In this document: positions 1-64,000 of the stretch, one piece after another | Layout of the letters: every line of letters starts with the position of its first letter | Position numbering within the stretch: position 1 is the first letter of the stretch | NCBI GenBank assembly: GCA_045586845.1 | Contig: JAZNBB010000058.1 | Location: forward strand, 6,532-70,531 | Direction: 5' to 3' | DNA length: 64,000 nucleotides | DNA from: Eubacteriales bacterium | Lineage (GTDB): Bacteria > Bacillota > Clostridia > Oscillospirales > CAG-272 | Translations under genes and position numbers: made by a program | The notes under the pieces: model-generated | What the model was told of the DNA's origin: nothing | Database searches by the model: none | What the model saw: the letters and a program-made list of their open reading frames with translations, nothing else

Positions 1-15
1 AGGGAGGAAACTCAT

Positions 16-870
16 ATGAGCAAATATCTTGATATGTTGTGCGCCGAAGCGGCACGCGTCGGCGGTACGTTTTATAAAATCACCGAGATTCACAAGGGTG
101 AGATCGAAACTGCCGCACTCAGCGCGGGCAACGCTTGCCAAAACAGCTATTCGGTCGCAAAATCCTTTGTAGTGACTGCGATCGGTATGCTTTATGACCA
201 AGGGCTAATAGACCCTGACGATCGCATCGTGGATATTTTTGCGGATGAGCTTCCCGGTGATATGGACCCCAATTGGCATCTGATGACCGTGCATCACGCC
301 ATGACGCACACCTGCGGTTTTCCGCTTGGTTATTTGGATATTGACGCCATAGACGCAAGCAAACTCGGAACTGACGATTATCTGACCTATCTTTTCAAGA
401 CAAAACTCGACTTTGTGCCCGGTGCCAAATGGGCGTACAGCGATGCAGCGTTTTATCTGCTTTCGCGCGTAGTCAGCAAAAAGAGTGGGGAAAAGGTGGA
501 TGATTTCCTTTGGACGCGCCTGTTCTATCCCTTGGGCTTCCGCGAAATGGCGTGGAGTAAATGCCCAAAGGGCTATCCCATAGGCGCGACGGGACTGTAT
601 ATTTACACCGAGGATATGGCAAAGCTGGGCGAGCTGTATTTGCGCGGCGGCGTATGGCAGGGCACGCGCATCCTGTCCGAGGAGTGGTGCGAGATGACGC
701 GCAAGCGCGGCTATGAGTTTCACAATATCTGTTCGGGCAAGGCATACGGCAAGGGCGGCGCGTTCGGACAAATGCTGCTGTATATCCCGGAGCAGGAGCG
801 CGTGGTTGCATGGCATTCCTTTGGCGGTGGAGATCTGCTGCCCGCAGTCACACTTTGGAGAGATGAATGA
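16..870 (+). CDS. serine hydrolase, beta-lactamase/transpeptidase-like family
   Basis: Has an S-x-x-K motif (SVAK) near the N-terminus, followed by YSD/AAF-type class C-like blocks. RBS agggagg lies upstream of the ATG. The stop overlaps the next start (ATGA). Confidence 0.75.
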   Translation: MSKYLDMLCAEAARVGGTFYKITEIHKGEIETAALSAGNACQNSYSVAKSFVVTAIGMLYDQGLIDPDDRIVDIFADELPGDMDPNWHLMTVHHAMTHTCGFPLGYLDIDAIDASKLGTDDYLTYLFKTKLDFVPGAKWAYSDAAFYLLSRVVSKKSGEKVDDFLWTRLFYPLGFREMAWSKCPKGYPIGATGLYIYTEDMAKLGELYLRGGVWQGTRILSEEWCEMTRKRGYEFHNICSGKAYGKGGAFGQMLLYIPEQERVVAWHSFGGGDLLPAVTLWRDE

Positions 871-1751
871 TCTACGACAGTATTGTACAAGCTATCCCCA
901 TCAATAAGGGCTGGTCGGGGGATAAAAAATACAGAGCGGTCACCTCTGATGGTTCTGTGTATTTGTTACGCATAGCTGCGCCCGAGCGGGCGGAGCGTAA
1001 AAAGCGCGAGTTTGCGCAGATGCAACGGGTGGCAGAGCTGGGAATTTCCATGTGTAAACCCATTGAATTTGGCGAATGCGACGAGGGTGTTTACAGCCTG
1101 CAAAGCTTTATTGATGGCTATGATGCAGAGGAATACATCCCCACACTGCCTGAAGAGAAACACTACGAATACGGCTATGAGGCAGGGCAGATCCTGGCGC
1201 GCATCCACACGTTGCCCACGCCGGGCGGCGTATCCGATTGGGAGAGCCGCTTTAACGCCAAGATCGACCGTAAGCTTGCCATGTACCGCGACTGTCCCTT
1301 GAAATACGACGTGGATATTCCCATGCTTGACTACATCGCGCAGAATCGTCATCTGCTCCAAGGTCGTCCGCAGAGCTACCAGCACGGAGACTACCACATC
1401 GGCAACATGATGGTCGACAGGGAAGGACGGTTGGTCATTATTGACTTTGATCGAGACGATTACGGCGATCCTTGGGAGGAGTTCAACCGCATCGTTTGGT
1501 GTGCGCAGGCAACACCCGCTTTTGCATCGGGTATGGTGGACGGATATTTTGACGGCAAAGTGCCCGATGCATTTTGGCGTTTGCTGGCACTGTATATCTG
1601 CTCCAATACGCTCAGCTCCTTGCCATGGGCGATTCCGTTTGGAGAGCAGGAGATCGAGACTATGAGAAAGCAGCAAGCCGATGTGCTTGCATGGTACGAC
1701 AATATGAGAAAAACGGTACCGACTTGGTATCAAACGGAGGACAAAAAATGA
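867..1751 (+). CDS. phosphotransferase enzyme family protein (aminoglycoside/choline kinase-like)
   Basis: Carries the Brenner-type catalytic block HGDYHIGNMMV followed by IIDFD. It is translationally coupled on both sides through ATGA overlaps at 867 and 1748. Confidence 0.75.
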   Translation: MIYDSIVQAIPINKGWSGDKKYRAVTSDGSVYLLRIAAPERAERKKREFAQMQRVAELGISMCKPIEFGECDEGVYSLQSFIDGYDAEEYIPTLPEEKHYEYGYEAGQILARIHTLPTPGGVSDWESRFNAKIDRKLAMYRDCPLKYDVDIPMLDYIAQNRHLLQGRPQSYQHGDYHIGNMMVDREGRLVIIDFDRDDYGDPWEEFNRIVWCAQATPAFASGMVDGYFDGKVPDAFWRLLALYICSNTLSSLPWAIPFGEQEIETMRKQQADVLAWYDNMRKTVPTWYQTEDKK

Positions 1752-2773
1752 AAAGCAAAAAAACATTGAACATTATACTCATCGTACTTGGCAGCTTAAC
1801 AGCAATTGTCGCGTTGGTGCTTTGCGGTGCAATCTGCTATTTCAAACTGCCCGTAGCATCCTACTATGTTGCATCCGAAAAGGCGTTCATCATTCCCGAT
1901 ATCATGGACGGCTATGTACCGCAGGGTATGCACTATTGCGAGGATGAGAAAGTTCTGCTGCTCAGCGGCTACCGTGCAGACGGCACAGCGTCACCCGTTT
2001 ACGTTGTAAATGCAAGTGATGGCAAGCTGCTCAAGCAGGTTATACTGCAAAACGAGGATGGCAGCGATTTTGTCGGTCACGGCGGCGGTATTGCCAAATA
2101 TAATGACTATGTGTACGTTGCAGGCGATGAGGCGATCCTGTATGTCTACTCATATGCCGACATTATGGCAGCAGAGCAGGGCGGCAGTGTCAAGTGCAAA
2201 GGCAATATCAACCTCAAGGTATCCGACGAGGATTACCTGATCCCCGCATTTGTCACGGTGTATAGAAATACACTGGTTGTGGGCGAGTTTTATCGTGAAG
2301 AGGTGTATCCCACGCCCCAATCGCACCACATGACCACTGAGGCAGGGGATGTGCACTACGCCCTTGCCGTAAGATTCTTGCTGTCTGAGAGTGCAGAGTT
2401 TGGTATTGTGCCCACTCCAAATCTTGCGTTCAGTCTGCCCAACCAGGTGCAGGGTATGACCTTTTCCGAGAATGGCGAGCAAGTGTACTTGTCTACCTCC
2501 TGGGGGCTTTCGTTCTCTCATATTCTGGAATACGACATGAATGATCTTGTGAGACAAGGAGACGTGACGATGCTTGGCAAGTCCATTCCGTTGTACGCCA
2601 TGGACAGCGCATCCCTTATCAAGGACCATAAGATAGCACCTATGTCTGAGGAAATGGCAATCATTGACGGCAAACTGTACGTGCTCTCCGAGTCTGCCAG
2701 TGACAAATATATTTTCGGTCGCTTCACAGGCGGCAAATGGTGCTATGCCACCGATATGGAGAAAATGAAATAA
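1748..2773 (+). CDS. membrane-anchored hypothetical protein (one N-terminal TM helix, extracytoplasmic domain)
   Basis: I place the start at MKSKKTLNIILIVLGSL (ATG 1748), which overlaps the stop of the upstream gene. The 1574 start in the ORF track overlaps the kinase gene. A hydrophobic N-terminal helix is followed by about 300 aa with no motif I recognise. Confidence 0.55.
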   Translation: MKSKKTLNIILIVLGSLTAIVALVLCGAICYFKLPVASYYVASEKAFIIPDIMDGYVPQGMHYCEDEKVLLLSGYRADGTASPVYVVNASDGKLLKQVILQNEDGSDFVGHGGGIAKYNDYVYVAGDEAILYVYSYADIMAAEQGGSVKCKGNINLKVSDEDYLIPAFVTVYRNTLVVGEFYREEVYPTPQSHHMTTEAGDVHYALAVRFLLSESAEFGIVPTPNLAFSLPNQVQGMTFSENGEQVYLSTSWGLSFSHILEYDMNDLVRQGDVTMLGKSIPLYAMDSASLIKDHKIAPMSEEMAIIDGKLYVLSESASDKYIFGRFTGGKWCYATDMEKMK

Positions 2774-2781
2774 GACGCAAA

Positions 2782-2810
2782 AACGGCGATGATCAAAAGT
2801 CATCGCCGTT
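2782..2810. terminator. bidirectional stem-loop between convergent genes
   Basis: AACGGCGATGA-tcaaaag-TCATCGCCGTT forms a perfect 11-bp stem, with A-rich sequence on the left and T-containing sequence on the right. Confidence 0.55.
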
Positions 2811-2873
2811 AAATATTTGATTGACAATAATTTGCACGTAGGGCAGTGGCTTGCTCTCGTAGTGTATGCAAGC

Positions 2874-4370
2874 TCAATCTCCATTCTCCAATTTTTCCAA
2901 ACGGCTCTCCAGCTCATCCACGCGGCTTTCCAGCTCATCGCAAGCATCTTCACAATCGTAGCGCACGGAGGACAGATCGTCTACCTCGCTGCGCAAATCG
3001 TCCATATCCTGTTCAAGCTTTCTGATCTTTTCATCCAGGCTGTTCACAAATCCGCTTAACCTTACCTTGGTTGTGCCCTGTACAAGCTCGATCTGCGCAA
3101 GCTCAAACGTCGCACCTTGATTTTCAATGGGATCAAGGCGCAACCCCGTAAGCGTTCCGTGCCAAAAGCCGTTGGCAGAGGTGTCAATATAAATATCCTG
3201 CATTTGTCCCGTTGCCAGATAATGCACACTGAATTTGCGCTGTTCGGTGTAATCCTCGCATCCCGGTGTTTTGAAGTAAAGTTTCATTTCTGCGTTGTTA
3301 GGGATATTGTTGTTATAGTAAACACGCCTGTTCTGATCAAATAGTGTGGCTTTGATTCTCAGATGAATATATCTTGCGCGATCAATGTTTAAATTCAGAT
3401 CATCGCACGAAAGCATGGGATCCCATACCTCTCGCATGATCTTGACCGGCTCGGACAAAAGGGTAATGCCCGGCAGCTCGGGACAAAGCTTGGCATTTTT
3501 CAGAATGGGTCCGGGGGATTTGAGATCGTCAAATTTTGCATCATTTTCCATGTGCATAACATATTTTTTGCATATCTCGGCATCCATTTCGAAAACCACC
3601 TCGCCTTGCGGTGTCAGCAACATGATCGATTCGATCTCAGTTCTGCCGTCGCCCTCCGCGAATGGGTCAACGCGCAGTCCTGTCAGTACGCCGCGAAACA
3701 GGGGATGATTGATACTAAGGTCCAGCGTCATTTTATTGCCCGTGGGATAGCCTGTGCGTATCGATTTGTATTCATCCCAGTTCGGATTTTCACGCGTGAT
3801 AAAAAACACCTGCAATGCGTGATGGCTTCGATTACTCACGGTGGCGAGCTTGATGAGAATACGCGATACACCGTCAAGCGGGACAGAAAGTCCTGCAAGA
3901 ATGAATTGCGGATCCACGATCATACCAACAGGACGCTTGGCGGGCACTGCCTTCATGCAAAGTGCACCGCTATCATCCATGATGTGCAAGCCGTCCGACT
4001 TCCATTTCTTTTTATCGACCGCGGACATTTTGGCAAAATCAAAGCATACAACGCGCGGTGCTTGGCGGAGCATGATCTCCCTGGACTCACCCTCGTCCTT
4101 GGCGGTCAGCATTTCAAGCAATCGCTCCAAGGAGGCAACGCGCTTTTCCAATTCGCTCTCGGGTACCTTGGGTGTGGAAAGCCCCAAAAGCTCGTCGGTC
4201 GAAATGCCGAACAGCTTGGCAATGCGGGGAATCAGCTCTATATCGGGATTGGCAATCCCGCGTTCCCATTTGGAGATCGCCTGAGCAGAGATTACAAGTT
4301 GCTCTGCAAGCATTTCCTGTGTCATGCCGCGATCCTTGCGCAGCTGACAGATTTTTTCACCAATATTCAT
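2874..4370 (-). CDS. XRE-family HTH transcriptional regulator with large C-terminal extension
   Basis: The N-terminus GEKICQLRKDRGMTQEMLAEQLVISAQAISKWERG is a classic Cro/C1 HTH. Two internal repeats follow, ending in ...LTGLRVDP... and ...LTGLRLDP.... The acidic coiled-coil tail reads DELESRVDELESRLEKLE. Confidence 0.7.
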   Translation of the reverse strand: MNIGEKICQLRKDRGMTQEMLAEQLVISAQAISKWERGIANPDIELIPRIAKLFGISTDELLGLSTPKVPESELEKRVASLERLLEMLTAKDEGESREIMLRQAPRVVCFDFAKMSAVDKKKWKSDGLHIMDDSGALCMKAVPAKRPVGMIVDPQFILAGLSVPLDGVSRILIKLATVSNRSHHALQVFFITRENPNWDEYKSIRTGYPTGNKMTLDLSINHPLFRGVLTGLRVDPFAEGDGRTEIESIMLLTPQGEVVFEMDAEICKKYVMHMENDAKFDDLKSPGPILKNAKLCPELPGITLLSEPVKIMREVWDPMLSCDDLNLNIDRARYIHLRIKATLFDQNRRVYYNNNIPNNAEMKLYFKTPGCEDYTEQRKFSVHYLATGQMQDIYIDTSANGFWHGTLTGLRLDPIENQGATFELAQIELVQGTTKVRLSGFVNSLDEKIRKLEQDMDDLRSEVDDLSSVRYDCEDACDELESRVDELESRLEKLENGD

Positions 4371-4609
4371 GTTCCGTAGCCCCTCTCATCATTTCGGTCG
4401 GTCGTGATCACACATTCATTGTACCACAACCGCCCAAATTCGTCAATGACTTGTTTTTCCAGTCGCTAAACCGTGGGTTTAGAAGAAAAAAAGAGAGGCG
4501 AAATGCCTCCCTGACGAGTATGTGTGAAATATTTACTGTAGGTGCAAGCAAATTCGACTTTGACGAAATTGCTCGCACCTACAAGACATCCGGAATATTT
4601 GTTGCATTA

Positions 4610-5437
4610 TTATCCCTCTGCCAGATCAATGATCTGCGTACCGTTGATCATAAGATAATGCTTTTTGACGCAGCGCAGGGAAGAGATCCAGCCGCGCACG
4701 ATCACTGTGCGGAAATGCCCCGTGTCGTAGCCCTCGGGCCCCATGTTATCCCACAGCCATGAAGGTGTGGGCCACAGGCAATACGTGGGGCGAATGACCT
4801 CATAGCATTCCTTTTCAACGCCGCCCTGACCGTGATGCGCCATTTGTACGTAGTCAGCACGCAACAGGGAATGATCCACAGTGCCGATCAGCTCCTTGCC
4901 TCCGTCCGGTTCAAGGTCGCCAAGGAACAGAATACTCTTTCCGTCAGCTTCAAAGCGGTAAACGGTAGAGGAATTGTTGATATATTTGAAAGCAGTGTTA
5001 TAGGTACGCAGTACGCGTACGGTCACGTTGCCGCTGTCAAAGGTGTACAGGTCGCCCTCAGTCGCGGTCACGATGGGGACCTGCCGCGTCGCTATCGCCT
5101 CGCGGAACTGCTGCAGCCATACCTCGGTGGGGTTATGGCTCTGCTTTGGTTCCCAGCGCACGAGATATTCATCGGGCGGAAAGTTGAAATACACCGCCTC
5201 CACCGTAATATCGGGATGCTTTTGCAGCATTGTGATAAAGCATCCAAAGTGGTCGTCGTGAAAATGAGTCAAAAACCAAGCAGTGACGTGTCCGCCCAGC
5301 CCCTTCAGATACTCATAAAGATAAGGTTCTTCGCTCTCAAAGCCGCCGTCAACCACAAGCAACGTGCCGTTTGACTCAACAACAAATGAGGTATTAATAG
5401 TGTCCGTCACCGATTTGAGAAAATGTAATTTCGCCAT
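4610..5437 (-). CDS. MBL-fold metallo-hydrolase
   Basis: Has the HFHDDHFG (HxHxDH) motif. I place the start at MAKLHFL (ATG 5437), which follows a GGAGGAGG RBS. The 5473 start would overlap the upstream gene. Confidence 0.75.
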   Translation of the reverse strand: MAKLHFLKSVTDTINTSFVVESNGTLLVVDGGFESEEPYLYEYLKGLGGHVTAWFLTHFHDDHFGCFITMLQKHPDITVEAVYFNFPPDEYLVRWEPKQSHNPTEVWLQQFREAIATRQVPIVTATEGDLYTFDSGNVTVRVLRTYNTAFKYINNSSTVYRFEADGKSILFLGDLEPDGGKELIGTVDHSLLRADYVQMAHHGQGGVEKECYEVIRPTYCLWPTPSWLWDNMGPEGYDTGHFRTVIVRGWISSLRCVKKHYLMINGTQIIDLAEG

Positions 5438-5456
5438 CAGATCCTCCTCCTCCTCC

Positions 5457-6311
5457 TCAGCCTTCCTGCTCAATGCGAGACAGCGTCACAACAACCAGCT
5501 CGGGTCTGTTGTTGAAGCGCAGAGGGAATGAGCTCGCGCCAATACCGCGGCTGACCACCATATTTGCATTCTCGTGGGTGTAAACGCCACTGTCGTACTC
5601 GGGAAGTACGCCTTGTCCCGGTGCATAAAGACCGCCGATCAGCGGCAGACGGAATTGTCCTCCGTGCGCGTGACCCGAAAGAGTCAGATCGATCTGTGCC
5701 TCGGCATAACGCCAAAAATATTCCGGGCGGTGCGAGAGAAGCACGGTAAATCCGTCCGTACCCGCGAGTTCACGCAGTTGCTCCGGCGAATGTAAAACGC
5801 CTTCGTAGTTCTCATCATCCACGCCAAGCAGCGTCATGTGTGCATCGCCACGTGCGATTGTGACTGCCTCGGCGTGCAGAATGTCAACGCCGATCTCGCG
5901 CATCTGTGCTTCGAACTCATAATAATCCGATCGGGGAAGTGCACATTCATGATTGCCCGTCACCATATAGCAGGGTGCGATCTGTACGCAGGCTTGTAAC
6001 AGCTCAAGCACTACGGGCACGTTCGGGTTGCGCGCGTCGATCGTGTCTCCCGTGAACACGATGATATCGGGCTGCGCTTCTGACAGCATGGAAAGCAGCT
6101 TTTGGTTGTCCTTGTCGTATTCCGCACAGTGCAGATCGGCAACCTGTGCTATGCGAAATCCATCAAATTCCTGTGGAAGACGCGTGCTTGCGACGGTATA
6201 GTCGGTACGCTCGAGCGCTGTGTTTGCCCAGATCACCCAACCGCCAAAGGCGAGCGATGCAGCGATCAGGATACACAGCGCCGAGAGCGCAATTATCTTT
6301 TTGTCCGTCAT
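5457..6311 (-). CDS. membrane-anchored metallophosphoesterase (calcineurin-like, YkuE-like)
   Basis: An N-terminal TM helix is followed by the motifs DLH, GDTID, GNHE and GHAHGG. The start overlaps the glnA stop by 1 nt (TAATG). Confidence 0.75.
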   Translation of the reverse strand: MTDKKIIALSALCILIAASLAFGGWVIWANTALERTDYTVASTRLPQEFDGFRIAQVADLHCAEYDKDNQKLLSMLSEAQPDIIVFTGDTIDARNPNVPVVLELLQACVQIAPCYMVTGNHECALPRSDYYEFEAQMREIGVDILHAEAVTIARGDAHMTLLGVDDENYEGVLHSPEQLRELAGTDGFTVLLSHRPEYFWRYAEAQIDLTLSGHAHGGQFRLPLIGGLYAPGQGVLPEYDSGVYTHENANMVVSRGIGASSFPLRFNNRPELVVVTLSRIEQEG

Positions 6312-7735
6312 TACAGGTTGTAGTATTTTTCAAACTCAGCGGGATGAGGAATTGCTGCCATAGCTCTGCATTCCTCGCGCTTTGTCTTAATAAAATTGTT
6401 GATGAGCTCAATGGGGAACACGCCGCCTGCAGTCAGGTAGTCGTGGTCAGCCTCCAGCGCGTCAAGTGCCTCGGGCAGCGAGGTGGGCAAATGGCGCAGC
6501 TTTGCCTTTTCCTCGTCGGAAAGATGATAGAGGTTGACGTCGTAAGGACCCCAACCATTTTTGTGCGGGTCTATCTTGTTTTTGATGCCGTCCAATCCTG
6601 CCATCAGGATAGCGGCATAGCAGAAATATGGGTTGCAGGTCGCATCGGGATTGCGCAGCTCAAAGCGACGCTTGTCGGGCGACTTTGCATAAGCGGGGAT
6701 GCGAATGACTGCAGAGCGGTTGGAGGTAGCATAGCCCACCGTAACAGGTGCCTCAAAGCCGGGTACCAGACGCTTGAACGAGTTGGTGCTGGGATTGGTC
6801 AGCGCGCAAAGGGAAGCGATGTGCGAAAGAATGCCGCCCATGAAGTAGTGCGCGGTCTCACTCAGATGTGCGTAGCCGTTATCATCTGCGAAAATGGGCT
6901 GCCCGTCCTTAAACAGCAGCATATGCACATGCATACCGCTGCCTGCCTCACCTGCAATGGGCTTGGGCATAAAGGTGGCGGATTTGCCGTATTTGAGCGC
7001 GGTGTTATGAATGATATACTTGATCATCATGGTTGCATCCGCCATGTGCACCACCTCGCCAAGCTGCGGTTCGATCTCAAACTGACCGGATGCTGCCACT
7101 TCGGGGTGATGATAGTTGATCTCAATCCCCGCGTCCAGCATATGCATACACATTTCGCTTCTTGCTTCATACGAACGGTCAAAGGGCTTGGCAATATGGT
7201 AAGCTTTCTGCTTGGGAACGATCACGCCGTGTCCCTGGCTGTCGCTGTTCCAGTAGGATTGCTCTGCGTCCACGTGTGCTCCGATATAATTGGGGGAGAC
7301 CTCCCAGCCCACGTTGTCAAACAGATAGAACTCAAACTCGGGCAGGATCTTCATGGTGTCGGCAACACCGCACGCACGCATATAAGCAACAGCCGCCTTG
7401 ATGATATTTCTGGGGTACTGTGCAAGCGGCTTGTTTTCCGGGCTGGCAATGATCATAGCGTCGCCGGTCATGGTCAGCGTGGGAATATCGCAGAAGGGGT
7501 CGATCTGTGCGGTGTTCGGATCGGGAATAAACACCATGTCGCTCTTTTCCACTACAGCGTAGCCGTAGTTGGAGGCATCAAATCCAATGCCGCTTTTCAT
7601 GGTATCCTCTGTAAAGTTCCGGGCGGGAATGGTGACATGGCGGTATTGACCGTTGATATCCACCATTTTGAAATCCACCATTTTGATGCCGTGCTCACGG
7701 ATCATGCTCATGATATCCTGTACGCTTTTTGCCAT
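6311..7735 (-). CDS. glnA: glutamine synthetase, type I
   Basis: 474 aa with a typical GS N-terminal beta-grasp and catalytic-domain blocks (KPIAGEAGSGMHVHM, NPYF). RBS aaaggag. Confidence 0.9.
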   Translation of the reverse strand: MAKSVQDIMSMIREHGIKMVDFKMVDINGQYRHVTIPARNFTEDTMKSGIGFDASNYGYAVVEKSDMVFIPDPNTAQIDPFCDIPTLTMTGDAMIIASPENKPLAQYPRNIIKAAVAYMRACGVADTMKILPEFEFYLFDNVGWEVSPNYIGAHVDAEQSYWNSDSQGHGVIVPKQKAYHIAKPFDRSYEARSEMCMHMLDAGIEINYHHPEVAASGQFEIEPQLGEVVHMADATMMIKYIIHNTALKYGKSATFMPKPIAGEAGSGMHVHMLLFKDGQPIFADDNGYAHLSETAHYFMGGILSHIASLCALTNPSTNSFKRLVPGFEAPVTVGYATSNRSAVIRIPAYAKSPDKRRFELRNPDATCNPYFCYAAILMAGLDGIKNKIDPHKNGWGPYDVNLYHLSDEEKAKLRHLPTSLPEALDALEADHDYLTAGGVFPIELINNFIKTKREECRAMAAIPHPAEFEKYYNL

Positions 7736-7837
7736 TTTTCCATACTCCTTTACTTTGGCTTATTAAATTATATACTCCTATTATATCATATTTTCGTCAG
7801 CCGTCAATAAAAACCGTGAAATTTTTAGCCTTTTCTC

Positions 7838-7866
7838 TTGACAAAAACAAAATTGTCGACTATAAT
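7838..7866 (+). promoter_or_regulatory. sigma-A type promoter (TTGACA-17-TATAAT) for the TetR/fak operon
   Basis: Perfect -35 TTGACA at 7838-7843, a 17-nt spacer, and perfect -10 TATAAT at 7861-7866. Confidence 0.6.
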
Positions 7867-7868
7867 TG

Positions 7869-7892
7869 GATAAGCAACTATGGTTGTTTATC
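7869..7892 (+). promoter_or_regulatory. palindromic candidate operator (TetR-type)
   Basis: GATAAGCAAC-tatg-GTTGTTTATC has 9 of 10 positions symmetric. It lies immediately downstream of the -10 box and upstream of the TetR gene. Confidence 0.4.
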
Positions 7893-7922
7893 TTTGGGTA
7901 TAAAACAGAGAAAGGAGCAAAT

Positions 7923-8456
7923 ATGGATCTGCGCATCATAAAAACCAAAAATCAGATCAAGCAGGCATTTTTGTCGCTGCGCAATAAGTATTCACTGGAA
8001 AAGATTAAGGTCAAGGACATCTGTGAGCTTGCCATGATCAATAAAACCACGTTTTATAAGCATTATGTGGATTCATTTGCACTTGCCAATGAGCTGGAAG
8101 AGAGCTGCATGGAAAAGCTGATGAACGCATTTTCCGAAAAAAAGAGCTTATTCGAGTCCCCCAAGGCTTACGTACAGGGCTTGTTGGGTGCGACCGAAAA
8201 ATATGCAGAGGAGCTGCGCCAGGTCTACCGCGACAGAAAGGACACCTTTGTCTCCAAGCTTGAGCAACGGCTGATGCAGGCTTGCGAGAGCGATGAGAGC
8301 AGCGAACAGCGTATTGCAGCTACGTTTATGATCAGCGGCACGGCGCAGGTGCTTGGCCAATGGTTGTTCGGTGAGGAGGGCAAACGCCCCGATCTTGGTG
8401 CCATTGCGACATACATTGAACGCATGTCGGGAAGCCTGATTCCCGCAACCAAATAA
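7923..8456 (+). CDS. TetR/AcrR-family regulator (dihydroxyacetone-kinase-regulator-like subfamily)
   Basis: The N-terminal HTH reads IKVKDICELAMINKTTFYKHY. I place the start at MDLRIIKTKN, which follows RBS aaaggag. The 7866 start in the ORF track overlaps the -10 box at 7861-7866. Confidence 0.7.
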   Translation: MDLRIIKTKNQIKQAFLSLRNKYSLEKIKVKDICELAMINKTTFYKHYVDSFALANELEESCMEKLMNAFSEKKSLFESPKAYVQGLLGATEKYAEELRQVYRDRKDTFVSKLEQRLMQACESDESSEQRIAATFMISGTAQVLGQWLFGEEGKRPDLGAIATYIERMSGSLIPATK

Positions 8457-8469
8457 AGGACGGAGATTT

Positions 8470-10116
8470 ATGGAAACGATAAGAATTGACGGCAGCGTCA
8501 TTCGCACGCTGCTGATGGGGAGTGTGTGCGGTATCCGTATGCATATAGAGGAGATCAATGATCTCAACGTTTTTCCCGTGCCGGACGGCGATACCGGTAC
8601 AAACATGACCAAAACGCTGGAGGGTGGTCTTTCAAGACTTGACGAGCAGGGAACGCTTGGAGAGCAAATGGGCGCATTTGCTAAGGGCTGTGTGCTGGGT
8701 GCACGCGGCAACTCGGGTGTCATTCTTTCACAGTATATGGCGGGGGTGGCGGCTGCCGTTGCATATAAGGAAAGCATCAGCGCAGGCGAGCTGGCGCACG
8801 CATTGACCGCGGGGGTTGATCGCGCGTATGCAGCTGTAGCGAACCCTGTGGAGGGTACGATACTGACCGTTTTCCGAGAAAGTTCGGAATACGCGGCACG
8901 GCACGCGGATGAGAACACCACCGCTGAACAGCTTTTGGAAATGGTGATAGAAAGTGCCAAGACGGCACTTGCCAAGACCAAGGAAATGCTGCCCGTGCTT
9001 GCACAGGCAGATGTTGTCGATAGTGGTGGCGCAGGGTATCTTGCTATGCTTGTGGGTATGTATGATGCGCTGACGGGTAAGGTTACCGATCTTGCCGGCT
9101 ACGATCGCACCGAGAGCGTAAAGACCTCGATCAATTACGATTTGTTTACCACAGACAGCGTGCCGGAGTGGGGGTACTGTACCGAGGCATTGGTCAGATT
9201 GCAGCGTGCCAAGGGAGACCCCGAGACATTTGATGTGGATGCATTCAGGGCAGCACTCGAAGCAAAAGATTGCAACTCTATCGTTGCGCTGCGTGACGGT
9301 GACTTGCTCAAGGTGCACGCGCATACCATGACCCCCTCCGATATACTGGTACTGTGTCAGGTATATGGTGAGTTTTTGGAGGTCAAGATCGAGAATATGA
9401 GTCTGCAGCATTCCGAGAGAACGGTTGCAGCGAAAAAGAAAAAGGTGCACAAGCCCTATGGGGTGATCGCTGTTGCAAGCGGTGATGGTATGCACGCGCT
9501 CTTTACCGAGCTTGGTGCAGATATTATCATTGATGGCGGACAGACTGCCAACCCAAGCGCTGAGGATTTTGTGGACGCGATCAATCAACTGGACGTCGAT
9601 CACGTGCTGCTTTTGCCCAATAACGGCAACATTCTGTTGACTGCGCAGCAGGCTGCAGGGCTTTGCGAGGATATGGATGTGCACGTTGTGCCCACCAAGT
9701 CATTCCCTCAGGGTTATGCAGCACTGGCTGTTTTCAATGCAGCTATTGAGGACGCAGACGAGCAGGTAGCAGATATGACCGAGGCAAAAAGTGCGGTTGT
9801 GTCGGGTGAGATCACCTATGCGATCCGTGACACCGTAATCGGTGACGTAGAGGTCAAAAAGGGCGAATCGATCGGTATCCTTGATGGCAAGTTGGTGTGC
9901 TCATGTGTCGATGAGAAAGCTGCTATGTGTGAGATGCTCTCGCAGATTAAGGACATTGAGGACAGAGAGATACTGACCCTGTTTGTGGGTGCGGATGTGA
10001 CAGAGGAGCAGAGAGTGGCAATGACCGAGGCGATTGAAGAGGCATACGAGGACTTGACCGTAGACGTGTTCACAGGCGGTCAACAGGTATACCGCTATCT
10101 TGTCGCAGTTGAATAA
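8470..10116 (+). CDS. DAK2 domain-containing protein, YloV/FakA-like fatty acid kinase subunit
   Basis: Has the DAK2 signature PDGDTGTNM. Its 548-aa length is the same as the YloV/FakA family. It is followed by plsX and a DegV gene. Confidence 0.8.
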   Translation: METIRIDGSVIRTLLMGSVCGIRMHIEEINDLNVFPVPDGDTGTNMTKTLEGGLSRLDEQGTLGEQMGAFAKGCVLGARGNSGVILSQYMAGVAAAVAYKESISAGELAHALTAGVDRAYAAVANPVEGTILTVFRESSEYAARHADENTTAEQLLEMVIESAKTALAKTKEMLPVLAQADVVDSGGAGYLAMLVGMYDALTGKVTDLAGYDRTESVKTSINYDLFTTDSVPEWGYCTEALVRLQRAKGDPETFDVDAFRAALEAKDCNSIVALRDGDLLKVHAHTMTPSDILVLCQVYGEFLEVKIENMSLQHSERTVAAKKKKVHKPYGVIAVASGDGMHALFTELGADIIIDGGQTANPSAEDFVDAINQLDVDHVLLLPNNGNILLTAQQAAGLCEDMDVHVVPTKSFPQGYAALAVFNAAIEDADEQVADMTEAKSAVVSGEITYAIRDTVIGDVEVKKGESIGILDGKLVCSCVDEKAAMCEMLSQIKDIEDREILTLFVGADVTEEQRVAMTEAIEEAYEDLTVDVFTGGQQVYRYLVAVE

Positions 10117-10136
10117 TTGAACATAAGGAGTGTATT

Positions 10137-11120
10137 ATGGCAACATATAAGATCGCAATAGACACACTGGGCAGCGATAAGGGTCCCGAAACCATCGTGC
10201 AGGGGGCCTTGATGGCACTTGCCGAGAATCCCGAGCTTTCGGTGGCGCTGTTCGGTGATGAGCAGGTCATTCGCGCATACCTTGAAAAGGTCGAGCATGA
10301 TCCCGAGCGTATCGAGATCGTGCACGCCCCCGATGCCATCACCAATTATGATAATCCCATGGAAGCCATTTTCAAAAAGACCGACGCATCTCTGGTCAAG
10401 GCACTGCAAGCACTTGCCGCACGCGACGATCTGCTGGGGTTGATCAACGCGGGCAGTACGGGTGCGCTGATTGCGGGTGCTTTGCGTTACGTACCCGCCA
10501 AGCCCTTGCGCAGACCTGCGCTGGCAGCCATTCTGCCCGCAGCAAAGGGCGGCTTTACCTGCCTTGTGGACACGGGCGCAAACATCGACTGCACAGCATC
10601 TATGCTGGTGGACTTTGCGCACATGGGCTCGGATCTGATGCAGCAATGCTACGGCATTGAAAGCCCCAGAATCGGTCTGCTCTCCAACGGTGCAGAGGCG
10701 ACCAAGGGCAACAAGCTGGTCAAGGAGACCCACGCGCTGCTCAAGGCAGACCAAAAGCTCAACTTTGTGGGCAACATTGAGGGTACAAACGCACTCTCGG
10801 GAGACTGCGACGTACTGGTGGCTGACGGCTTTGCGGGCAACCAGGTGCTTAAGAACTCCGAGGGCATTGCAAAGAGAATTATCACGGACATTGTGGTGTA
10901 CGGTAAAAAGACGGGTAACCCCGAGATCATGAAGCTGGTCGGATACCTGATGAGCATTTACGATTTCAACTCGCTGGGCGGTGCACAGCTGCTTGGCGTT
11001 GGTAAGCCGATCATCAAGGCGCATGGAGCCGCAAACGCAGATTCGATCAAAAATACCTCTGCCATCATGCTCAATGTAGCCAGAAACAAGGCGATGTTTG
11101 ACGGTAAAGACATAAGATAA
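10137..11120 (+). CDS. plsX: phosphate acyltransferase PlsX
   Basis: The N-terminus IAIDTLGSDKGP and the C-terminal block HGAANA... are typical of PlsX. RBS taaggag. Confidence 0.9.
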   Translation: MATYKIAIDTLGSDKGPETIVQGALMALAENPELSVALFGDEQVIRAYLEKVEHDPERIEIVHAPDAITNYDNPMEAIFKKTDASLVKALQALAARDDLLGLINAGSTGALIAGALRYVPAKPLRRPALAAILPAAKGGFTCLVDTGANIDCTASMLVDFAHMGSDLMQQCYGIESPRIGLLSNGAEATKGNKLVKETHALLKADQKLNFVGNIEGTNALSGDCDVLVADGFAGNQVLKNSEGIAKRIITDIVVYGKKTGNPEIMKLVGYLMSIYDFNSLGGAQLLGVGKPIIKAHGAANADSIKNTSAIMLNVARNKAMFDGKDIR

Positions 11121-11131
11121 GGAGACAGGTT

Positions 11132-12034
11132 ATGGAAATCAAAAGAAAAGTGATGTGCACATCCACGGGCTGTATCGAGTACGCCCCCGAACGCTACAAG
11201 AAGTACGACATCGACATCATCCGCATTCACGTACATTTCAAGGACAAGGAGTACTTAGAGGGGCTTGATCTTGATCCCGATGCATTCTACAAAGAGCTGG
11301 AAACGCTGGAGGATCCCAAGAACAATCTTCCCAGAACCGCAATGCCTACCGAGGACGAGATCAAGGCTTGCTTTGACAAGGCATACGAGGAAGGCTGCAA
11401 GGAGGTCATCGTGATCGCGCTGAGTGCATATCTCGGCGGTACCTGGAACCTCATCCGTCTGGTCGGCGAACAGTACAAGGATAAGATGGATATCTACGTT
11501 ATCGACTCCAAGATCGCTTGCTTTGGCGAGGGTATGCTTGCCATCAAGGCGGCAGAAATGGTGCAGAAGGGCGTGCCCACCGAGACTATTCTCAAGGAGA
11601 TCAACTGGATGATCAAGCATCAGGAATTTTTGGGCGTGGATGCAAAGCTTGACTATTTGATCTATAATGGCAGACTCAAGGGCGGCAAGGCGCTGATGGG
11701 CAAGATGCTCAACATTTGTCCCGTTGTACATTTCACGCATGACGGTGAGCTTTGTGCGCTGCAGAGCGTCCGCACTCCCAAGAAAGCATTGGCAAGAACC
11801 TGTGAGATCTTGAAGGAAATGATCGGTGACCGTTCACCTGAGGATTATTTGCTTTGGCACACCTATACCGGTCCCTCGCTGCTTGAAGAACTTGTCGAAA
11901 TCGAAAAGAAATATGATATTCACACCAATCATGAAAAGGTGATCACTTCTCCCGTCAGCGGTTGTCACAACGGTCCCTGGCTGGCAGGCTACGGACTTTT
12001 GTTCCTGCGCCGCGATGATGAGCCTCTTGAATAA
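11132..12034 (+). CDS. DegV family fatty-acid-binding protein (FakB-like)
   Basis: Length, overall pattern and the N-terminal C..TG....P....k.y.i block match DegV proteins, and the gene sits in a FakA/PlsX context. Confidence 0.8.
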   Translation: MEIKRKVMCTSTGCIEYAPERYKKYDIDIIRIHVHFKDKEYLEGLDLDPDAFYKELETLEDPKNNLPRTAMPTEDEIKACFDKAYEEGCKEVIVIALSAYLGGTWNLIRLVGEQYKDKMDIYVIDSKIACFGEGMLAIKAAEMVQKGVPTETILKEINWMIKHQEFLGVDAKLDYLIYNGRLKGGKALMGKMLNICPVVHFTHDGELCALQSVRTPKKALARTCEILKEMIGDRSPEDYLLWHTYTGPSLLEELVEIEKKYDIHTNHEKVITSPVSGCHNGPWLAGYGLLFLRRDDEPLE

Positions 12035-12036
12035 TC

Positions 12037-13173
12037 ATGCTTATGGAAAACGTAACGATCAACCGGGTCAAGACATCCTCGCAGAAAAAAGCGTTCGTTC
12101 AATTTCCTCTCAGACTCTATAAGAACAATCCGTTTTTTGTGCCGCCCTTGTATGGGGATGAAATGGCGCAATTCAAAAAGAATCATGCCTACAGTGATAC
12201 CTGCGACACCGCGTTTTTCCTTGCCATGAAAGGAAAAACGGTAGTGGGTCGCATCCAAGGTATTTTGCAGCGGCAGTCCAACGAGCTGCGAGGCGAGAAG
12301 CGCGTACGCTTTACCCGCTTTGACGCCATTGACGATCTCGCAGTTGCCAAAGCGCTGTTTGATGCCGTGGAAAACTGGGCGAAAGAGCAAGGCATGGATA
12401 CGGTCTGCGGACCTCTTGGTTATAGTGACTTGGAACGAGAAGGGCTGCTGATTGAAGGCTTTGATCAGCTTTCTACTTTTGAGGAACAGTACAATTATGA
12501 CTACTATCCCAAGCTGCTCGAGGCTTGCGGCTACGGTAAGGAGATCGACTGGTATGAGTTCCGCCTGCGCGCACCCCAGACCCCCAATCCTATGCTCGGC
12601 AGAGTGGCAGAGCGCGCGCTGGAGCTTTCAAAGCTGCACGTGGTGGACAGCTCCAAAATGTCCAAGAAAAAGTACATCCAGACCTATAAGGACGGCTTTT
12701 TCGATTGCCTGGACGAGTGCTACGCCCACCTGTACGGTGCCGTGCCGTTCACCGAGAATATGAAAAAGCAGATGATCGACCAGTTCATGCTGATTCTCAA
12801 TAAAGAATACCTCATGATCCTGTGCGACAAAGACGAGCGCGTGGTCGCGTTTGCCTTGTGCATTCCCGGTATCGGCGAGGCGCTGCAAAAGAGCGGGGGA
12901 CGGCTGACCCCGGGCGCGCTCGTCCGTGTGATGCGCGCTGCAAAAAAGCCGCGCACGCTGGATCTTGGGCTGATTGCGGTGCGCCCGCAATACCAGGCAG
13001 CAGGCGTCAACGCCGTTATGCTGCACCGCATGATCGAATATCTGCAGGCAGGCAAGGTCGAATACGCCGAAACCAATCTCAATCTCGAAACCAATACGCA
13101 GGTCATGGCGCAATGGAAATATTTTGACGCTACCCAACATAAACGCCGCAGATCCTATATTAAAACAATTTAG
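12037..13173 (+). CDS. uncharacterised double-GNAT-like acyltransferase family protein
   Basis: Matches a widespread roughly 370-aa family annotated as GNAT N-acetyltransferase. Recognisable blocks are F..FP..LYK..P.FVPPL, VGRI, GP.GYSD.EREGLL.EGF and YNYDYYP. The start lies 3 nt after the degV stop. Confidence 0.55.
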   Translation: MLMENVTINRVKTSSQKKAFVQFPLRLYKNNPFFVPPLYGDEMAQFKKNHAYSDTCDTAFFLAMKGKTVVGRIQGILQRQSNELRGEKRVRFTRFDAIDDLAVAKALFDAVENWAKEQGMDTVCGPLGYSDLEREGLLIEGFDQLSTFEEQYNYDYYPKLLEACGYGKEIDWYEFRLRAPQTPNPMLGRVAERALELSKLHVVDSSKMSKKKYIQTYKDGFFDCLDECYAHLYGAVPFTENMKKQMIDQFMLILNKEYLMILCDKDERVVAFALCIPGIGEALQKSGGRLTPGALVRVMRAAKKPRTLDLGLIAVRPQYQAAGVNAVMLHRMIEYLQAGKVEYAETNLNLETNTQVMAQWKYFDATQHKRRRSYIKTI

Positions 13174-13175
13174 CC

Positions 13176-13204
13176 GTAGGGACCGGCGTCCTCGACGGTC
13201 CTAC
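13176..13204. repeat. GTAG-headed palindromic unit (type A, loop GCGTCCTCGA)
   Basis: GTAGGGACCG-GCGTCCTCGA-CGGTCCTAC, located between the GNAT-like gene and the carrier protein gene. Confidence 0.7.
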
Positions 13205-13228
13205 TCTACAACAAGAAAGGATACAACT

Positions 13229-13450
13229 ATGCTTGAAAAACTCACCGAAATCATTGGTCGCGTGAACCCCGGAATTGACGTTTCCACCGTCACCCCCGAG
13301 ACCAAGCTCATGGAAGACCTTAAGTTGGACTCTCTGTCCATTATGCTGCTGGCTATGGAGATCGAGGCAGCGTTTGGCTTCCAGTTCAACGAGCCCGTAC
13401 AGTTCGTCACCGTACAGGACGTGTGCGATTACCTTGCCGCTAAAGCGTAA
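13229..13450 (+). CDS. acyl carrier protein (divergent, non-AcpP-like)
   Basis: 73 aa with the phosphopantetheine attachment motif LDSLS in MEDLKLDSLSIMLLAMEIE. The start MLEKLTEII was chosen in place of the 13124 ORF-track start, whose extension overlaps the upstream gene and the repeat. Confidence 0.7.
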   Translation: MLEKLTEIIGRVNPGIDVSTVTPETKLMEDLKLDSLSIMLLAMEIEAAFGFQFNEPVQFVTVQDVCDYLAAKA

Positions 13451-13461
13451 TATCCCCAAAA

Positions 13462-13495
13462 AGAACGGTCTGCATGGTGCAGGTCGTTCTTTTTG
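13462..13495 (+). terminator. rho-independent terminator after the carrier protein gene
   Basis: AGAACGGTCTGCA-tgg-TGCAGGTCGTTCT followed by TTTTT. Confidence 0.7.
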
Positions 13496-13636
13496 CTTTT
13501 AAAAAATGAATATCACAACTTGTAGGGAGCTACATCGCGCCGCGTTTTTGAAATATTCCCGAAAAATCTTGAGTGCTCTTGATTTTACGGAAAATATTTG
13601 ATATAATAGCATACAACGACAAGAAAGGGGAGCGCA

Positions 13637-14221
13637 ATGCTATCATTCGACATTTCCCAAGAGGTCTTTACCTGTGCGGTCTACCCGGGTGATCCTGCGC
13701 CTGCGCGACAGGTGCTTGCAAGCCTTGACGCGGGTGACGTGTGCAATCTGACTGCGTTTTCCATGTGTGCGCACAACGGCACGCATATAGACGCACCCGC
13801 GCATTTTATCGCGGGCGGCAAGACCGTGGACGCTCTGCCGCTTGACGCGCTGATCGGCAATGCCATCATAATCTCGCATGTGGGCGATATCACGGCGTCC
13901 GACGCACACCGCATGCTGGAAATGGCGGGAAATATCAAAAAGCTGCTGATCAAGGGCAACGCCACGCTGACGCTTGAGGCTGCCGAGGTGCTTGCAGAGG
14001 CGGACATCGAGCTTTTTGGCAACGAATCGCAAACGGTTGGCCCCGAATCCGCACCCATGGCGGTGCATAAACGCTTGCTTGGCGCGAATGTCGTGCTGCT
14101 GGAGGGCATACGCCTTTCACACGTACCCGACGGAGAATATCTGCTTTGTGCAGCCCCGCTAAACCTCGGCGGTGCGGACGGTGCACCCTGCCGCGCAGTT
14201 TTGATCGATTTATCTGAGTAA
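13637..14221 (+). CDS. cyclase family protein (kynurenine formamidase-like fold)
   Basis: Has the HNGTHIDAPAHF motif characteristic of the putative cyclase family. RBS aaagggga. Confidence 0.7.
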   Translation: MLSFDISQEVFTCAVYPGDPAPARQVLASLDAGDVCNLTAFSMCAHNGTHIDAPAHFIAGGKTVDALPLDALIGNAIIISHVGDITASDAHRMLEMAGNIKKLLIKGNATLTLEAAEVLAEADIELFGNESQTVGPESAPMAVHKRLLGANVVLLEGIRLSHVPDGEYLLCAAPLNLGGADGAPCRAVLIDLSE

Positions 14222-14233
14222 AGGAGAGAAAAC

Positions 14234-14785
14234 ATGACTGAATTTCTTGCAATGCTTGAATCCGTTTCGCCGATCTTAGTCTGCTTTCTGATCTGTGCCG
14301 CAAAGATCCTGGAGATCACCATTCAATCGCTCAAAACCTGCATGATGGTCAAGGGGCAGCGGCTCAAAGCCGCAGGCTTGGGCTTTGTGGAGTGCATCAT
14401 CTGGGGTCTGGTGGTGTCGGGTGTCATCGGCACGCTGGGCGATAACCCCTTGCGCCTGGTCTTTTACTGCGCGGGCTACGCCGCGGGTCTGTCCCTCGGC
14501 TCTACCATTGAGGGCAAGATCGCGCTCGGCACGTCCAACTTAGAGCTGATCGCAAGCGACGAGAGCACCGAGAAGATCACGGCTTACTTAAAAGAGAACG
14601 ATCTTGGCTATACCGTCCTGCCCGGACACGGCGCAACCGAGAAGATGAATATGATCTTTATCGTGCTGCCCAGAAAGCGTACCAAGCGCGTGCTTGGCGA
14701 GATCCGTAAGTGTTGCGATAATAAGGTCTTTGTAGTCGCATCCGAGGTCAGCAAGTATGCCGGCGGCTACGGTATGGTGAAGTAA
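14234..14785 (+). CDS. UPF0316/DUF2179 family membrane protein
   Basis: Three N-terminal TM helices are followed by a C-terminal soluble domain. The overall pattern resembles the YebE/UPF0316 family. Confidence 0.6.
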   Translation: MTEFLAMLESVSPILVCFLICAAKILEITIQSLKTCMMVKGQRLKAAGLGFVECIIWGLVVSGVIGTLGDNPLRLVFYCAGYAAGLSLGSTIEGKIALGTSNLELIASDESTEKITAYLKENDLGYTVLPGHGATEKMNMIFIVLPRKRTKRVLGEIRKCCDNKVFVVASEVSKYAGGYGMVK

Positions 14786-14805
14786 AAGCGCAGCTTTTTA
14801 CAACT

Positions 14806-15004
14806 GCGGCTGTGCCGCAATATCATATTTGTAGGGACAGGCGTCCTCGACTGTCCGTTTCTGCAATACCACTATGACCACAGGTCACAATATCACTTTG
14901 TTATCCGTAGGGGCGACCATCGGTCGTCCGCTATCGCGGCGGCAGCAAGCCACCGCCCTACGACGTGGCTCGATGCGTACGGGCGATCATTGATCGCCCG
15001 CCCC
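14806..15004. repeat. array of short palindromic units (GTAG-headed and hairpin+AATATCA[CT] types)
   Basis: The units, in order:
- GCGGC-tgt-GCCGC followed by AATATCAT, 14806-14826.
- GTAGGGACAG-GCGTCCTCGA-CTGTCC, 14831-14856.
- AATACCAC, 14865-14872.
- TGACC-aca-GGTCA followed by CAATATCAC, 14875-14896.
- GTAGGGGCGACC-atc-GGTCGTCC, 14907-14933.
- A reverse-orientation unit ending CACCGCCCTAC, 14937-14960.
- GTACGGGCGATCA-t-TGATCGCCC, 14978-15004. Confidence 0.75.
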
Positions 15005-15035
15005 TTCGGATAAAATCTACCGAAAGGAGAGCACT

Positions 15036-15626
15036 ATGGCTAATAAGAAAAACAAGAAAAAGCAGCGACTTTTTTCGCTCACGTGGAAATTCTGGCTGGG
15101 GTTTATTATTGTGCAACTGTGCTATTTGACAGTGTGTTCTAACGCGGTATATTCGGAGTGGCCGTGTAATGACAGAAATACGCAAACTGTTATTGGAGAA
15201 GTAGAGAATATCAGGGATGTAAGCACAGGCTTCAGAATTTATCGCGGTCACGGTTCGAAAGGTTACCTGGAGATTACCGTGAACGGGCAACCGTACCGCT
15301 TGTACGTTCAAAGCAATCAAAAGGAAATGAGCACTTCCGATGTTAAAGATAATCTTGCTATCGGTGATAGCGTAGAGATCGCGTACAAGGCACAAATTCG
15401 TATGTTCAAAGAATGCAGCGTTGTGGTCGGCATGAAAGATGACACGCAGACCTACCGTACGATAGAGGCTTATAACGCCAATGCCCGCGTGCTTTTGCCC
15501 GTATTCTCGGTATTGATGCTGGTCGCCGAGGCACTGTTGTGCCTGCCGCTTTACGCAGAATATTTGCTCAGGTTGATCGTGCTCGTCAGAACCCGAAAAA
15601 CGGAATGCGAAAAGAAAAAGAAATAG
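15036..15626 (+). CDS. hypothetical membrane protein
   Basis: Has a lysine-rich N-terminus, one N-terminal and one C-terminal hydrophobic segment, RBS gaaaggag and a terminator downstream. I recognise no motif. Confidence 0.45.
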   Translation: MANKKNKKKQRLFSLTWKFWLGFIIVQLCYLTVCSNAVYSEWPCNDRNTQTVIGEVENIRDVSTGFRIYRGHGSKGYLEITVNGQPYRLYVQSNQKEMSTSDVKDNLAIGDSVEIAYKAQIRMFKECSVVVGMKDDTQTYRTIEAYNANARVLLPVFSVLMLVAEALLCLPLYAEYLLRLIVLVRTRKTECEKKKK

Positions 15627-15639
15627 ACCAAACGAAAAA

Positions 15640-15671
15640 CCAACGCTTATGACACGTAGGCGTTGGTTTTT
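15640..15671 (+). terminator. rho-independent terminator
   Basis: CCAACGC-(loop)-GCGTTGG followed by TTTTT. Confidence 0.65.
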
Positions 15672-15854
15672 GTATGTTTGTGCCCTGCGTTTTAACATGG
15701 AAACGGCACGCATATTTCCCACCAATTTTTACATACTAACCAAAGAATGTCTGCGCGCGGGGGAAGGGGACTGCAATTCGACCAAAATTTAGCACTCATG
15801 ACGTGAAATTAGCAGAGTTCATAAAATATTAACAAAGAAAAAGCACAAAGGGGC

Positions 15855-15883
15855 TTGACAAACGGGCTGAAAAGTGCTAAATT
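15855..15883 (+). promoter_or_regulatory. sigma-A type promoter of the hrcA operon
   Basis: TTGACA at 15855-15860, a 17-nt spacer, then TAAATT at 15878-15883. Confidence 0.6.
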
Positions 15884-15894
15884 TATGTCAGCGG

Positions 15895-15921
15895 TTAGCA
15901 CTTAGGCGAACAGAGTGCTAA
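15895..15921 (+). promoter_or_regulatory. CIRCE operator (HrcA binding site)
   Basis: TTAGCACTT-aggcgaaca-GAGTGCTAA compared with the consensus TTAGCACTC-N9-GAGTGCTAA gives one mismatch. It lies between the promoter and hrcA. Confidence 0.85.
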
Positions 15922-15959
15922 AATTCGTCAAATAATACCCACAAGAAAGGAGATTTGCC

Positions 15960-17054
15960 ATGGCAAGCAAACACGAGGGACTGAGTGAACGCAAGAAGTT
16001 AATATTGAAGGCGATCGTCGAGGCACATATTGCCGAGGGTGAACCGGTCGGTTCCAAGTCGCTTATGGCAAATCAGCAGATCGTGTGCTCGTCTGCTACC
16101 ATTCGTAACGAAATGGCAGAGCTTGAGGAGATGGGATACCTGGTACAGCCTCACACCTCGGCGGGCAGAGTGCCAAGTGAGCTGGGGTACCGCTTTTACG
16201 TGGACTCGCTGATCGAACACTATGCCATGACCGCACACGACATCAAGGAGATCGGCGGTCTCTTAAAATCCAAGATGCACGAGCTGGACGAGGTACTGCT
16301 GGCGGCTTCGCGTGTTGCGTCAAGCTTGACAAACTATACGGGCATTGCCATCAAGCCCCGCGCATCTGCCGCACGTATCAATCGCTTTGAGGTCATCTAT
16401 ATCAGACCCACCGAGTTTATCGTAGTCATGGTCGCTGCTTCAAGCGACGTCAAGACCAAGAGCATTCATACCGAGAACGAAATTACCGCAGACGTGACCG
16501 CACACCTGTCAAGCGTGCTCAATTCCAATATTGCGGGTCTGACGTCGCATCAGATCAATTTGCCTATCATCATGAACATGGAGACCGAGATGGGACAGCA
16601 CGCAAGTCTTGTATCTCACGTGATCAAGGCAGTTTACGAAACGCTTAATGAGCTGGACGACGGAGAGGTACGATGGAGCGGTATCGATCAACTTTTGCAG
16701 TACCCCGAATTTGAGGACCGAGACACCCTCAAGCATGTGCTTGGAGCACTGGAAGGGCAGGACGAGATCTTAGATCTTGTATCTGCAGGTGACCGCGAGG
16801 ACATCAACGTGGTGTTCGGCGCAGGCGGCATGACCGGACCCATGAACAATTCCGCCATGGTATATAAACATATCGTCAAGGATGGCAAGACCGTAGGTGC
16901 GATCGGTATTATCGGTCCGCGCCGCATGGATTACGCCAAGGTGCTGGCAACCTTGGAAAGCCTGACCGGCAATATTGCGGATATGCTGGGCGAGGATACC
17001 AAACTTTTGAACGGAGGACAATCCAATGGAACAGACCCAAAGACCGACGGATGA
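15960..17054 (+). CDS. hrcA: heat-inducible transcription repressor HrcA
   Basis: The N-terminal winged helix LSERKKLILKAIVEAHIAEGEPVGSK, the position as first gene of the dnaK operon, and the upstream CIRCE site all support the call. Confidence 0.9.
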   Translation: MASKHEGLSERKKLILKAIVEAHIAEGEPVGSKSLMANQQIVCSSATIRNEMAELEEMGYLVQPHTSAGRVPSELGYRFYVDSLIEHYAMTAHDIKEIGGLLKSKMHELDEVLLAASRVASSLTNYTGIAIKPRASAARINRFEVIYIRPTEFIVVMVAASSDVKTKSIHTENEITADVTAHLSSVLNSNIAGLTSHQINLPIIMNMETEMGQHASLVSHVIKAVYETLNELDDGEVRWSGIDQLLQYPEFEDRDTLKHVLGALEGQDEILDLVSAGDREDINVVFGAGGMTGPMNNSAMVYKHIVKDGKTVGAIGIIGPRRMDYAKVLATLESLTGNIADMLGEDTKLLNGGQSNGTDPKTDG

Positions 17055-17613
17055 GACTGTAGAGGCGCAAGAACCCGTCACAGAACAGCCCGAGGTACAG
17101 AGCGAACCCGAGGAAAAACCGGGACGCGCGGATAAAAAGAAGCTTAAAAAGGCAGAGGCACAGATAGCCGAGCTTGAAAAGCAGCTCGAAGAGAGCAAGG
17201 CAGAGCTGGCAGCCGCCAACGATAAGTATATGCGCATGATCGCAGAGTACGACAACTATCGCCGCCGTACCGCAAAGGAAAAGGACGGCATTTACGCAGA
17301 CGCGTATGCAGATGCGCTGAAGGGCATTCTCCCTATTCTTGACAATCTGGAGCGTGCAGTTGGCGTGAGCGAGGCAGAAGCACTGCAAAAGGGACTTGCC
17401 ATGACGCTCAAAGGGGCAGAGGACGCACTGGTCAAGATGGGCGTAACCGCTTTCGGTGAGAAGGGAGAGACCTTCGATCCCGAAAAGCATAACGCAGTCA
17501 TGCATATCGAAGACGAGCAATACGGTGAGGGCGAGATCACCGAGGTTTACCAAAAGGGCTATGCAAAGGGCGACAAGATTTTGCGCTTTGCCATGGTCAT
17601 CGTCGCAAACTGA
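17026..17613 (+). CDS. grpE: nucleotide exchange factor GrpE
   Basis: An acidic N-terminus is followed by the coiled-coil block DKYMRMIAEYDNYRRRTAKE. The position between hrcA and dnaK fits. It overlaps the hrcA 3' end by 29 nt. Confidence 0.9.
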   Translation: MEQTQRPTDETVEAQEPVTEQPEVQSEPEEKPGRADKKKLKKAEAQIAELEKQLEESKAELAAANDKYMRMIAEYDNYRRRTAKEKDGIYADAYADALKGILPILDNLERAVGVSEAEALQKGLAMTLKGAEDALVKMGVTAFGEKGETFDPEKHNAVMHIEDEQYGEGEITEVYQKGYAKGDKILRFAMVIVAN

Positions 17614-17658
17614 AATCAGAAATCTATCAAACACCATATATAAGGAGGAAAAATAATT

Positions 17659-19485
17659 ATGGGAAAGATCATCGGTATAGATTTAGGTACAACAAACTCT
17701 TGTGTAGCAGTATTCGAGGGCTCCGAGCCCATCGTTATCCCCAATCCCGAGGGAAGCAGAACCACCCCTTCTGTAGTCGCATTCTCCAAAACGGGTGAGA
17801 GAATGGTCGGTCAGGTCGCAAAGCGCCAGGCGATCACCAATCCCGACAGAACCGTTATCTCGATCAAGAGAGAAATGGGCTCTGCCAAGAAGACCAATAT
17901 TGACGGCAAGGCATACACCCCCCAGGAGATCTCCGCAATGATTTTGCAGAAGCTCAAGGCTGATGCGGAAAGCTATCTTGGTACCACCGTGACCGAAGCG
18001 GTCATCACGGTTCCCGCGTACTTCTCGGACGCACAGCGTCAGGCAACAAAGGATGCAGGTAAGATCGCGGGTTTGGACGTTAAGAGAATCATCAACGAGC
18101 CCACCGCCGCAGCACTGGCATACGGCATGGACAAGGAGATCGGGCAGAAGATCATGGTATTCGACCTTGGCGGCGGTACCTTTGACGTTTCTATTCTTGA
18201 GATCTCGGACGGTGTGTTCGAGGTGCTTGCAACCAATGGCGACACCAAGCTGGGAGGCGACGACTTCGACCAGAGAATCATCGACTGGATGGCTGATAAG
18301 TTCCAGCGTGAGAACGGCGTAGACCTGCGCAAGGACAAGATGGTGCTGCAGAGACTCAAGGACGCAGCAGAGAAGGCAAAGATCGAGCTTTCCGGCATGA
18401 TGTCCGCTGACATCAACCTGCCCTTCATTACCGCAACCAGCGCAGGACCTCTCCACTTTGAGGCAACCCTGACCAGAGCCGAGTTCGACCGCATCACGGC
18501 TGATCTTGTCGACCGCGCAATGGTTCCCACCAAAAAGGCACTCTCCGACGCGGGCTTGAGCGTTTCTCAGATCGACAAGTGCCTCTTAGTCGGCGGTTCT
18601 ACCAGAATTCCCGCCGTACAGGAAGCTGTTAAGAAGTTTATCGGCAAAGAACCTTTCAAGGGTATCAACCCCGATGAGTGCGTAGCAATCGGTGCTGCTA
18701 TTCAAGGCGGCGTACTGGGTGGCGAGGTCAAGGATCTGCTGCTGCTTGATGTAACCCCCCTGTCTTTGGGTATTGAGACCATGGGCGGTGTATTCAATCG
18801 CATCATTGACAGAAACACCACCATCCCCGTAAAGAAGAGCCAGATCTATTCTACCGCAGCCGACGGTCAGACCTCCGTTGAGATCCACGTGCTGCAGGGT
18901 GAGCGTGAAATGGCACAGTATAACACCACGCTGGGCAGATTCATTCTGGACGGCATCGCGCCCGCTCCCCGCGGTGTGCCCCAGATCGAGGTCACCTTTG
19001 ACATCGTCGCAAACGGTATCGTAAACGTTACCGCAAAGGATAAGGGCACCGGCAAGGAGCAGCACATCGTCATCACTTCTTCGACCAATATGTCGCAGGA
19101 GGATATCGACAAGGCAGTTCGTGAGGCTGAAAAGTTTGCCGAGGAGGATAAGAAGCAGAAGGAAGCCGTTGACGTACGCAACCACGCAGAGTCCATGGTA
19201 TTCCAGATGGAAAAGACACTTGGCGAGGTAGAGGGCAAGGTCAGCGCAGAAGCTATCAACGAGGCGCGCGCAGGCATTGACAAGCTCAAGGAGACCTTGA
19301 AGGGCAGTGATACCGAGGCGATCAAGGCAGATACAGAGGCTTGTGAAAAGGCATTCTACAAGGTATCCGAGGAGCTGTACCGTCAGCAGAGCGCACAGGG
19401 CGGCGATCAGCAGCAGGGAGGCAACTACAACCAAGGCGACGGCACCTATTACGACGCAAACTACGAGGATAACTCCAACAAGTAA
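17659..19485 (+). CDS. dnaK: molecular chaperone DnaK (Hsp70)
   Basis: [21 protein letters not shown] and the rest of the sequence are unambiguous Hsp70. Confidence 0.97.
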
Positions 19486-19552
19486 TCAAAAATGGCTAAA
19501 GGCTGTCGCACCATGTGCGACAGCCTATAGCAGGTTATAAAGGAATTTGAAC

Positions 19553-20686
19553 ATGGCAGACAAAAGAGATTATTACGAGGTACTGGGTGTTGATAAGAAC
19601 GCATCGGATGCCGAGATCAAAAAGGCATACCGCGTGCTGGCGAAAAAGTACCACCCCGATATGAATCCCGGCAATGCCGAGGCTGAGGCAAAGTTCAAGG
19701 AAGCAAACGAAGCATACGAGGTGCTCTCGGACAGCGAGAAAAAGGCAAAGTACGACCAGTTTGGTCACGCAGCGTTTGACCAGGGCGCAGGCTTTGGCGG
19801 AGGCGGCTACAGTGGCGGATTTACCGATTTCGGCGATATCGGCGATATTTTCGGGTCGTTCTTTGGCGGCGCATTCGGCGGTGGCGGACAGAAGCGACGC
19901 AACGGTCCTCAGCGCGGAGACGATATTCAGATCCGCGTGTCGCTGTCATTTGAGGAGGCGGCGTTCGGTGTCAAGAAGACTATTACCTATACAAGACTTC
20001 GCAAATGTCCCGATTGCGGAGGCAACGGCAGTGAAGGCGGGCAAGCCCCCGAGACCTGCTCGGCTTGCCGTGGCACGGGTCAGGTGCGCACGGTACACAA
20101 TATGGGCGGCATGCAGTTCCAGTCCACAGGCACTTGCGAGAAGTGTCGCGGTACGGGTAAGATTATTAAAAATCCCTGTTCGCGTTGCCGCGGTGCGGGC
20201 ATGGAGCGTGAGAACAAGAATTTGACCGTGGATATTCCCGCAGGTATCGACCACGGCGAAAAGATCGCGTTGCGTTCCCAGGGCTGTGACGGCAAAAACG
20301 GGGGTCCTACAGGTGACTTGATTATGCAGGTCAACGTACAACCGCATAAGATATTCAAGCGCGACGGTGCCAATATCTATTGCGATGTTCCTGTTACGGT
20401 TTCTGAGGCGGTGCTGGGAGCTGAGATCGACGTGCCTACCTTGGAAGGTTCGCACAAGTTCGATCTGCCCGAGGGTACGCAAACCGGTACTTCCTTTACG
20501 CTGCGCGGCAAGGGCATTCCCAATTTGGGCAACGGTTCACGCAGGGGAGATCTGATCTTCAGAGTGAGCGTTGAGATTCCCACAGGGCTTTCCTCCAAGC
20601 AAAAGGAGGCAATGCGCGTATTTGCGGAGGCATGCGGCGAGAGCAATTATAAAAAGAAGAAAAACTTTTTCAAGAAGAGCAAATAA
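19553..20686 (+). CDS. dnaJ: molecular chaperone DnaJ
   Basis: Has a J domain (DYYEVLGV...HPD), a G/F-rich linker and four CxxCxGxG zinc motifs. I prefer ATG 19553 over the TTG at 19547. Confidence 0.95.
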
Positions 20687-20699
20687 AGGGTAAATAAGT

Positions 20700-21659
20700 A
20701 TGGTAGATAAGGATTACGTTTGCGAGGATTGGGGTGAGACTACCCAATGGACGCAGATTCGCGTCACGGTCAAGCTTGAGCAGTTAGACGCGCTTGTCGC
20801 GGTTATGAGTATGATCAATAACAATCTCATGATCGAGGATTACAGCGACATCGATCTCAAGACCTGCTACGGCGACCTGATAGACGAGAGCATTCTCAAC
20901 GCGGATAAGACCATCGCGTCTGTGTCGGTTTACTTACCCGTGGAGCGTGATATCCGTGAGGACGTGGAGTTTTTGCGCGAAATGCTTGCAAAGGACGGCA
21001 TTGAGGGCGAAATCAAGATGATCGGTCTTAATGAAGAGGACTGGGCAAACGCATGGAAGGCGTATTATAAGCCGATCAAGATCGGCTCCAAGATCGTCAT
21101 CGTGCCCGCTTGGGAAAAGTATGAGGCTGCAGAGGGTGAATTGATTGTGCGTATGGATCCCGGTATGGCGTTCGGAACGGGCACGCACGAGACCACCAGA
21201 TTGGTTATCGGTCTTTTGGAAAAGTATACCACCCCCGGCGTGCGTATGTTGGACGTGGGTACGGGCAGCGGTATTCTTGCCATCTGTGCCTCCCGTTTGG
21301 GTGCAGGGGAGTGTAAGGCGTACGATATCGATCCCATGTCGGTGCGCGTGGCACGCGAGAACATCAAGGATTCTGGTCTCGACAATATCACCTGTGACCA
21401 ATCCGACCTGTTGCGCTCGGTGGATATTGCGGGCGGCAAATACGGACTTGTGTGTGCCAATATCGTAGCGGACATCATCATTCGCATGACGCCCGACGTG
21501 CATAAGTACATTGCAAAGGACGGCGTGCTGTTGGCTTCGGGTATCATTATGGAACGCAGTCAAGATGTGGTTAATTGCTTTGAAGCACACGGCTTTGAGA
21601 TCGTTGAGCGCGCCGAGGAAAACGGTTGGTGCGCACTCGCGGTCAAATTAAGAAAATGA
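20700..21659 (+). CDS. prmA: ribosomal protein L11 methyltransferase PrmA
   Basis: Shows the SAM-binding block LDVGTGSGILAI and the FGTGTHETT motif, and occupies the conserved position after dnaJ. Confidence 0.85.
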   Translation: MVDKDYVCEDWGETTQWTQIRVTVKLEQLDALVAVMSMINNNLMIEDYSDIDLKTCYGDLIDESILNADKTIASVSVYLPVERDIREDVEFLREMLAKDGIEGEIKMIGLNEEDWANAWKAYYKPIKIGSKIVIVPAWEKYEAAEGELIVRMDPGMAFGTGTHETTRLVIGLLEKYTTPGVRMLDVGTGSGILAICASRLGAGECKAYDIDPMSVRVARENIKDSGLDNITCDQSDLLRSVDIAGGKYGLVCANIVADIIIRMTPDVHKYIAKDGVLLASGIIMERSQDVVNCFEAHGFEIVERAEENGWCALAVKLRK

Positions 21660-22201
21660 TCGAATATTCGCTGATCAGATCGAGCCGAAAAACCATCGGC
21701 ATACAGATCAAGGATGGCAAGGTAATCGTGCGCGCCCCCCGGCGTCTGCCCAAAAGAGCGATCGATGCATTTGTGCTAAAGCATGCGGACTGGGTCGATC
21801 GGCATCTTTCCAAGGCAAAGTCAGGGCAGGAGCTGCCAAAGCTTTCCGAGAGTGAACTCAAAGCGCTTGTCGCACAGGCAAAACAGACCATTCCCGCGCG
21901 CGTGGCGCATTACGCAGATCTGCTTGGTATAGAATATGGGCGCATCACGATCCGCACGCAAAAAACGCGTTGGGGCAGTTGTTCGTCGAAAGGAAATCTC
22001 AACTTTAATTGTCTTTTGATGTTAGCCCCGCCCGAGGTGCTGGACAGCGTGGTCGTGCATGAGCTGTGTCACCGCAAGCATATGAATCACTCAAGGGACT
22101 TTTATGCCGAGATCGCGCGTATCATGCCGGACTATAAAGCTCGTCACGCGTGGCTTAAGCAAAACGGCACGGCACTGATGGCAAGAGCGCATGGAAATTG
22201 A
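21656..22201 (+). CDS. M48-like zinc metallopeptidase, DUF45/YgjP family
   Basis: Has the HELCHRKHMNHS (HExxH) motif. The start MIEYSLIRS overlaps the prmA stop (ATGA). Confidence 0.7.
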   Translation: MIEYSLIRSSRKTIGIQIKDGKVIVRAPRRLPKRAIDAFVLKHADWVDRHLSKAKSGQELPKLSESELKALVAQAKQTIPARVAHYADLLGIEYGRITIRTQKTRWGSCSSKGNLNFNCLLMLAPPEVLDSVVVHELCHRKHMNHSRDFYAEIARIMPDYKARHAWLKQNGTALMARAHGN

Positions 22202-22266
22202 ATATAGAGTTGCAACAAAAAGCATACAAGTAGGGGCGTTTAAATAACGCCGCAACGGATACAAAA

Positions 22267-22298
22267 ATCGGCAGAGGGATCGTTTCCTCTGCCGATTT
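22267..22298. terminator. bidirectional rho-independent terminator
   Basis: ATCGGCAGAGG-gatcgttt-CCTCTGCCGAT is flanked by AAAA on one side and TTT on the other, between convergent genes. Confidence 0.65.
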
Positions 22299-22462
22299 AT
22301 CTATTTGTTTATTGCGGAGTAATTTTCTCCTTATACGCAGGAGAGTCCCGCGGTCGTTCGCGGACGAACGTATTTTTGGCTTTACAGTAATATTTCGTCT
22401 TTGTCGTGTCATTACAAACATTCTTAGGAGAATGTGTCTTAATGATCGGCTTTTCTTTGCTT

Positions 22463-23608
22463 TTACACTTGCTGTTGCTTATTCATGGCTTGCACAATGC
22501 GATAATACTCAAAGAACTTATAAACGTTGTACCCCTCGGGAGCGGTCATTTCGCAATAGGTCTTGCCAAAGCTGAACAAGAGAAAGCGTCTGCCGCGCAT
22601 GGAAAGTTCTGTGATCTCGGAGAAGGGTACGTGCCAATCACCGCAGGTAATGCCGTAGGGGGTCATGATAAAGCGACCTTCGGTAAGCGTATGCTCCTCG
22701 TGGCTTTCCACAGTATATACTCTTGCATTCTCGGCAAAGATTTCGGTACCGTTTTCCACAAGCGACTGTGCCGCCGTGTGCTGTCTTGCCGCAAGAGAAG
22801 TCAGGGTGGTGTCAGGTGCGCCGTGCAGCATACCATAAGTGTCATAGGTAAAGAAGCCTTGGCAAGCGGTACATCTTACGCGGTCTCCCTTGGAGTACAG
22901 CGTATCGATCTTGCCGCAGAAGGGGCAAATATACAGCAGGTTTTCCATGCTCTCGGCAAGTTTCTTCCCCTTGTATTTGCAAGGCTTTTGCGACTGGCGT
23001 GCGTACGCGTCCTCAAAAAGATCCTCTCGAATGATGCGGTTGACCTCGTCCTCGCTCATAGCGGCGATCTGCTCTGCGGAATAGACGTTTACGGGCTCAC
23101 CGTGCACGTAGCCTCTGCGTGTGTTTTTGGTGCTCCACATGGGGCTTGCAAAGTAGCCGCCCGAGATGCGGTAGGTCACAAGTCCGCAGCGTGCCGCCTT
23201 GACAAGCCCGCCCGTGGTAGGTGCGATGTGCCCTGTCAAGCCGTCCCAGGAGCGCAATCCTTCCGCAAACATACACACGTTTGCGCCCTTGCGTACCTTG
23301 CGCAAAATATCAATGATGGCGGATGCCGCCGTGGTGCCTTTCTTGCGCAGAATGGGTGCGAGCAAGTAATTAACTAACTTATATCCATGCTTCCAGCGTG
23401 CAATGTGCTCGCTTGCCACAAAGTACATTTGTTTGGGAAAGGAGCTGCTCACGAATAATGGGTCATAATCGGTGACGTGATTAGAAAGCACGATATAGTG
23501 ATCGGGCAGGTTTTTTGCCACCTTGCAGGTATATCCGAATTTGATAAAGCAGAAAACTCTGACCGGGAAGCGCAACAGCCTCCAAAATAAATTGAGTCGT
23601 TTTTGCAC
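22463..23608 (-). CDS. lysophospholipid (1-acyl-glycerol-3-phosphate) acyltransferase family protein with C-terminal extension
   Basis: Has the acyltransferase HxxxxD motif (SNHVTDYD) and a later FAEG(L)R block. The C-terminal half contains a CPFC...C..C zinc-ribbon-like motif. The start is GTG, with RBS ggagga. Confidence 0.65.
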   Translation of the reverse strand: MQKRLNLFWRLLRFPVRVFCFIKFGYTCKVAKNLPDHYIVLSNHVTDYDPLFVSSSFPKQMYFVASEHIARWKHGYKLVNYLLAPILRKKGTTAASAIIDILRKVRKGANVCMFAEGLRSWDGLTGHIAPTTGGLVKAARCGLVTYRISGGYFASPMWSTKNTRRGYVHGEPVNVYSAEQIAAMSEDEVNRIIREDLFEDAYARQSQKPCKYKGKKLAESMENLLYICPFCGKIDTLYSKGDRVRCTACQGFFTYDTYGMLHGAPDTTLTSLAARQHTAAQSLVENGTEIFAENARVYTVESHEEHTLTEGRFIMTPYGITCGDWHVPFSEITELSMRGRRFLLFSFGKTYCEMTAPEGYNVYKFFEYYRIVQAMNKQQQV

Positions 23609-23694
23609 GGAAAAATCCTCCGTTTATTGATGATTTTGCCCGTCAGGGCATGAAAATGCTCCCGCGCGGGGCAGGAGCATTTATTTCGGTTGCC

Positions 23695-23994
23695 TTATTG
23701 TGCCAGCAGTGCACGCTCCAGCCAGATAAGCCCCATGCTGAATGCATCATGCAGACCGTCCTTCTGACCCTGCTTAATGATCTTGGTGGGGTCCTTGGAG
23801 TTCAATACCTGGATCAAGATCTTGCCGGGCACCTCGTCGCCCTTTTCATTTTTGACGTAGGACATGATCTCGAGAATAAGAATACAGGGCTCGTTCATGT
23901 CGCCGTAGCAAATGGTGTTGCCCTCACGAACCAAGGGCTTGTCTTTATAATATAGGTATTCGCCGCCCACTTGAGCGCGTGTTTCGTTTGCCAT
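23695..23994 (-). CDS. hypothetical protein (99 aa)
   Basis: Has a good RBS (aaggagga) and a terminator hairpin downstream. No motif recognised. Confidence 0.45.
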   Translation of the reverse strand: MANETRAQVGGEYLYYKDKPLVREGNTICYGDMNEPCILILEIMSYVKNEKGDEVPGKILIQVLNSKDPTKIIKQGQKDGLHDAFSMGLIWLERALLAQ

Positions 23995-24094
23995 GATGTG
24001 TCCTCCTTGAAAATCTATATAGGAAATGGATATGCTATCAAATTATTATAGCACACAATGTATGCTCAGTCAAGGTTATTCATAAAAAATTCAC

Positions 24095-25267
24095 TCAAAG
24101 AGCCATATAAGGGGAAAACCGCTTGAAAAAACCGCTGCTTTTTGGTTTTTCCATCGCAAGTGTGTAAAGTGCATCGGCGCGATCGGAAAGTTCTCGTTGT
24201 CTGCAATCTTGCGCATCGGCGGGCTTGATGACAACCGGTACGGGACAGGTGCGGCGCAACTCGGCAAGAATCTGTCGCCCTTTGGCATTTGTACCCAGTA
24301 CGGTGAAATACGCGGGCGGACGGCGCAGGTCTTGTTCTGTTACGCCCAGGGCGGCGTACAGTACGGCGCGGCGCACGTGTGCATCGGGCAAAGATTTGTG
24401 AGAAGCAAGCGCGTAAAGCTCATCAAGATCGGTTGCGTTTTGTGCGGCGGCTGCAATGCGTGCACCAAGACCTGAAGTGCAGAGTGCGGCGGACGCGATG
24501 CTCTCGCGCGGCGCGGTGCGCAGAATGGCAAGCAGCGCGGTTCCGTAGCCTTGACAGTCTCCAAGCAATTCTCCCTTGGCGTGCGCACGTGCAAGCGCAT
24601 CAAATGCGGGAGCAGGTAAATGCTCTTGCAAAGCGTCAAAGCCTTGCTCGCGGTAAAGTTTGCGCAAAGCCGTAGCACTCGGATATTCGTCTGACAGGGT
24701 TTGCGCATTGTACGCAGAGCCGACACGACGCGTACAGCGTGGGGTAATATCGTAATCGCCGGCCATGATCGCCTTGCAGTAGGCAAGACCGAGCAGATCA
24801 TTGGAAAGCGCGGTAACGTTCTCGCCAGAAACCTGTGAAAGTGCCTTTGCGTAGGCAGCGGCAGTGCCCATATTGGTCTTGATCAGCGCGTCGTATTGCG
24901 CCTTGAAATCGGGCGTGAGGGAAGCGACAGCCCAAGTCTTCAGACAATCAATATCGCCGTTCTCGCTGCCAAAGTACAAAACATCACAGCCGAATGCATC
25001 CGCCGCAGCAATACCTGCACAGGCGAAAAACTCAGCGCTTCCCGCGGCGTAGGGGAAGGGCAGCTCAATGACAAGATCCGCACCGCAGGCAACTGCCGCC
25101 ATGGCACGTGCGTACTTGTGTGCCATGGTGGGCTCGCCGCGTTGCGTAAAGTTGCCGCTCATGATGCAAAGGATGCCGTCTGCTCCTGCCTGCCTTGCGC
25201 AGTTAAGATGGTATAAATGTCCGCCATGCAGCGGATTGTATTCACAAATGATTGCAAAGCGTGCCAT
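24095..25267 (-). CDS. nucleotidyltransferase family protein, TmcAL/YlbM-like (tRNA-Met cytidine acetate ligase)
   Basis: The N-terminus ICEYNPLHGGHLYH (HxGH-type nucleotidyltransferase) is typical of UPF0348/TmcAL. I place the start at MARFAII, which follows RBS aggagg, rather than at the longer ORF-track start. Confidence 0.7.
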   Translation of the reverse strand: MARFAIICEYNPLHGGHLYHLNCARQAGADGILCIMSGNFTQRGEPTMAHKYARAMAAVACGADLVIELPFPYAAGSAEFFACAGIAAADAFGCDVLYFGSENGDIDCLKTWAVASLTPDFKAQYDALIKTNMGTAAAYAKALSQVSGENVTALSNDLLGLAYCKAIMAGDYDITPRCTRRVGSAYNAQTLSDEYPSATALRKLYREQGFDALQEHLPAPAFDALARAHAKGELLGDCQGYGTALLAILRTAPRESIASAALCTSGLGARIAAAAQNATDLDELYALASHKSLPDAHVRRAVLYAALGVTEQDLRRPPAYFTVLGTNAKGRQILAELRRTCPVPVVIKPADAQDCRQRELSDRADALYTLAMEKPKSSGFFKRFSPYMAL

Positions 25268-25377
25268 TTTTACCTCCTGCTCGGTGCTTTCTTTGGTCAG
25301 TATATCATGCATTGGGGCACTTGTCAAGCAAGGGCTTGGCAGAAAGTGAAAAAAATGCACCAAATCTCAAAAAACAC

Positions 25378-25406
25378 TTGACAAAATGCGCAAGAGCGGT
25401 TATAAT
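25378..25406 (+). promoter_or_regulatory. sigma-A type promoter (TTGACA-17-TATAAT) for yceD-rpmF
   Basis: Perfect consensus hexamers with a 17-nt spacer. Confidence 0.6.
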
Positions 25407-25449
25407 ATTTACTGTCGCTTTTTATGTCGTTTGCAAGGGGGTGTATATT

Positions 25450-25971
25450 GTGATTCTCGATATGGGTCCCATGCTGCGAGGAGAGGTGGACATACTTACT
25501 GTGGATTATATGCTTAAACCGGAGCCTTTGCAGGGTGTGGAATTTACGGCGGATGCTCACGTGGTCGGACAGGTGACCGATACGGGCGGATATATGCGTC
25601 TCGTTTTAGAAGCGGATATGCCATACAGTACCGTCTGCGCAAGATGTCTTGATAAGGTGGAAGGTATTTACACAGTCTGCTTTGAGCGTACCGTAGCGGA
25701 TGAGCATTCCTTGTCCCAGGAACAGATCGACGACAACGTGGATGAGTACATCATTATAAAAGACGGTCAGTTGGATATCGACGAGCAGCTGGTGGAGGAA
25801 ATGATCCTTTCGTTTCCGACCAAGTTCCTTTGCGATGAAGATTGTCCCGGGCTTTGCCCCAAATGCGGTAAGCAGCTTAAACACGGTGCGTGCGGTTGCA
25901 AAACCAAGGAGATCGACCCCAGACTTGCAGTGCTTGCGCAGCTGCTTGAACAGAATGGGGACGAAGAATAA
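25450..25971 (+). CDS. YceD/DUF177 family protein
   Basis: Has the C-terminal CDEDCPGLCPKCG zinc-ribbon block and sits directly upstream of rpmF, as in many bacteria. The start is either GTG 25450 (RBS aaggggg) or ATG 25462. Confidence 0.7.
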   Translation: MILDMGPMLRGEVDILTVDYMLKPEPLQGVEFTADAHVVGQVTDTGGYMRLVLEADMPYSTVCARCLDKVEGIYTVCFERTVADEHSLSQEQIDDNVDEYIIIKDGQLDIDEQLVEEMILSFPTKFLCDEDCPGLCPKCGKQLKHGACGCKTKEIDPRLAVLAQLLEQNGDEE

Positions 25972-26072
25972 TTCAGAATGTAACCGAGTTTCGGTAACAG
26001 ATATAAGTTTATAAAAAATATTGACATATTCAGGTGTACGAGCCTATTGTACACCGAAGAGGAGGTGTAATT

Positions 26073-26270
26073 ATGGCAGTACCGAAGAGAAAGGTATCCA
26101 AGGCACGCAGAGACAAGAGAAGATCTAACAACTCCAAGCTCGCTATGCCCGGTATGGTAAAGTGCTCCAATCCCGAATGCAATGAAATGGTATTGGCACA
26201 TCGTGTTTGCAAGGCTTGCGGTTTCTACGGCGGCAAGCAGGTAATCACCCTGAAGCAGAAGGAAGACTAA
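26073..26270 (+). CDS. rpmF: 50S ribosomal protein L32
   Basis: [18 protein letters not shown] plus the CxxC...CxxC zinc ribbon. RBS gaggagg. Confidence 0.9.
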
Positions 26271-26356
26271 TCCTTTTTTACCATCAAAAACCACACAAAA
26301 GGATTCATCGACGTATGATCGGGTGAATCCTTTTGTGTCATAAGGAGTAATTATTT

Positions 26357-27499
26357 ATGAAATATTTGTCAGTAGCGGCTTTGCTTGTCGCACTGCTTTT
26401 GCTTTGCTCCTGCACTTCGGTGCAAACTATGCTGGAGCAAGAAACTGCCGATCTCACCCCGCCCGCCAAGGACACGGTGGATCTGCTTGACATTCCCGAT
26501 TATCTTGCCATGCCGCTTGACGATTACGTCACGCTGGGCGCATACACGGGTATGACTGTCAGCATCGATTCCATCAGCGTCACCGATGCGCAGGTCAACG
26601 AGGCGATCGAGGGCATCAAAACGCTCAACGGACTTTATGAGAAGATCACCACTCGCGCCGCCAAATGGGGTGATGTGCTCTTTCTTTCCTATACCTCCAT
26701 GTCCTCGGACGGCGGTACGGGTGTTGGTGAGGTGGACGTAGAGGTTGCACTTGCAGAAGATAGTGACTATCCCTCAGATTTTGTGGAAGGACTTGTGGGG
26801 GCGCCCTGCGGTATTCCCGTAGCTGTGACCGTCGAGGGTGAGAATGACGTGCTGACTACCTATACTGTGACAGTTTCCTATATCAAGGGCGATTATGCCG
26901 AGCTGACCGACGCGTTTGTGACTGAGTATACGAAAGGCGCGTGCACCAAGGCGGATGAGTTTTTTTCCTACTACAAGGAACAGCTTTGGAACGAAAAGTA
27001 TTACGACGTGGTCTATGACGCGTTGTGGGAGACTTGCGAGGCAAGCTGTAAGGCAAACGTTGTACCGGACGAAGCAGTGAGCTATTATCTGCAATCCATG
27101 GAGGATTATTATCGCCGTATGGCACGCGTAAACGGCGTTTCCTACGAAGCGGTGTTGGCTGCCTTTGATCTGGACGAGATCAAGATGATGAACCTGTCCT
27201 ACGGATATGCCGAAAAGGATATGATCTTTTACGCCATCGTTGCAGATGCGGAACTGCAGATTTCCGAGCAGCAGTATACCGATGCACTTTTGGAGTATGC
27301 TGCCAAGTATTTTGACAACTACGCCGCAGGCGTAGGCAAGGGAAGCGGACAGGGCGGCAAAGTGACAGTCGAGGACGTCGCGGCTTATCTGGACGCAGAG
27401 CAGAGAAACATCATCAAGGAGCTTTGCTATGACGAGCTGCTTTACGATTACCTGTACGAAAACAATCACATCATGATGGGCGACGTGCCCATGAATTAA
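26357..27499 (+). CDS. putative lipoprotein, function unknown (weak trigger-factor/chaperone-like resemblance)
   Basis: Has a signal peptide with lipobox LLLCSC. The acidic mature protein has no catalytic motif I can name. Confidence 0.5.
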   Translation: MKYLSVAALLVALLLLCSCTSVQTMLEQETADLTPPAKDTVDLLDIPDYLAMPLDDYVTLGAYTGMTVSIDSISVTDAQVNEAIEGIKTLNGLYEKITTRAAKWGDVLFLSYTSMSSDGGTGVGEVDVEVALAEDSDYPSDFVEGLVGAPCGIPVAVTVEGENDVLTTYTVTVSYIKGDYAELTDAFVTEYTKGACTKADEFFSYYKEQLWNEKYYDVVYDALWETCEASCKANVVPDEAVSYYLQSMEDYYRRMARVNGVSYEAVLAAFDLDEIKMMNLSYGYAEKDMIFYAIVADAELQISEQQYTDALLEYAAKYFDNYAAGVGKGSGQGGKVTVEDVAAYLDAEQRNIIKELCYDELLYDYLYENNHIMMGDVPMN

Positions 27500-27513
27500 A
27501 GAAACAATGATAA

Positions 27514-27545
27514 AACGCCATTACGAGAAGTAGTGGCGTTTTTTC
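27514..27545 (+). terminator. rho-independent terminator
   Basis: AACGCCATTAC-gagaa-GTAGTGGCGTT followed by TTTTT. Confidence 0.7.
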
Positions 27546-27598
27546 GTAGAGAAAGCTTGTTGTTTTTGAAAATTTACAGGCTTATTTTTCTTCTTTTG

Positions 27599-27627
27599 TT
27601 GACAAAACCATGTTTCGAGCGTATAAT
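27599..27627 (+). promoter_or_regulatory. sigma-A type promoter (TTGACA-17-TATAAT) for the LRR lipoprotein gene
   Basis: Perfect consensus hexamers with a 17-nt spacer, about 45 nt upstream of the ATG. Confidence 0.6.
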
Positions 27628-27671
27628 TGGTTATGTAATCAAAGTGAATTATGGGGTGATAGGAAAGGAAA

Positions 27672-30011
27672 ATGAACATGAAAAGAAATGCATTCATATT
27701 ATTTGCTCTGCTATTGGCAATCACTATGCTGTTTGCTGCGTGCGATCAAGGCGAAGGTCAAGAAGAAATTACCAATGAAGTGATTGTTGGTGGTGACATC
27801 GTTACCGAGGAAGATGCCACAACGGATAATGGCGAAAACGCTGAGCCTGATGCGACAACTGAAGATCCCAACCAGCCGCACGAGCACGCATTTGGCGAGT
27901 GGACAACGGTCAAGGCGGCAACCTGCACGCAGGCAGGTAAGCAAGAGCGCATTTGTTCATGTGGCAAAAAAGAAAAAATGACTCTTGATGCACTCGGTCA
28001 TGCCGAAGTGATTGATGCGGCGGTAGAACCGACGTGCTCTGAGCAGGGATTAACAGAAGGCAAACATTGCGCTAATTGTGATACGGTATTTGTGGCGCAG
28101 GAGGTAATGCCTGCAACGGGAGAGCATGTGTATGTTAATGAAGTATGTCAGGGTTGCTCGGCGAAACTGCAATACAGTGAAGGCTTGGTGTTTGTATCAA
28201 ATGGTGATGGCACTTGTTACGTCAGTGATATTGGTTCCTGTACAGATACGGATATTGTGATTCCGAAACGTTCTCCTCTTGGCGATAGCGTGACGAGCAT
28301 TGGATCTTTGGCGTTCGATAACTGCGTTGGAATGGTAAGCATCACTATCCCTGATAGCGTGACAAGTATTGGCACTCAAGCATTCTACAATTGTACCGGC
28401 TTGAAGCGTATAACTATTCCGGATAGTGTGACAAGCATTGGCTGGAGTGCATTTTCTGACTGTACCGGTTTGACGCGTATTACCATTCCGGATAGCGTGG
28501 TAGACATTAATACCGGTGCATTCTCCAACTGCACCGGCTTAACGAGCGCTATCATTGGCGACAGCGTGATAAGTATTGGTATTGATGCATTCTGGCATTG
28601 CCGCAGCTTGACGAGCATTACGATTCCGGATAGCGTGACGAGCATTGGCAATAGCGCGTTCGGTGGCTGCACCGGCTTGATGAGTATTACCATTGGTGAT
28701 AGCGTGACGAGCATTGGCAATAGAGCGTTCGAAGGATGCACCGGTTTGACGCGTATTACCATTCCGGATGGTGTGACGAGCATAGGATATTCTGCGTTCG
28801 AAGGATGCACCGGCTTGACGAGCATTACTATTCCGGATAGCGTAACGAGCATTGCTTGTCCGGATAGCATGACAATTGTTGGCGATGGGGTGTTCTCAGG
28901 TTGCACCAGGTTGACAAGCTTAATTGTTTCGGAAGGAAACACTACTTATCACAGCGCAGGGAATTGCATTATTGAAACGGAAAGCAAAACCTTGGTTGCC
29001 GGATGCAATACGAGCATTATTCCTGCGGACGGTAGTGTGACAAGCATTGGTGCATTTGCGTTCTCCGGCTGCGAGGGTTTGACAAGTGTTACCATTCCGG
29101 ATGGCGTGACAAGCATTGGCATTAAAGCGTTCTCTATCTGCAAAGGCTTGACAAGTGTTACCATTCCGGATAGTGTGACAAGTATTGATACTCGTGCGTT
29201 CGATTTCTGCACAGGATTGACGAGCATTGCCATTCCGGATAGTGTGACAAGCCTTGGAGCATTTGTGTTCGAAGGGAGTTATGACCTCATTCGAAAAGAG
29301 CAGGGCGTTAGCTATGTGGATGGTTGGGTGGTGGATTGCGACTCTAATGTTACAACAGTTGACTTAACTGGCACGAGAGGCATAGCTGCATCAGCGTTTT
29401 ATGGGTGCAACTTGACGAGTATTGCTATTCCGGATAGTGTGATAAGCATTGGTGATAGGGCGTTTGAACGTTGTACAGGCATGACGAGTGTTACCATTGG
29501 AAACGGTGTGACAATGATTGGCGAGTATGCGTTCTCCGACTGTACCGAATTGACGAGTGTTACCATTGGAAACGGTGTGACAATGATTGGCAAGTATGCG
29601 TTCTCCGACTGTACCGGCTTGACGAACATCACGATTTCGGATAGCGTGGCAAGCATTGGTGATTCAGCGTTCAAGGGGTGCACAAATATGACGAGTATTA
29701 CTATTCCGGGCAATGTGACAAGTATCGGTGATTGGGCGTTTAAAGGTTGCACAAGTATGACGAGTGCTACCATTGGAAACGGTGTGACAATGATTGGCAA
29801 GTTTGCGTTCTCCGACTGTACCGGCTTGACGAACATCACGATTTCGGATAGCGTGACAAACATTGGATTTGCTGCGTTTTCTGACTGCACCGCCTTGACC
29901 GACGTGTATTTCACCGGTACCGAGCAAGAATGGGCTGCAATTGAGCTTGGAGACTTCAACGACGCTCTTTCAACCGCCACCATCCACTACAACTACGTTC
30001 CCGAAGAATAA
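27672..30011 (+). CDS. surface lipoprotein with BspA-type leucine-rich repeats
   Basis: A signal peptide with lipobox LFAAC is followed by a Cys-rich segment. Then come about 25 repeats of about 23 aa of the form ITIPDSVTSIGxxAFxxCTGLTS. Confidence 0.8.
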   Translation: MNMKRNAFILFALLLAITMLFAACDQGEGQEEITNEVIVGGDIVTEEDATTDNGENAEPDATTEDPNQPHEHAFGEWTTVKAATCTQAGKQERICSCGKKEKMTLDALGHAEVIDAAVEPTCSEQGLTEGKHCANCDTVFVAQEVMPATGEHVYVNEVCQGCSAKLQYSEGLVFVSNGDGTCYVSDIGSCTDTDIVIPKRSPLGDSVTSIGSLAFDNCVGMVSITIPDSVTSIGTQAFYNCTGLKRITIPDSVTSIGWSAFSDCTGLTRITIPDSVVDINTGAFSNCTGLTSAIIGDSVISIGIDAFWHCRSLTSITIPDSVTSIGNSAFGGCTGLMSITIGDSVTSIGNRAFEGCTGLTRITIPDGVTSIGYSAFEGCTGLTSITIPDSVTSIACPDSMTIVGDGVFSGCTRLTSLIVSEGNTTYHSAGNCIIETESKTLVAGCNTSIIPADGSVTSIGAFAFSGCEGLTSVTIPDGVTSIGIKAFSICKGLTSVTIPDSVTSIDTRAFDFCTGLTSIAIPDSVTSLGAFVFEGSYDLIRKEQGVSYVDGWVVDCDSNVTTVDLTGTRGIAASAFYGCNLTSIAIPDSVISIGDRAFERCTGMTSVTIGNGVTMIGEYAFSDCTELTSVTIGNGVTMIGKYAFSDCTGLTNITISDSVASIGDSAFKGCTNMTSITIPGNVTSIGDWAFKGCTSMTSATIGNGVTMIGKFAFSDCTGLTNITISDSVTNIGFAAFSDCTALTDVYFTGTEQEWAAIELGDFNDALSTATIHYNYVPEE
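29482..29856 (+). repeat. near-identical in-frame DNA repeats inside the LRR gene (69-bp tandem; 207-bp displaced copy)
   Basis: Three copies starting at 29482, 29551 and 29758 share tgacgagtg(t/c)taccattggaaacggtgtgacaatgattggc(a/g)agt(a/t)tgcgttctccgactgtacc. Copies 2 and 3 continue identically through ggcttgacgaacatcacgatttcggatagcgtg. Confidence 0.8.
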
Positions 30012-30070
30012 TCAAACATAAAGCAAATCCGCACCGACGGGGCGGATAAATTAACGAAAAAATCGTACAA

Positions 30071-30110
30071 ATCAAGGACTGTATCACTTGGATGCAGTCC
30101 TTGATTTTTT
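30071..30110 (+). terminator. rho-independent terminator after the LRR gene
   Basis: ATCAAGGACTG-(loop)-CAGTCCTTGAT followed by TTTTTT. Confidence 0.75.
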
Positions 30111-30130
30111 ATAAATAGTTGTTGCAAGCG

Positions 30131-30154
30131 CGGGCGATCACAGATCGCCCCTAC
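30131..30154. repeat. GTAG-headed palindromic unit (type B), reverse orientation
   Basis: CGGGCGATCACAGATCGCCCCTAC is the exact reverse complement of the unit at 30205-30228. Confidence 0.8.
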
Positions 30155-30204
30155 AACAGCTTTTGTTTTGGGCTTTATCTCGTAAAATCCATACAGAATT
30201 TCCC

Positions 30205-30228
30205 GTAGGGGCGATCTGTGATCGCCCG
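30205..30228. repeat. GTAG-headed palindromic unit (type B), forward orientation
   Basis: GTAGGGGCGATCTGTGATCGCCCG forms a perfect 24-bp inverted doublet with 30131-30154, separated by a 50-bp spacer. Confidence 0.8.
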
Positions 30229-30249
30229 TTTTTTATATAAAGAACTTAT

Positions 30250-32649
30250 TTACTCTGCGGTAAATACCACTATCCCGTCCTCCACGCTTGCCGTGACACG
30301 CTCTCCCGGCTTGATCTTTTCCTCCAACAACGCATTGGCAAATGCGTCCTCGACGCATTCGGTGATCACGCGGCGCAGCTCGCGTGCGCCTTTTTCGGGT
30401 GCATAGCCTATCTTTGCCACGTGCAGGGCAACGCTTTTGTCAAATTCCAGCGTTACGCCAAGGGCTTTTGCGCGTCCCGAAACCTCGTCAAGCATAGTAC
30501 GGGCAATTTGGGCTGCGTGCTCCTCTGTAAGATCGGCAAATACGATGACCTTATCCACTCTGCCCAGAAATTCGGCAGGGAACAGCTCGCGCAATGCCGT
30601 GCGCATCTGCTCGTCCGCCTGTGTGCGCTCGTTTGCCGAAAAGCCGATGCTGCGGCTGCGTTTGCCCGCGCCCGCATTGCTCGTCATGATAATGACTGTG
30701 TTGGAAAAATCCACGCGTCGCCCCTGACTGTCGCGCAGCGTGCCGTCGTCCAGCACCTGCAAAAGCAGGTGAAACACGTCGGGGTGTGCCTTTTCGATTT
30801 CGTCAAAAAGCAGAACACTGTAGGGTGCACGCCGCACGCGCTCGGTCAACTGTCCGCCCTGTTCATATCCAACGTAGCCGGGCGGTGAGCCGATCAGTTT
30901 TGATGCGCTGTGCTTTTCCATATATTCGGACATATCAAGGCGGATCATGGCACTGTCCGTACCGAACAGCGCATACGCAAGTGCCTTGCACATCAGTGTT
31001 TTGCCAACGCCTGTGTGTCCGAGAAACACGAAGGAGCCGATGGGGCGTCCCTCTTGCTTCATGCCGGTTCTTGAGCGTTTGATAGCAGCCGCCACCGCTC
31101 GCGCCGCCTGTTCCTGTCCGATCACGCGTGCGCACAGTTCATCCTCAAGCAACAACAATCGTTCGCGCTCCGAGCGTAAAAGTCCAGTAACCGGGATTTG
31201 CGTCCACTGTGTCACCACTTCTGCGATCTCGCGTTCAGTTACGGTGGGTGTACTGAGTACTTGATCCGTATGCAGCTGTGATTGCAGCTGTGTAAGCCGC
31301 CCTTCTGCGTAGATCTCGCGCTCACGTATCTCAGCAGCGCGTGAAAAGTCCTGTTCTGTCACGGCTTGCTCCTTTTGTGCAGCAAGATCGGCAAGTTCTG
31401 ATTGCAGCGATTTGATCTCTGGGGAGGCTTTGCAAAGCGAGAGACGCAGCCGTGCCGCTGCTTCATCAACCAGATCGATCGCTTTGTCCGGCAAAAATCT
31501 GTCCGTGATATACCGCTGTGACATGCTCACAGCAGCCTGCAGCGCTCCATCCGATATGGCAAGCGCATGATGCTCCTGATAGCGTGGACGCAGCCCTTTG
31601 AGTATTTCCATAGTTTGCTCGGCGTTTGGTTCTTTGATCAGCACTGATTGAAACCTACGCTCCAACGCGGCATCCTTTTCGATATAGCGACGGTATTCCG
31701 AAAGTGTAGTTGCGCCGATGACCTGCATTTCACCGCGCGCGAGGGCAGGCTTGATAATATTTGCTGCATCCACCGCGCCCTCGGCGGCACCTGCACCGAT
31801 AATGGTGTGGATCTCGTCGATAAACAAAATGATATCAGGATCTTGAGAGGCACGCTGCAGCACTGCTTTGAACCGTTCTTCAAATTCGCCGCGGTATTTT
31901 GCACCTGCGATCATGGAAGCAAGGTCAAGCGAGATGATCTGCTTGTGCACCAAATTCTCCGGGACCTCACCTGCTGCAATGCGTTGCGCAAGCCCCTCCA
32001 CCACGGCAGTTTTGCCTACGCCGGGCTCCCCGATCAGACAAGGATTGTTTTTTTGCTTGCGGGAAAGTATTTGAATCACGCGCGCACTCTCCTCGTCACG
32101 TCCGATTACAGGGTCGGGGGTGCCCGTCATGGCGATGGCGGTCAGATCTTTGCCGAACCCTTGTAAAACGCCTTCGGTTTTGTCTTTGCCACGTGACTGT
32201 TTGCCGCCTTTTTTTGCGCTGTTCATAAAACTATGACAATCCGAGATCAACTCAGAGGTGGGAATACCCATGCCGTCAAGGATCCGTGAGGCAACCGCGT
32301 CGTGCTCATTGCAAATTGCCAAGAGCAAGTGCTCTGTGCCGATATAGGTTTGTGTACTGCCTGCACATTCGCGCGCTGCACCCTCAATGATCTTGCGCAA
32401 CCGCGGCGTCATGTCTTCGGGGGAAACAACCGAATAAGAGCCAACGCCTGTCAGCGATGCAACCGCATCGCGCACGCGTGACAGATCAGCCCCGCGGGCT
32501 TGTAAAAGTTTGGCGGCAACGCAGTCGCTCTCGCCCACAAGCCCCATGAGTAAATGCTCCGAGCCAATATAGGTGTGTCCCAACTCGGCGGCGTATTTTT
32601 GTGAAAGTCCCAGCGCATTCTGCGCCTTTTTGGTGAATTTGGTGTTCAT
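30250..32649 (-). CDS. clpC: ATP-dependent Clp protease ATP-binding subunit ClpC
   Basis: Has N-terminal Clp repeat domains, two Walker A motifs ([16 protein letters not shown]) and a UVR-like linker, and follows mcsA-mcsB. Confidence 0.92.
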
Positions 32650-32670
32650 TTATCTTCCTTTTCAGTGTTT

Positions 32671-33678
32671 TTATGCGCCCAGACGCTGTTTGACTAGCGC
32701 AGCACGGAACAGATCTCGCTCCTGCGCGGTGCGCAATGGCTGCTCGGCAGCGAGCGTCATGGTGCAGGGCATAATTTCAACCAACAGAGTGTTGAGCAGA
32801 TCAGGGGCAATATTCTGTAGTATGCCCAGACTGATGCCAAATCTCACATCAGCGGACAGATTCAGAAATTCGTCTGCGCCAAGCAGATGCGCACTGCCCA
32901 AAATAGCGCGTGCGCGCATGGCACGGTCGGTCAGATACGCGGCACGCTCCTCCTTGGCGCGATCGCACAGCTTGCGCTCGCTGTCCAGGATCTGGCGTGT
33001 GGTGTCCTCCATGCGCTCCAGCATCTCTTGTTCTCCAACGCGCAGTGAGGAGCGGCAGGAAAGCATATACAGGCAATTCTGCGTCTGTGTGCCGCTCATC
33101 ATGGGGCGCAGAGAGATGCCCAGTCCCGAGAGCTTGACCGAGAGCGGCTCTATCTGCGCGTGCAGTGTCAGTGCCGGCAAAAACAGCAGGGCGTATGCGC
33201 GCATAGCCGTGCCGCATTCCAAGGGATCAGAGCAAAGATAGCCAAGGCTACCGTCAAAGGCGTAAGCCTCCTTTTCGTCAATCAGGTCGTCCATCTTAAA
33301 TGCGTTCGCCGCTGCATCGTGCAGCGAAAGCCCGGGCAGTGTGCAGCAGATCTGTACATGATCCTTTCCGCCCAGCATGACAGAGAGATTACAGGGCTCA
33401 TTGAGCAGCAGGGCGTGCGGTAGGCTGATCGAAGCAAATTCTCGTGTCACATAGTATTTTTCCGCATAAGATGCGGCTGCCGTGGGAGAAATGTCCGAAA
33501 AATTGATCATAGAAAAGCCATTGCTTTCCAGCATACCGCCCACGCCCGCAATGATCTCAGCCGCTTGTTTGGGCGATATGCGTTGTGAGAAGGGGTATTT
33601 TTCCAAGTTTCTCGATAGTGTGATGCGCGAGAAGATTACGGTGTCGTTTTCATATCCGGGTGTGTTGTACCAAGCCAT
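32671..33678 (-). CDS. mcsB: protein arginine kinase McsB
   Basis: Has an ATP:guanido phosphotransferase-like fold (SRITLSRNL..YPF, ...DHVQI...) and sits between mcsA and clpC. Confidence 0.85.
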   Translation of the reverse strand: MAWYNTPGYENDTVIFSRITLSRNLEKYPFSQRISPKQAAEIIAGVGGMLESNGFSMINFSDISPTAAASYAEKYYVTREFASISLPHALLLNEPCNLSVMLGGKDHVQICCTLPGLSLHDAAANAFKMDDLIDEKEAYAFDGSLGYLCSDPLECGTAMRAYALLFLPALTLHAQIEPLSVKLSGLGISLRPMMSGTQTQNCLYMLSCRSSLRVGEQEMLERMEDTTRQILDSERKLCDRAKEERAAYLTDRAMRARAILGSAHLLGADEFLNLSADVRFGISLGILQNIAPDLLNTLLVEIMPCTMTLAAEQPLRTAQERDLFRAALVKQRLGA

Positions 33679-33697
33679 TTTCGTCTTTCTCCTTTAC

Positions 33698-34243
33698 TCA
33701 AATCTGCGCCTTGAGCGTATGTATCTGGTCGCGGAGCAGCGCCGCGGTCTCAAAATCCTCGGCAAGCACCGCCTGCTTCATTTGTTCACGGAGCAGTGCG
33801 GCACGAGCCTCTCTTTCACGACGCAGCCTGAAATTACGCGGCATGCGTCCGGGGTAGGGCGTGCCCTCGGGCAGTGCGTGCAATGAGCCCGATATTTCGT
33901 CTCGAAAGGTCTTGTAGCAAGCAGCGCATCCCACGCTGCCGCTCTCAGCAATACCCGCCAAGGTCGAGGAGCAAACGGGGCAGGTGCGCACGGCGGCAAT
34001 GTTGTGCGGTACGGTAATACCGCAAAGATTGCCAAACATGGCGCTTTCACTGCACCCGAACGCAGAGGACGCCGAGGGAATGCGCACATCCTCCAGTTCA
34101 CCTGTACGGCGCATAGCCTCTGCACAGTCGGCACAAAGTGAGCAGGAGCGCGTTTTTCCGCCTAAGTTTTCGTTGTAGAAGACCGTAGCCTTTTTCTTTT
34201 TACATTTTTCACATAGCATAAAAGAGAGTCCTTTCTTTTTCAT
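33698..34243 (-). CDS. mcsA: McsA-like activator of McsB (zinc fingers plus UVR motif)
   Basis: Has repeated CxxC pairs (CEKC, CSLCADC, CPVC, CAAC) and a C-terminal UVR-like AEDFETAALLRDQI. The start is uncertain: either ATG 34243 or the MLCEKC ATG 24 nt downstream. Confidence 0.7.
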   Translation of the reverse strand: MKKKGLSFMLCEKCKKKKATVFYNENLGGKTRSCSLCADCAEAMRRTGELEDVRIPSASSAFGCSESAMFGNLCGITVPHNIAAVRTCPVCSSTLAGIAESGSVGCAACYKTFRDEISGSLHALPEGTPYPGRMPRNFRLRREREARAALLREQMKQAVLAEDFETAALLRDQIHTLKAQI

Positions 34244-34262
34244 TTAGATAGCTTCATTATAA

Positions 34263-34298
34263 ACGCCCCGATGCGAAAAACGTGTCGCATCGGGGCGT
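34263..34298 (-). terminator. stem-loop terminator after the PG-binding gene
   Basis: ACGCCCCGATGCGA-(loop)-TCGCATCGGGGCGT forms a 14-bp stem. On the minus strand it is followed by TTTAT. Confidence 0.6.
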
Positions 34299-34307
34299 GT
34301 GGAAAAT

Positions 34308-34847
34308 TTATTCTGCTTCGCTTCCAAAGGGCAGGGCGTTGAAGCGGTCTGCAATGGCGTTCCAGGTCAGAATGTCCACAAGACCGTTTTGCTCCATGCC
34401 GAGATAGCCCTGCATTTGGCGCACAGCCTCTGCGGTGGTGGCATCGTACCTTCCCGTCACCTCAGGCGGCGTGAGCAGATAGAGCAGCGTCAGCTCTCCA
34501 AGCATGTATTGCAATACAGCGACGTCAATGCCCACTGCACCGAGGTCGAGATATCCTCCGGGCGGTGTTTGCAAAAACAGGGAAACCGGTGTGGGCGGTG
34601 AATACAGCGCAAGCGATGCCAGGTAATCGGCGTAAAGCCTTTCCCAGGTAACACGGTCTGCCGTGCCGGTCACAGGAAGACCTGCCGTACGTTGATAGTC
34701 GGACAACGCATTACGCGTGGCAGACTCAAAAATGCCATCTACCGGCACTTGACCGATGCCCTCGGTATGATAAGCAAGCTGTCGCAGATACCGTTGCAGA
34801 TTGGCAACGGCGGGCGAATAATTGGGATGATTGCTTTGATCGGGCAT
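34308..34847 (-). CDS. peptidoglycan-binding domain (PG_binding_1) protein
   Basis: Contains two copies of the LQ.YL......G.....DG.F...T..A...FQ...GL...G......TW pattern. I place the start at MPDQSNH, which follows RBS aaaggag. Confidence 0.65.
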   Translation of the reverse strand: MPDQSNHPNYSPAVANLQRYLRQLAYHTEGIGQVPVDGIFESATRNALSDYQRTAGLPVTGTADRVTWERLYADYLASLALYSPPTPVSLFLQTPPGGYLDLGAVGIDVAVLQYMLGELTLLYLLTPPEVTGRYDATTAEAVRQMQGYLGMEQNGLVDILTWNAIADRFNALPFGSEAE

Positions 34848-34934
34848 AATTGCTCCTTTCATACATTCAAAGCTGATAAATTATAAGATATTATGAAGAA
34901 TTGAAATTTGCCATAAAGCAAATTTTTCCGCAAC

Positions 34935-35031
34935 GTTCCGCCCGTGGCGGAACATATCACTCGCGCGTAGCGCGAATATCACTTTTGCGATAGCAAAAAT
35001 ATCACATATCGCCTACGGCGAAATATATCAC
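34935..35031. repeat. four tandem units of variable short hairpin followed by ATATCAC
   Basis: The four hairpins are GTTCCGC-ccgtg-GCGGAAC, CGCGC-gta-GCGCG, TTTTGC-gata-GCAAAA and TCGCC-tac-GGCGA. Each is followed by (A)ATATCAC, at 34954, 34976, 34999 and 35025, a spacing of 22-26 bp. Confidence 0.8.
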
Positions 35032-35032
35032 T

Positions 35033-35057
35033 GCAATGAAAGCATGGCTTTCATTGC
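35033..35057 (-). terminator. stem-loop overlapping the stop codon of the upstream PG-binding gene
   Basis: GCAATGAAAGC-atg-GCTTTCATTGC forms a perfect 11-bp stem that includes the TGA stop at 35051-35053 (minus strand). Confidence 0.5.
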
Positions 35058-36463
35058 TCACCAACCGCAAACCCGGGGTACTGTCCGTCCTGCAAGGAAT
35101 CCGAAGCGATCAGATCGGCGTACAGATCGGCAATGGCTGTCCAGGCAATCGCATCCACCACACCCGAAGCGGGTAAGCCGAATTGCGTGCGGAATGCGCG
35201 TACCGCTTGCTCGGTCTGATTGCCGAAATACCCCGTGGGTGTGACAGAGGGAATGGACGGATAGGTTTGCGAAATACGGTTCAGATACTCCTGCAAAACG
35301 CGCACAGAAGGCGAGTCCGCCCCCTGTCGCAGTACCACGCCCGGGAACGGTATCGCACCGCTGACCGTGTATTCCTCGGGAACGGTGCCCACAATGCCCA
35401 GATACGCGCGGTACATGGTCTCCCAGGTCTCGGGACCTACGATACCGTCGGGCACAAGACCAAAGGTGGTCTGCAGATCTGTTACGGCTGCTTGCGTGGC
35501 TGGACCGAACGAGCCGTCTATGGTTACGGGGGGAATGGTGTTGTAGTAGGCGGCAAGAAAGCTCAGGTAGTATTGCAGACTCAGCACACCCGTGCCGCTG
35601 TCGCCCTCGCGCAGCACCTCGGGAAATTGCTTGGTGATCTCTTCAAGTCGAATACCCTCGGAGTCAAGCTCGTTAAGACGCTTGACACCTGCGTAAATTG
35701 CCTGAATGGCAAACCAGGTGGCGCGTCCCACAATACCGTCTGGTGTGAGGTTGAAGATCTCCTGAAAAGCACGTACCGCCGCCTCTGTATCCTCCACAAA
35801 AATACCATCGGTCTGCACGATCTTGGGAATGGCAGGGTAGTTTTGCGCAATACGGTTCAGGCGGATCTGGACAGTGCGCACGTCGTCTCCCACATTGCCC
35901 ACGCGCAGGGGAAAATCGGGGGGCGAGATGTCCAAGCCCTCGACGGGTACGTCGGTGACAATATCAATGTCGTCGCCGTAATAAGTAGTCAGAATTTCGT
36001 AAGGAGAGAGGCCGCGGTTGGCAAGATCGACCGAGCCCCATTGCGAAAGTCCATTGCAGGTGACCTCAACGCCGTCGCAATAAGCGGCGAACAGAGGCTC
36101 TATACTGCCTTGCCTGCGAATGTAGCTGTCAAATATCTCTCCCGCGATCTGGCGGATGTTATCAAAAATGTCGCGGCCGTTGACAAAGGATTGGTCAATG
36201 GTCGTGGAGTTGGTAATGTCAAAATCATAGCCGCGTGAGCGGTAGTATTGGGTGTAAATACGGTTGAGCGCAAACGAGATCTGCGCGTATATATTGGCGC
36301 GTATGGCGTTTTCGGGCCATGTGGGGTAAATCTCGGAGGATGCTACGTTGGTCACGTAGTCAAGAAAGGGCAGTGTTACGTTTTGCGCAGGGGTGTTCGG
36401 TGCACCGAGATGTACCGTAATGGTTTCGGGTATGACGGGTGTGTCGGGCATAAGCACCTCCAT
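35051..36463 (-). CDS. peptidoglycan-binding protein with N-terminal SleC-like (putative cortex-lytic/PG hydrolase-like) domain
   Basis: Has four PG_binding_1-like repeats (...DGI.G..T..A...FQ..F.L..DG.VG..TW...). The N-terminal roughly 190 aa end in CDG..V.C.GLSQWGS. An alternative start is ATG 36451, which follows GGAGG. Confidence 0.55.
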   Translation of the reverse strand: MEVLMPDTPVIPETITVHLGAPNTPAQNVTLPFLDYVTNVASSEIYPTWPENAIRANIYAQISFALNRIYTQYYRSRGYDFDITNSTTIDQSFVNGRDIFDNIRQIAGEIFDSYIRRQGSIEPLFAAYCDGVEVTCNGLSQWGSVDLANRGLSPYEILTTYYGDDIDIVTDVPVEGLDISPPDFPLRVGNVGDDVRTVQIRLNRIAQNYPAIPKIVQTDGIFVEDTEAAVRAFQEIFNLTPDGIVGRATWFAIQAIYAGVKRLNELDSEGIRLEEITKQFPEVLREGDSGTGVLSLQYYLSFLAAYYNTIPPVTIDGSFGPATQAAVTDLQTTFGLVPDGIVGPETWETMYRAYLGIVGTVPEEYTVSGAIPFPGVVLRQGADSPSVRVLQEYLNRISQTYPSIPSVTPTGYFGNQTEQAVRAFRTQFGLPASGVVDAIAWTAIADLYADLIASDSLQDGQYPGFAVGEQ

Positions 36464-36903
36464 TATAGGTCGGGGTTGACCGATTCGAAAAATATCTGCG
36501 TGTCGCGCCCTGCGTTGTCCGTAAATTCGTTGTCGGGCAAGGCTTGCAGCACGGCGGGCTGTACGGCAACAATGCCGTCAAAGATGGGCACATTTGCGTA
36601 GTAGTTTTCATAGTAACGGTCGGTCTTGACATCTATGCTGTAAAGTGCATAAGGCAAAACAGCAGATCCGGGAGCTTGTGAGAGCGTACGAGACGGCGCA
36701 GGCAGGGGAAGAATTGGTGTTTTTCCGCTGCGATCGGTGACCATGGACGAGATCACGTTGCCCACGTCACCACCATTTTCGGGATCGTAATCGCGCACGG
36801 TCACAATGGCACCGGGCAGGGGAATGGCACCGCCCGCAGTGCTGACCTGCACGATCAGATACCCCTCGCCCGACGGAATGCGAGAGGGAGAGCTGTTGTC
36901 CAT
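36463..36903 (-). CDS. hypothetical protein (possibly carboxypeptidase-regulatory-like beta-sandwich)
   Basis: RBS aaggagg. The stop overlaps the start of the downstream PG-binding gene by 1 nt (TAATG). No catalytic motif. Confidence 0.5.
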   Translation of the reverse strand: MDNSSPSRIPSGEGYLIVQVSTAGGAIPLPGAIVTVRDYDPENGGDVGNVISSMVTDRSGKTPILPLPAPSRTLSQAPGSAVLPYALYSIDVKTDRYYENYYANVPIFDGIVAVQPAVLQALPDNEFTDNAGRDTQIFFESVNPDL

Positions 36904-37008
36904 ATAAGTACCTCCTTGTGATATTTTTTCTGTATTATGATATGTGTCAAAGAGGTGTTTTGATCATAGACACAACGCACTATTAGAAATCAATAGACAG
37001 CACAAACG

Positions 37009-37061
37009 AAAAAAACGGATGGGCATCGGCGACCTGCTTTAAAGCAGATGCGCCGATGCCC
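37009..37061 (-). terminator. strong stem-loop with T-run (minus strand)
   Basis: On the minus strand, GGGCATCGGCG-(loop)-CGCCGATGCCC is followed by ATCCGTTTTTTT. Confidence 0.6.
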
Positions 37062-37079
37062 GATGGTGGGACTTGCGTC
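37057..37079 (-). repeat. decayed copy of the tRNA-Leu 3' end
   Basis: On the plus strand, TGCCCGATGGTGGGACTTG compares with the tRNA gene's TGCCGGTGGTGGGACTTG. They share the exact 12-mer TGGTGGGACTTG. Confidence 0.6.
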
Positions 37080-37149
37080 TCGGCACTGCGACGCAAAAGC
37101 CACGGTAGAGTCCGTTTGCGCGCCCTGAAATAGTAGTAAAAATAAGTTC

Positions 37150-37180
37150 TTGCCGCAGGCGTGGGACTTACGAACCCCTA
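37150..37180 (-). repeat. second decayed copy of the tRNA-Leu 3' end
   Basis: On the plus strand, TGCCGCAGGCGTGGGACTTACGAACCCC compares with the tRNA gene's TGCCGGTGGTGGGACTTGAACCCAC. Confidence 0.5.
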
Positions 37181-37285
37181 TTTGCGCCCAAAGTTGCAAA
37201 GTGTGGGTAAGGCAACCTGCGCAAATATGCCGCAACGCGCCTATGGCGCGCAGCGACGGGGTTCGGCGTCGCAAAGCGCGGGCAC

Positions 37286-37324
37286 CAAAAAAGAGGGATC
37301 CAACCTGCGGTTGAGCCCCTCTTT
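37286..37324 (-). terminator. rho-independent terminator directly after tRNA-Leu
   Basis: On the minus strand, AAGAGGG-(CAACC-gca-GGTTG inner stem)-CCCTCTT is followed by TTTT. Confidence 0.65.
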
Positions 37325-37327
37325 TGT

Positions 37328-37413
37328 GGTGCCGGTGGTGGGACTTGAACCCACACGATGTTGCCATCGCCAGATTTTGAGTCTGGTACGTCTGCCGATT
37401 CCGTCACACCGGC
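37328..37413 (-). tRNA. tRNA-Leu (anticodon CAA), CCA encoded
   Basis: The reverse complement reads GCCGGTGTGACGGAATCGGCAGACGTACCAGACTCAAAATCTGGCGATGGCAACATCGTGTGGGTTCAAGTCCCACCACCGGCACCA. It has a 7-bp acceptor stem, the anticodon loop CTCAAAA, a long variable arm and a GTTCAAGTC T-loop. Confidence 0.9.
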
Positions 37414-37428
37414 ATCATCGACCTATAT

Positions 37429-37457
37429 ATTATAGCAAATCAAGGACATTCTGTCAA
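37429..37457 (-). promoter_or_regulatory. sigma-A type promoter (TTGACA-17-TATAAT) for tRNA-Leu
   Basis: The minus strand reads TTGACA-gaatgtccttgatttgc-TATAAT. The -10 box ends 15 nt upstream of the mature tRNA 5' end. Confidence 0.65.
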
Positions 37458-37491
37458 GGACTTTTTTAAAAAAATAACAAAAATTTTGGCG

Positions 37492-37520
37492 TTGCAAATC
37501 TCTCTTAATTATGCTATAAT
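37492..37520 (+). promoter_or_regulatory. sigma-A type promoter (TTGCAA-17-TATAAT)
   Basis: Near-consensus hexamers with a 17-nt spacer, upstream of the histidine phosphatase gene. Confidence 0.55.
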
Positions 37521-37546
37521 GAAGAAAATCCCCTAAGGAGGTAACC

Positions 37547-38263
37547 ATGTTATTTTTCTACGTCCGTCACGGAGATCCTGTTTATAATCCCGACTCTTTG
37601 ACCCCACTCGGTCATGAGCAGGCAAAGTCGCTTTCCAAGCGGTTTGTGACCTACGGACTTGACAAAGTGTTTTCCTCGCCCTCTGTACGCGCCATACAGA
37701 CCGCGCAGCCTACCTGCGATTTGTTGAAGCTTGAAAAAAACGTTTGCCCTTGGGCTGACGAGGGGCTTGCATGGCAGGATTTTTCAATAGATGCCTCAAC
37801 GGGCATCCATACCTGGTGCTTTTACGACCCGGAGATCCTCGCTCTTTTTCGCTCACCCGATGTGCGCGCGTTGGGGGACAGGTGGTACGAGCACCCCAAT
37901 CTGGTCCAATACAACTTTGGCAAGGGTGTGGCGCGCATCAATGCGGCTGTGGACGAGTTCTTTTTGAGTCTCGGATACCGACACGACCGCGAAAATTGTC
38001 GTTACGAGCCGGTCAACCATAACAAGGACCGTGTGGCGCTGTTTGCGCATCAGGGGTTTGGAATCGCGTTTTTTGCGTCCATGCTGGATATCCCGTATCC
38101 CGTGATCTCCACGCACTTTGATTTTGGTCACAGCTCTATGAGCGTGATCAATTTTGAACAAAACGGTCAATTTGTCTATCCAAAGGTGTTGCAGGTTTCC
38201 AACGATGCGCACCTGTATCGTGACGGCTTGATGTCGGGCTACCACAATCATTATAAATTCTAA
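37547..38263 (+). CDS. histidine phosphatase family protein (phosphoglycerate mutase-like)
   Basis: Has the N-terminal RHG motif (FYVRHGDP) and a later H in FAHQG. RBS taaggagg. Confidence 0.75.
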   Translation: MLFFYVRHGDPVYNPDSLTPLGHEQAKSLSKRFVTYGLDKVFSSPSVRAIQTAQPTCDLLKLEKNVCPWADEGLAWQDFSIDASTGIHTWCFYDPEILALFRSPDVRALGDRWYEHPNLVQYNFGKGVARINAAVDEFFLSLGYRHDRENCRYEPVNHNKDRVALFAHQGFGIAFFASMLDIPYPVISTHFDFGHSSMSVINFEQNGQFVYPKVLQVSNDAHLYRDGLMSGYHNHYKF

Positions 38264-38273
38264 GGAGCGTATT

Positions 38274-39053
38274 ATGGCTTTTATTCAACTGCAATTTCAT
38301 TCCGATGCCCTGATGGTGCAGGTGTCGGTCAACGTTATTCTGCCCGAGCGTGCTACTACCATGATCGGTATGGACGCCAGCGGCGAGGAGACCTTCAAAA
38401 CTCTGTATCTGTTCCACGGACTTTCCGATGACCATTCGATCTGGATGAGAAGAACATCCATTGAGCGTTATGCCTCCGAGTACAATATCGCGGTGGTCAT
38501 GCCCGCGGTGGGCAGAAGCTGGTATACCGATACGGTGGGCGGTGAGAAGTATCTGACCTTTGTCACCGAGGAACTGCCGAACAAGTGCTGCAGCTTTTTT
38601 AAGGGAATGTCCGATAAGCCCGAGAATACCATTGTTGCAGGGCTTTCCATGGGTGGCTACGGTGCGATCAAGTGTGCTCTGACGCGCCCCGACCGCTTTG
38701 GTATGTGTGCATCGCTTTCGGGGTCCTTGGATATTGCCGCGCTGGAGCGCGCGGGTCTGTTGCAGGAGTGGCGTTGCATCTTTGACCACAATATGCAAAG
38801 CCCTGCAGAGCTTGCGGGCACCGAGCACGACCTGTTCTGTCTGGCGGACCGGCTGAAGGAGCAGGGAAAGCGTTTCCCTAAGACCTTTATCTGGTGTGGC
38901 ACCGAGGATTGGCTGTTGGACTCCAACAACCGCTTCTCGGAGCACCTTGACGCGCTCGGCGTGGAGCATGAATACCAAACGAGCGAGGGAAATCACTCGT
39001 GGAAGTATTGGGATATGCATATCCAGAGTGCGCTTGCCTATTTGCTCGGATGA
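38274..39053 (+). CDS. esterase family protein (alpha/beta hydrolase, putative esterase/esterase D-like)
   Basis: Has the nucleophile elbow GLSMGGYGA and a YLFHGLSDDHS block. RBS taaggag. Confidence 0.75.
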   Translation: MAFIQLQFHSDALMVQVSVNVILPERATTMIGMDASGEETFKTLYLFHGLSDDHSIWMRRTSIERYASEYNIAVVMPAVGRSWYTDTVGGEKYLTFVTEELPNKCCSFFKGMSDKPENTIVAGLSMGGYGAIKCALTRPDRFGMCASLSGSLDIAALERAGLLQEWRCIFDHNMQSPAELAGTEHDLFCLADRLKEQGKRFPKTFIWCGTEDWLLDSNNRFSEHLDALGVEHEYQTSEGNHSWKYWDMHIQSALAYLLG

Positions 39054-39129
39054 TTTAATCTTGAACCAAGGCACCAAGGGCGGTGGCTTGCTGACGCCGC
39101 GCCAATCAGACCGCTTGCCGAAAATACAG

Positions 39130-39160
39130 AAAACCCGACAGATTGATTCTGTCGGGTTTT
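39130..39160. terminator. bidirectional rho-independent terminator
   Basis: AAAACCCGACAGA-ttgat-TCTGTCGGGTTTT, between convergent genes. Confidence 0.7.
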
Positions 39161-39170
39161 TATCTCATAA

Positions 39171-40856
39171 TTACTTGCCGTAAGTCACTGCGCTCTCGTC
39201 CACGCCTTCGATGCGCAGAAGCAAGCCGGCTTTGTCGTTGACAACCTTGCCGCCGCGTACACAATCGATGAATTTGACCCCCAGGATCTTGCCGCCTTTG
39301 GTCGAGCGGTTTTCCACTTTGAGCTCGGTGTCACAGTAAATGGTAATGTCCTTGAAGGTCACGTCCTTGATCTGTGCGGTCGAATCCTCGTCCATAGAAA
39401 CATTGATGGGGTACTTGGTCGAGCTATATACCTCAATGCCTTCAAAAGAGATATTAGAGAGCACTGCGTCGTCGTGCAGGAACACGATCAAAGCGCCAAG
39501 ATCGTCCATCCATTCGGGGGGAGCAAAGGCTACCGAGCCGCCGATAAAGTGTACGTCGGTAATATCGCGTGCGCTTTCGTAGATGATACCCATGCCGCGA
39601 GCCTTGTCGGGCCATGCATTGTTGTTCTCAAACACAATGTTTTCGATCTTGATCTGGCAGTTGCCGTACATCGACTTGACTTCAAACAGGTCGTCGCCCG
39701 AGCGTGCAAAGCAGTTCTTGATCACTGCGTTTGCGCTGTCCACAATGGCAATGCCGTCAGAATTCTGTCTGTAACCGAACAGCATGACCCGGTCCACCGT
39801 GATATTCTTACTTTGCGTGAAATACATCGTCCACTCAGCTGCATTGTTGAGCGTCACGCCTTCTACGGTGATATTCTCACATTGGTCAAACTGGATGTGC
39901 GAACGAGCGTGCCAATCCATGCGCGTCAGATCGATATAGCCGCGACCGCTGATGCGTACGTTTTGTACGTACTGACCCTGGAACAGGGCTCTCCAACGCG
40001 TCATACCTGCCCAGTCGGATTCCATCAGGGGCTTTTCAACCGAAGCATCGGGCATGGTGGCAATGATGTGAGCACCGGGCTCGAAATATACCTCGGTATT
40101 GGACTTGAAATTGAGAGCATAACGCATCTCGTGCACGCCCGCTTCAAAGTACATGACCTGCTTTTCGGCAGTAAATTCCAAGGGCTGATCATGCGCACCG
40201 GGCGCGACTTTAATGACCTCGTATCCTTCGGGTGCAATGTATTCCTGCTTTGCGCGCACGAATACGGTCAACGCATACTTAATATTGTCATCGGGTACTA
40301 AGGTGTAGTTGCCTACGGAATCGATCTCTGTGAAAATGCTTCTGCCGTTTGCCTTGGCACTTACGCCGTAAGAGAGCGGCATGACCTTGTACTCGTTAGC
40401 GTCGAGCTTTGCCTCGATCTGTACCGAAAGAGGGAAGCTCTCGTCGGTTACGTCAAGTTGCAGGAAGGAATGTGCACCACGCGAGGTACGTACGCTGTAG
40501 CAGGGAACCTCCTGTCCGTTGACCTTGACTGTATAATAGGGAGAAAGGATAACACCTACATCATGAGCCTCGTTGTTATGCGAGCCGTCAGCATAATCCA
40601 CTTCCTTAATAAAGGCAGAAAGTGTGTTGCATTTGGTGATCCCATCATAGGAAATAGGATAAATGGGTGCTGTGTTGATGATCATTTCTGTTTCTCCTTC
40701 TGTCGTTTGCTCATCAGTTTGCTCGGTCATGTCTGTAATCGGATCGGAAGTGCTTTCGGAGTCTGTCGTATCCGGTTGATTCTCCGGGGTACACGCACAG
40801 AGCAGCGTGGTAACGACAAGCAAAAGCAGTATCAGCTGGATCATGGCTTTGCGCAT
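39171..40856 (-). CDS. lipoprotein with right-handed beta-helix, glycoside hydrolase family 28-like
   Basis: I place the start at MRKAMIQLILLL (RBS aggagg), giving lipobox LLCAC. GH28-like blocks are QNSDGI and SGDDLFEVK. Confidence 0.6.
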   Translation of the reverse strand: MRKAMIQLILLLLVVTTLLCACTPENQPDTTDSESTSDPITDMTEQTDEQTTEGETEMIINTAPIYPISYDGITKCNTLSAFIKEVDYADGSHNNEAHDVGVILSPYYTVKVNGQEVPCYSVRTSRGAHSFLQLDVTDESFPLSVQIEAKLDANEYKVMPLSYGVSAKANGRSIFTEIDSVGNYTLVPDDNIKYALTVFVRAKQEYIAPEGYEVIKVAPGAHDQPLEFTAEKQVMYFEAGVHEMRYALNFKSNTEVYFEPGAHIIATMPDASVEKPLMESDWAGMTRWRALFQGQYVQNVRISGRGYIDLTRMDWHARSHIQFDQCENITVEGVTLNNAAEWTMYFTQSKNITVDRVMLFGYRQNSDGIAIVDSANAVIKNCFARSGDDLFEVKSMYGNCQIKIENIVFENNNAWPDKARGMGIIYESARDITDVHFIGGSVAFAPPEWMDDLGALIVFLHDDAVLSNISFEGIEVYSSTKYPINVSMDEDSTAQIKDVTFKDITIYCDTELKVENRSTKGGKILGVKFIDCVRGGKVVNDKAGLLLRIEGVDESAVTYGK

Positions 40857-40948
40857 GCTTGAAAATCCTCCTGTCAGTCTATGTAATACGTTTATTATAT
40901 CACATCCACTCTCGGAATGCAAGAGCAAAATGCCTTTTTATCAACCAA

Positions 40949-40989
40949 AACAAAAAGGCTTGGGGCACGGTGCCCAAAGCCTTTTTGTT
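40949..40989. terminator. bidirectional rho-independent terminator
   Basis: AACAAAAAGGCTTGGGGCAC-GGTGCCCAAAGCCTTTTTGTT. Confidence 0.7.
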
Positions 40990-41050
40990 ATTTAGGTTAA
41001 GAAAGGGCTCAATTCCTTTCCTCGGTGTACATGTAAAAAGTTATAAAGAA

Positions 41051-41278
41051 TTAGTCCTTCTTGTAGCCGATGTTCTTTTCCTTAGCAGGATCGAACATGA
41101 AGTTGCAGATGGAAGCAACCAGACCGTAAATGTTGAAAGTGATGATGCCGAGCAGGAAGTATGCCCAGGATCTGGAGGTGAAGCCCTCGGGCTTGAGAGA
41201 AGTGTGGTTGATGATTACGCTACCGATCCAACCAAGGAAGAAGGTCAGCAGGAAACGAATAAGCTTCTGAGTATCCAT
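41051..41278 (-). CDS. small membrane protein (75 aa, two TM helices)
   Basis: I place the start at MDTQKLIRF, which follows RBS taaggag. There are two hydrophobic helices and a terminator downstream. Confidence 0.45.
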   Translation of the reverse strand: MDTQKLIRFLLTFFLGWIGSVIINHTSLKPEGFTSRSWAYFLLGIITFNIYGLVASICNFMFDPAKEKNIGYKKD

Positions 41279-41538
41279 AGTAAATCTCCTTATAGAAAAT
41301 AAAAATGAATTTAACGAAATGCAGAGTATCCACACCGAAGAGACACCCAAAATTTTCGTTATGAACATTATATCACGTAAGTCCCTCGATTGTCAAGTGC
41401 TTTTCTGTTCTTTTTTTTATTAATTTCGAACAATTTTAATAAACCTATGAGGATGATTATAAATATTCTTCGTGAAAGCGGATATTTACGCTGATTTGTA
41501 CACAAAAAAGACATATGCAATGTACAAAAGATTTCCGC

Positions 41539-41567
41539 TTGACAGACTGTTTCGGATGTGTTACAAT
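41539..41567 (+). promoter_or_regulatory. sigma-A type promoter (TTGACA-17-TACAAT)
   Basis: Near-consensus hexamers upstream of the DUF4234-like gene. The leader contains the hairpin GTACGGC...GCCGTAC next to the RBS. Confidence 0.5.
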
Positions 41568-41621
41568 AACGTATGGGGTACGGCTGCGCGCATCACATAT
41601 TGCCGTACGGAAGGAGTACAT

Positions 41622-41987
41622 ATGTTTAAGCGAATTAACTGGTTAATTATGTGGTTGGTCGGTGTGGTCACGTTGGGGATCTATCAGATCATTGCGTGGT
41701 ATCGTATGACCAAGCAGCAGAACGTAATGGCAAAGCGTATCGGGGAAAAGAAAATTATGAACTTTATTGTTGTGCTTTTGCTTGGTATTGTGACCTGCGG
41801 CATTGTTCCGCTGATCTGGTCGATCGGTTTCTGCAAACAGCAAAAAGCTTTGGCAGCGGCAAAGGGCATAAATCTGTTTCCCGTCTCCAATACTTTCGTG
41901 CTTTGGTTGCTTTTGATTGTACCGATTTTCAAGCATTATGTCGTATGTACCAATCACAACAGACTTTGCGAGGTATATCAGGATTAA
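41622..41987 (+). CDS. small membrane protein, DUF4234-like
   Basis: I place the start at MFKRINWLIMW, which follows RBS aaggag. It has three hydrophobic helices and the GIY.I..WY pattern typical of DUF4234. Confidence 0.5.
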   Translation: MFKRINWLIMWLVGVVTLGIYQIIAWYRMTKQQNVMAKRIGEKKIMNFIVVLLLGIVTCGIVPLIWSIGFCKQQKALAAAKGINLFPVSNTFVLWLLLIVPIFKHYVVCTNHNRLCEVYQD

Positions 41988-42010
41988 TATCAAAACGGGG
42001 CTGAGTCAAA

Positions 42011-42703
42011 TCAGCCCTGTTTATTATCGTAAAACAGCAACGACCCCACGTCGCGCAATGCGTGCGAGGCGAGTGAGACCGGGAGTTTGCCGTGCCGTCT
42101 GCAAAAAGCCGCAATACGTGCGCCATCGGGGTGACGCGAAAGATCACCGCAAAAGAAGACGTGTGTGCCGTCCGTACCCGAAGCACCGCCGATAAATCCA
42201 TAAGGATAGCCGGGCAGACTGACACTGCCGGGATCGATCTGCAGAACCTCTATTCCCACACTGCGCAAAGCGGATGTGATTGAAGCATCCTCGCTCACCG
42301 CAGCATACTCGGATACCACGCAAAGGTTGCACTTTGCGTAGCCTTGGCGAACAGGCAAGACGATCAATCGTTGCGTGTTTGCATACCTTAAAATTTCGCT
42401 TGCCACAGCGTCGGGACGGCATATAAGATAATTACCGATGCATGCCGCATTCATCAGCACGTCATACGGATATCTGCGATCGGGGAATTGCTTGATGGGA
42501 ATGAGCGGCAGACCGTTTGCATTGGTTGTATGATCTCTGTGCACAAAAACCCCTTGTGCAAAAGGGAACAGCAGCATATCTGGGTGAGAGGCAACGGCGG
42601 GATCAAGCGCGGGATGCGGCGTACAGGGAATAGGCGTGTGCCCATAAAGGATAAGCGTTTTCAATGCCTGTTCCGAAATGCGTGGATCTGTAAAAACGTA
42701 CAT
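42011..42703 (-). CDS. hypothetical protein (230 aa)
   Basis: RBS aggag. It reads as a conserved soluble protein, but I can name no motif with confidence. Confidence 0.5.
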   Translation of the reverse strand: MYVFTDPRISEQALKTLILYGHTPIPCTPHPALDPAVASHPDMLLFPFAQGVFVHRDHTTNANGLPLIPIKQFPDRRYPYDVLMNAACIGNYLICRPDAVASEILRYANTQRLIVLPVRQGYAKCNLCVVSEYAAVSEDASITSALRSVGIEVLQIDPGSVSLPGYPYGFIGGASGTDGTHVFFCGDLSRHPDGARIAAFCRRHGKLPVSLASHALRDVGSLLFYDNKQG

Positions 42704-42772
42704 TGATCAATCTCCTAGCAAAAATCGAAGGGATGCCGCATGGGCATCCCTTCGATTTGATTGTTTGTGCAA

Positions 42773-42958
42773 TCAAGCGCGGGTAACCTTGTGAGAACGA
42801 AGGCAACGAGAGCATACGGCAACGGTCTTAGGGGTACCGTCAACGATTGCTTTTACCTTGCGAATGTTGGGCTTCCAGGTTCTGTTGGTCTTGCGGTTAG
42901 AATGGGAAACGGTAGCACCGTAAACAACGCCCTTTCCGCAGATACTGCATTTTGCCAT
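42773..42958 (-). CDS. rpmB: 50S ribosomal protein L28
   Basis: MAKCSICGKG....G..VSHSNRKTNR.W.PN is the L28 signature. The start was chosen at this M rather than the 12-codon-longer ORF. Confidence 0.9.
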   Translation of the reverse strand: MAKCSICGKGVVYGATVSHSNRKTNRTWKPNIRKVKAIVDGTPKTVAVCSRCLRSHKVTRA

Positions 42959-43156
42959 GTTTGACACCTCCTTCTGCACAATTTGGCAGTGCATCTATTC
43001 AAGAAAACTTAATACACAGTTTTGGCTGTATAATACAGCACAGCACGAGATATTATATCACAACAGATTGAAAAATGCAAGAGGTTTACGAAAAAAAACT
43101 AAAAAATTTTTATCCTTGTATATTTGTCCAAATCTGCGCGTCTGATGCGCTTTTTT

Positions 43157-44893
43157 TTATGAATTATGGTCGGAGACCTCCGCGTTTTCACAAAGATCCC
43201 TTTGCTTGGATACGGCAATCAATTCACCCTCAAGAGGTGCGTCGGTTTCCACTAAGAAAGCGCAGACGTGCGGCGTATCAAGCACCTGCATACCATGGGG
43301 ATTGAGAATGACGCCGCAGCTCCCGTCTGCCGCTTTGGTCAATTCATCAGCGGGCGTATTGCCGCAAAGGTAGCGTGCACTCTTGATCTTACCCTCAAGC
43401 AATGCCCGGCGCAGATAAGCGATCAGCGCACGCAACTCACTCCACACGGGCATACCGTTTGCATCTGTTTGAGACGCAAGCAGATAAAGCTTGCCATGTC
43501 CCTGTAAGCGTTCGGAAATGACCATATCCGCGGGCGCACTTGCAAGCACGGTAACACCCTTTTGATCAGGTGCAAGCTCAGCATCCGTATGCACGGGTAC
43601 ACCGAGCTCCATGGAAAAGCGGTAAAGCCCCAGCAGGGTACAAAGCAGATCGGAAGCAGCAGTCGACACGGATACCCGGCTGTCCTGACATATGTGTGAG
43701 TTCAGCCAGATCCGTTTCGGGTCGCTGCCTGCAGCAACGGCGGTACAGTAAGCTTTGAGAGCACAAAGTGCAGCAGCACGGTAAGAGGTGTCCTTTGCAT
43801 ATGCCGCATTACGCGTACGCAGGGGTGGCAGCGTGCGCAGCACAGCGTCACGCTCGTCATAACTCTCGTCGATGGCATCGGCGGGTGCTTTCAATGGCAG
43901 CATCATGGGCGGCGCATCAACGGTTTTTTCTTCCATGTGAAGCGTGTAGGATCGGATAAAGCAAATGCTCTTGAGATAAGACGCATCCAACGATAACAGT
44001 GCTTCCTTACCGCGTTTGACAATCAGATATCCCGCGTGGTCAACAAGCCCTATTTCATAAGCGCAGAGCTCAGGCGATTGCGTCTGCTGCAGTAAGAGCG
44101 AAAGGGCAGCATCCTGCGGCAGTGCGAGTAGAAGCCCTGTGCACGGTGCAGTCAGTGTAAGCGGATGGTCAAGCTGTTCGGGCAGTCCCGACAAATTAAG
44201 CACCGCGCCCGAGGTCACGCGCAGCACGGCGTGCGCCACGCTTTCGCTTGTCATATCGCAAACGCAGTGGATCTTTTTGCCGAGCTCACTGCACAGCAGC
44301 GCGGTTACGGCACTGTCAAAGGCGTTGGGCTGTGCGTCGTGAGTCGGGCGGAGCAGCACCAGCGTGTCTGCATATTCCGCGTGTGCTTGGATAGTGATCG
44401 GAAGCGGTTGCAGCACATCAAAATGTCCGCACGTGCTCTCCAGAGAAATTTGTGTGCTCATGCCCTTTGCGGCATACTGTACCGGTGTGCCTCCAAAGCC
44501 GATCGGCTCTGTGATATCCTTTTGCTTGACGGCTGTCGTATATCTTACCGAAAGATTTGCAACGTCGCGCAGCGTAAAGGGCTTATCGGGATCTTTGCCC
44601 AGGGCATTCAGTTTGGATACCGCATCTGCAAAGGTTTTTGCAATATAAGTGTGATCGGTCAGCAGCTCGCTCAAAGCGATCTTGTCAAGCGTCGTGCGCT
44701 CGGGGCAGGCAAGCGCGTCGATAAAGCGCAATGCAATTGTGCTGATCTCTCCGGAACCTCTGCTTTTGTAGTGACGGGCACAATAAAGCAACTCGGCGCG
44801 GCTCATTTTCAGCCCAAGCCTTTGCCCCAGCAGCTCCAGCGATTGCGTCGGCAGTACGTTGAAATTCTGAATTACATTGAGGTCTTGTTCCAT
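43157..44893 (-). CDS. hypothetical protein with PurL (FGAM synthase)-like N-terminal/linker and PurM-like regions, catalytic signature absent
   Basis: LGLKMSRAELLYCARHYKSRGSGEISTIALRFIDALACPER resembles the PurL block lgLal...E..y......gR.Pt..El.m..q..SEHCrH, with SEHC replaced by ALAC. A later AAALCALKAYCTAVAAGSDP...GVPV block resembles the PurM-type dimer interface. Confidence 0.4.
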   Translation of the reverse strand: MEQDLNVIQNFNVLPTQSLELLGQRLGLKMSRAELLYCARHYKSRGSGEISTIALRFIDALACPERTTLDKIALSELLTDHTYIAKTFADAVSKLNALGKDPDKPFTLRDVANLSVRYTTAVKQKDITEPIGFGGTPVQYAAKGMSTQISLESTCGHFDVLQPLPITIQAHAEYADTLVLLRPTHDAQPNAFDSAVTALLCSELGKKIHCVCDMTSESVAHAVLRVTSGAVLNLSGLPEQLDHPLTLTAPCTGLLLALPQDAALSLLLQQTQSPELCAYEIGLVDHAGYLIVKRGKEALLSLDASYLKSICFIRSYTLHMEEKTVDAPPMMLPLKAPADAIDESYDERDAVLRTLPPLRTRNAAYAKDTSYRAAALCALKAYCTAVAAGSDPKRIWLNSHICQDSRVSVSTAASDLLCTLLGLYRFSMELGVPVHTDAELAPDQKGVTVLASAPADMVISERLQGHGKLYLLASQTDANGMPVWSELRALIAYLRRALLEGKIKSARYLCGNTPADELTKAADGSCGVILNPHGMQVLDTPHVCAFLVETDAPLEGELIAVSKQRDLCENAEVSDHNS

Positions 44894-44935
44894 ATTTATA
44901 CCTCCAAATCGTGTGATGTATCGCAGATGATCGGA

Positions 44936-46255
44936 TCAGTCGGTCAGCACACCCTCACAGCCCGCATCGATCCTGCCTGTCAGGCGCACCGTACGTGTCG
45001 TACCGCAAAGCGGTGTACTTGAGAGCACCTTGACCTCGAGAAACTCGGGCGTGTGTCCGATCGCGTAGCCGTTGCCGTCGGTCTCGAAAAGCACTTGCTT
45101 GCAGGGAGACTCGGTCAGTATTTGCCCAAGCAACTGCGTGCGGATCTCGTTTTGAACTGTCTGCAGCCTATGTAAACGCTCGCGGCGCACCTGCATGGGA
45201 ACCTGGTCGGGCAGGCGGATGGCAGGGGTATTCTTGCGCCCCGAGTAGGGAAAGGCATGAATTTGCAAAAAGCGCGCCCGGCGAATGAAATCAAGCGTCT
45301 GCTCGAAATCCTCCTCGGTCTCCCCGGGGAACCCTACGATGATGTCAGTTGTAAACTGCACGCCCGGGATGCGATCGCGCAAAAGTGTCAGCGCAGCCAT
45401 GGCTTGCTCTGCGTTATATTTGCGCTTCATTGTCGCCAACGTACGAGAGCATCCGCTTTGCAGCGAAAGGTGGAAATGCGGTGCAAGAGAGGGGAGAGAA
45501 GCGATCTTATCTACAAAGCGGGGCTTGATCAACGAAGGATCGAGCGAACCGAGACGTACACGCCCGATGCCCTCAAGCGCGTCGACAGCACAGAGCAGAT
45601 CGCCAAGATCGCCCTCGTCAAGATCCTTGCCCCACGAGGCTGTCTCAATGCCCGTCAGTACGATCTCCGCACAGCCGTTATCGGTCAGCACGCGCACCTG
45701 ATCCAGCACCTCGGATAAAGGCTTGGAGCGCACGGGGCCACGTGCACCCGGAATGGCGCAATAGGTGCAATGCGAATCGCATCCGTCCTCGATCTTGACA
45801 TAGGCACGGGTGCGATCAAACGAGGTGATGTGCATGGGTTCAAAACAGCCTGCCTGCTTGATCTCGGAAACCTCGATGTAGGCAGTACAGTTTTTGTGCC
45901 CCTGCGCAAACAAGCTGTCCATGATCTCCACAACATGCATTTTTTCTGCGTTGCCGCATACTGCGTCCACGCCGTCCAGTGCCGCCCCTTCGGGGTCAGC
46001 CTGTGCAAAGCAGCCCGTGACTATCATATAGGCATCAGGGTTTTGAGCAAGCAGTCGGCGGATGAGCTGTCTGCCTTTGCGGTCGGACTCTGCCGTGACC
46101 GTGCACGTGTTGACGATATACGCATCGCACCTTGTCTCATGCGGGCAGATCTCATATCCGCGGCTGATCAGAGCCTCTTCTATGGCGCGGGATTCGTATT
46201 GGTTGACCTTGCAGCCAAGCGTGGCAACGCCAACAGTTCCTTTTATACGGGCCAT
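44936..46255 (-). CDS. mtaB: tRNA methylthiotransferase, MtaB-like (radical SAM, UPF0004 + TRAM)
   Basis: Has the N-terminal LGCKVNQYES block and the radical SAM CDSHCTYCAIP motif. I place the start at MARIKGTV, which follows RBS aaggag. Confidence 0.8.
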   Translation of the reverse strand: MARIKGTVGVATLGCKVNQYESRAIEEALISRGYEICPHETRCDAYIVNTCTVTAESDRKGRQLIRRLLAQNPDAYMIVTGCFAQADPEGAALDGVDAVCGNAEKMHVVEIMDSLFAQGHKNCTAYIEVSEIKQAGCFEPMHITSFDRTRAYVKIEDGCDSHCTYCAIPGARGPVRSKPLSEVLDQVRVLTDNGCAEIVLTGIETASWGKDLDEGDLGDLLCAVDALEGIGRVRLGSLDPSLIKPRFVDKIASLPSLAPHFHLSLQSGCSRTLATMKRKYNAEQAMAALTLLRDRIPGVQFTTDIIVGFPGETEEDFEQTLDFIRRARFLQIHAFPYSGRKNTPAIRLPDQVPMQVRRERLHRLQTVQNEIRTQLLGQILTESPCKQVLFETDGNGYAIGHTPEFLEVKVLSSTPLCGTTRTVRLTGRIDAGCEGVLTD

Positions 46256-46365
46256 TGCATCTTTCTCCTTGGTACAGTCACGCTTGTGACCATATTTTCT
46301 CACGATACATTTTAACACACACAAAGCAAATTGTAAAGAACTATTGCAAAATTTACACTTAGTAC

Positions 46366-46394
46366 TTGAAAAACAAAAAAAAGAGTAGTATAAT
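46366..46394 (+). promoter_or_regulatory. sigma-A type promoter (TTGAAA-17-TATAAT) for upp
   Basis: Near-consensus hexamers with a 17-nt spacer, about 35 nt upstream of the upp ATG. Confidence 0.55.
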
Positions 46395-46428
46395 AGGTTC
46401 AAAGATATTAAAACAAAGGAGAATTATC

Positions 46429-47058
46429 ATGGGTCAGTTTCATTTGATCGACCATCCTCTTATCACTCATAAGCTTACTATCATGCGTAACAAAAAGACG
46501 GGTTCCAAGGATTTCCGAGAGCTGCTCAACGAGATCTCCATGCTCATGGGCTATGAGCTGACCCGTGATCTTCCTCTGCAGGACGTGACTATTGAAACGC
46601 CTATTACTAAGATGAACGCCAAAATGGTGTCGGGCAGAAAGCTGGCTATCGTGCCCATTCTGCGTGCGGGACTTGGTATGGTGGACGGGATTCAGTCACT
46701 TGTTCCGGTTGCGAAGGTAGGACATATCGGTCTGTACCGCGATCCCGAAACACATCAGCCTGTAGAGTATTACTGCAAGCTTCCCTCGGATATTCAGGAC
46801 AGACTTGTCATTCTGGTTGACCCCATGCTGGCAACCGGCGGTTCTGCCGTGGATGCGCTGACCATGCTCAAGAACAAAGGTTGCAAAAACATTCGTTTTA
46901 TGTGCCTGGTGGCTGCTCCCGAGGGCGTTTCCAAGGTGCTTAAGGCGCATCCGGATGTGGATATCTACGGTGCTGCGTTGGATGATCATCTCAACGATCA
47001 CGCCTATATCGTGCCCGGTCTTGGTGACGCGGGCGACAGAATTTTCGGAACGCTGTAA
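46429..47058 (+). CDS. upp: uracil phosphoribosyltransferase
   Basis: [16 protein letters not shown] and the PRPP-binding block [14 protein letters not shown] identify it. 209 aa. Confidence 0.92.
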
Positions 47059-47121
47059 AATCACGCGAAATCTACGGGGGAGAGGACACCTTCTCCCCCT
47101 ATCTTACATCATGGAGGTACT

Positions 47122-48084
47122 ATGCGTACCATTACCGTTAAGAAAAACGACGCAGGACAACGTCTGGATAAGTTTTTGTCCAAGGCGGTCAAGGGGCTGC
47201 CCATGTCATTGATGTATAAATACATCCGAACCAAAAAGATCAAGGTCAACAGGGCAAGGACAGAGCAGAGCTATATGCTGTGTGAGGGTGACGAGATCCA
47301 GCTGTTTATCCGCGATGAGTTTTTTGGGTCGCCCGAGAAGGATACCGGGGCACTTACTCGCATCGTGCCAAAGCTTTGTATCGTGTACGAGGACGAGAAT
47401 ATCGTGCTGCTCAACAAGCGACCGGGGGTGCTTGGGCACGAGGATGCGGATGCCAAGGATAATACGCTGCTCATGCACCTGCAGGCGTATCTGGCGCAAA
47501 AAGGGGAATATGATCCCGAGAATGAGCAAAGCTTTGCGCCCGCTATGTGTAACCGTATCGACCGCAATACGGGCGGCATCGTGATCGCTGCCAAGAATGC
47601 GGCTGCATTGCGTGAAATGAACGAGCATATACGTGAGGACCGCATCGGTAAATATTATCTGTGCGCCTGCCACGGTGTGCCCGCGCAGAAAAAGCAAACG
47701 TTGCGCGGTTATCTGCGCAAGAATGCGGCGGATAATATGGTTGAGGTGCGTGACAAACCTTTTTCGGGCGCGAAGGAGATCATCACCGAATATCGCGTGA
47801 TCACGCAAAAGGGCGGCAATTCGCTCCTGGAGGTACATTTGGTTACGGGCAGAACGCACCAGATCCGCGCGCATCTTGCACACATCGGTCACCCTTTATT
47901 GGGGGACGGGAAATACGGCATCAACAAAAGGGACAGGGAAAAGGGCTACAAGTATCAAGCCCTGTACGCTTACCGTCTGCGCTTTGATTTCGGCGGCAAG
48001 GGCGATGTGTTGTCGTATCTTGACGGTAAAGAGTTCAAATTGCCCGAAAGCGAGATCTGGTTCTTGAAGGATTTTCCCAATTAA
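47122..48084 (+). CDS. RluA-family 23S rRNA pseudouridine synthase with S4 domain
   Basis: Has an S4-like N-terminus (RLDKFL), the catalytic block NRIDRNTGGIV and HQIRAHLAHIGHPLLGD. Confidence 0.85.
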   Translation: MRTITVKKNDAGQRLDKFLSKAVKGLPMSLMYKYIRTKKIKVNRARTEQSYMLCEGDEIQLFIRDEFFGSPEKDTGALTRIVPKLCIVYEDENIVLLNKRPGVLGHEDADAKDNTLLMHLQAYLAQKGEYDPENEQSFAPAMCNRIDRNTGGIVIAAKNAAALREMNEHIREDRIGKYYLCACHGVPAQKKQTLRGYLRKNAADNMVEVRDKPFSGAKEIITEYRVITQKGGNSLLEVHLVTGRTHQIRAHLAHIGHPLLGDGKYGINKRDREKGYKYQALYAYRLRFDFGGKGDVLSYLDGKEFKLPESEIWFLKDFPN

Positions 48085-48155
48085 CCGAGAGCGAAATCCG
48101 GTTCTCAAACGATTTTGCGTATTGATTTTATGATTGACAGGAAAGGAGAGTGCGT

Positions 48156-49994
48156 ATGCAAGATCTGATCAAAAGATTACGCTACCCGTTGCTGATTTTC
48201 AGCGGTATGTTGGCAGCACTTAGCGTGGTCTATCCCGCTTATTTCGGCGCATTGGCATGGATAGCATTGATCCCTGCAGCACTCGTGCTGCTGGCGCTTA
48301 TGTCAAAGGTCAAGCTTGGCAGTCTGTACCTGTACGGGTTTGTGTTTTACCTTGTTTATTACGTCATGGGGTATCATTGGTTTATCTCCATGTATCCCAT
48401 GGATTTCGCGGGTATGACTCCCGGTGCCGCCATCGGAGTGATCGCACTTGCCGTTTTCGGTATCTCTGTATTCCAAGCGGCGTTGAGTGCCTTGATGTTT
48501 CTGATTTTCGGATTGTTCAGCCGTACGGCTCTCATGCGTCGTTTCCCGGTGCTGCTGCCATTGCTCATGGCTTGCCTGTGGGTGGTCAACGAGTGGTCGC
48601 AGACCATCGGCTGGACGGGGCTGCCCTGGGTAAGGCTGTATCTTTCGCAATGCGAGGTGCTGCCCATGGCGCAGAGTGCGTCGCTGCTTGGCAGCTTATT
48701 TGTGTCTTTTTTGATCGTGGCAGTCAACTATTCGATTGCGGGAGCAATCGTACGCCGTGAGTACCGCTTGTCATTTGCATTGCTGGGAGGCTGCTTACTT
48801 GGAGGAAATCTCTTGTTCGGGCTTGCAACAATGGACGCCATACATGGGAACGCACTGCCTTGGCAGCTCGGTTTTTTGATCACCGCACTGGCAACTATTC
48901 TGCTTGCCGCAATATATGGACTGTGGCGCAAGCTGCATACCGACCCCCGCTTGCTCAAGGTCTTTTTATGTATAGGTTTGACGCTTTGCGTGCTTTCCTC
49001 GCTTGCTCCCGTGCTTGGCGGATATGCCAATGAGGGTACTCCGGTCAAGGCAGCCGCGCTGCAGGGAAACCTGTCCTCCAAGGACAAATGGGCGGACGAT
49101 TCGGGGTGGCGCTCCTTCAATGTGTACGCGGGCTTGACCGAGCAGGCGGCAGCAAAGGGGGCGACCTTGGTCGTGTGGCCCGAGACCGCGCTGAATTATT
49201 ATTTGTTCAACACGCGAGAAACCTCTCAACTAAACGCACCTCTTTCGCAGGTGTACGATCTGGCAGCGCGCACGGGTACAACTATGCTGATCAGTACCTT
49301 TTTGACTCCGCAGAATTTAGATCCGGAAGCTGCAAGTACAGATAGCCTGAATACCGTGATCGTGATCTATCCCGACCAAACCTATGATCAAAACATTTAC
49401 ATCAAGCGTATGCTCGTGCCTTTTGGCGAATACGTGCCGTGGCGTGATTTTCTTGTCGGCATCGTGCCTGTGTTGGGGGAGATCAATATGCTCAACAGTG
49501 ACCTTGGCAGAGGAGAACAAGCAGTTTCGGTGGATACAAAAACGCTCGGTATGTCGGTAGGGCCCATCATTTGCTTCGATTCGATCTACGAGGAGCCCGT
49601 GCGACAGACCGTGGCAGCCGGTGCGCAGATTATCACGCTCTCAACCAATGACTCCTGGTTTTCGGATTCTGCTGCCGTGTATATGCATAACAATCATGCC
49701 AAGTTCCGCGCCATTGAAAACGGCAGGTATCTTGTTCGTTCGGCAAATACGGGAGTTTCCTCAATCATTGCCCCTGACGGTCGTGTGCTTGGGCAGCAGG
49801 ATGCGCTGACTACGGGTATGGTGGTTGCTGATGTGTATGCACGTGACGTGCAAACACCGTATGCCCAAACAGGATATTTGCTTGTATGGCTGTGCTTTGC
49901 AGTACAGATCGTACTGATTTTGACACAGATTGTATACGGAATCATAAAATGTGTCAAATGTCACAATACGAACAAGAAATTTAATAATTCTTAA
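48156..49994 (+). CDS. lnt: apolipoprotein N-acyltransferase (Lnt) homologue
   Basis: A polytopic N-terminal membrane domain is followed by a CN-hydrolase domain. The E-K-C triad appears in Lnt-like contexts: LVVWPETAL, KRMLVPFGEYVP and GPIICFDSIY. Confidence 0.7.
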   Translation: MQDLIKRLRYPLLIFSGMLAALSVVYPAYFGALAWIALIPAALVLLALMSKVKLGSLYLYGFVFYLVYYVMGYHWFISMYPMDFAGMTPGAAIGVIALAVFGISVFQAALSALMFLIFGLFSRTALMRRFPVLLPLLMACLWVVNEWSQTIGWTGLPWVRLYLSQCEVLPMAQSASLLGSLFVSFLIVAVNYSIAGAIVRREYRLSFALLGGCLLGGNLLFGLATMDAIHGNALPWQLGFLITALATILLAAIYGLWRKLHTDPRLLKVFLCIGLTLCVLSSLAPVLGGYANEGTPVKAAALQGNLSSKDKWADDSGWRSFNVYAGLTEQAAAKGATLVVWPETALNYYLFNTRETSQLNAPLSQVYDLAARTGTTMLISTFLTPQNLDPEAASTDSLNTVIVIYPDQTYDQNIYIKRMLVPFGEYVPWRDFLVGIVPVLGEINMLNSDLGRGEQAVSVDTKTLGMSVGPIICFDSIYEEPVRQTVAAGAQIITLSTNDSWFSDSAAVYMHNNHAKFRAIENGRYLVRSANTGVSSIIAPDGRVLGQQDALTTGMVVADVYARDVQTPYAQTGYLLVWLCFAVQIVLILTQIVYGIIKCVKCHNTNKKFNNS

Positions 49995-50105
49995 TATATT
50001 CCTGTGTAAAAACAACGAGAAAACTGTTGACAAAAAGTGCGAAAACTGCTATAATGTACACATGGGGATCACCCCAAAACATTATCTAAAGGAGATTTAT
50101 CAACT

Positions 50106-50468
50106 ATGAAAACTATGACCAGAGTTGTAGCAGTTGCTCTTGTAGCTGTTATGATGTGCATGATGCTGGCTTCTTGCGGCAACACCATCAGCGGTAAGTA
50201 TACCGGTAAGGGCGGCGCAATGGATGCTGTTACTTACACCTATGAATTCAGCGGCAAGAAAGTATCCGTGAAAGTCGTTACCCCTGCTTTGATTGGCGAT
50301 GATAATATCCGCCTTCAGGAAGGTACTTACGAAATCAAGGATGATATGATCATTTTCACTTGGGAAAGCAATACTGGTGATGGTTCCGAAGTTGGAGCAG
50401 GTCCTTACACCTATGCATCCGGCGACGGTTTCATTATGATTGATGGCGATAAGCTGGACAAGGAATAA
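50106..50468 (+). CDS. small lipoprotein, function unknown
   Basis: Signal peptide with lipobox MLASCG. RBS aaaggag. Confidence 0.5.
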   Translation: MKTMTRVVAVALVAVMMCMMLASCGNTISGKYTGKGGAMDAVTYTYEFSGKKVSVKVVTPALIGDDNIRLQEGTYEIKDDMIIFTWESNTGDGSEVGAGPYTYASGDGFIMIDGDKLDKE

Positions 50469-50533
50469 ACTACTATGTAAAAAACTGTTGCAACTCTCTG
50501 CATTTTTAACTGAGGATTAGCAGCACGAAAACT

Positions 50534-50564
50534 TCGGCAGAGAACTTGTTTTCTCTGCCGATTT
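50534..50564 (+). terminator. rho-independent terminator
   Basis: TCGGCAGAGAA-cttgt-TTTCTCTGCCGA followed by TTT. The stem sequence resembles the terminator at 22267. Confidence 0.6.
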
Positions 50565-50574
50565 GTATTATAAA

Positions 50575-50611
50575 CAAAAAAACCGTCCGTCTTTCGACGA
50601 ACGGTTTTTTC
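50575..50611. terminator. bidirectional rho-independent terminator (serves rpsR on the minus strand)
   Basis: AAAAAAA-ACCGTCCGTC-tttc-GACGAACGGT-TTTTT. Confidence 0.7.
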
Positions 50612-50629
50612 TCACATTGCAATCTGCAA

Positions 50630-50878
50630 TCAGTCGCAAACGTAGGGCAGAAGAGCAGCCTGACGAGCACGCTTGATAGCGGTGTTGAGCTCGCGTTGGT
50701 GAACGGCACAGGTGCCGGACATTCTTCTGGGCAGGATCTTGCCGCGCTCGCTGATGAACTTGCGAAGCTTAGCGGAATCCTTGTAATCGATATATGCAAC
50801 CTTATCGGCGCAGAAAATGCAAACCTTCTTTCTTCTGCGAACCACGGGGCGCGCAGGACGAGAAACGTTTTCAGTCAT
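50630..50878 (-). CDS. rpsR: 30S ribosomal protein S18
   Basis: [15 protein letters not shown]...[15 protein letters not shown]...QR is the S18 signature. Confidence 0.92.
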
Positions 50879-50916
50879 CTTATGAATCCTCCTGTTTGAT
50901 TTTGGGAACGATCGGC

Positions 50917-51387
50917 TCAGAAGGGCAGATCGTCGTCTGTTTTGATCTCCTCGAACTTAGGCGCAGAGCCTGCGGGGGAGGAGTAAGCGGGTGCACCGTA
51001 AGCATCGGGTGCATAACCGCCTGCCTGTGCATTGGGACCTTCGCTGCGGCTGTCCACAAACTGGACTTCTTCAGCGACGATGTCGGTCATGTAGCGCTTC
51101 TGCCCCTGTTGGTCGGTCCAGGATCTGTTCTGGATAGAGCCGATCACACAGATGGAAGAGCCTTTCTTAAAGAAACGGTTGACAAACTCAGCAGTAGAAC
51201 GCCAAGCGGTAACGGTAAAGAAATCGACCTCAGGTTGCTGACCGGACGCTGCGTCACGGGAAGCGAATCTGCGATTGACAGCCATACGGAACGTTACAAC
51301 GGCAATGCCGCTCTGTGTCTGCTTCAGTTCAGGATCAGCGGTCAATCTGCCGCCGAGGATGACTTTGTTCAGATTAAAATTTGCCAT
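50917..51387 (-). CDS. ssb: single-stranded DNA-binding protein
   Basis: N-terminal OB fold ([16 protein letters not shown]), a Gly/Pro/Ala-rich linker and the acidic tip DDDLPF. Confidence 0.92.
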
Positions 51388-51411
51388 GTTCTTTTGACCT
51401 CTTTGTGCGCC

Positions 51412-51822
51412 TTACTCAGCGTCAGCTGCCACTTCGGCAACTTCGGTAGCTACAGCAGCTTCAACAACTTCGGTGGCTACAGCAGCTTCGTCAACTTCGG
51501 TGGCGACAGCAGCCTTAGCAACGGGCTCGAAGTCCAGCTTGATGGTCAGAGAACGCATAATGTTCTCGTCGATCTGGAACAGACGGTCGAGCTCGGAAAG
51601 GAAGTTACCTGCAGCCTTGAAGGTCACGACTACGTAGTAGCCTTCGGGCATGTCATTGATAGGATATGCCAGGCGGCGCTTGCCCCACTGTGCAACCTCA
51701 ATGATAGTGCCGTTGTCAGCAATCAAAGAAGTGAACTTGTTCACAGTTGCATTGGTTGCTTCCTCACCGTTGGTCACGTCAACGATGAACAGACTTTCAT
51801 AAGAATTGAGTACCTTTTCCAT
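51412..51822 (-). CDS. rpsF: 30S ribosomal protein S6 with repeat-containing acidic C-terminal extension
   Basis: S6 core (YESLFIV..., WGKRRLAYPI) sits in the rpsF-ssb-rpsR order. There are about 40 extra C-terminal residues containing three AAVATEV(D/V/A)E repeats. Confidence 0.85.
   Translation of the reverse strand: MEKVLNSYESLFIVDVTNGEEATNATVNKFTSLIADNGTIIEVAQWGKRRLAYPINDMPEGYYVVVTFKAAGNFLSELDRLFQIDENIMRSLTIKLDFEPVAKAAVATEVDEAAVATEVVEAAVATEVAEVAADAE
51441..51521. repeat. three 27-bp tandem repeats within the rpsF 3' end
   Basis: Three tandem units of cttcggt(a/g)gc(t/g)acagcagc... start at 51441, 51468 and 51495. Confidence 0.75.
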
Positions 51823-52057
51823 GTGTTTTTACCTCCCTATGGACTTTAATTAGACCGCGCCACCTCTTCAATATTATTTGTGCGCGGTAGAGAGACGAAC
51901 TGCTTTGCAGTCCGCATCGAGGATATATTATACCACAAACAGGAAGTCTTGTCAATCCTTTTTGTAATATTATTTTTTACAAAAAATCACAAAATTCTTG
52001 CCAAAACCATGGAAAATATGATATAATTACATATAGTAAATTGTAATGGAGGTTACT

Positions 52058-53140
52058 ATGGCACAGACCAAAAAGAGAAAAAAGAAAAAGGGAAAGAAGA
52101 TGCCAAAGGCGTTGCGCATTTGTATGATCATGTTGGCGGTGCTTGCCGTGCTGATGGTTGTTGCGGTGGTGCTTGCCATGACCGGTGTTATTCCCGCTAA
52201 CACGGTAGAGGACTTTTTGGATGGCTTTGTCGGCAAGGGCGTGGAGAAGGCATTGGATAAGATACTGCCCAACGACCTTGTGGATGAGATATTCGTGGAT
52301 AAATATAAGGACTTTGTGGATTTCGTCATGGATCTTTTGCCCAAGCCGGAGCGCGTGGCGCTTGACGGTCAGATCATGGTATATTTCTTTGACGTAGGGC
52401 AAAGTGACAGCATTCTGATCATGGCACCCGAGGGTAATGTGCTTATTGATGCCGGTGATAACGATTGTGAGGAGGATCTGGAGAAATATCTGGATGACCT
52501 TGGTGTGACTACGCTGAACTGCGTGATCGCCACCCATCCGCACGAGGATCATATCGGCAGTATGGATATGATATTTGAGGAATTTGAGGTCGCCAATCTG
52601 ATCATGCCCAATGCAGAGGTGGATAAGGATACGTTTACCGAAACAGGTGACTACACAAGTATGATGAAGGGCGCGCAAAAACAGGGAACGGCAATTACCT
52701 ATGCCAAGGGCGGAGATTCCTTCAGCTTTGGCGAGCTGCAGTTCTTATTCCTTGCGCCCAATGCCACTGATTATAACGATCTCAATGACTGGAGCCTTGT
52801 CACCAAGGTGACTTACGGTTCGACCTCCATGATCCTGACAGGTGATGCCGAGAGTGTTTCCGAAAAGGAGATCATCAAGAAGTATGGCAGCAGTCGGTTG
52901 GACTGCGACATTCTCAAATCGGGGCACCACGGCTCGTCCTCCTCGTCCTGCGCCGAATTTTTGGATGCGATCGACGCGGAGATCGCCATTATCTCCTGTG
53001 GCACCGGCAATAAATACGGGCATCCCAATCAGCCCGTCCTTGACAGATACGCCGAGCGCGATATGACCGTGCACCGTACCGATCTGGAGGGCACCATCGT
53101 ATACACCAGCAACGGCGCGGAGTTTACGAGGGTGCCGTAA
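52058..53140 (+). CDS. membrane-anchored MBL-fold hydrolase, ComEC C-terminal-domain-like
   Basis: A Lys-rich N-terminus and a TM helix are followed by FFDVGQSDS, HPHEDHIGS and SGHHGS blocks. I prefer ATG 52058, which follows GGAGG. Confidence 0.7.
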   Translation: MAQTKKRKKKKGKKMPKALRICMIMLAVLAVLMVVAVVLAMTGVIPANTVEDFLDGFVGKGVEKALDKILPNDLVDEIFVDKYKDFVDFVMDLLPKPERVALDGQIMVYFFDVGQSDSILIMAPEGNVLIDAGDNDCEEDLEKYLDDLGVTTLNCVIATHPHEDHIGSMDMIFEEFEVANLIMPNAEVDKDTFTETGDYTSMMKGAQKQGTAITYAKGGDSFSFGELQFLFLAPNATDYNDLNDWSLVTKVTYGSTSMILTGDAESVSEKEIIKKYGSSRLDCDILKSGHHGSSSSSCAEFLDAIDAEIAIISCGTGNKYGHPNQPVLDRYAERDMTVHRTDLEGTIVYTSNGAEFTRVP

Positions 53141-53158
53141 GCAGCCCTGACCATATAG

Positions 53159-53185
53159 AAAAGGAGCGTTTTTCGCTCCTTTTTG
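53159..53185 (+). terminator. rho-independent terminator
   Basis: GAAAAGGAGCG-ttttt-CGCTCCTTTTT. Confidence 0.65.
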
Positions 53186-53284
53186 CAAAATCAGGAATAA
53201 TTTTCTGCAAATGTGACAGTTTTTTGCAAAAAACTATACTTTTAGTAATGGAGAGTATATTCTATCAACTAAAGGAGAAGTTCC

Positions 53285-53884
53285 ATGAAAAAAACAGACA
53301 CCCCGGATACCCGCCCGCTGCTGGAGGATCAGAAGATCATCGATCTGTATTGGCAAAGGGAAGAGAGCGCCATTACGGAAACCGATCGCAAGTACGGAAA
53401 GTATCTGATGACCATTGCCTACAATATCCTGCACAACGACCCCGACAGCGAGGAGTGCCTCAACGATACGTATCTTGGTACGTGGAACGCCATTCCGCCA
53501 GCCAAGCCCACGCTGTTTCAGGTCTTTTTGTCCAAGATCATGCGCAATACTGCCGTGGTACGCTACAAAAAGAACCACGCACAGAGCCGCGTGCCAAGCG
53601 AGATGACCGTTTCCTTGGACGAGTTGGAGCAGTACATACCCTACGAGCCCTCGGCAGAGGACGATTACGACGTGTACAGGCTCAGTCGACTGCTCAGCGA
53701 CTATTTGCGCAAAATGTCCGAAAAGCGCGCGTTTATCTTTATTTGCAGATACTATTGTGCCGATCGCATTTCGGATATAGCCGCCATGCTGCACGTCAGC
53801 GAGAGCACGGTCTACCGTGAGCTGGACGAGATCAAAAAGGGCTTGCGCGAAATTCTGATCAAGGAGGGATATCGCAATGCGTAA
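53285..53884 (+). CDS. sigma-70 family RNA polymerase sigma factor (ECF-like, regions 2 and 4)
   Basis: Region 2-like block YGKYLMTIAYNILHNDPDSEECLNDTYLGTW and region 4 HTH block ISDIAAMLHVSESTVYRELDEIKKGL. RBS aaaggag. Confidence 0.75.
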   Translation: MKKTDTPDTRPLLEDQKIIDLYWQREESAITETDRKYGKYLMTIAYNILHNDPDSEECLNDTYLGTWNAIPPAKPTLFQVFLSKIMRNTAVVRYKKNHAQSRVPSEMTVSLDELEQYIPYEPSAEDDYDVYRLSRLLSDYLRKMSEKRAFIFICRYYCADRISDIAAMLHVSESTVYRELDEIKKGLREILIKEGYRNA

Positions 53885-55838
53885 GGATAAAACTGAATTT
53901 ACGCTGGACGTGGTGTCCGGTATTGATGAGGAGATCGTAGATCGTAATCTTGCAAAACGCTATAAGTTGTGGCAGAGAAGAGGCAAGCGCAGTCGCGTTG
54001 CGCTGATCTCGCTTGTGGCAGCACTTTTGAGTATTTGCCTTGTCTTGGGCGCATTTATGATCGTGCCGCTCTTTGGCAAGCAGGTACCTGTATACCAAGG
54101 TATGACCGTATCTACCGAAGCACCCGTCGTGCCCGATTCTGCACTTGCGTTGCCCGTGCCCATGACCTCTGTGCTGAGCACGTCAAGCACGCTGCCCGCA
54201 TACGGACTTGTGCCGCTTGGAGAGCAGGAAACGCCTGAACCCCAAGCGAACCCCGAGGACGAAACCGAACCTGTCATTTTCGGCAAGACGTATTACGCGC
54301 TCAAAAATGAGGATATTTACATTCATATTCACATTTCCAACCCGGACGGCTTTGAGATCGTTTCCTTTACGCTCAACGGCGTCAAGTATACGAACTATAT
54401 GTTTGAGCCGGGCTCTGATCTGGAGACGCTGATCCTCAAATACAACGTAGGTGACGTGGACGGCTTGCAGGAATACACCATCGATGCCATCAAGTACATC
54501 GACGGAGAAGCGATCAAGGACGTCCGTATGAAAGGTGACAAGACGGTTAAGGTCTACGTTAACGACGATACGCAGGCGTTGCGATTTGAGGCGGAGCAGG
54601 AGTTTACCACCTTGACCTTTACCCCCGTGTGGAACGAGAGCTTTACAGGGGAAAAGACCATTCAAACGCTTGCACTCTACAAGGGTGAAGAGCTCCTGCG
54701 CGAGCTTTCACCCACCGATACCGAGATCCGGGATCTGCCCATGGAAACGCGCCTGATGCTGGTTGCCACCTATCAAGATGGCGACACAGTCAAAACGCTG
54801 CGTTACATATTCGATACGCCTAAATATTCCGAGGGGCTGCAGTTCAATAACGGAGTGATCGTTGGAATAGGAGCCTGCACCGATTCCGTGCTGTATCTCA
54901 ATGCTCCGATCGGGGAAAAAGCCTTTGAAAGCAACAACGGTATATATACCGTATATCTGGGTCCCGGCGTCACGTCGGTTGGCAGCAACGCTTTTCACGC
55001 TTGCACAAAGTTAAGCAAGGTCGTGCTGTCGGAAAGCCCTATCAGCCTTGGCGAATGGGTTTTTGCAGAGTGCATCAGTCTTGCGGATGTCAGCCTTTCC
55101 GGTCAAGTTGCAGAGATTCCGGATTATGCATATTTTGCATGTGAAAGCTTGGAGAGCATAGTGATCCCCGAGGGCGTAACAAAGCTTGGCGTGGGGGTGT
55201 TTGAGGCATGCGGGAAGCTTAAGAGCGTTCAACTTCCGGAGTCATTGAAGTCTGTCGGCGCTACTTGCTTTAGTCAATGTGGGGTTCTGGAGAGCATAGA
55301 ACTGCCGGACGGTATTACTGAAATTGGCGCGAATCCTTTCAACAGTTGTTATAGCCTTAAAAGCATCAAGCTCCCCGCAAGCCTTACAGAGATTCCCGAC
55401 AGTATGTTTTCCGGATTAAATAATCTTTATAGCATAGTGATTCCGGAGAGCGTAACATCTATCGGTCATATGGCATTCATCGGTAGCGCGCTTGGCAAGG
55501 TTGAATTTCCGGAAAGCGTTACTTCAATCGGGATAGGTGCTTTTCTTGGCTGTGAGAATCTTCGGAGTGTAACGATCCCGGCGTCTGTTACGTACGTTGA
55601 ATGGACTGCGTTTTCGCAATGTGAGAACTTGAAGACCATGTACATCGAGGGAAATGATACCAAATTCGTTCTATCGGGAGCTGCACCGGGACAGGCACCC
55701 TTTGAAATTCGTTACTACCTGAATGACGTGCATTATACGGGAACCATGCAGGAATGGCAAACCTATTACGGGAATGCCCCCAGATGGGCAGAAATGAAAT
55801 GTACCGTTCACTGCACGGATGGCGATATTGCGTATTGA
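53877..55838 (+). CDS. single-pass membrane protein: anti-sigma-like N-terminus plus BspA-type LRR ectodomain
   Basis: The start overlaps the sigma gene stop by 8 nt. A cytoplasmic roughly 45 aa is followed by a TM helix (VALISLVAALLSICLVLGAFMIV). The extracytoplasmic region carries about 10 LRR units (VIPEGVTKLGVGVFEACGKLKSV and similar). Confidence 0.6.
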   Translation: MRKDKTEFTLDVVSGIDEEIVDRNLAKRYKLWQRRGKRSRVALISLVAALLSICLVLGAFMIVPLFGKQVPVYQGMTVSTEAPVVPDSALALPVPMTSVLSTSSTLPAYGLVPLGEQETPEPQANPEDETEPVIFGKTYYALKNEDIYIHIHISNPDGFEIVSFTLNGVKYTNYMFEPGSDLETLILKYNVGDVDGLQEYTIDAIKYIDGEAIKDVRMKGDKTVKVYVNDDTQALRFEAEQEFTTLTFTPVWNESFTGEKTIQTLALYKGEELLRELSPTDTEIRDLPMETRLMLVATYQDGDTVKTLRYIFDTPKYSEGLQFNNGVIVGIGACTDSVLYLNAPIGEKAFESNNGIYTVYLGPGVTSVGSNAFHACTKLSKVVLSESPISLGEWVFAECISLADVSLSGQVAEIPDYAYFACESLESIVIPEGVTKLGVGVFEACGKLKSVQLPESLKSVGATCFSQCGVLESIELPDGITEIGANPFNSCYSLKSIKLPASLTEIPDSMFSGLNNLYSIVIPESVTSIGHMAFIGSALGKVEFPESVTSIGIGAFLGCENLRSVTIPASVTYVEWTAFSQCENLKTMYIEGNDTKFVLSGAAPGQAPFEIRYYLNDVHYTGTMQEWQTYYGNAPRWAEMKCTVHCTDGDIAY

Positions 55839-55878
55839 TATCAGTACAGACAACTACATTGAAGGCTTGACCTGCTGT

Positions 55879-55913
55879 ACTCCCGCTCGGATTTTTCGGG
55901 CGGGAGTGCTTTT
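55879..55913 (+). terminator. rho-independent terminator
   Basis: ACTCCCGC...GCGGGAGT stem followed by GCTTTT. Confidence 0.55.
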
Positions 55914-55946
55914 AGGCAAAGAAAGGCAGGAATTTTGAAAAAGCAC

Positions 55947-55975
55947 TTGACATTTGAAAAAATACACAGTATAAT
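55947..55975 (+). promoter_or_regulatory. sigma-A type promoter (TTGACA-17-TATAAT) for the tRNA gene
   Basis: Perfect hexamers with a 17-nt spacer. The -10 box ends 17 nt upstream of the tRNA 5' end. Confidence 0.65.
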
Positions 55976-55992
55976 ATATAAGTCGTTTTGAC

Positions 55993-56069
55993 GGGCTATT
56001 AGCTCAGTTGGTCAGAGCTACCGGCTCATAACCGGTTGGTCCGGGGTTCGAGTCCCTGATAGCCCACCA
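55993..56069 (+). tRNA. tRNA with anticodon CAT (elongator Met or lysidine-modified Ile2), CCA encoded
   Basis: The sequence is GGGCTATTAGCTCAGTTGGTCAGAGCTACCGGCTCATAACCGGTTGGTCCGGGGTTCGAGTCCCTGATAGCCCACCA. G1-C72 are paired, so it is not an initiator. The anticodon arm CCGGCTCATAACCGG resembles tRNA-Ile2 genes, but I cannot decide from sequence alone. Confidence 0.9.
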
Positions 56070-56072
56070 AAA

Positions 56073-56110
56073 AGAGCAAGGGGGTGCTTGTGCACCCCCT
56101 TGCTCTTTTT
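56073..56110 (+). terminator. rho-independent terminator after the tRNA
   Basis: AGAGCAAGGGGGTGC-ttg-TGCACCCCCTTGCTCT followed by TTTT. Confidence 0.8.
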
Positions 56111-56120
56111 GGTGTACTTT

Positions 56121-56422
56121 CCCGACTCAGAACCCCGCACGCGCGGCTTTGCCGCTCGTGCAAGGTTTGCGCCGGAAAAGTGAAGAAATATCACGACTAT
56201 TGGCGCAAACATGGGTTCTGAGTCCCTGGTGTCCCATTCAGACGCCTATCCCAATTCGCCCCACGCGCGGCTTTGCCGCTCGTGCAAGGTTTGCGCCGGA
56301 AAAGTAAACGGTAAGGGCGTGCGATTGCGCAAATGTGCAAGCGCGATGCGCTTGCGATGTTCTGAATCCCTGGTGTCCCATTCAGACGACTATCCCGATT
56401 CACCCGCACGCGCGGCTTTGCC
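56121..56422. repeat. tandem repeat (about 144 bp period) containing tRNA 3'-end-like blocks
   Basis: Block A, GTTCTGA(G/A)TCCCTGGTGTCCCATTCAGACG(C/A)CTATCCC(A/G)ATTC, occurs at 56215 and 56359. Block B, C(G)CACGCGCGGCTTTGCCGCTCGTGCAAGGTTTGCGCCGGAAAAGT, occurs at 56133 and 56259, with a truncated copy at 56401-56422. Confidence 0.8.
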
Positions 56423-56471
56423 GAAAGACTCTTTCACCCGCGTTGGCACAGGCTGAGCAACCCGTCTTTTT

Positions 56472-56497
56472 GTAGGGGACGACGTCCTCGACGTCCC
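56472..56497. repeat. GTAG-headed palindromic unit (type A), forward
   Basis: GTAGGGGACG-ACGTCCTCGA-CGTCCC. Confidence 0.75.
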
Positions 56498-56548
56498 GAG
56501 CAGGTGCAATGAACTTGTAACATTGTAAAAAAATTGTTTATGCAGGAC

Positions 56549-56574
56549 GGTGCGTCGAGGACGTCGCACCCTAC
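56549..56574. repeat. GTAG-headed palindromic unit (type A), reverse
   Basis: GGTGCG-TCGAGGACGT-CGCACCCTAC; its reverse complement is GTAGGGTGCG-ACGTCCTCGA-CGCACC. It forms an inverted doublet with 56472-56497, separated by a 51-bp spacer. Confidence 0.75.
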
Positions 56575-56710
56575 GGACGGACGTATTACAAGACCGATGC
56601 CATTGCAGGCAGGGAATACAATCCCCGTATTTTTCATCTTTTGTCTTTACTTTTTCTCCAAACTGTGATATACTATTAAACTGACATACTGTTGTGAAAG
56701 GAGAAGTACG

Positions 56711-58696
56711 ATGGATCAATTCAAGCTGCACAGCCCCTTTTCCCCCATGGGCGACCAGCCGCAGGCGATCGCACAGCTGGTTGAAGGACTTGAGCGCGGT
56801 GACCGCTATCAGACGCTTTTGGGCGTCACAGGCTCGGGCAAGACCTTTACCATGGCAAATATCATTGAAAAATGCAACCGTCCCGTGCTGATCCTTGAGC
56901 CAAATAAGACCTTGGCAGCACAGGTCTGCACCGAAATGCGCGAGTTTTTCCCCGAAAATGCGGTGGAATTTTTCGTGTCATACTACGATTATTACCAGCC
57001 CGAGGCGTATATCCCGGGCAAGGATATGTATATTGAGAAGGATGCGCTTGTCAACGACGAGATCGACCGCTTGCGACACAGCGCCACCTCCTCGCTGTTT
57101 GAGCGCCGTGACGTCATCATTGTCGCGTCGGTCTCCTGCATCTATACCCTCGGTGACCCCGTGGAATACCAGACGCTGCAGATCTCTCTGCGCCCGGGTA
57201 TGCTGATGGACCGCGACGCGCTGATCCGTCGCTTGGTGGCGATCAGCTATTCGCGCAACGACCTAAACCCTGTGCGTAACAGCTTCCGCGTGCGCGGTGA
57301 CACGGTGGAGATCATGACCGCAAACGTGTCGGATAAGCTCTTGCGCGTGGAGTTCTTTGACGACGAGATCGACCGCATCTCGGTTATCAATCCCGTCACG
57401 GGAGAGCTGGTGCGTATTTTGTCCTACGCTGTCATTTTTCCCGCAACGCACTACGCCGTGTCCGATGAAAAACGCGACGCAGCGCTGGAGGAGATCCGCC
57501 GCGAGATGGTGGACCGAGCCGCATGGTTTGAGTCCGAGGGAAAGCTGATCGAGGCGCAACGCATCACAGAGCGCACCAAGTACGACCTTGAAATGCTGCG
57601 CGAGGTGGGCTTTTGCTCGGGTGTGGAAAACTACTCCCGCGGGCTTGCGGGCAGAGAGCCGGGTTCGACTCCCTATACGCTGTTGGACTATTTCCCGGAC
57701 GATTTTATCATGTTTATCGATGAGTCGCACGTGGCTGTGCCGCAGGTGCGCGGCATGAGCGGCGGTGATACCGCAAGAAAGAAAAACTTGGTGGATTATG
57801 GTTTTCGTTTGCCATCGGCATATGATAACAGACCCTTGTATTTCGAGGAGTTTGAGGACAAGATCAACCAAGCCGTGTTTGTCAGCGCCACGCCGGGTCC
57901 TTATGAAAAGGAGCACGCCGAGCAGGTGGCAGAGCAGCTGATCAGACCCACGGGCTTGCTTGACCCCGAGGTCGAGGTGCGCCCGATCGAGGGGCAGGTG
58001 GACGACCTGCTTGGAGAGATCCGTGACCGCGTGGAGAAAAAAGAGCGCGTGCTGGTCACCACGCTGACCAAGAAGATGGCGGAGGATCTGACCGAATATC
58101 TGGAGCAGAACGGTGTGCGCGTGCGCTATATCCACTTCAACGTAGAAACCATGGAGCGTATGGAGATCATACGTGATCTGCGTATGGGCGTGTTTGACGT
58201 GCTGGTGGGCATCAACCTTTTGCGCGAAGGGCTTGACCTGCCCGAGGTATCCCTGGTGGCGATCCTGGATGCCGACAAGGAGGGTTTCCTTCGCGGCGAG
58301 ACCTCTCTCATCCAGACCATCGGACGTGCCGCGCGTAACGCGTCGGGTAAGGTCATCATGTACGGTGATACCGTAACGAGATCCATGCAAAGCGCTATCA
58401 CAGAGACCGCGCGCCGCCGCCAAAAGCAGGACGCCTTCAACAAGGCAAACGGCATCGTGCCGCGTACGGTCGTCAAAGATATCCGTGACGTGATCGATAT
58501 GGCAAGTCCCGCGGGTGGCAAGCAGGGCACAAAGGCTGTGGAAACCGCTAAGGGCAAGATGAGCCCCAAACAAAAGGACAAGCTGATCGCAGAGCTGACT
58601 GCAGAGATGCGCAGCGCGGCAGCCAAGCTGGAATTCGAAAAGGCTGCGTATTTGCGCGATCGCATTAAGCGTATTCAGGGAGGAGAAGAGATATGA
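56711..58696 (+). CDS. uvrB: excinuclease ABC subunit B
   Basis: [11 protein letters not shown], the Walker [11 protein letters not shown], helicase motifs and a C-terminal UVR domain ([13 protein letters not shown]). Confidence 0.96.
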
Positions 58697-59172
58697 AGCA
58701 GACAAAGAAAAAGCGTATTCCGTTAGTTAACGGCAAATATTTGTGCTGGACGCTGCTGATATTGGCAGGCGAGTTGATCCTTTTGTGCGGCGCGTACCTG
58801 TTTGGCGTGCTGGATAATGTGATAGGCTATATTATTCTGCCGTTTTTCGGCTTTTTGACCCTGTATACCGCCTATGAGGCATTCATGCTGGCATTGGAAG
58901 CTATCAGCATTAGCAGCGACGGTGTCGTGGTAGCAGGTAAGGACACAGATGGGCAGACCGTACATTTTGAGTTGGATACGCTGATGTATGTTTTTCCTTG
59001 TGATCAAAAGGGAAATCCGCTTCCTGAGAATCAGGATAAATATGAAAATATCGGGCTTGCGTTTCGCTTTAAAAACGGCAAGCAAAAGATCAGACAGACT
59101 TCCCGTCTGACGCAAAAGCAGCTTGAGCGATTGCGTGAAGAGCTGGGCGTAATGTACGTACCGGAACAATAA
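58693..59172 (+). CDS. hypothetical membrane protein between uvrB and uvrA
   Basis: The ATGA overlaps the uvrB stop, and RBS ggagga is present. Two TM helices are followed by a roughly 90-aa soluble domain. No motif recognised. Confidence 0.5.
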
Positions 59173-59193
59173 ACCATCAAAGAAAGACAAAGT

Positions 59194-62043
59194 ATGAAAC
59201 AAGAAAAAATCGTTATTCGCGGTGCACGCGTCAACAATCTCAAGAATATTGACGTCGAGATCCCGCGTGATCAGCTGGTGATACTGACAGGGCTTTCGGG
59301 CTCGGGAAAGTCCTCGCTGGCGTTTGATACCGTATATGCAGAGGGGCACAGACGCTTTGTCGAGTCGCTGTCCTCGTATGCACGTATGTTCCTCGGTCAA
59401 ATGGATAAGCCTGACGTGGATACCATCGACGGTCTGAGCCCCGCCATTTCGATCGACCAAAAGACCACCTCCAAAAATCCGCGCTCTACCGTGGGCACCG
59501 TGACCGAAATTTACGATTACCTGCGCTTGCTCTACGCACGCGTGGGTGTGCCGCATTGCCCGGTCTGTGGCAAGGAGATACGCCGACAGAGCACAGATAC
59601 CATCATTGATAAGATATGCGAGCTGCCGGAGGGAGAGCGCTTTTTGGTGCTTGCACCCGTTGTGCGCGCACAAAAGGGTATGCACGAAAAGGTGCTGAAC
59701 GATGCCAAAAAAAGCGGCTATGCCCGCGTGCGCATCGATGGCAGCTTGTACGATCTTGGCGAGGACATCTCGCTGGATAAGAACAAAAAGCACGATATTG
59801 AGGTCGTAGTGGACCGTCTTGTGCTCAAGGAAGGTGTGCGTTCACGTCTTGGCGACTCGGTGGAGACCGCGTTGAATCTTGCCGAAGGGCATCTCTTGAT
59901 CGTGACCGTACCGCGCGGAGAGGGCAAGCCCATTGAGCTGTCATTTTCGCAAAGCTATGCTTGTGAGGAGCACGGTATTTCAATCGGAGAGCTTGAGCCC
60001 CGTATGTTTTCCTTTAATAATCCCACGGGCGCGTGTCCGGCTTGTGCGGGGCTTGGTGAGATGCAGACGGTATCTGCCGCCAAGGTCATTCCCGATAAGC
60101 GACTGTCGCTGCGCGGCGGTGCCATTGCGGTCAACGGCTTTAAGACCTTGGAGGAGGACAGCTGGAACGGTCCTTTGTTTGCCGCTGTGGGTGAAATAGT
60201 GGGCTTTACCTTGGATATGCCCATCCGCGAGTACAGCCCGTCTGCGCTTGACGCGCTGCTGCACGGCACGGGCGATCGCGTCTATCGCATCAAGCGTCAT
60301 TTTGCGGGCGTGGATCACGAACAAACGCTGACCTTCCACGGTATTCTTGAAATGGTGGAAAGCCGCATGAAAAACGGCGGAATGTTCGGCAAGGAGTATT
60401 ATACACAATTCGTGCAAGAGGCGGATTGCCCCGTTTGCGGCGGCAAGCGACTCTCTCCCGTGGTGCTGGGCGTGACCGTCGGCGGACTCAACATTCACGA
60501 TTTCTGTGCTATGTCGGTTGAAAATGCACTGGCGTTTGTCGAGTCTCTGCAGTTTTCGGGCGGTGAAGCGGTCATTTCGCGTGAGATCCTCAAGGAGATC
60601 CGCGCGCGTTTGGGCTTTCTTGTCAGCGTGGGACTCGGTTATCTGACGCTGGGGCGCAAAGCGGGCACGCTGTCGGGCGGTGAAGCGCAGCGCATCAGGC
60701 TTGCCACGCAGATCGGCTCTGCGCTGACGGGTGTGCTGTATATTTTGGACGAGCCCAGCATAGGTCTGCACTCCCGTGACAATTCCAAGCTGATTGCCAC
60801 GCTCAAAACCTTGCGTGACCTTGGAAATACTGTTATCGTGGTCGAGCACGACGAGGAGACCATGCAAGAATCCGACTATATCATCGACGTAGGTCCCGGT
60901 GCGGGCGTGCACGGTGGTCAGATCGTTGCTGCGGGCACACCTGCCGAGGTTGCGAAAAATCCCGATTCGCTGACGGGCGGCTATCTCTCGGGTAGACTCT
61001 CTATACCCGTGCCGACAGTGCGCAGACCGGGCAATGGCAATTTCCTTCGTGTTTTTGGCGCAGAGGAGCACAACCTGAAAAAGTTGAACGTGGAGATCCC
61101 GCTGGGTTGTTTTGTATGTGTCACCGGCGTGTCGGGATCGGGAAAATCCTCGTTGGTCAACGGTATCATCCATCCTGTGTTGGCGGATAGACTCAATAAC
61201 GCCATCACGTACCCCGGTAAACACGAGCAGCTGACGGGCGACGAGCATCTTGACAAGATCATCTGCATCGATCAAAGCCCCATAGGCAGAACGCCGCGCT
61301 CCAATCCCGCCACCTATACAGGGCTTTTTGCCGATATCCGCGATCTGTTCGCACAGACCAAAGACGCGAAGGCAAAGGGTTACGGACCGTGCAGATTTTC
61401 CTTTAACGTCAAGGGCGGACGCTGCGAAGCCTGCGAGGGTGACGGCGTGCGCTGTATTGAAATGCACTTTTTGCCCGACGTTTACGTGACGTGTGATGTA
61501 TGTAAGGGCAAGAGATACAACCGTGATACGTTGGATGTCAAGTATAAAGGGAAGAACATCAATGACGTGCTGGAAATGACGGTTGAGGAGGGCGTTGCCT
61601 TCTTTGACGGTATGCCGCGTATTCTGCGCAAGCTCAAAACGCTGCAGGACGTCGGACTTGGCTATATCAAGATCGGTCAGTCGTCCACCACGCTCTCGGG
61701 CGGTGAGGCGCAGCGCGTCAAGCTTGCCACCGAGCTTTCCAAGCGCGATACCGGCAAGACCATCTACGTGCTGGATGAGCCCACCACGGGTCTGCACACG
61801 GCTGATGTGGCGCAGCTGCTGGGTGTGCTGCAACGTCTTGTGGACGGTGGAAACACGGTGCTTGTCATCGAGCACAACATGGATGTCATCAAGTGTGCCG
61901 ACTATATCATAGACCTTGGTCCCGAGGGTGGAGACGGTGGCGGCACCTTGGTTGCAAAGGGCACACCCGAGCAGGTCGCGGAGTGCGAGAGGTCGTATAC
62001 CGGACAGTACTTGCAGAAGGTAATAGGTAAGAGTGAAAAGTGA
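59194..62043 (+). CDS. uvrA: excinuclease ABC subunit A
   Basis: Has two ABC ATPase modules (GLSGSGKSSLAF, GVSGSGKSSLV; LSGGEAQR twice) and zinc-finger Cys clusters. Confidence 0.96.
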   Translation: MKQEKIVIRGARVNNLKNIDVEIPRDQLVILTGLSGSGKSSLAFDTVYAEGHRRFVESLSSYARMFLGQMDKPDVDTIDGLSPAISIDQKTTSKNPRSTVGTVTEIYDYLRLLYARVGVPHCPVCGKEIRRQSTDTIIDKICELPEGERFLVLAPVVRAQKGMHEKVLNDAKKSGYARVRIDGSLYDLGEDISLDKNKKHDIEVVVDRLVLKEGVRSRLGDSVETALNLAEGHLLIVTVPRGEGKPIELSFSQSYACEEHGISIGELEPRMFSFNNPTGACPACAGLGEMQTVSAAKVIPDKRLSLRGGAIAVNGFKTLEEDSWNGPLFAAVGEIVGFTLDMPIREYSPSALDALLHGTGDRVYRIKRHFAGVDHEQTLTFHGILEMVESRMKNGGMFGKEYYTQFVQEADCPVCGGKRLSPVVLGVTVGGLNIHDFCAMSVENALAFVESLQFSGGEAVISREILKEIRARLGFLVSVGLGYLTLGRKAGTLSGGEAQRIRLATQIGSALTGVLYILDEPSIGLHSRDNSKLIATLKTLRDLGNTVIVVEHDEETMQESDYIIDVGPGAGVHGGQIVAAGTPAEVAKNPDSLTGGYLSGRLSIPVPTVRRPGNGNFLRVFGAEEHNLKKLNVEIPLGCFVCVTGVSGSGKSSLVNGIIHPVLADRLNNAITYPGKHEQLTGDEHLDKIICIDQSPIGRTPRSNPATYTGLFADIRDLFAQTKDAKAKGYGPCRFSFNVKGGRCEACEGDGVRCIEMHFLPDVYVTCDVCKGKRYNRDTLDVKYKGKNINDVLEMTVEEGVAFFDGMPRILRKLKTLQDVGLGYIKIGQSSTTLSGGEAQRVKLATELSKRDTGKTIYVLDEPTTGLHTADVAQLLGVLQRLVDGGNTVLVIEHNMDVIKCADYIIDLGPEGGDGGGTLVAKGTPEQVAECERSYTGQYLQKVIGKSEK

Positions 62044-62056
62044 ATAAGTGTTGTAG

Positions 62057-62083
62057 AAAACCCTTGCGCCGCAAGGGTTTTCT
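62057..62083 (+). terminator. rho-independent terminator after uvrA
   Basis: AAAACCCTTGC-gcc-GCAAGGGTTTT followed by CTT. Confidence 0.7.
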
Positions 62084-62093
62084 TAAATCTAAC

Positions 62094-62122
62094 GTAGGGG
62101 CGACCATCGGTCGTCTGCCTAC
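62094..62122. repeat. GTAG-headed palindromic unit (type B)
   Basis: GTAGGGGCGACC-atc-GGTCGTCTGCCTAC is nearly identical to the unit at 14907-14933. Confidence 0.75.
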
Positions 62123-62164
62123 ATCGCTGCCACCTGTAAGGTTATCCGTCCAACAACAACTCTT

Positions 62165-62190
62165 GTAGGGACCGGCGTCCCCGACGGTCC
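62165..62190. repeat. GTAG-headed palindromic unit (type A)
   Basis: GTAGGGACCG-GCGTCCCCGA-CGGTCC has the same stem as the unit at 13176, with one loop change. Confidence 0.75.
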
Positions 62191-62385
62191 GTAGATACGC
62201 GAACCGTCCATCGCTTGGCTGTTCGCTGCTTGCAGCTTGCCATCGGTAAAAAACGCAAAAAATTATTTTTTTCATCCAAATGTGTTGTCAAACGCAAATT
62301 TTGTCGTTCTTATGGGTGAAGCACATGTGCAGCACCCGAGCCCGCGCAAAAGCGGGCAGGGAATGCTTGGAAAGGAGAAGGACGT

Positions 62386-62976
62386 ATGATCCTTGATCAA
62401 AAAACGTGGGATCGCATCCCCGATGACGGCGAGATTGTAGAGCTTTTGTGCCGTCGGGATGAATTTGCTCTGCGGGCGGTCATGACCAGATACGGTGCAC
62501 TCATGAAAAGCATCGCGGTGCAGATCACGGGCTCGGAGCAGGACGCGGAGGAATGCGTCAACGATGCCGTGTTGGAGCTTTGGAATTCCGTTCCCCCCGC
62601 GAGTCCAAAGCAGCTTTCGGCATTTGTAGGCGGTATCGTCCGAAGACGCGCCATTGACCGCGTGCGCTACAATCAAGCAGAAAAAAGGGCAGGGAGCGAA
62701 TACTGCAGCTCACTTGAGGAGCTGGAGGAGTGCTTGCCCGACAGACAGAGTGAAGCAGAGAGCGATTCGGACGAGATCATGCACGTCATTCGTCTTTTTC
62801 TTGACAAGCAAAAGCCGGACGATCGAGATATGTTTCTGATGCGGTATTTCCGCTTTATGTCCAACGAGCAGATCGCGCAGCAATTCGGCATGCGCGAAGC
62901 AAGCGTTGTTATGCGCTTGGTACGTATGCGGAAGCGATTGCGAAAGGCGCTGGAAGAAAACCACATCCGATTGTAA
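62386..62976 (+). CDS. sigma-70 family RNA polymerase sigma factor (ECF-like), paralogue of 53285-53884
   Basis: Region 2-like YGALMKSIAVQITGSEQDAEECVNDAVLELW and region 4 HTH block NEQIAQQFGMREASVVMRLVRMRKRL. RBS gaaaggag. Confidence 0.75.
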   Translation: MILDQKTWDRIPDDGEIVELLCRRDEFALRAVMTRYGALMKSIAVQITGSEQDAEECVNDAVLELWNSVPPASPKQLSAFVGGIVRRRAIDRVRYNQAEKRAGSEYCSSLEELEECLPDRQSEAESDSDEIMHVIRLFLDKQKPDDRDMFLMRYFRFMSNEQIAQQFGMREASVVMRLVRMRKRLRKALEENHIRL

Positions 62977-63004
62977 GGCACACACTTTGAAAAGGAGGAT
63001 CTAC

Positions 63005-64000
63005 ATGAACAATAAAACAGACAAGATCATAGACGCTATTGGAAAGCTGGACGAGGAGCAGATCGCTGCTTGCATCAAGCCGCGCAGACGTAAAGGATTT
63101 TTGCAATCGGGCAAGACGCGCATCGCACTTGTGCTGGCGGCAGTGTTGCTTTTCACCACGCTTGCATCTGCCCTGATCGTTGCCCCCATGATGCTTGGTG
63201 ACGACAAACCCGGTGAGATTCCCGGTATTCTCCCCGGCACCGAGAGCACAGGAACGCTGCCCGATGATACCGCTGTCAACCCTCCGGTAGACGCTACCGT
63301 GAAATACCCGGGTATCGCGCAGCTGCTCAGCCTTAGTACGATTTCATACTCGGGGTATACCGTATCTGACGAAGGAATTATAAACTTACCCGGCAAGGAT
63401 AGCAATGCATCCTTTACCGAAACCGAGGATTATTTTTCTGCCCCCATTCCGATTATTACGCTCAATTGCGGTGAGAAAAACACCGTTAAGATCAGTTGCG
63501 ACTACGGCGTGGTCGGAAAGGTGGGACGCACAAGGGAGTACGGAGAATATGTTTATCAATACGTGGACGATAATGGCGGCAGATGGGATATCAATTATTC
63601 CTCACATTTTGGAGACAGTGAGCTGACCATCAAGGGCGATGAAAGCTTTTTATGGTTTTATGATGTTGAAACGGGAGTTTATAACAATACCGGCTGTAAC
63701 CGCGACACTTTTATCGATTATACCGTGTACGATCCGGACGGCGAGATCATTGCTGCGGGTAGCATTTACGTTGCGGCGTTCCGTTATATGTTTGCACACG
63801 ACCTGCGTTTGATGACAAGTATCCCTTTTGACCGTGCGCTGTCTAACTTTGAAATCTTTGAACGGCAGGCTGCACAGTATACCGTCCGCAAGCCGATCAA
63901 TCTGTATGCAGAGTCTTTTGTGGATGAAAACGGTTTGATCGATACGGAAAAGCGAGAAGCATTTTTTGATTATCACGAAACGATCAAGTGTGTTCGCAGC
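63005..64000 (+). CDS. anti-sigma-like single-pass membrane protein, 3' end beyond the window (partial)
   Basis: This ORF is not in the supplied track because it has no stop in the window. I translated it by hand from ATG 63005 (RBS aaaggagg), and the frame is open to 64000. The product starts MNNKTDKIIDAIGKLDEEQIAACIKPRRRKGFLQSGKTRIALVLAAVLLFTTLASALIVAP..., matching the N-terminal layout of the 53877 protein. Confidence 0.5.
   Translation, partial: MNNKTDKIIDAIGKLDEEQIAACIKPRRRKGFLQSGKTRIALVLAAVLLFTTLASALIVAPMMLGDDKPGEIPGILPGTESTGTLPDDTAVNPPVDATVKYPGIAQLLSLSTISYSGYTVSDEGIINLPGKDSNASFTETEDYFSAPIPIITLNCGEKNTVKISCDYGVVGKVGRTREYGEYVYQYVDDNGGRWDINYSSHFGDSELTIKGDESFLWFYDVETGVYNNTGCNRDTFIDYTVYDPDGEIIAAGSIYVAAFRYMFAHDLRLMTSIPFDRALSNFEIFERQAAQYTVRKPINLYAESFVDENGLIDTEKREAFFDYHETIKCVRS

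Follow-up and report, generated by a model that had tools for sequence, protein, structure and literature searches.

A probable operon for the use of environmental fatty acids that encodes a tandem-GNAT protein, possibly an acyl-ACP-dependent acyltransferase

Why should the gene for a tandem-GNAT protein lie among genes for fatty acid activation and a carrier protein? Within the window, that is the complete stretch of 64,000 nucleotides analyzed here, six same-strand genes (7923-13450) are arranged in the order TetR regulator, FakA, PlsX, DegV/FakB, tandem-GNAT and ACP, with intergenic gaps of 13, 20, 11, 2 and 55 nt, one promoter on the 5' side and one terminator on the 3' side. These measurements agree with the initial annotation, which had described six tightly packed genes with gaps of 2-55 nt as a single unit, and promoter, operator, tight spacing and terminator are all present:

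7838..7866, + strand: sigma-70-type promoter, TTGACA-17 nt-TATAAT
7870..7891, + strand: probable operator, imperfect inverted repeat ATAAGCAAC-N4-GTTGTTTAT
7923..8456, + strand: TetR-family regulator of the DhaS-like branch, 177 aa
8470..10116, + strand: FakA-like fatty acid kinase catalytic subunit, full-length, 548 aa
10137..11120, + strand: PlsX, acyl-ACP:phosphate acyltransferase, 327 aa
11132..12034, + strand: DegV-family (FakB-like) fatty-acid-binding protein, 300 aa
12037..13173, + strand: tandem-GNAT protein, function not assigned, 378 aa
13229..13450, + strand: divergent acyl carrier protein, 73 aa, D34-S35-L36 attachment motif
13457..13495, + strand: intrinsic terminator hairpin, 18-bp stem, 3-nt loop, then U-run

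The perfect TTGACA-17-TATAAT promoter noted earlier was located with its -35 element at 7838-7843 and its -10 element at 7861-7866, separated by 17 nt. It is the sole 12/12 match between positions 6500 and 15500, where by our own arithmetic about 0.02 such sequences are expected by chance per 64 kb on both strands, and TTGACA-N17-TATAAT is present 5' of all regulator homologues examined, even when the regulators are 42-47% identical. The palindromic operator, named in the initial annotation without coordinates, most likely corresponds to the conserved imperfect inverted repeat just 3' of the -10 element, which has a single copy in the window where 0.08 would be expected. A relaxed version of this pattern gave exactly one match per locus in ten related loci, located 5' of the regulator gene, with the window-like ATAAGCAAC variant in the closer relatives. 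The sole palindrome reported by a repeat search was GTCGAC in the promoter spacer (7852-7863). When ten regulator homologues were combined into a profile, it hit 3kkc, a structure of the TetR family, at E 5e-11, and also 4mk6 and 2iu5, which are regulators of the DhaS type; the regulator itself reaches 32.7 bits on the NCBIfam DhaS model, under the 129-bit cut-off, and a Pfam search at E <= 0.01 gave no TetR_N hit. The most likely start codon of its gene is the ATG at 7923, which an AAAGGAG site precedes. The ORF tool listed a TTG at 7866; this codon overlaps the -10 element and is probably not used. We infer that the candidate operator is bound by this regulator, which would sit on the palindrome over the transcription start and be released by a fatty-acyl ligand. 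At the distal end, the strong terminator placed at 13462 by the initial annotation was recovered as a hairpin of -21.9 kcal/mol (z = -5.9; 0 of 200 shuffles fold as well) that is followed by CUUUU and closes the unit.

In Staphylococcus aureus, streptococci and Enterococcus faecalis, FakA phosphorylates a free fatty acid bound by FakB, and from the resulting acyl-phosphate PlsX moves the acyl group to holo-ACP in a reversible reaction. This is the chemistry that had been put forward for the locus; it is established, all its parts are encoded in the operon, and the six domain assignments (DAK2, PlsX, DegV and carrier protein among them) held up in profile searches. The FakA-like protein has the Pfam domains Dak2, FakA-like_M and FakA-like_C, scores 543 bits on TIGR03599 (YloV; cut-off 396 bits) and matches FakA domain structures including 6w6b and 7rm7 as well as 7w7h over its full length (554 aa, E 1e-109). 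The deposited title of 7w7h reads 'predicted kinase related to dihydroxyacetone kinase'. PlsX was assigned with the TIGR00182 plsX equivalog (261.4 bits, cut-off 243.4) and Pfam FA_synthesis (E 7e-76). The DegV/FakB protein scores 206 bits on TIGR00762 (DegV; cut-off 99.7) and matches Bacillus subtilis DegV (3fys, E 4e-29) and, at E about 1e-20, structures of FakB1; it misses the FakB1 equivalog cut-off (115 versus 350 bits). The carrier protein exceeds the Pfam PP-binding cut-off (35.6 versus 20.8 bits) and has ACPs as its top PDB matches; it stays under all NCBIfam AcpP cut-offs (e.g. 41.3 versus 70.45 bits for TIGR00517). Judged by these predicted functions, the operon holds every known part for activating environmental fatty acids and loading a carrier protein, and the six-gene block very probably constitutes one self-repressed operon for the use of such fatty acids. 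No fab or acc genes are found among the annotated ORFs of the 64-kb window. A PlsC-family gene lies in the window 9 kb from the operon, which may therefore feed ordinary phospholipid synthesis only.

In S. aureus and streptococci, the genes for FakA, the FakB proteins, PlsX and AcpP lie dispersed or within fab operons, whereas here all are united in one apparently TetR-controlled operon together with a tandem-GNAT that is missing there. The protein families are the same three as in the staphylococcal and streptococcal FakA/FakB-PlsX pathway as outlined in a review (PMC10146087) and structural studies (PMC10848957, PMC9136124), and presumably the chemistry is the same. A divergent ACP encoded with plsX outside a fab operon is also found in E. 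faecalis, where acpB and plsX share a transcript and AcpB deals with exogenous acyl chains (PMC6509188). AcpB coexists with the canonical AcpA and acts through FabT regulation (PMC6509188), whereas the ACP studied here comes after the GNAT instead of PlsX and the regulator is of the TetR type. ACPs directly 3' of GNAT genes reach 38-47 bits on the canonical AcpP model, below the cut-off of 70.45 bits, whereas those 3' of PlsX in a second operon type, in which PlsX and a canonical AcpP come after the GNAT, score above it (75-85 bits). The ACP of the present operon type may thus have drifted from canonical FASII AcpP and would serve mainly as PlsX acceptor. The only new part of the operon is the tandem-GNAT, the remaining parts of the route being already known.

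The earlier double-GNAT call was borne out by an AF2 model (pLDDT 79.6, pTM 0.76), for which Foldseek returned 5kf1, 2wpw, 7q3a, MshD and Eis (TMq 0.5-0.57, ~10% identity); by sequence, the protein is without NCBIfam match and without significant match in the PDB. Our best guess, a tentative one, is that it acts as an acyl-ACP-dependent acyltransferase. Several observations count against this role: the closest folds are acetyl-CoA-dependent tandem GNATs, and the canonical catalytic Tyr position of GNATs is occupied by Trp in the alignment; further points against it, from gene neighborhoods and a Pfam search, are given below. An acetyl-CoA-dependent role is indeed a serious rival. The operon would then be a housekeeping acyl-phosphate/acyl-ACP module, comprising the cell's only FakAB, PlsX and ACP and feeding PlsY and PlsC, and the GNAT an N-acetyltransferase whose targets might be lysines of Fak, PlsX or ACP, tuning flux, or a small amine that has nothing to do with the acyl chain. 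We regard this combination as rather unlikely, although it accounts for the structural matches GlmA (5kf1), MshD, Eis and MAB_4324, for a C-terminal half that aligns with the CoA/pantetheine-binding motif A (beta4-alpha3) of protein N-acetyltransferases such as RimI, for the PlsC-family gene, and for the housekeeping genes such as rpsL-fusA-tuf and ruvCAB that flank related operons. Moreover, AcuA and Pat regulate fatty-acid-activating enzymes, namely acyl-CoA synthetases. The named tandem-GNAT acetyltransferases, i.e. the glucosamine N-acetyltransferase of Clostridium acetobutylicum (5kf1), mycothiol synthase MshD, the CBG tandem GNAT (2wpw), MAB_4324 and Eis, share the two-GNAT architecture and the cofactor motif in the C-terminal half with our protein, but at ~10% identity and TM ~0.5-0.57, and all of them use acetyl-CoA and lack a gene link to fatty acid kinase or ACP. 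The strongly conserved N-terminal half is acidic and aromatic, and its invariant loop would resemble a small-molecule acceptor site more than a protein-docking surface, which argues against a protein acetylase. Further down the Foldseek results, the aminoacyl-tRNA-dependent dupli-GNATs Sbb17/Sba18, FemX and the MprF catalytic domain appear, and the C-terminus carries a conserved basic cluster, QHKRRRSY. Both features would fit a Fem/MprF-like enzyme that uses aminoacyl-tRNA to aminoacylate a lipid or precursor derived from the scavenged fatty acid, but such a function is highly improbable given the lower TMq (0.33-0.42), the CoA-type motif A and a neighborhood in which neither tRNA-related nor lipid-headgroup genes are conserved.

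A scan of GTDB species representatives yielded 555 relatives, and neighborhoods were counted in the best 80, all of which are MAGs of uncultured bacteria from gut or rumen and belong mostly to the Clostridia. Many uncultured Clostridia of gut and rumen carry the block, so that the finding proposed earlier as a refutation, conservation in no relative, did not materialize. Of these best 80, 59 have one or more Fak, PlsX or ACP genes in a cluster with the GNAT (FakA in 48, PlsX in 46); in 21 close homologues no partner gene is nearby, which counts against the reading favored here. The GNAT-ACP pair, whose conservation next to fakB the initial annotation had singled out for survey, was found in 41 of the 80, with the ACP gene directly 3' of the GNAT; the commoner, indeed the tightest and most widespread, pairing is DegV directly 5' of the GNAT (56/80). 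Identical six-gene order with unrelated flanks was found at ~70% GNAT identity, and because more than five gene orders occur among the 80, functional coupling is indicated rather than inherited synteny. Distant family members (36-44% identity; Bacteroidota and other contigs) stand alone among unrelated neighbors, so that no link to Fak or ACP holds for the family at large, a point in favor of the acetyl-CoA-dependent alternative. On the other hand, comparison of the two operon types shows the tandem-GNAT to be better conserved than any other protein of the cluster (53-55% identity versus 34-40% for FakA, 36-40% for PlsX, 33-41% for ACP and ~24% for DegV); its mean column identity within the close subfamily is 79%, and such top conservation is not expected of a regulatory acetylase. 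Neither is its apparent translational coupling to FakB across two DegV clades, members of which precede the GNAT directly and are only ~24% identical.

A gap of 2 nt separates the DegV stop codon from the GNAT start, the two genes overlap in relatives, no Shine-Dalgarno-like sequence was seen at the junction, and their adjacency persists at 49% GNAT identity. This intimacy, the occurrence of FakA-DegV-GNAT clusters without PlsX or ACP nearby (in seven genomes such a cluster has no adjacent ACP, a point against an acyl-ACP-dependent role) and the Trp in place of the catalytic Tyr would also suit a third component of the fatty acid kinase, non-catalytic or unconventional, which binds FakB and possibly ACP and aids the hand-over of fatty acid or acyl-phosphate, or which uses FakB-bound acyl-phosphate as acyl donor. 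We consider this improbable, since motif A for a pantetheine-pyrophosphate ligand is still present, GNAT homologues occur in genomes and contexts without DegV, and we know of no GNAT using an acyl-phosphate donor. Likewise, characterized Fak systems work without a third subunit as far as described in PMC10146087 and PMC10848957.

As an acyl-ACP-dependent acyltransferase, the tandem-GNAT would be translationally coupled to FakB, would retain the pantetheine/pyrophosphate-binding motif A in its C-terminal half, and would take the acyl thioester from acyl-ACP and move the chain to an amine-bearing acceptor held by the acidic, aromatic N-terminal half. The ACP is acidic (pI 4.16) versus a basic tandem-GNAT (pI 8.8). 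Scavenged fatty acid would in this way yield an N-acyl compound, beside phospholipid synthesis via PlsY and PlsC. A model for such action is provided by the acyl-ACP-dependent GNAT-fold N-acyltransferases FeeM with its ACP FeeL, OlsB, GlsB (aminolipid synthesis) and LuxI-type synthases, which form an amide from the chain of acyl-ACP and sometimes have a dedicated ACP encoded alongside. These enzymes are single-domain proteins of other families, whereas the present protein consists of two GNAT halves and in a Pfam search matched none of the acyl-ACP-dependent N-acyltransferase families such as PF13444 (for aminolipids see PMC11631085). Taken together, a self-repressed operon for fatty acid use combined with acyl transfer by the GNAT onto an amine acceptor appears to us about evenly balanced between right and wrong. 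A Pfam search of the six operon proteins revealed no condensation or AMP-ligase domain. In this respect, the locus differs from the NRPS-like fatty acid amide pathway of gut Clostridia with its stand-alone condensation domain OaaC and a carrier protein, as far as outlined in PMC13310621: activation would here proceed via Fak and PlsX and the transferase would be a GNAT. What both appear to share is the occurrence in gut Clostridia, a carrier protein gene beside that of an acyl-transferring enzyme and, possibly, an N-acyl amide as product.

Exogenous fatty-acid use decides whether bacteria can bypass inhibitors of FASII and shapes the gut microbial handling of dietary and host lipids. To our knowledge, staphylococci, streptococci and enterococci are so far almost the only bacteria in which the pathway has been elucidated. 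In a large group of uncultured Clostridia from gut and rumen, the whole pathway is packaged as one regulated unit, to which the operon adds a strongly conserved enzyme covered by no curated family. The initial annotation had proposed such an activation operon on the basis of a consensus promoter, six tightly spaced genes on one strand and a terminator, and all of these elements are present in the region:

7838-7866, plus strand: sigma-70 promoter TTGACA-17 nt-TATAAT, 12/12 match
7870-7891: inverted repeat ATAAGCAAC-N4-GTTGTTTAT, just after the -10 element
7923-8456: TetR-family regulator, N-terminal TetR helix-turn-helix and helical ligand domain
8470-10116: FakA-family protein, three domains (Dak2 N-domain, FakA middle domain, FakA C-domain)
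10137-11120: PlsX, passing the TIGR00182 equivalog cut-off (261.4 vs 243.4 bits)
11132-12034: DegV/FakB protein, DegV (EDD) fold domain across the full length
12037-13173: tandem-GNAT, 378 aa, two GNAT folds per chain, cofactor motif A in one
13229-13450: ACP, PP-binding domain with a D34-S35-L36 serine motif
13457-13495: terminator hairpin, 18-bp stem followed by a U-run

The six ORFs downstream of the promoter all lie on the same strand and are separated by 13, 20, 11, 2 and 55 nt. Within 6500-15500 there is no second perfect match to the promoter. The most probable start codon of the regulator is the ATG at 7923, which is preceded by an AAAGGAG site. The terminator hairpin has a folding energy of -21.9 kcal/mol (z = -5.9), and none of 200 shuffles folded as well. 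Apart from a small GTCGAC palindrome in the spacer, a repeat search returned nothing in the promoter region; the inverted repeat behind the -10 element is conserved on comparison with relatives. It has a single occurrence in the window, where 0.08 would be expected, and a relaxed version of the pattern matched exactly once, upstream of the regulator gene, in each of ten related loci, where the perfect promoter is likewise kept. Judged by its position and by phylogenetic footprinting, the repeat would serve as the operator of the TetR-family regulator. A set of distant operons (L001, L003 and L010-L016) has, besides the downstream palindrome, a direct repeat, CGACAAAAATCGAC, between -35 and -10, which may be a second regulator contact.

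Profile searches with Pfam and NCBIfam confirmed the assignments of the DAK2, DegV and PlsX proteins. All three FakA domains scored over their cut-offs (PF02734, Dak2; PF21645, FakA-like_M; PF13684, FakA-like_C), the YloV model TIGR03599 was passed with 543 bits (cut-off 396), and structure 7w7h matched over the full length (E 1e-109). The score against the Staphylococcus-type equivalog NF038248 was below the cut-off (437 vs 975 bits). The protein is FakA by family, and ATP-dependent phosphorylation of FakB-bound fatty acid is predicted. The DegV protein matches the structures of FakB1 and DegV and is recognised by TIGR00762 (206 vs 99.7 bits) and Pfam DegV (E 4e-55); it scores too low to be called equivalent to the characterised FakB1 isoform (NF038249, 114.8 bits against a cut-off of 350). 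For the regulator, Pfam TetR_N was not reported with the single sequence, and a profile of ten homologues matched DhaS-type regulators and, over residues 2-169, 3kkc, a structure of the TetR family (E 5e-11). The score of the protein against the DhaS equivalog lies under the cut-off (32.7 vs 129 bits).

The steps leading from fatty acid to acyl-ACP are established for FakAB together with PlsX (PMC10146087, PMC10848957), and in E. faecalis an auxiliary ACP is co-transcribed with plsX (PMC6509188). In the window, the ACP and plsX genes share one operon and are not adjacent. The ACP is a PP-binding protein (PF00550, 35.6 bits against a cut-off of 20.8) that stays below the cut-off of every canonical AcpP model (TIGR00517, 41.3 vs 70.45 bits). 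Two main operon types occur among the related loci, and the ACPs separate cleanly into two types. Proteins encoded directly after the GNAT gene, as in the window and in loci L023, L030 and L057, reach 38-47 bits and fail the canonical AcpP model; those encoded after PlsX in the order FakA-DegV-GNAT-PlsX-ACP (loci L063, L074, L076 and L083) reach 75-85 bits and pass it. Helix II is less acidic in the GNAT-following proteins, reading DSLSIMLLAMEIEAAF in the window, whereas the other type has DSLDxLQLLMTIEEE. This would fit a window-type ACP that has been freed from the constraints of interaction with FASII enzymes. There are no fab or acc genes among the annotated ORFs of the 64-kb window, and no fab genes were recognised when translations of the ORFs flanking related clusters were read by eye. 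In the alternative-order cluster L077, a 244-aa multi-pass membrane protein that by eye looks like a PAP2-type lipid phosphatase from its sequence pattern is encoded directly after the ACP gene (4823-5557).

The tandem-GNAT matched no NCBIfam family, and at E <= 0.01 Pfam reported only Acetyltransf_1 and Acetyltransf_10, the former as a weak match in the C-terminal third (25.5 vs 20.7 bits). A sequence search of the PDB gave nothing significant, and with a profile of 16 diverse homologues the only matches were generic single-domain GNATs, aligned to the C-terminal half. The AF2 model, for which 44 homologues were used (pLDDT 79.6, pTM 0.76), gave Foldseek matches to tandem GNATs along its whole length (about 390 alignment columns, probability 1.00), among them glucosamine N-acetyltransferase 5kf1, CBG tandem GNAT, MAB_4324, VipF, MshD and Eis (TMq 0.5-0.57, identity about 10%). 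On the strength of this model and its matches, the initial reading as a double GNAT proved right at the level of fold only. In the C-terminal half, motif A can be aligned to the beta4-alpha3 motif with which RimI binds CoA. Most family-invariant residues sit in the N-terminal half, which has an invariant acidic and aromatic loop (GPLG...EGLLIEGF...YNYDYY) that is modelled with low confidence. By Pfam and NCBIfam sequence search, the protein falls outside the N-acyl amino acid and aminolipid synthases (FeeM, OlsB, GlsB; Acetyltransf_5). A role as phosphopantetheinyl transferase was set aside on account of the wrong fold, and an aminoacyl-tRNA-dependent dupli-GNAT appears highly improbable.

The arrangement is conserved in relatives, so that non-conservation, which had been named as grounds for abandoning the operon hypothesis, was not what we found. 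Homologues at about 70% identity have the identical six-gene order between unrelated flanks. When GTDB was scanned with one genome for each species, 555 relatives were found, the best 80 of which share 52-87% identity and all come from uncultured gut or rumen MAGs, mostly labelled Clostridia, Eubacteriales, Oscillospiraceae or Christensenellaceae. Partners were counted with HMMs built from the operon proteins and run against six-frame translations of these 80 loci:

DegV directly upstream of GNAT: 56 loci
ACP directly downstream of GNAT: 41 loci
PlsX within the cluster: 46 loci
FakA within the cluster: 48 loci
at least one partner with GNAT: 59 loci
GNAT alone: 21 loci
complete FakA-PlsX-DegV-GNAT-ACP: 32 loci, 12 of them also with the regulator gene
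FakA-DegV-GNAT: 7 loci
complete FakA-DegV-GNAT-PlsX-ACP: 4 loci

Rarer orders among the best 80 include PlsX-GNAT-ACP, and several loci have these orders in shortened form, in part owing to truncation by the contig end. Judged by their translations, read by eye, the genes flanking related clusters are housekeeping genes (rpoC and rpsL-rpsG-fusA-tuf, ruvCAB-queA-tgt, nrdDG). Two DegV clades that are only about 24% identical to each other both precede the GNAT, and the DegV-GNAT adjacency persists at 49% GNAT identity. When the two main operon types are compared, the best conserved protein is the GNAT, with 53-55% identity compared to 34-40% for FakA, 36-40% for PlsX, 33-41% for ACP and about 24% for DegV; it is the most constrained member of the operon.

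The tandem-GNAT family is large and uncharacterised. Clustered at 50% identity, it numbers 4,748 clusters for E <= 1e-3 and 482 for E <= 1e-30, and names given to its members in the sources do not go beyond 'GNAT family N-acetyltransferase' or 'hypothetical protein'. A further protein search, run with a profile of the family, recovered the same close hits. In Chitinophagaceae and other contigs there are members with 36-44% identity; these stand alone, and conserved neighbours were not found for them. It is therefore the Clostridial subfamily, down to at least 49% identity, and not the whole family that is linked to Fak. Natural fusions occur with MsrA and with a DGC domain, both uninformative on lipids, and as a tandem duplication, which was likewise uninformative.

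FakAB and PlsX would take the fatty acid to acyl-ACP, and the GNAT would then move the acyl chain from acyl-ACP onto an amine acceptor. We tentatively favour this acyl-ACP-dependent transfer because of the linkage with ACP and PlsX, the retained pantetheine-type motif, the basic GNAT facing an acidic ACP, the extreme conservation and an acidic, acceptor-like pocket; the use of acyl-ACP as donor is itself predicted from genomic linkage. An acetyl-CoA-dependent acetyltransferase, either regulatory or acting on a small molecule, would agree with the fold neighbours and with the stand-alone relatives, and we consider it a close competitor, only slightly less likely. The GNAT gene starts 2 nt after the DegV stop, and this presumed translational coupling, together with FakA-DegV-GNAT clusters without ACP, would speak for a partner of FakB or a user of acyl-phosphate, which we regard as improbable. 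The most far-reaching reading, less likely than not, would see in the GNAT the founder of a new class of enzymes, which is coupled to the fatty acid kinase both physically and in function and makes N-acyl amines or amino acids from host or dietary acyl chains, supplied as acyl-ACP or as FakB-bound acyl-phosphate.

The pathway consists of known parts, and the novelty lies in their grouping in one TetR-controlled operon with a conserved, uncharacterised tandem-GNAT. No report linking a GNAT to FakB/DegV was found in the literature searched. The fatty acid amide route known from gut Clostridia uses an NRPS-type condensation domain and not a GNAT (PMC13310621), and N-acyl lipids are now catalogued in microbiome metabolomes (PMC11565975). 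If the GNAT does represent a new class, uncultured Clostridia that are abundant in gut and rumen would possess an NRPS-independent and hitherto unrecognised route to such N-acyl lipids. Diversion of scavenged acyl chains to N-acyl products would provide a gene handle for part of the many microbiome N-acyl lipids that lack known makers; if the GNAT instead regulates Fak, it would add a new layer of control to an antibiotic-relevant pathway.

The remainder of the window contains the following features:

6146-7810, plus strand: 554-aa ORF, antisense to glnA (6311-7735, minus strand)
15960-21659, plus strand: hrcA-dnaK-dnaJ-prmA, housekeeping
22463-23608, minus strand: PlsC/LPLAT-family acyltransferase, 381 aa (PF01553, 39.8 bits)
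27672-30011 and 53877-55838, plus strand: two large BspA-type leucine-rich-repeat surface proteins
30250-34243, minus strand: clpC-mcsB-mcsA, housekeeping
37327-37413: tRNA-Leu
48150-49994, plus strand: apolipoprotein N-acyltransferase (Lnt)-like protein, 614 aa, LNT_N and CN_hydrolase domains
55993-56069: tRNA-Met
56711-62043, plus strand: uvrB-uvrA, housekeeping

Nothing in the neighbourhood of the operon suggests a mobile element. The antisense ORF is almost certainly spurious, and ORF length is here no proof of a gene. The PlsC-family protein, whose gene follows the operon at a distance of about 9 kb, may consume the acyl-ACP that the operon makes; against TIGR00530 it scores 42 bits, under the cut-off of 103. 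Since this gene is already present in the window and we know of no GNAT that acts as an O-acyltransferase of lysophosphatidate, the tandem-GNAT was set aside as a substitute for PlsC. As far as we know, most Firmicutes would not be expected to have Lnt, and an Lnt-like protein in a Clostridia-type genome is noteworthy. BspA-type surface proteins such as the two encoded here are typical of host-associated anaerobes.

Follow-up and report, generated by a model that had tools for sequence, protein, structure and literature searches.

The bacterial ceramide synthase is a recent discovery, and the work on it has been carried out in sphingolipid producers (Caulobacter and Bacteroides). The Escherichia coli protein YghO is the counterpart of the Caulobacter enzyme bCerS, a long-chain N-acyltransferase (PMC9386255, PMC9393093, PMC11087976), which is encoded by CC_1154 (bcerS, CCNA_01212; PMC9393093), and CC_1154/yghO is listed as the N-acyltransferase required for dihydroceramide synthesis (PMC9386255). 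This cytoplasmic, peripheral membrane enzyme acylates 3-ketosphinganine (PMC11087976), and its Bacteroides fragilis homologue, BF9343_4218, behaves as a ceramide synthase on deletion, with the delta-cerS mutant accumulating 3-KDS (bioRxiv 10.1101/2023.05.23.541633). The characterized relatives have been described as acyl-CoA N-acyltransferases (PMC9386255), and their genes frequently lie apart from spt, in the Bacteroidota, for example (PMC11334938). A salvage role for bacterial CerS was also proposed earlier (PMC11324152), and the candidate GNAT genes that were overexpressed in an E. coli screen for lysine acetyltransferases included yghO (PMC6199490).

Specialized acyl carrier proteins (ACPs) are found in two related settings. 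In the AasR/AcpR system of sphingolipid synthesis in the Rhodobacteria, dedicated activation by an acyl-AMP ligase loads a specialized ACP near an N-acyltransferase of the YghO family, and in this proteobacterial system the ACP serves Spt, with acyl-AcpR being the substrate of Spt rather than that of the N-acyltransferase (PMC9386255). The second-type ACP of Enterococcus faecalis, AcpB, has an altered helix II, shares one transcription unit with plsX, and is tied to the Fak- and PlsX-dependent use of exogenous fatty acids, where chains from acyl-phosphate are loaded by PlsX far better onto AcpB than onto AcpA (PMC6509188). The demonstrated role of AcpB lies in regulation by way of FabT and in phospholipid incorporation, and not in the supply of an N-acyltransferase (PMC6509188).

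Layout of the Fak operon

The window (the whole stretch of DNA that was analyzed, 64 kb in length) contains a locus in which a GNAT gene and an ACP gene share a single transcription unit, TetR-FakA-PlsX-FakB-GNAT-ACP, as recognized from the open reading frames and a scan for promoters and terminators. Its features are as follows.

7838..7866, forward strand: putative sigma-70-type promoter ahead of the operon, TTGACA-17-TATAAT, matching the consensus at 12/12 positions (consensus scan, a consensus match only)
7866..8456, forward strand: TetR-like regulator, first gene of the unit, probable ATG at 7923 (open reading frame; weak Pfam HTH match)
8470..10116, forward strand: FakA, catalytic subunit of fatty acid kinase, Dak2 + FakA_M + FakA_C (PF02734, PF21645, PF13684; TIGR03599, E 8e-163)
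10137..11120, forward strand: PlsX, acyl-ACP:phosphate acyltransferase (TIGR00182, 261 bits against a cut-off of 243; PF02504, E 7e-76)
11132..12034, forward strand: FakB/DegV fatty-acid-binding subunit (PF02645, E 4e-55; TIGR00762, E 5e-61)
12037..13173, forward strand: putative tandem-GNAT N-acyltransferase of the YghO/bCerS family, 378 aa (YghO homology, hhalign, AlphaFold, Foldseek)
13229..13450, forward strand: dedicated ACP, 73 aa, with the phosphopantetheine Ser35 in an LDSL motif and a de-acidified helix II (PF00550, E 1e-8)
13457..13500, forward strand: intrinsic terminator, an 18-bp stem followed by a T-run, directly 3' of the ACP (sequence and RNA fold)

The single unit is indicated by the perfect promoter match, the gap of 2 nt between the FakB stop and the GNAT start, and the strong terminator after the ACP. 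The ATG of the ACP, at 13229, is separated from the GNAT stop by 55 nt, and is preceded by a good Shine-Dalgarno sequence, AAGGA. The preliminary description had placed a double-GNAT gene of 378 codons and a small carrier gene 55 nt apart, directly behind FakB and PlsX, and the reading frames and the Pfam and NCBIfam matches bear this out, with FakA lying further upstream. The TetR-like gene is retained upstream of FakA in loci L001-L025 of the related genomes, according to phmmer.

The next promoter-like site recovered by the consensus scan (13579-13607) lies ahead of a cyclase gene. The downstream cyclase and DUF5698/DUF2179 genes were ruled out as members of the unit, given the intervening terminator and new promoter, and their membership is also disfavored by the 0.9-4 kb of other DNA found in between in the relatives. 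Elsewhere in the 64-kb window, rpmF is located at 26073-26270, and is not followed by plsX-acpP, which are the usual genes downstream of rpmF.

A tandem-GNAT protein of the YghO/bCerS family

The 378-aa protein contains all of the motif blocks that had been noted in the preliminary description, that is, FVQFPLRLYKNNPFFVPPL (residues 20-38), VGRI (70-73), GPLGYSDLEREGLLIEGF (125-142), and YNYDYYP (152-158), and these blocks are the most highly conserved columns in an alignment of 45 family members with identities of 29-54%. The protein had been placed in a family with no demonstrated substrate, a view that is overturned by its homology with E. coli YghO, the counterpart of bCerS. BLASTP aligns it with the full length of YghO at 28% identity over 380 aa (E 2e-45), and hhalign matches the family profile to YghO with a probability of 100% (E 3e-50). 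The identity of the protein to YghO (28%) and to a Bacteroidales member (35%) is comparable to that between the latter two (27%), and sequence homology places it here in the YghO/bCerS bacterial ceramide synthase family, in which it falls in a separate clostridial clade. The family as a whole comprises 4748 clusters at 50% identity (E <= 1e-3). The annotation of the proteins of this clade as "GNAT N-acetyltransferases" or "hypothetical proteins" is corrected accordingly, to acyltransferases of the YghO/bCerS family.

The double-GNAT architecture that had been suggested is confirmed by the predicted structure. The AlphaFold model was mediocre with a shallow alignment (pLDDT 76), and reached a pLDDT of 94.5 and a pTM of 0.91 with a diverse alignment. 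The best Foldseek matches of this model in the PDB are all tandem GNATs, which include MAB_4324 (7q3a), the GlcN N-acetyltransferase of Clostridium acetobutylicum (5kf1), a tandem GNAT of the clavulanate pathway (2wpw), and MshD (2c27), with query TM-scores of 0.55-0.62 at 10-13% identity. These solved acetyltransferases share the two-domain architecture, and MshD also has its cofactor motif in the C-terminal domain, although they use acetyl-CoA and act on unrelated substrates. No relative was recovered from the PDB with the single sequence as the query, and a profile search matched only weakly (best E 0.002), at the C-terminal cofactor motif of generic GNATs (RimI and YpeA, for example). Pfam provides only a weak match to PF00583, at residues 248-341. 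The C-terminal GNAT domain retains the beta4-alpha3 Q-x-x-G signature (Q320 and G323) and an invariant Asn353, which fit a pantetheine thioester.

Like the characterized members of the bCerS ('aca') family (CC_1154, YghO, and BF9343_4218), to which it is related over its full length, the protein is similar in size (approximately 375-380 aa), has the tandem-GNAT fold, and contains no transmembrane segment, with a maximum 19-residue hydropathy (KD19) of 1.15. It is best explained as a soluble or peripheral tandem-GNAT N-acyltransferase. The characterized members N-acylate a long-chain amine, either 3-ketosphinganine or sphinganine. In E. coli strains other than K-12, yghO is found beside genes annotated as a fatty acyl-AMP ligase, an oxidoreductase, an ACP, and spt, and the window GNAT is likewise adjacent to acyl-activating functions and a specialized ACP. 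Long-chain N-acylation is thus the known chemistry of the family, given that the counterpart of YghO is bCerS, and an N-acylated lipid would not be the new function for the family that had been envisaged; what looks new here is the genomic context.

A comparison with the N-myristoyltransferases and FemX had also been proposed, and these folds are not the closest ones. In Foldseek, FemX and L-PGS (query TM-score 0.3-0.4) come well behind the tandem GNATs of the acetyltransferase type, and N-myristoyltransferase is reached solely by a sequence-profile match with an E of 0.28. Membership of the N-myristoyltransferase, FemX, or aminoacyl-PG synthase families was rejected, given that no such Pfam matches were found in the protein. 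The N-acyl amino acid synthases of the FeeM/FeeL and OlsB type are related to the GNATs, and transfer long chains from acyl-ACP to form amide-linked lipids, with FeeM being encoded together with its own ACP. These synthases are single-domain proteins of families other than YghO/bCerS. The window GNAT, by contrast, has no match to PF13444 at E <= 0.01, which led to the rejection of OlsB or hm-NAS membership, and neither FeeM nor OlsB appears among its top Foldseek matches.

The carrier protein and the conservation of the gene order

The serine motif of the ACP is present in the context noted previously, KLDSLSIMLLAMEIE, and the protein is indeed divergent. It matches PF00550, and reaches none of the cut-offs of the NCBIfam AcpP models (46 bits versus 66-106); the best score is 46.5 bits, where the cut-off is 71, and TIGR00517 gives 41 against 70. 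These scores, and the lack of fab genes in the 64-kb window, speak against its identification as the housekeeping AcpP. The protein is 43% identical to a canonical clostridial AcpP from a FASII cluster, with common N- and C-terminal sequences, and is therefore derived from AcpP. The differences are found in helix II (DSLSIMLLAMEIEAAF in the window ACP versus DSLDLFELIMAFEDEF in the FASII-cluster AcpP) and in the net charge (-7 versus -13). With its PP-binding domain and DSL serine, a helix II unlike that of the FASII ACP, and a place alongside plsX in one promoter-to-terminator unit, the 73-aa protein resembles, by analogy with published descriptions, a specialized PlsX-linked ACP of the AcpB type. 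The E. faecalis acpB operon, unlike that of the window, has no GNAT. The helix II of AcpR is similarly hydrophobic in style (ESIKVMDLLMML versus DSLSIMLLAMEI in the window ACP), although the sequence similarity is not significant (E 0.39), and the window ACP was rejected as an orthologue of E. coli AcpR.

The conservation of the locus was evaluated in 80 related species-level genomes. The order FakA-PlsX-FakB-GNAT-ACP is found in 52 of the 80 loci, and the ACP lies immediately 3' of the GNAT in 60, all of which retain the consensus of the ACP subfamily. The whole operon is also present in two Sphaerochaetaceae MAGs. The GNAT remains among the Fak and PlsX genes when the order is shuffled, as in PlsX-GNAT-ACP-FakB-FakA (L056), FakA-GNAT-ACP, without PlsX (L068), and FakA-FakB-GNAT-PlsX (L093, where the GNAT is 49% identical), so that the link to Fak/PlsX has withstood several independent rearrangements, down to 49% identity.

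There is no nearby ACP in 19 of the 80 close relatives, in which the GNAT occurs alone (14 loci), as FakA-FakB-GNAT (four), or, in L073, with an Sfp-type PPTase on its 3' side and FakB, approximately 2.4 kb downstream, as the sole Fak/PlsX gene. The same applies to all five of the more distant relatives examined (44% identity or less), which shows that the GNAT can do without an ACP next to it. In the loci not cut by contig ends, the ACP and PlsX are either jointly present or jointly absent, with L068 as the one exception, and PlsX accompanies the ACP in 56 of the 57 ACP-bearing loci that are uncut at the contig start. The co-occurrence of the GNAT with a carrier, proposed as a check in the preliminary description, is thus upheld in terms of adjacency, but is qualified by an equally tight association of the ACP with PlsX.

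A candidate route from scavenged fatty acids to amide lipids

On the basis of the observed gene identities, family membership, fold, operon structure, and conserved synteny, we tentatively favor, with somewhat short of even confidence, a reading in which an N-acyltransferase of the YghO/bCerS family has been recruited into a fatty-acid-scavenging operon, where it is fed scavenged acyl chains through PlsX and the operon ACP, and makes an amide-linked lipid. In this pathway, an exogenous fatty acid would be bound by FakB and phosphorylated by FakA to form acyl-phosphate, from which PlsX would move the chain to the operon ACP, an AcpP-derived carrier with a helix II mostly stripped of acidic residues, as in E. 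faecalis AcpB. The C-terminal GNAT domain of the YghO-like enzyme would then take the acyl-phosphopantetheine thioester, and the enzyme would place the acyl chain on the amine of a lipid-like acceptor, to produce a ceramide-like or other N-acyl lipid. We infer that acyl-ACP, and not acyl-CoA, is the donor, and that the group transferred is a long chain. It is plausible that the Fak/PlsX pathway supplies a long-chain N-acyl transfer, and the scheme follows the logic of the AasR/AcpR system, with FakAB and PlsX in the place of the acyl-AMP ligase. Literature searches found nothing on Fak, PlsX, ACP, and GNAT combined, and nothing relevant that links ceramide synthase with fatty acid kinase.

It counts against the acyl-ACP reading that the ACP may simply be the partner of PlsX in phospholipid synthesis. 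The loci in which the GNAT has no ACP nearby, the description of the characterized relatives as acyl-CoA enzymes, the service of the proteobacterial ACP to Spt, and the lack of acceptor-forming genes (Spt, CerR, and AasR) in the window and the 80 loci also weigh against the favored reading. It is possible, if rather unlikely, that the ACP is a PlsX-linked carrier (AcpB-like, or the only ACP of the cell if FASII is absent) that shuttles exogenous chains to PlsC, with the GNAT being co-regulated with uptake and using another donor, such as acyl-CoA. The coincidence of the ACP and PlsX in essentially all of the untruncated loci, and the FakA-FakB-GNAT loci that lack both, are consistent with such a role, as are the AcpP-derived sequence of the carrier, the cotranscription of acpB with plsX and the preference for AcpB as the acceptor from acyl-phosphate in E. 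faecalis, and the naming of the family enzyme as an acyl-CoA N-acyltransferase. The lack of plsX-acpP downstream of rpmF, in turn, suggests that this pair has apparently moved into the Fak operon. The position of the ACP, however, is always directly after the GNAT, and not after PlsX, L068 retains GNAT-ACP in the absence of PlsX, and the PPTase of L073 lies 3' of the GNAT. To our knowledge, moreover, the Fak-reliant Firmicutes generally lack long-chain acyl-CoA synthesis, which would leave acyl-ACP as the thioester at hand.

The enzyme might also be a genuine ceramide synthase, with Spt encoded elsewhere, or with sphingoid bases taken from the diet, the host, or the Bacteroidota and N-acylated with scavenged fatty acids, an explanation that we consider improbable. 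The full-length homology, at a distance equal to that between the proteobacterial and Bacteroidales members, would favor it, as would the unlinked bcerS genes of other bacteria and the salvage role proposed for bacterial CerS. No homologue of Spt, CerR, or AasR was found, however, in the 64-kb window or within approximately 6 kb in the 80 loci (E <= 1e-3), and the family extends over thousands of clusters. The hosts of the window GNAT are Gram-positive anaerobes, and the Firmicutes are not known to produce sphingolipids. The absence of Spt, CerR, and AasR from these stretches makes a ceramide synthase less likely, although such genes are unlinked in the Bacteroidota (PMC11334938). In mice, labeled sphinganine is taken up almost exclusively by Bacteroides, with the Firmicutes in the negative fraction, and the salvage of sphinganine was rejected as the leading explanation on these grounds (PMC7910519).

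It appears very unlikely that the protein is an ordinary acetyl-CoA-dependent acetyltransferase with a sugar, small-molecule, or protein substrate, whose place in the operon is fortuitous or serves a regulatory purpose, such as the acetylation of Fak, PlsX, or the ACP. The solved structures closest to the model are those of tandem GNATs that depend on acetyl-CoA (GlcN N-acetyltransferase, MshD, Eis, and VipF), and the PF00583 match, although weak, points in the same direction. At 10-13% identity, these structural matches reflect likeness of fold alone, whereas the sequence assigns the protein to the YghO/bCerS family, and the Fak/PlsX synteny survives the rearrangements described above. The four new enzymes of the E. 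coli lysine-acetyltransferase screen are reportedly RimI, YiaC, YjaB, and PhnO, and YghO, a candidate in that screen, is not among them.

Returning to the favored reading, the setting in a FakA-PlsX-FakB-ACP operon, with its own ACP and no spt, cerR, or aasR nearby, distinguishes the window GNAT from bCerS, and the enzyme therefore probably makes an amide-linked lipid. In uncultured Clostridia of the gut and rumen, a well-conserved branch of the bCerS family is fixed in the operon for fatty-acid scavenging, and sphingolipid genes are missing from the vicinity, which suggests that the chemistry of the family is used beyond ceramide. This provides a candidate route by which dietary fatty acids could be converted to amide lipids in Fak-dependent Firmicutes, and some lipids of this class are host-active signals. 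A hitherto undescribed, Spt-independent pathway in Gram-positive gut anaerobes and some Sphaerochaetaceae, in which Fak, PlsX, and a dedicated ACP feed an acyl-ACP-using bCerS-family enzyme that makes ceramide-like or other N-acyl amide lipids, is a doubtful proposition at present. If true, the GNAT would be the first enzyme in the bacterial ceramide synthase family to depend on acyl-ACP, and the Fak/PlsX/ACP/bCerS pathway would represent a new source of potentially host-active amide lipids, derived from scavenged host or dietary fatty acids.

Gene identities and limits of the operon

7838-7866: perfect match to TTGACA-17-TATAAT, 5' of the TetR-like gene (sequence signal)
8470-10116: FakA, upstream of the GNAT (domain/family models)
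10137-11120: PlsX, upstream of the GNAT (domain/family models)
11132-12034: DegV/FakB protein, ending 2 nt before the GNAT start (domain/family models)
12037-13173, + strand: GNAT, 378 aa (ORF)
13229-13450, + strand: ACP, 73 aa (ORF; ATG at 13229, preceded by AAGGA)
13457-13500: 18-bp hairpin and T-run, directly 3' of the ACP (sequence signal)

The perfect promoter match, the hairpin with its T-run, and a further promoter-like site 5' of the gene after this terminator indicate that the genes from TetR through FakA, PlsX, FakB, and the GNAT to the ACP most likely form a single transcription unit. The cyclase/arylformamidase-like and DUF5698/DUF2179 membrane-protein genes (13637-14785) were rejected as members of this unit, given their own promoter-like site and the 0.9–4 kb of other DNA that lies between them and the ACP in the relatives. 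A gap of 55 nt separates the GNAT stop from the ACP start, and the coordinates and features of the pair, together with its position behind FakB and PlsX, agree with the preliminary description. The plsX-acpP pair, which is commonly found downstream of a YceD-like gene and rpmF in the Firmicutes, was not found in this position at 25462-26270, and both plsX and the sole ACP seen within the window are located in the Fak operon.

Fold and family of the GNAT

The 378-aa protein matched no NCBIfam model, and gave only a weak Pfam GNAT signal (PF00583, residues 248–341). The sequence blocks quoted in the preliminary description are present, and represent the best-conserved columns in an alignment of 45 family members (29–54% identity). 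The AlphaFold model was mediocre with a shallow alignment (pLDDT 76) and confident with a diverse one (pLDDT 94.5, pTM 0.91), and its Foldseek matches in the PDB were headed by tandem GNATs (MAB_4324, the glucosamine N-acetyltransferase of C. acetobutylicum, the clavulanate-pathway tandem GNAT, MshD, VipF, and Eis), with query TM-scores of up to 0.62 at 10–13% identity, above FemX and the aminoacyl-PG synthases, which bears out the proposed double-GNAT architecture. Sequence and profile searches of the PDB found no solved structure for any member of the sequence family. In a profile search, the C-terminal domain aligned with the cofactor motif of the RimI-type GNATs, retaining Q320-x-x-G323 and the family-invariant Asn353, which would be consistent with a phosphopantetheine thioester as the ligand.

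The family is a large one, with 5613 word-index matches and 4748 clusters at 50% identity, and its members are annotated only as “hypothetical protein” or “GNAT superfamily N-acetyltransferase”. Proteins of this type are classed with E. coli YghO. The family profile matched YghO with an hhalign probability of 100%, and the window protein aligned over its whole length with intact YghO from a non-K-12 strain (28% identity, E 2e-45). YghO and a Bacteroidales member (28% and 35% identical to the window protein, respectively, and 27% to one another) are as far from the window protein as from each other. The yghO neighbors in this non-K-12 strain are annotated as a fatty acyl-AMP ligase, an NAD(P)-dependent oxidoreductase, an acyl carrier protein, and a serine palmitoyltransferase; this cluster of sphingolipid genes is present in strain FDN-24 (L088 9001-14604) and absent from K-12, where yghO has lost its 5' end to an IS5 (L087 9044-11341).

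The function of this branch is settled by the literature. The gene aca (CC_1154; yghO, ECD_02850) is the N-acyltransferase gene needed for dihydroceramide synthesis (Olea-Ozuna et al., PMC9386255), and bcerS (CCNA_01212) is the same Caulobacter gene, CC_1154 (PMC9393093). The Caulobacter bCerS acylates 3-ketosphinganine, and is a cytoplasmic protein, peripheral at the membrane (PMC11087976). The deletion of the homolog BF9343_4218 in B. fragilis leads to the build-up of 3-ketosphinganine (bioRxiv 10.1101/2023.05.23.541633). The earlier view of a family with neither a function nor a demonstrated substrate thus fails at the family level.

Other architectures occur in the family. In Phocaeicola (Bacteroidales; L081 8001-9647 and L082), a 548-aa fusion protein joins a YghO-family domain to the peptide-methionine sulfoxide reductase MsrA (PF01625) at its C-terminus, in protein cluster P0193/P0283, which has 127 members, one member sequence being found on up to 58 contigs. 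A 784-aa protein (L086 6001-8355, P0170) contains two tandem YghO-like units, each approximately 35% identical to E. coli YghO.

Conservation of the gene order

When one genome per species was scanned, 80 loci were recovered (GNAT identity 55–88%). Three belong to Sphaerochaetaceae MAGs, and all the others to uncultured Clostridia, among them Oscillospiraceae and Christensenellaceae. The loci were typed by searching their ORFs with the window proteins.

Gene arrangements around the GNAT
52/80: GNAT amid FakA, PlsX, FakB, and ACP
9/80: part of the operon, with either truncation at a contig end or rearrangement
4/80: FakA-FakB-GNAT, without PlsX or ACP
1/80 (L073): GNAT, then an Sfp-type phosphopantetheinyl transferase; FakB at a distance of 2.4 kb
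14/80: solitary GNAT, surroundings unrelated

The partial operons include FakA fragment-PlsX-GNAT-ACP (L028) and FakA-GNAT-ACP (L068); the complete locus L056 is shuffled to PlsX-GNAT-ACP-FakB-FakA, and a relative at 49% identity has FakA-FakB-GNAT-PlsX. The 80 sequences form one clade in a neighbor-joining tree, with the solitary and FakA-FakB-GNAT forms in a derived subclade. Fak and ACP neighbors were absent in the distant relatives examined (44%, 38%, and ~30% identity, including the Bacteroidales GNAT-MsrA fusion). The Fak/PlsX linkage is thus specific to one clostridial clade, where it has been kept through several rearrangements, and is not family-wide.

The transferase of L073 (7194-7829, PF01648 and PF22624) lies immediately 3' of the GNAT. 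In two rumen MAGs of the Sphaerochaetaceae (Spirochaetota), FakA-PlsX-FakB-GNAT-ACP is complete (L027 1733-6773, L029 1-4449), at ~61% identity to the clostridial operon, owing either to mis-binning or to the horizontal transfer of the entire unit. Some solitary GNATs are flanked by MatE/MOP-type transporters (L038 3458-4816, L066 7138-8478, L070 4803-6149) or lie ahead of a TMEM164-family domain fused to an ABC ATPase, together with an ABC_tran_2 protein (L060, L069, and L071, ~7396-11347). These neighbors may hint that a lipid product is exported or processed further.

The carrier protein and the putative acyl donor

The 73-aa ACP has a Pfam PP-binding domain (E 1e-8), and falls below every NCBIfam AcpP cut-off. 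Its 43% identity with a canonical clostridial AcpP (from a fabH-acpP-fabK-fabD-fabG-fabF cluster), and the N- and C-terminal sequence that they have in common, point to descent from AcpP. Helix II is mostly stripped of acidic residues (DSLSIMLLAMEIEAAF vs. DSLDLFELIMAFEDEF in the canonical AcpP), the net charge is −7 rather than −13, and the loop after this helix is two residues shorter. The de-acidified helix and short loop are conserved across 60 operon ACPs, and the proposed divergence from the housekeeping AcpP is upheld. E. coli AcpR, considered as a relative, was unrelated by sequence comparison.

In the proposed route, FakB and FakA would turn a scavenged fatty acid into acyl-phosphate, PlsX would transfer the chain to the operon ACP, and the YghO-like enzyme would N-acylate a lipid-like amine from the acyl-ACP thioester. 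The identities of the genes, the family and fold of the GNAT, the limits of the operon, and the synteny are direct results of the analysis; we infer the donor from the logic of the operon, from the pantetheine-type motif that the GNAT retains, and from the fact that Firmicutes dependent on Fak are in general not known to form long-chain acyl-CoA. The route as a whole is favored tentatively, at slightly below an even chance. Alternatively, the ACP may serve PlsX and PlsC only, with the GNAT drawing on another donor, a reading that we consider rather unlikely. In the loci uncut by contig ends, ACP and PlsX are jointly present or jointly absent, with the sole exception of L068. The atypical AcpB of E. 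faecalis is cotranscribed with plsX, and is loaded from acyl-phosphate by PlsX far better than the FASII ACP (PMC6509188); the operon ACP is likewise non-standard and plsX-linked. PlsX therefore accounts for the presence of the ACP at least as well as the GNAT does. A 381-aa PlsC/AGPAT-type acyltransferase (22463-23608, − strand; NHVTDYD and FAEGLRS motifs, extra C-terminal region) is a possible consumer of operon-made acyl-ACP.

Long-chain N-acylation is the known chemistry of the YghO/bCerS family, and a plain acetyltransferase appears very improbable. That the GNAT is a true ceramide synthase, acting de novo or in salvage, is improbable, and a sphingoid base is a possible acceptor that is not favored, given that neither the window nor any of the 80 loci contains an Spt, CerR, or AasR homolog, and that Firmicutes are not known to produce sphingolipids. 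In mice, moreover, Firmicutes were in the sphinganine-non-assimilating fraction (PMC7910519).

The family of the GNAT and the kind of auxiliary carrier that the ACP resembles are already known, and the literature searched contained no description of a bCerS-family N-acyltransferase fixed in a Fak-PlsX-ACP operon. What looks new is this combination, in Gram-positive anaerobes with sphingolipid genes absent nearby. It provides a specific candidate route by which uncultured gut Clostridia could make amide lipids from dietary fatty acids, with a putative donor, acceptor, and product.

Follow-up and report, generated by a model that had tools for sequence, protein, structure and literature searches.

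Extragenic GTAG-headed hairpins resembling REP elements in Clostridia and RAYT-like genes that carry them in related genomes

Introduction

Short palindromes with a 5' GTAGGG head recur between the genes of a 64-kb stretch of Clostridia DNA (the window, i.e. the whole stretch that was analysed), which raises the question of whether they are counterparts of the GTAG-type REPs and REPINs of Proteobacteria, such as the E. coli REP/BIME and the Pseudomonas REPINs (Di Nocera 2013, PMC3733652; Bertels & Rainey 2011, PMC3116915). We find that the elements are GC-rich DNA hairpins of ~23-29 nt with a GTAG(GG) guide at the 5' foot, and that they are very probably GTAG-type REP elements, divided among no fewer than three co-resident hairpin families (A, B and C) and relying on a mechanism like that of E. 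coli REP/TnpAREP. In related genomes, the gene for the presumed mobiliser, a RAYT, itself contains copies of these hairpins, and the repeats would represent REP-type selfish DNA. We came across no REP/RAYT family from Clostridia in the literature that we searched, in line with the original prediction that such families are rarely described there; the present one is thus apparently undescribed so far, while in-gene REPs as such are already known from RAYT subclass 2.4.

Results

The window contains five type A units of 26 nt, with the pattern GTAGGG-NNNG-R-CGTCCYCGA-CNNN-CC, and five type B units of 23 nt (GTAGGGGCGAYC-NNN-GRTCGYCC), as well as a third recurrent type, C, and some decayed copies (Table 1). 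All ten units named in the original prediction are present in the sequence, with two adjustments: the type B unit placed at 14978 starts one nucleotide earlier and has a mutated head, and 30131 corresponds to the far end of a type B unit on the minus strand. The family members are all extragenic, as had been claimed, lying between long ORFs, with about nine units in sense and three in antisense orientation to the neighbouring genes. The type C unit at 14938 recurs, with compensatory variants, at no fewer than seven other Clostridia loci. The singleton at 22230 has no relatives among the fetched loci, so its membership of the family is uncertain.

Table 1. Hairpin units in the 64-kb window.
Positions	Strand	Type	Unit or stem	Remarks
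2838-2861	+	C, decayed (possible, uncertain)	GTAGGGCAGTGGCTTGCTCTCGTA	3' arm lost; intergenic
13176-13201 (to 13204 with ...CCTAC)	+	A	GTAGGGACCGGCGTCCTCGACGGTCC; ACCG/CGGT	DNA fold -10 kcal/mol, z -2.7
14831-14856	+	A	ACAG/CTGT	-8.7 kcal/mol, z -4.0
14907-14929	+	B	GTAGGGGCGACC-ATC-GGTCGTCC	one G.T pair
14938-14961	-	C	GTAGGGCGGTGGCTTGCTGCCGCC
14977-14999	+	B	GTACGGGCGATC-ATT-GATCGCCC	head GTAC, not GTAG
22230-22251	+	singleton, GTAGGG head	GTAGGGGCGTT-TAAAT-AACGCC	29 nt past ORF 21626-22201
30132-30154	-	B	GTAGGGGCGATC-TGT-GATCGCCC
30205-30227	+	B		identical to 30132-30154
39075-39098	+	C, decayed (probable)	CAAGGGCGGTGGCTTGCTGACGCC	mutated head, 3 substitutions; intergenic
56472-56497	+	A	GACG/CGTC	left half of inverted doublet
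56549-56574	-	A	TGCG/CGCA	right half of inverted doublet
62094-62116	+	B, partly decayed	GTAGGGGCGACC-ATC-GGTCGTCT	weak fold, z -1.0
62165-62190	+	A	GTAGGGACCGGCGTCCCCGACGGTCC; ACCG/CGGT

The local settings of the units are diverse. The 13176 unit sits between ORF 12037-13173, whose stop lies 3 nt before the unit's start, and a PP-binding/ACP-like gene, whose ATG (13229) lies 24 nt beyond its end; it is a 'double foot' unit, because its 5' GTAGG pairs with a 3' CCTAC. The 14831 unit opens a cluster of four units downstream of ORF 14234-14785, in which the 14907 unit is nearly identical to the distant one at 62094. The units at 30132 and 30205 form an inverted pair with the GTAG heads inwards, between convergent genes for an LRR protein and a Clp ATPase, and the latter is the sole unit of the window with a T-run (GTTTTTT) on its 3' side. 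The heads of the 56472/56549 doublet point outwards across a 51-nt gap, between tRNA-Met and uvrB. The 62094 unit lies downstream of a uvrA-like gene and of that gene's terminator-like hairpin, and the 62165 unit matches, at 26 of 26 positions, units arrayed inside the RAYT ORF of another locus, L203.

As DNA, type A units fold as ((((((.((....)).)))))), at -8.7 to -10 kcal/mol, that is, a 6-bp stem topped by an R.A mismatch, CG/CG pairs and a TCCY tetraloop. The motif (G/A)CGTCC(T/C)CGA is indeed kept, as originally noted, but this fold describes it better than the simple loop then proposed. In four of the five type B units an 8-9 bp stem closes a 3-nt loop, the 62094 unit being the weak one. 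We searched species-representative public genomes with the type A pattern, leaving the stem free, and found it at no fewer than 120 loci (at least; 154 matches listed). Scoring covariation only at positions without constraint in the search pattern, we found the free stem bases fully complementary in 146 of the 154 matches listed, with 17 fully paired stem variants, whereas 2000 partner shuffles left on average 27.7, and never more than 45, of them fully paired; the predicted stem covariation is thereby strongly confirmed. Outside the unit, only a Y at -1/-2 and a G at +26 are conserved, the flanks being otherwise random. The selection that keeps the hairpin may act on ssDNA recognition by a transposase, and not on an RNA function.

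The family is thus far from confined to a few copies in the window. The listed type A loci belong almost all to Clostridia (Oscillospiraceae, Acutalibacteraceae, Ruminococcus, Gemmiger), and identical units were found again in more than 100 independent genomes; judging from such matches, the families have a wide distribution among Clostridia of the gut and rumen (Oscillospiraceae, Acutalibacteraceae and the Ruminococcus group). ORFs of at least 150 aa hold 20 of the 154 listed units, though such ORFs make up 78% of the bases; nine units are within RAYT-like small genes, and a crude ORF map places 11 in other ORFs of this length. The genes flanking the listed units are co-directional in 54 cases, convergent in 24 and divergent in seven. 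Among the matches listed, co-directional spacers carry 35 sense and 19 antisense units, and 13 inverted neighbours have their GTAG heads outwards, with gaps of mostly 22-139 nt. In the nearest relatives (75% UvrA identity), the matching uvrA-flanking positions are free of units. No presence/absence polymorphism was found between close strains, a point against the REP reading.

Using E. coli RayT as query, we detected ORFs of ~165 aa in seven of the listed type A loci (phmmer E-values 7e-10 to 2e-5). Their products pass the gathering threshold of Pfam Y1_Tnp and fit the NCBIfam model REP_Tyr_transpos (E = 3e-18) far better than the IS200 model (2e-3), with 66 bits, which is under the equivalog cut-off of 80 for a REP-associated tyrosine transposase. 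Their sole PDB match is 4ER8 (TnpAREP; E = 5e-4 to the chain). The HUH (PNH[IV]H), WQ, DH..R and Y...NP motifs align with E. coli W94, Q95, E100/H101, R104, Y115 and N119, residues whose roles in TnpAREP are given by Quentin 2018 (PMC6006769). At the codon level, a sense unit encoding V-G-x-G/D-V-L-D-x'-P precedes the HUH motif and an antisense unit encoding G-x-S-G/R-T-P-x'-P-T follows it, so that the half of the gene coding for HUH lies between two inverted units. Both peptide motifs occur in 108 of the 120 closest homologues, where x and x' covary according to the hairpin pairing, since the units lie in frame inside the ORF. Another RAYT gene has a type B unit 25 nt upstream of its ATG and a second, antisense, past the HUH motif, and the RAYT ORF of L203 holds arrays of identical type A units. 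RAYT-like Y1-HUH genes carrying type A and B units in related Clostridia support the REP/RAYT interpretation first put forward; the 64-kb window holds no RAYT gene that we could find, so the cognate enzyme of its copies is assumed.

Discussion

In the mechanism that we propose by analogy with E. coli, a unit would fold once the DNA is single-stranded, and a cognate Y1-HUH RAYT, presumably of the RAYT-like clade described above, would recognise the GTAG head and the constant upper hairpin, i.e. in type A the TCCY tetraloop and, beneath it, the CG/CG pairs and the R.A mismatch, while requiring of the lower stem only that it pairs. The catalytic tyrosine would nick and rejoin the strand, and binding, cleavage and transposition would seed copies into non-essential spacers, mostly downstream of genes. 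Only copies still able to fold would be propagated, which would explain the perfect compensatory variation in a stem of free sequence. Secondary host uses, mRNA 3'-end protection and occasional termination, may be added to this; the bias towards the sense strand (35:19; about 9:3 in the window) is not needed by a selfish element acting at the DNA level and leaves room for a role at the RNA level.

Several other explanations of the hairpins were weighed against the REP reading. Chance, or the composition of a GC-rich genome, would account for the modest enrichment of the GTAGGG hexamer alone (23 in the 64-kb window versus 13.0 expected; largest shuffle 21) and for two of the 12 hairpin-associated matches, at 22655 and 33854, which lie inside genes and are probably fortuitous. 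However, those 12 matches (hairpin of at least 7 bp) are ~10 times the expectation from first-order Markov simulations (mean 1.25, maximum 7), the excess over random that the original prediction implied, and control hexamers of the same composition followed by a hairpin give 0-3 matches; this count, the stem pairing (146 of 154 listed) and the recurrence of identical units in over 100 independent genomes refute chance, to which we give practically no weight. Intrinsic (Rho-independent) terminators that share a GC-rich stem are hardly more credible. The TTTTTT after the 30205 unit and the GTTTT after a few units in other genomes fit them, but TTTT lies within 10 nt on the 3' side in only 13 of the 154 listed units (8%), with no T enrichment in the position profile; moreover, uvrA and the LRR gene are each already followed, next to the units, by a separate terminator-like hairpin with a T-run (62060-62085 and 30075-30115, respectively), and terminators typically have neither a conserved 5' GTAG head nor a constant tetraloop. 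That the units are merely terminators is thus largely refuted.

A different ssDNA system, with the units as IS200/IS605 ends, their miniature derivatives or sites of other DNA-binding proteins, is unlikely, if less so than terminators: IS200/IS605 ends likewise use a hairpin and a short guide, the window lacks a RAYT gene and the RAYT role is putative, but in the window no unit has a TnpA/TnpB-type gene next to it, the units do not have the paired left-end/right-end layout of an IS, and the unit-carrying proteins favour the REP-associated model and keep the GTAG-contacting residues of E. coli TnpAREP. Slightly better placed, yet still improbable, are host-selected RNA elements (mRNA 3'-end stabilisers, RNase processing signals or RNA-binding-protein sites) with a superficial REP likeness. 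They would suit the placement mostly downstream of genes, the commoner sense orientation, the G.T pairs of type B copies, tolerated in RNA, and the position of the 13176 unit in an operon spacer just past a stop codon. Against them, a third of the co-directional copies is antisense, inverted doublets are common, the flanks are not conserved, Rfam has no match to the units even at E ≤ 1, unit positions are not conserved in the nearest relatives, and a host RNA signal would not explain why units of either orientation lie within RAYT genes and next to them. A secondary RNA role is known for E. coli REPs, and by analogy is possible for these units.

As probable REP elements, the Clostridia (Bacillota) units share with their proteobacterial counterparts a hairpin of 20-40 nt whose foot carries a 5' GTAG, numerous scattered extragenic copies, a preference for co-directional and convergent spacers, frequent inverted dimers, several families per genome and an association with RAYT genes. 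They are short (23-26 nt) and mostly singletons or in loose clusters, whereas regular doublets characterise REPINs. Proteobacterial REPs usually have sequences specific to a species; type A, by contrast, keeps its head and upper hairpin invariant in many genera, with free variation at the middle three pairs of the lower stem, and this conservation speaks against the REP reading.

The nearest parallel for the in-gene units is TnpAY1 subclass 2.4 (RAYT group 4), in which REPs are inserted within the tnpAREP gene (Quentin et al. 2018, PMC6006769). Compared by described motifs and REP positions, both groups have the HuH motif NH[IFV]H, WQ, a Y...NP tyrosine motif and in-frame REPs of variable length and sequence after the HuH strand; subclass 2.4 'double-foot' REPs recall the 13176 unit, and their stem bottom of three G-C pairs recalls type B. 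The Clostridia proteins differ in their tyrosine motif, YIxxNP (YIDTN, YIDENP) instead of YIxNNP, and in a second fixed REP site, located before the HuH motif or shortly upstream of the start codon. Subclass 2.4 is reported from Cyanobacteria, Bacteroidetes and 'various phyla', Clostridia not being named (PMC6006769), and the supplements of the subclass 2.4 literature examined contain no Clostridia members. To E. coli TnpAREP/RayT (PDB 4ER8; Messing 2012, PMC3479197; also Ton-Hoang 2012) the relationship is remote, with ~165 aa, the HUH motif, the catalytic Tyr and the GTAG-contacting W/Q/H/R in common; E. coli RayT lacks both REP-coded segments, and its REPs flank the gene. Rickettsia palindromic elements, among other in-ORF REPs (Di Nocera 2013, PMC3733652), exceed the Clostridia units in length (about 100-150 bp), and no RAYT is known for them; the Clostridia in-frame copies confidently identified are in the RAYT gene itself, the window copies all being extragenic, and like the Rickettsia elements they are in-frame palindromic repeats that are tolerated and translated.

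GTAG-headed hairpin units in the window

The ten units named in the original prediction, five of type A and five of type B, are all present in the sequence, together with a third kind of GTAG-headed hairpin (type C), relatives of the latter and a singleton (see table). Type A has the form GTAGGG-NNNG-(G/A)-CGTCC(T/C)CGA-CNNN-CC and type B the form GTA(G/C)GGGCGAYC-NNN-GRTCGYC(C/T), with a unit length of 23-26 nt. Folded as single-stranded DNA, type A gives a lower stem of 6 bp topped by an R.A mismatch, two C-G pairs and a TCCY tetraloop, and type B a stem of 8-9 bp closed by a loop of 3 nt; in nine of the ten window units, the DNA folds reach -8 to -11 kcal/mol (z -2.6 to -4.7). In all three types the GTAG head reaches up to or includes the first G of the stem, as expected of REPs, for which Quentin et al (2018) require GT[AG]G 0-2 nt 5' of the hairpin foot; unit 14977 is the single copy whose head is changed to GTAC.

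Two doublets are observed (56472/56574 and 30154/30205), the second of which is an inverted pair of identical units. Near-identical units also lie far apart, 14907 with 62094 and 13176 with 62165, and these distant likenesses and the identical inverted pair argue for copying. Unit 13176, which has the double-foot form, lies in an operon-like 55-nt spacer (window 13171-13231), starting 3 nt past a TAG stop and ending 24 nt ahead of the start codon (ATG) of a gene for a PP-binding, acyl-carrier-like protein; so placed, it might influence translational coupling or mRNA processing.

Scanning the window for hairpins of 7 bp or more headed by GTAGGG yielded 12 sites, where first-order Markov simulations average 1.25 and never exceed 7, and eight control hexamers of the same composition gave 0-3 hairpin sites each. 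Two hits, 22655 and 33854, are imperfect hairpins within long ORFs and look like chance. The density is 10-13 copies per 64 kb, every one intergenic, and the neighbours are ordinary chromosomal genes: a GNAT-like ORF, the acyl-carrier-like gene, a DUF5698/DUF2179 protein, BspA-type LRR proteins, a Clp ATPase, tRNA-Met, uvrB, a uvrA-like gene and an ECF sigma factor.

Hairpin units in the window and RAYT-like (REP-associated tyrosine transposase, Y1-HUH) ORFs in fetched public-genome loci (L-numbers); type A and B units were read in the sequence at the coordinates named
Feature	Record	Position	Strand	Remark
Type A unit	window	13176	+	
Type A unit	window	14831	+	
Type A unit	window	56472	+	
Type A unit	window	56574	-	
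Type A unit	window	62165	+	
Type B unit	window	14907	+	
Type B unit	window	14977	+	
Type B unit	window	30154	-	
Type B unit	window	30205	+	
Type B unit	window	62094	+	
Type C unit	window	14938-14961	-	GTAGGGCGGTGGCTTGCTGCCGCC
Decayed type C relative	window	39075		
Decayed type C relative, perhaps	window	2838		
Singleton GTAGGG-headed hairpin unit	window	22230		
RAYT-like ORF	L003	4144-4653	-	internal type A units, one sense and one antisense
RAYT-like ORF	L019	5012-5533	-	internal type A units, one sense and one antisense
Two tandem RAYT paralogues	L019	5012-6640	-	
RAYT-like ORF	L112	3114-3626	+	internal type A units, one sense and one antisense
RAYT ORF	L026			internal type A units
RAYT ORF	L034			internal type A units
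RAYT ORF	L071			internal type A units
RAYT ORF	L073			internal type A units
RAYT ORF, 327 aa	L203	5001-5984	+	internal type A units
RAYT homologue, REPtron-like	L202	1536-2135	+	type B units upstream and inside

The type A family and the covariation of its stem

We then scanned one genome per bacterial or archaeal species with the pattern GTAGGGNNNNRCGTCCYCGANNNNCC, in which the variable stem is left free. At least 120 loci match, and the family is therefore not confined to the window copies. By record title, the listed loci are nearly all Clostridia/Eubacteriales, a handful being otherwise labelled; the groups include Oscillospiraceae, Acutalibacteraceae, Ruminococcus, Gemmiger and Faecousia, and the cultured carriers among the matches listed are Ruminococcus flavefaciens ATCC 19208 and Y1 and Gemmiger formicilis ATCC 27749.

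Over the 154 matches of the listed loci and the window, pairing between the two unconstrained tetranucleotides is complete in 146, with 17 fully paired stem variants. Re-dealing the 3' partners, which served as the covariation statistic, gave a mean of 27.7 paired matches and a maximum of 45 in 2000 shuffles, so that the stem covariation claimed from the window units is significant by this control. Among the same 154 matches no flanking position is conserved except -1/-2 (pyrimidine) and +26 (G), the rest being random, which indicates that type A is a self-contained element of ~29 nt rather than a segment of a larger conserved RNA. The other two types, B and C, recur across the type A genome set, type C with a compensatory change from T.G to G-C in public loci, and 846 kb of control loci around uvrA, drawn from a diverse set of bacteria, contain no type B.

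In the nearest relatives found by UvrA (75% protein identity, metagenome scan), the uvrA flanks carry no units, showing that the sites are not conserved regulatory positions; no precise empty sites were resolved in these flanks. In an all-versus-all comparison of the loci, the sole uvrA-adjacent indel (between the uvrA loci L136 and L139) is a small HTH gene and not a REP. At a uvrA locus of 66% UvrA identity (L126:5906-6729), three units of the form GTAGGGGCGAAC-AGY-GTTCGCCC, two of them in an inverted doublet, lie directly downstream of uvrA; as they are of another type, the uvrA-downstream spacer has there been colonised by a different REP family.

Placement relative to genes and alternative readings

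Gene maps of the fetched loci are crude ORF calls. A map at ≥90 aa put 59 units "inside ORFs" and was rejected, because spurious ORFs in GC-rich spacers flagged the intergenic units of the window too; it was remade at ≥150 aa. ORFs of this length hold 13% of the 154 listed matches though they cover 78% of the bases, the other 87% lying outside. Among the matches listed, co-directional spacers predominate (54), followed by convergent (24) and divergent ones (7), and within co-directional spacers 35 units are sense and 19 antisense. Near neighbours form 13 pairs with GTAG outside, 5 with GTAG inside and 4 tandem pairs, the gaps of the 13 outward inverted cases being mostly 22-139 nt. Such a spacer preference, both orientations and inverted neighbours are known for GTAG REPs (Di Nocera et al, 2013; PMC3733652).

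An intrinsic terminator would combine the hairpin with a downstream T-run, and a TTTT within 10 nt downstream is found in 13 of the 154 listed matches and, in the window, at 30205 only. The terminator reading is largely refuted by this count, and the units are not merely terminators. A known structured RNA was likewise rejected, as no Rfam 15 match overlaps any window unit, either at the gathering score or at E ≤ 1. That the dispersed units might be decayed fragments of RAYT genes is contradicted by flanks that are random past ±2 nt; in addition, a search of the window for RAYT-like ORF fragments of at least 25 aa gave no match. The sense-strand bias and the placement downstream of genes leave room for a secondary role at the RNA level.

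RAYT-like proteins in related genomes

Using E. coli RayT from MG1655 as query against all stop-to-stop ORFs of the fetched loci, we found matching ORFs of ~165 aa in seven type A loci; the same search of window ORFs gave no RAYT homologue within the 64 kb. Two of three proteins tested score 26-29 bits with Pfam Y1_Tnp (cut-off 23). With the NCBIfam model for REP-associated tyrosine transposases (NF047646) they reach 65.9 bits (E 3e-18) and 60.9 bits (E 1e-16), short of the equivalog cut-off of 80 bits and far above the 18 bits obtained with the IS200 model. By these profile scores, the proteins are divergent relatives, not equivalogs, of the E. coli type. Their sole PDB match is 4ER8, E. coli TnpAREP.

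The Y1-HUH core motifs are present: the catalytic HUH motif PNH[IV]H, NIWQR, and YIxxNP with a single catalytic Tyr. The tyrosine motif Y...NP aligns with E. coli RayT, and the WQ, D-H and R residues align with W94, Q95, E100/H101 and R104, the residues that contact GTAG in E. coli (Quentin et al, 2018; PMC6006769). The units are physically linked to these putative RAYT homologues, which, as judged from the alignment, keep the catalytic and GTAG-contacting residues. Both hairpin types of the original prediction, A and B, thus occur in or at RAYT genes of related genomes.

Units inside the RAYT genes

At the codon level, each gene carries two type A units, one in sense before HUH and one in antisense just past it. 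The pre-HUH unit reads GTA GGG NNN GRC GTC CTC GAC NNN CCG, or V-G-x-(G/D)-V-L-D-x'-P, where x and x' are the residues encoded by variable stem bases, and the post-HUH unit translates as G-x-S-(G/R)-T-P-x'-P-T. E. coli RayT has neither segment; both are insertions, and they stand out as GC-rich islands within otherwise AT-rich genes. Of the 154 listed matches, 9 fall within these small genes of 0.5 kb.

A database search with one RAYT-like protein returned 6493 relatives, and both peptide motifs are present in 108 of the best 120. In these best 120, the x/x' pairs agree with stem complementarity (T..C, D..V, T..G, A..G; P..V, T..S), and, as read from the translated units, the T..C, D..V and P..V pairs show a protein sequence dictated in part by a DNA hairpin. 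Among these closest homologues (P0001-P0120), 35 combine D..V with T..S and another 35 combine P..V with either T..C or T..G, cross-combinations being rare; this correlation of pre- and post-HUH stem classes may stem from concerted evolution of the two inverted copies or just from the presence of two clades. In more distant representatives, both sites are hypervariable in sequence and length and often tandemly repeated.

The most extended arrays lie in the L203 ORF, with four intact sense copies of GTAGGGACCGGCGTCCCCGACGGTCC (5139, 5208, 5277, 5382), further head-mutated copies and three intact antisense copies (5653, 5716, 5758). Their spacings are multiples of 3 nt, in-frame arrays being favoured by ascertainment since the proteins were found as predicted ORFs. 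The repeated sequence is identical to window unit 62165-62190, and the arrays look like a recent REP amplification within the transposase gene. In L202, a locus from another assembly, one type B unit precedes the likely ATG by 25 nt, the called start (GTG at 1536) probably over-extending through it, and a second lies antisense in the ORF after HUH, where it reads G-R-P-K-V-A-P-T. The two L019 paralogues have nearly identical N- and C-termini and differ in the hairpin types within the ORF: one carries type A, the other GGGCAATTC-AC-GAATTGCCC in sense and GGGCGAT-TCACGT-ATCGCCC in antisense, a difference that points to the REP-coded segments being swapped as modules.

Downstream of the L112 RAYT gene, at a distance of 300-650 bp (L112:3941-4280), four further hairpins headed by GTAGGG form a cluster. 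They are of other types, among them GTAGGGAACGGTCTTGACCGTTCC, which occurs twice, and a variant of type A whose loop is GTCTCCCGGA; several REP families thus gather beside the transposase gene.

Comparison with known REP/RAYT systems

To our knowledge, almost all work on REP/RAYT systems concerns Proteobacteria. Our literature search on RAYT/REP in Clostridia found nothing beyond a remark on group 1 or IS200-type genes there. RAYT-mobilised REPs with a GTAG head are established for Proteobacteria (Di Nocera et al, 2013; PMC3733652). The closest described group is subclass 2.4 of TnpAY1 (group 4 of Bertels), with motifs NH[IFV]H, WQ and YIxNNP, double-foot REPs, REPs in frame within tnpAREP between HuH and Y, and a stated distribution in Cyanobacteria, Bacteroidetes and "various phyla" (Quentin et al, 2018; PMC6006769). 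Compared by published motifs, the Clostridial proteins appear to match this description closely, sharing the HuH and WQ motifs and the in-frame REP after HuH, and window unit 13176 is likewise double-foot. REPs within the gene are thus no novelty of principle. The Clostridial proteins differ in a Y motif, YIxxNP, that lacks the first N, and in a second fixed REP site, before HUH or in the 5' UTR, that is unlisted for subclass 2.4 and by which the HUH-coding half of the gene is enclosed between two inverted units. Compared with known REPs, three base pairs of the type A stem vary freely, whereas the head and upper hairpin are invariant across many genera.

The reading of the Clostridial units as REP/RAYT-type elements, a known kind apparently new to Clostridia, is supported. 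The data show the hairpin, its head, the covariation, the extragenic bias, the doublets, the near-identical dispersed copies and the linkage to RAYT homologues, while mobilisation itself is a step that we infer. By analogy with the E. coli paradigm, a unit would fold on single-stranded DNA, the RAYT would recognise the GTAG head and the constant upper hairpin, and the tyrosine would cut and rejoin the strand, by which copies would disperse; covariation would then be a consequence of staying recognisable for copying. Indirect signs of such putative mobilisation are the identical distant copies, the L203 arrays and the unit-free uvrA flanks of the nearest relatives. We propose a compact recognition code consisting of the GTAG head, the R.A mismatch, the TCCY tetraloop and a free but paired lower stem.

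It is conceivable, though we hold it to be rather doubtful, that the inverted in-gene pair is a conserved functional part of the RAYT system and not an accidental passenger. One possibility is that the pair acts as "master copies", by which enzyme and repeat are co-inherited and the dispersed population is seeded; alternatively, it may serve as a switch, self-targeting or autoregulatory, that acts on the gene or on its mRNA. If the pair is functional, the dispersed units of the window would be progeny of in-gene copies. The REP/RAYT reading would extend the system to gut and rumen Clostridia, a major and poorly studied part of the microbiome, with the family present in cultured strains and RAYT relatives in metagenomes numbering thousands, and would explain recurrent GC-rich intergenic hairpins that are open to misannotation as terminators or novel RNAs. 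The in-ORF copies offer a natural system for the coupling between a transposase and its non-autonomous repeats, and the lesson for genome scanning is to read "VG......P" and "....PT" in the peptide sequences of small Y1 transposases as translated REPs.

Other observations in the window

GTACGG occurs 40 times in the window against 18.3 expected (largest shuffle 30) and is a repeat-family member only at 14977; the excess possibly arises from codon or dipeptide usage. At 34949-35033 on the minus strand, in the stretch that separates ORF 34308-34862 from ORF 35051-36463, the Rfam model of Gut-1 RNA (RF01706) is matched over its full length but below threshold, with 45 bits (gathering score 50; E = 1.3e-5). 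Two large BspA-type leucine-rich-repeat proteins, of a kind typical of gut-associated Clostridia, are encoded on the plus strand at 27672-30011 and 53877-55838 (Pfam LRR_5, E = 4e-151 and 4e-76).
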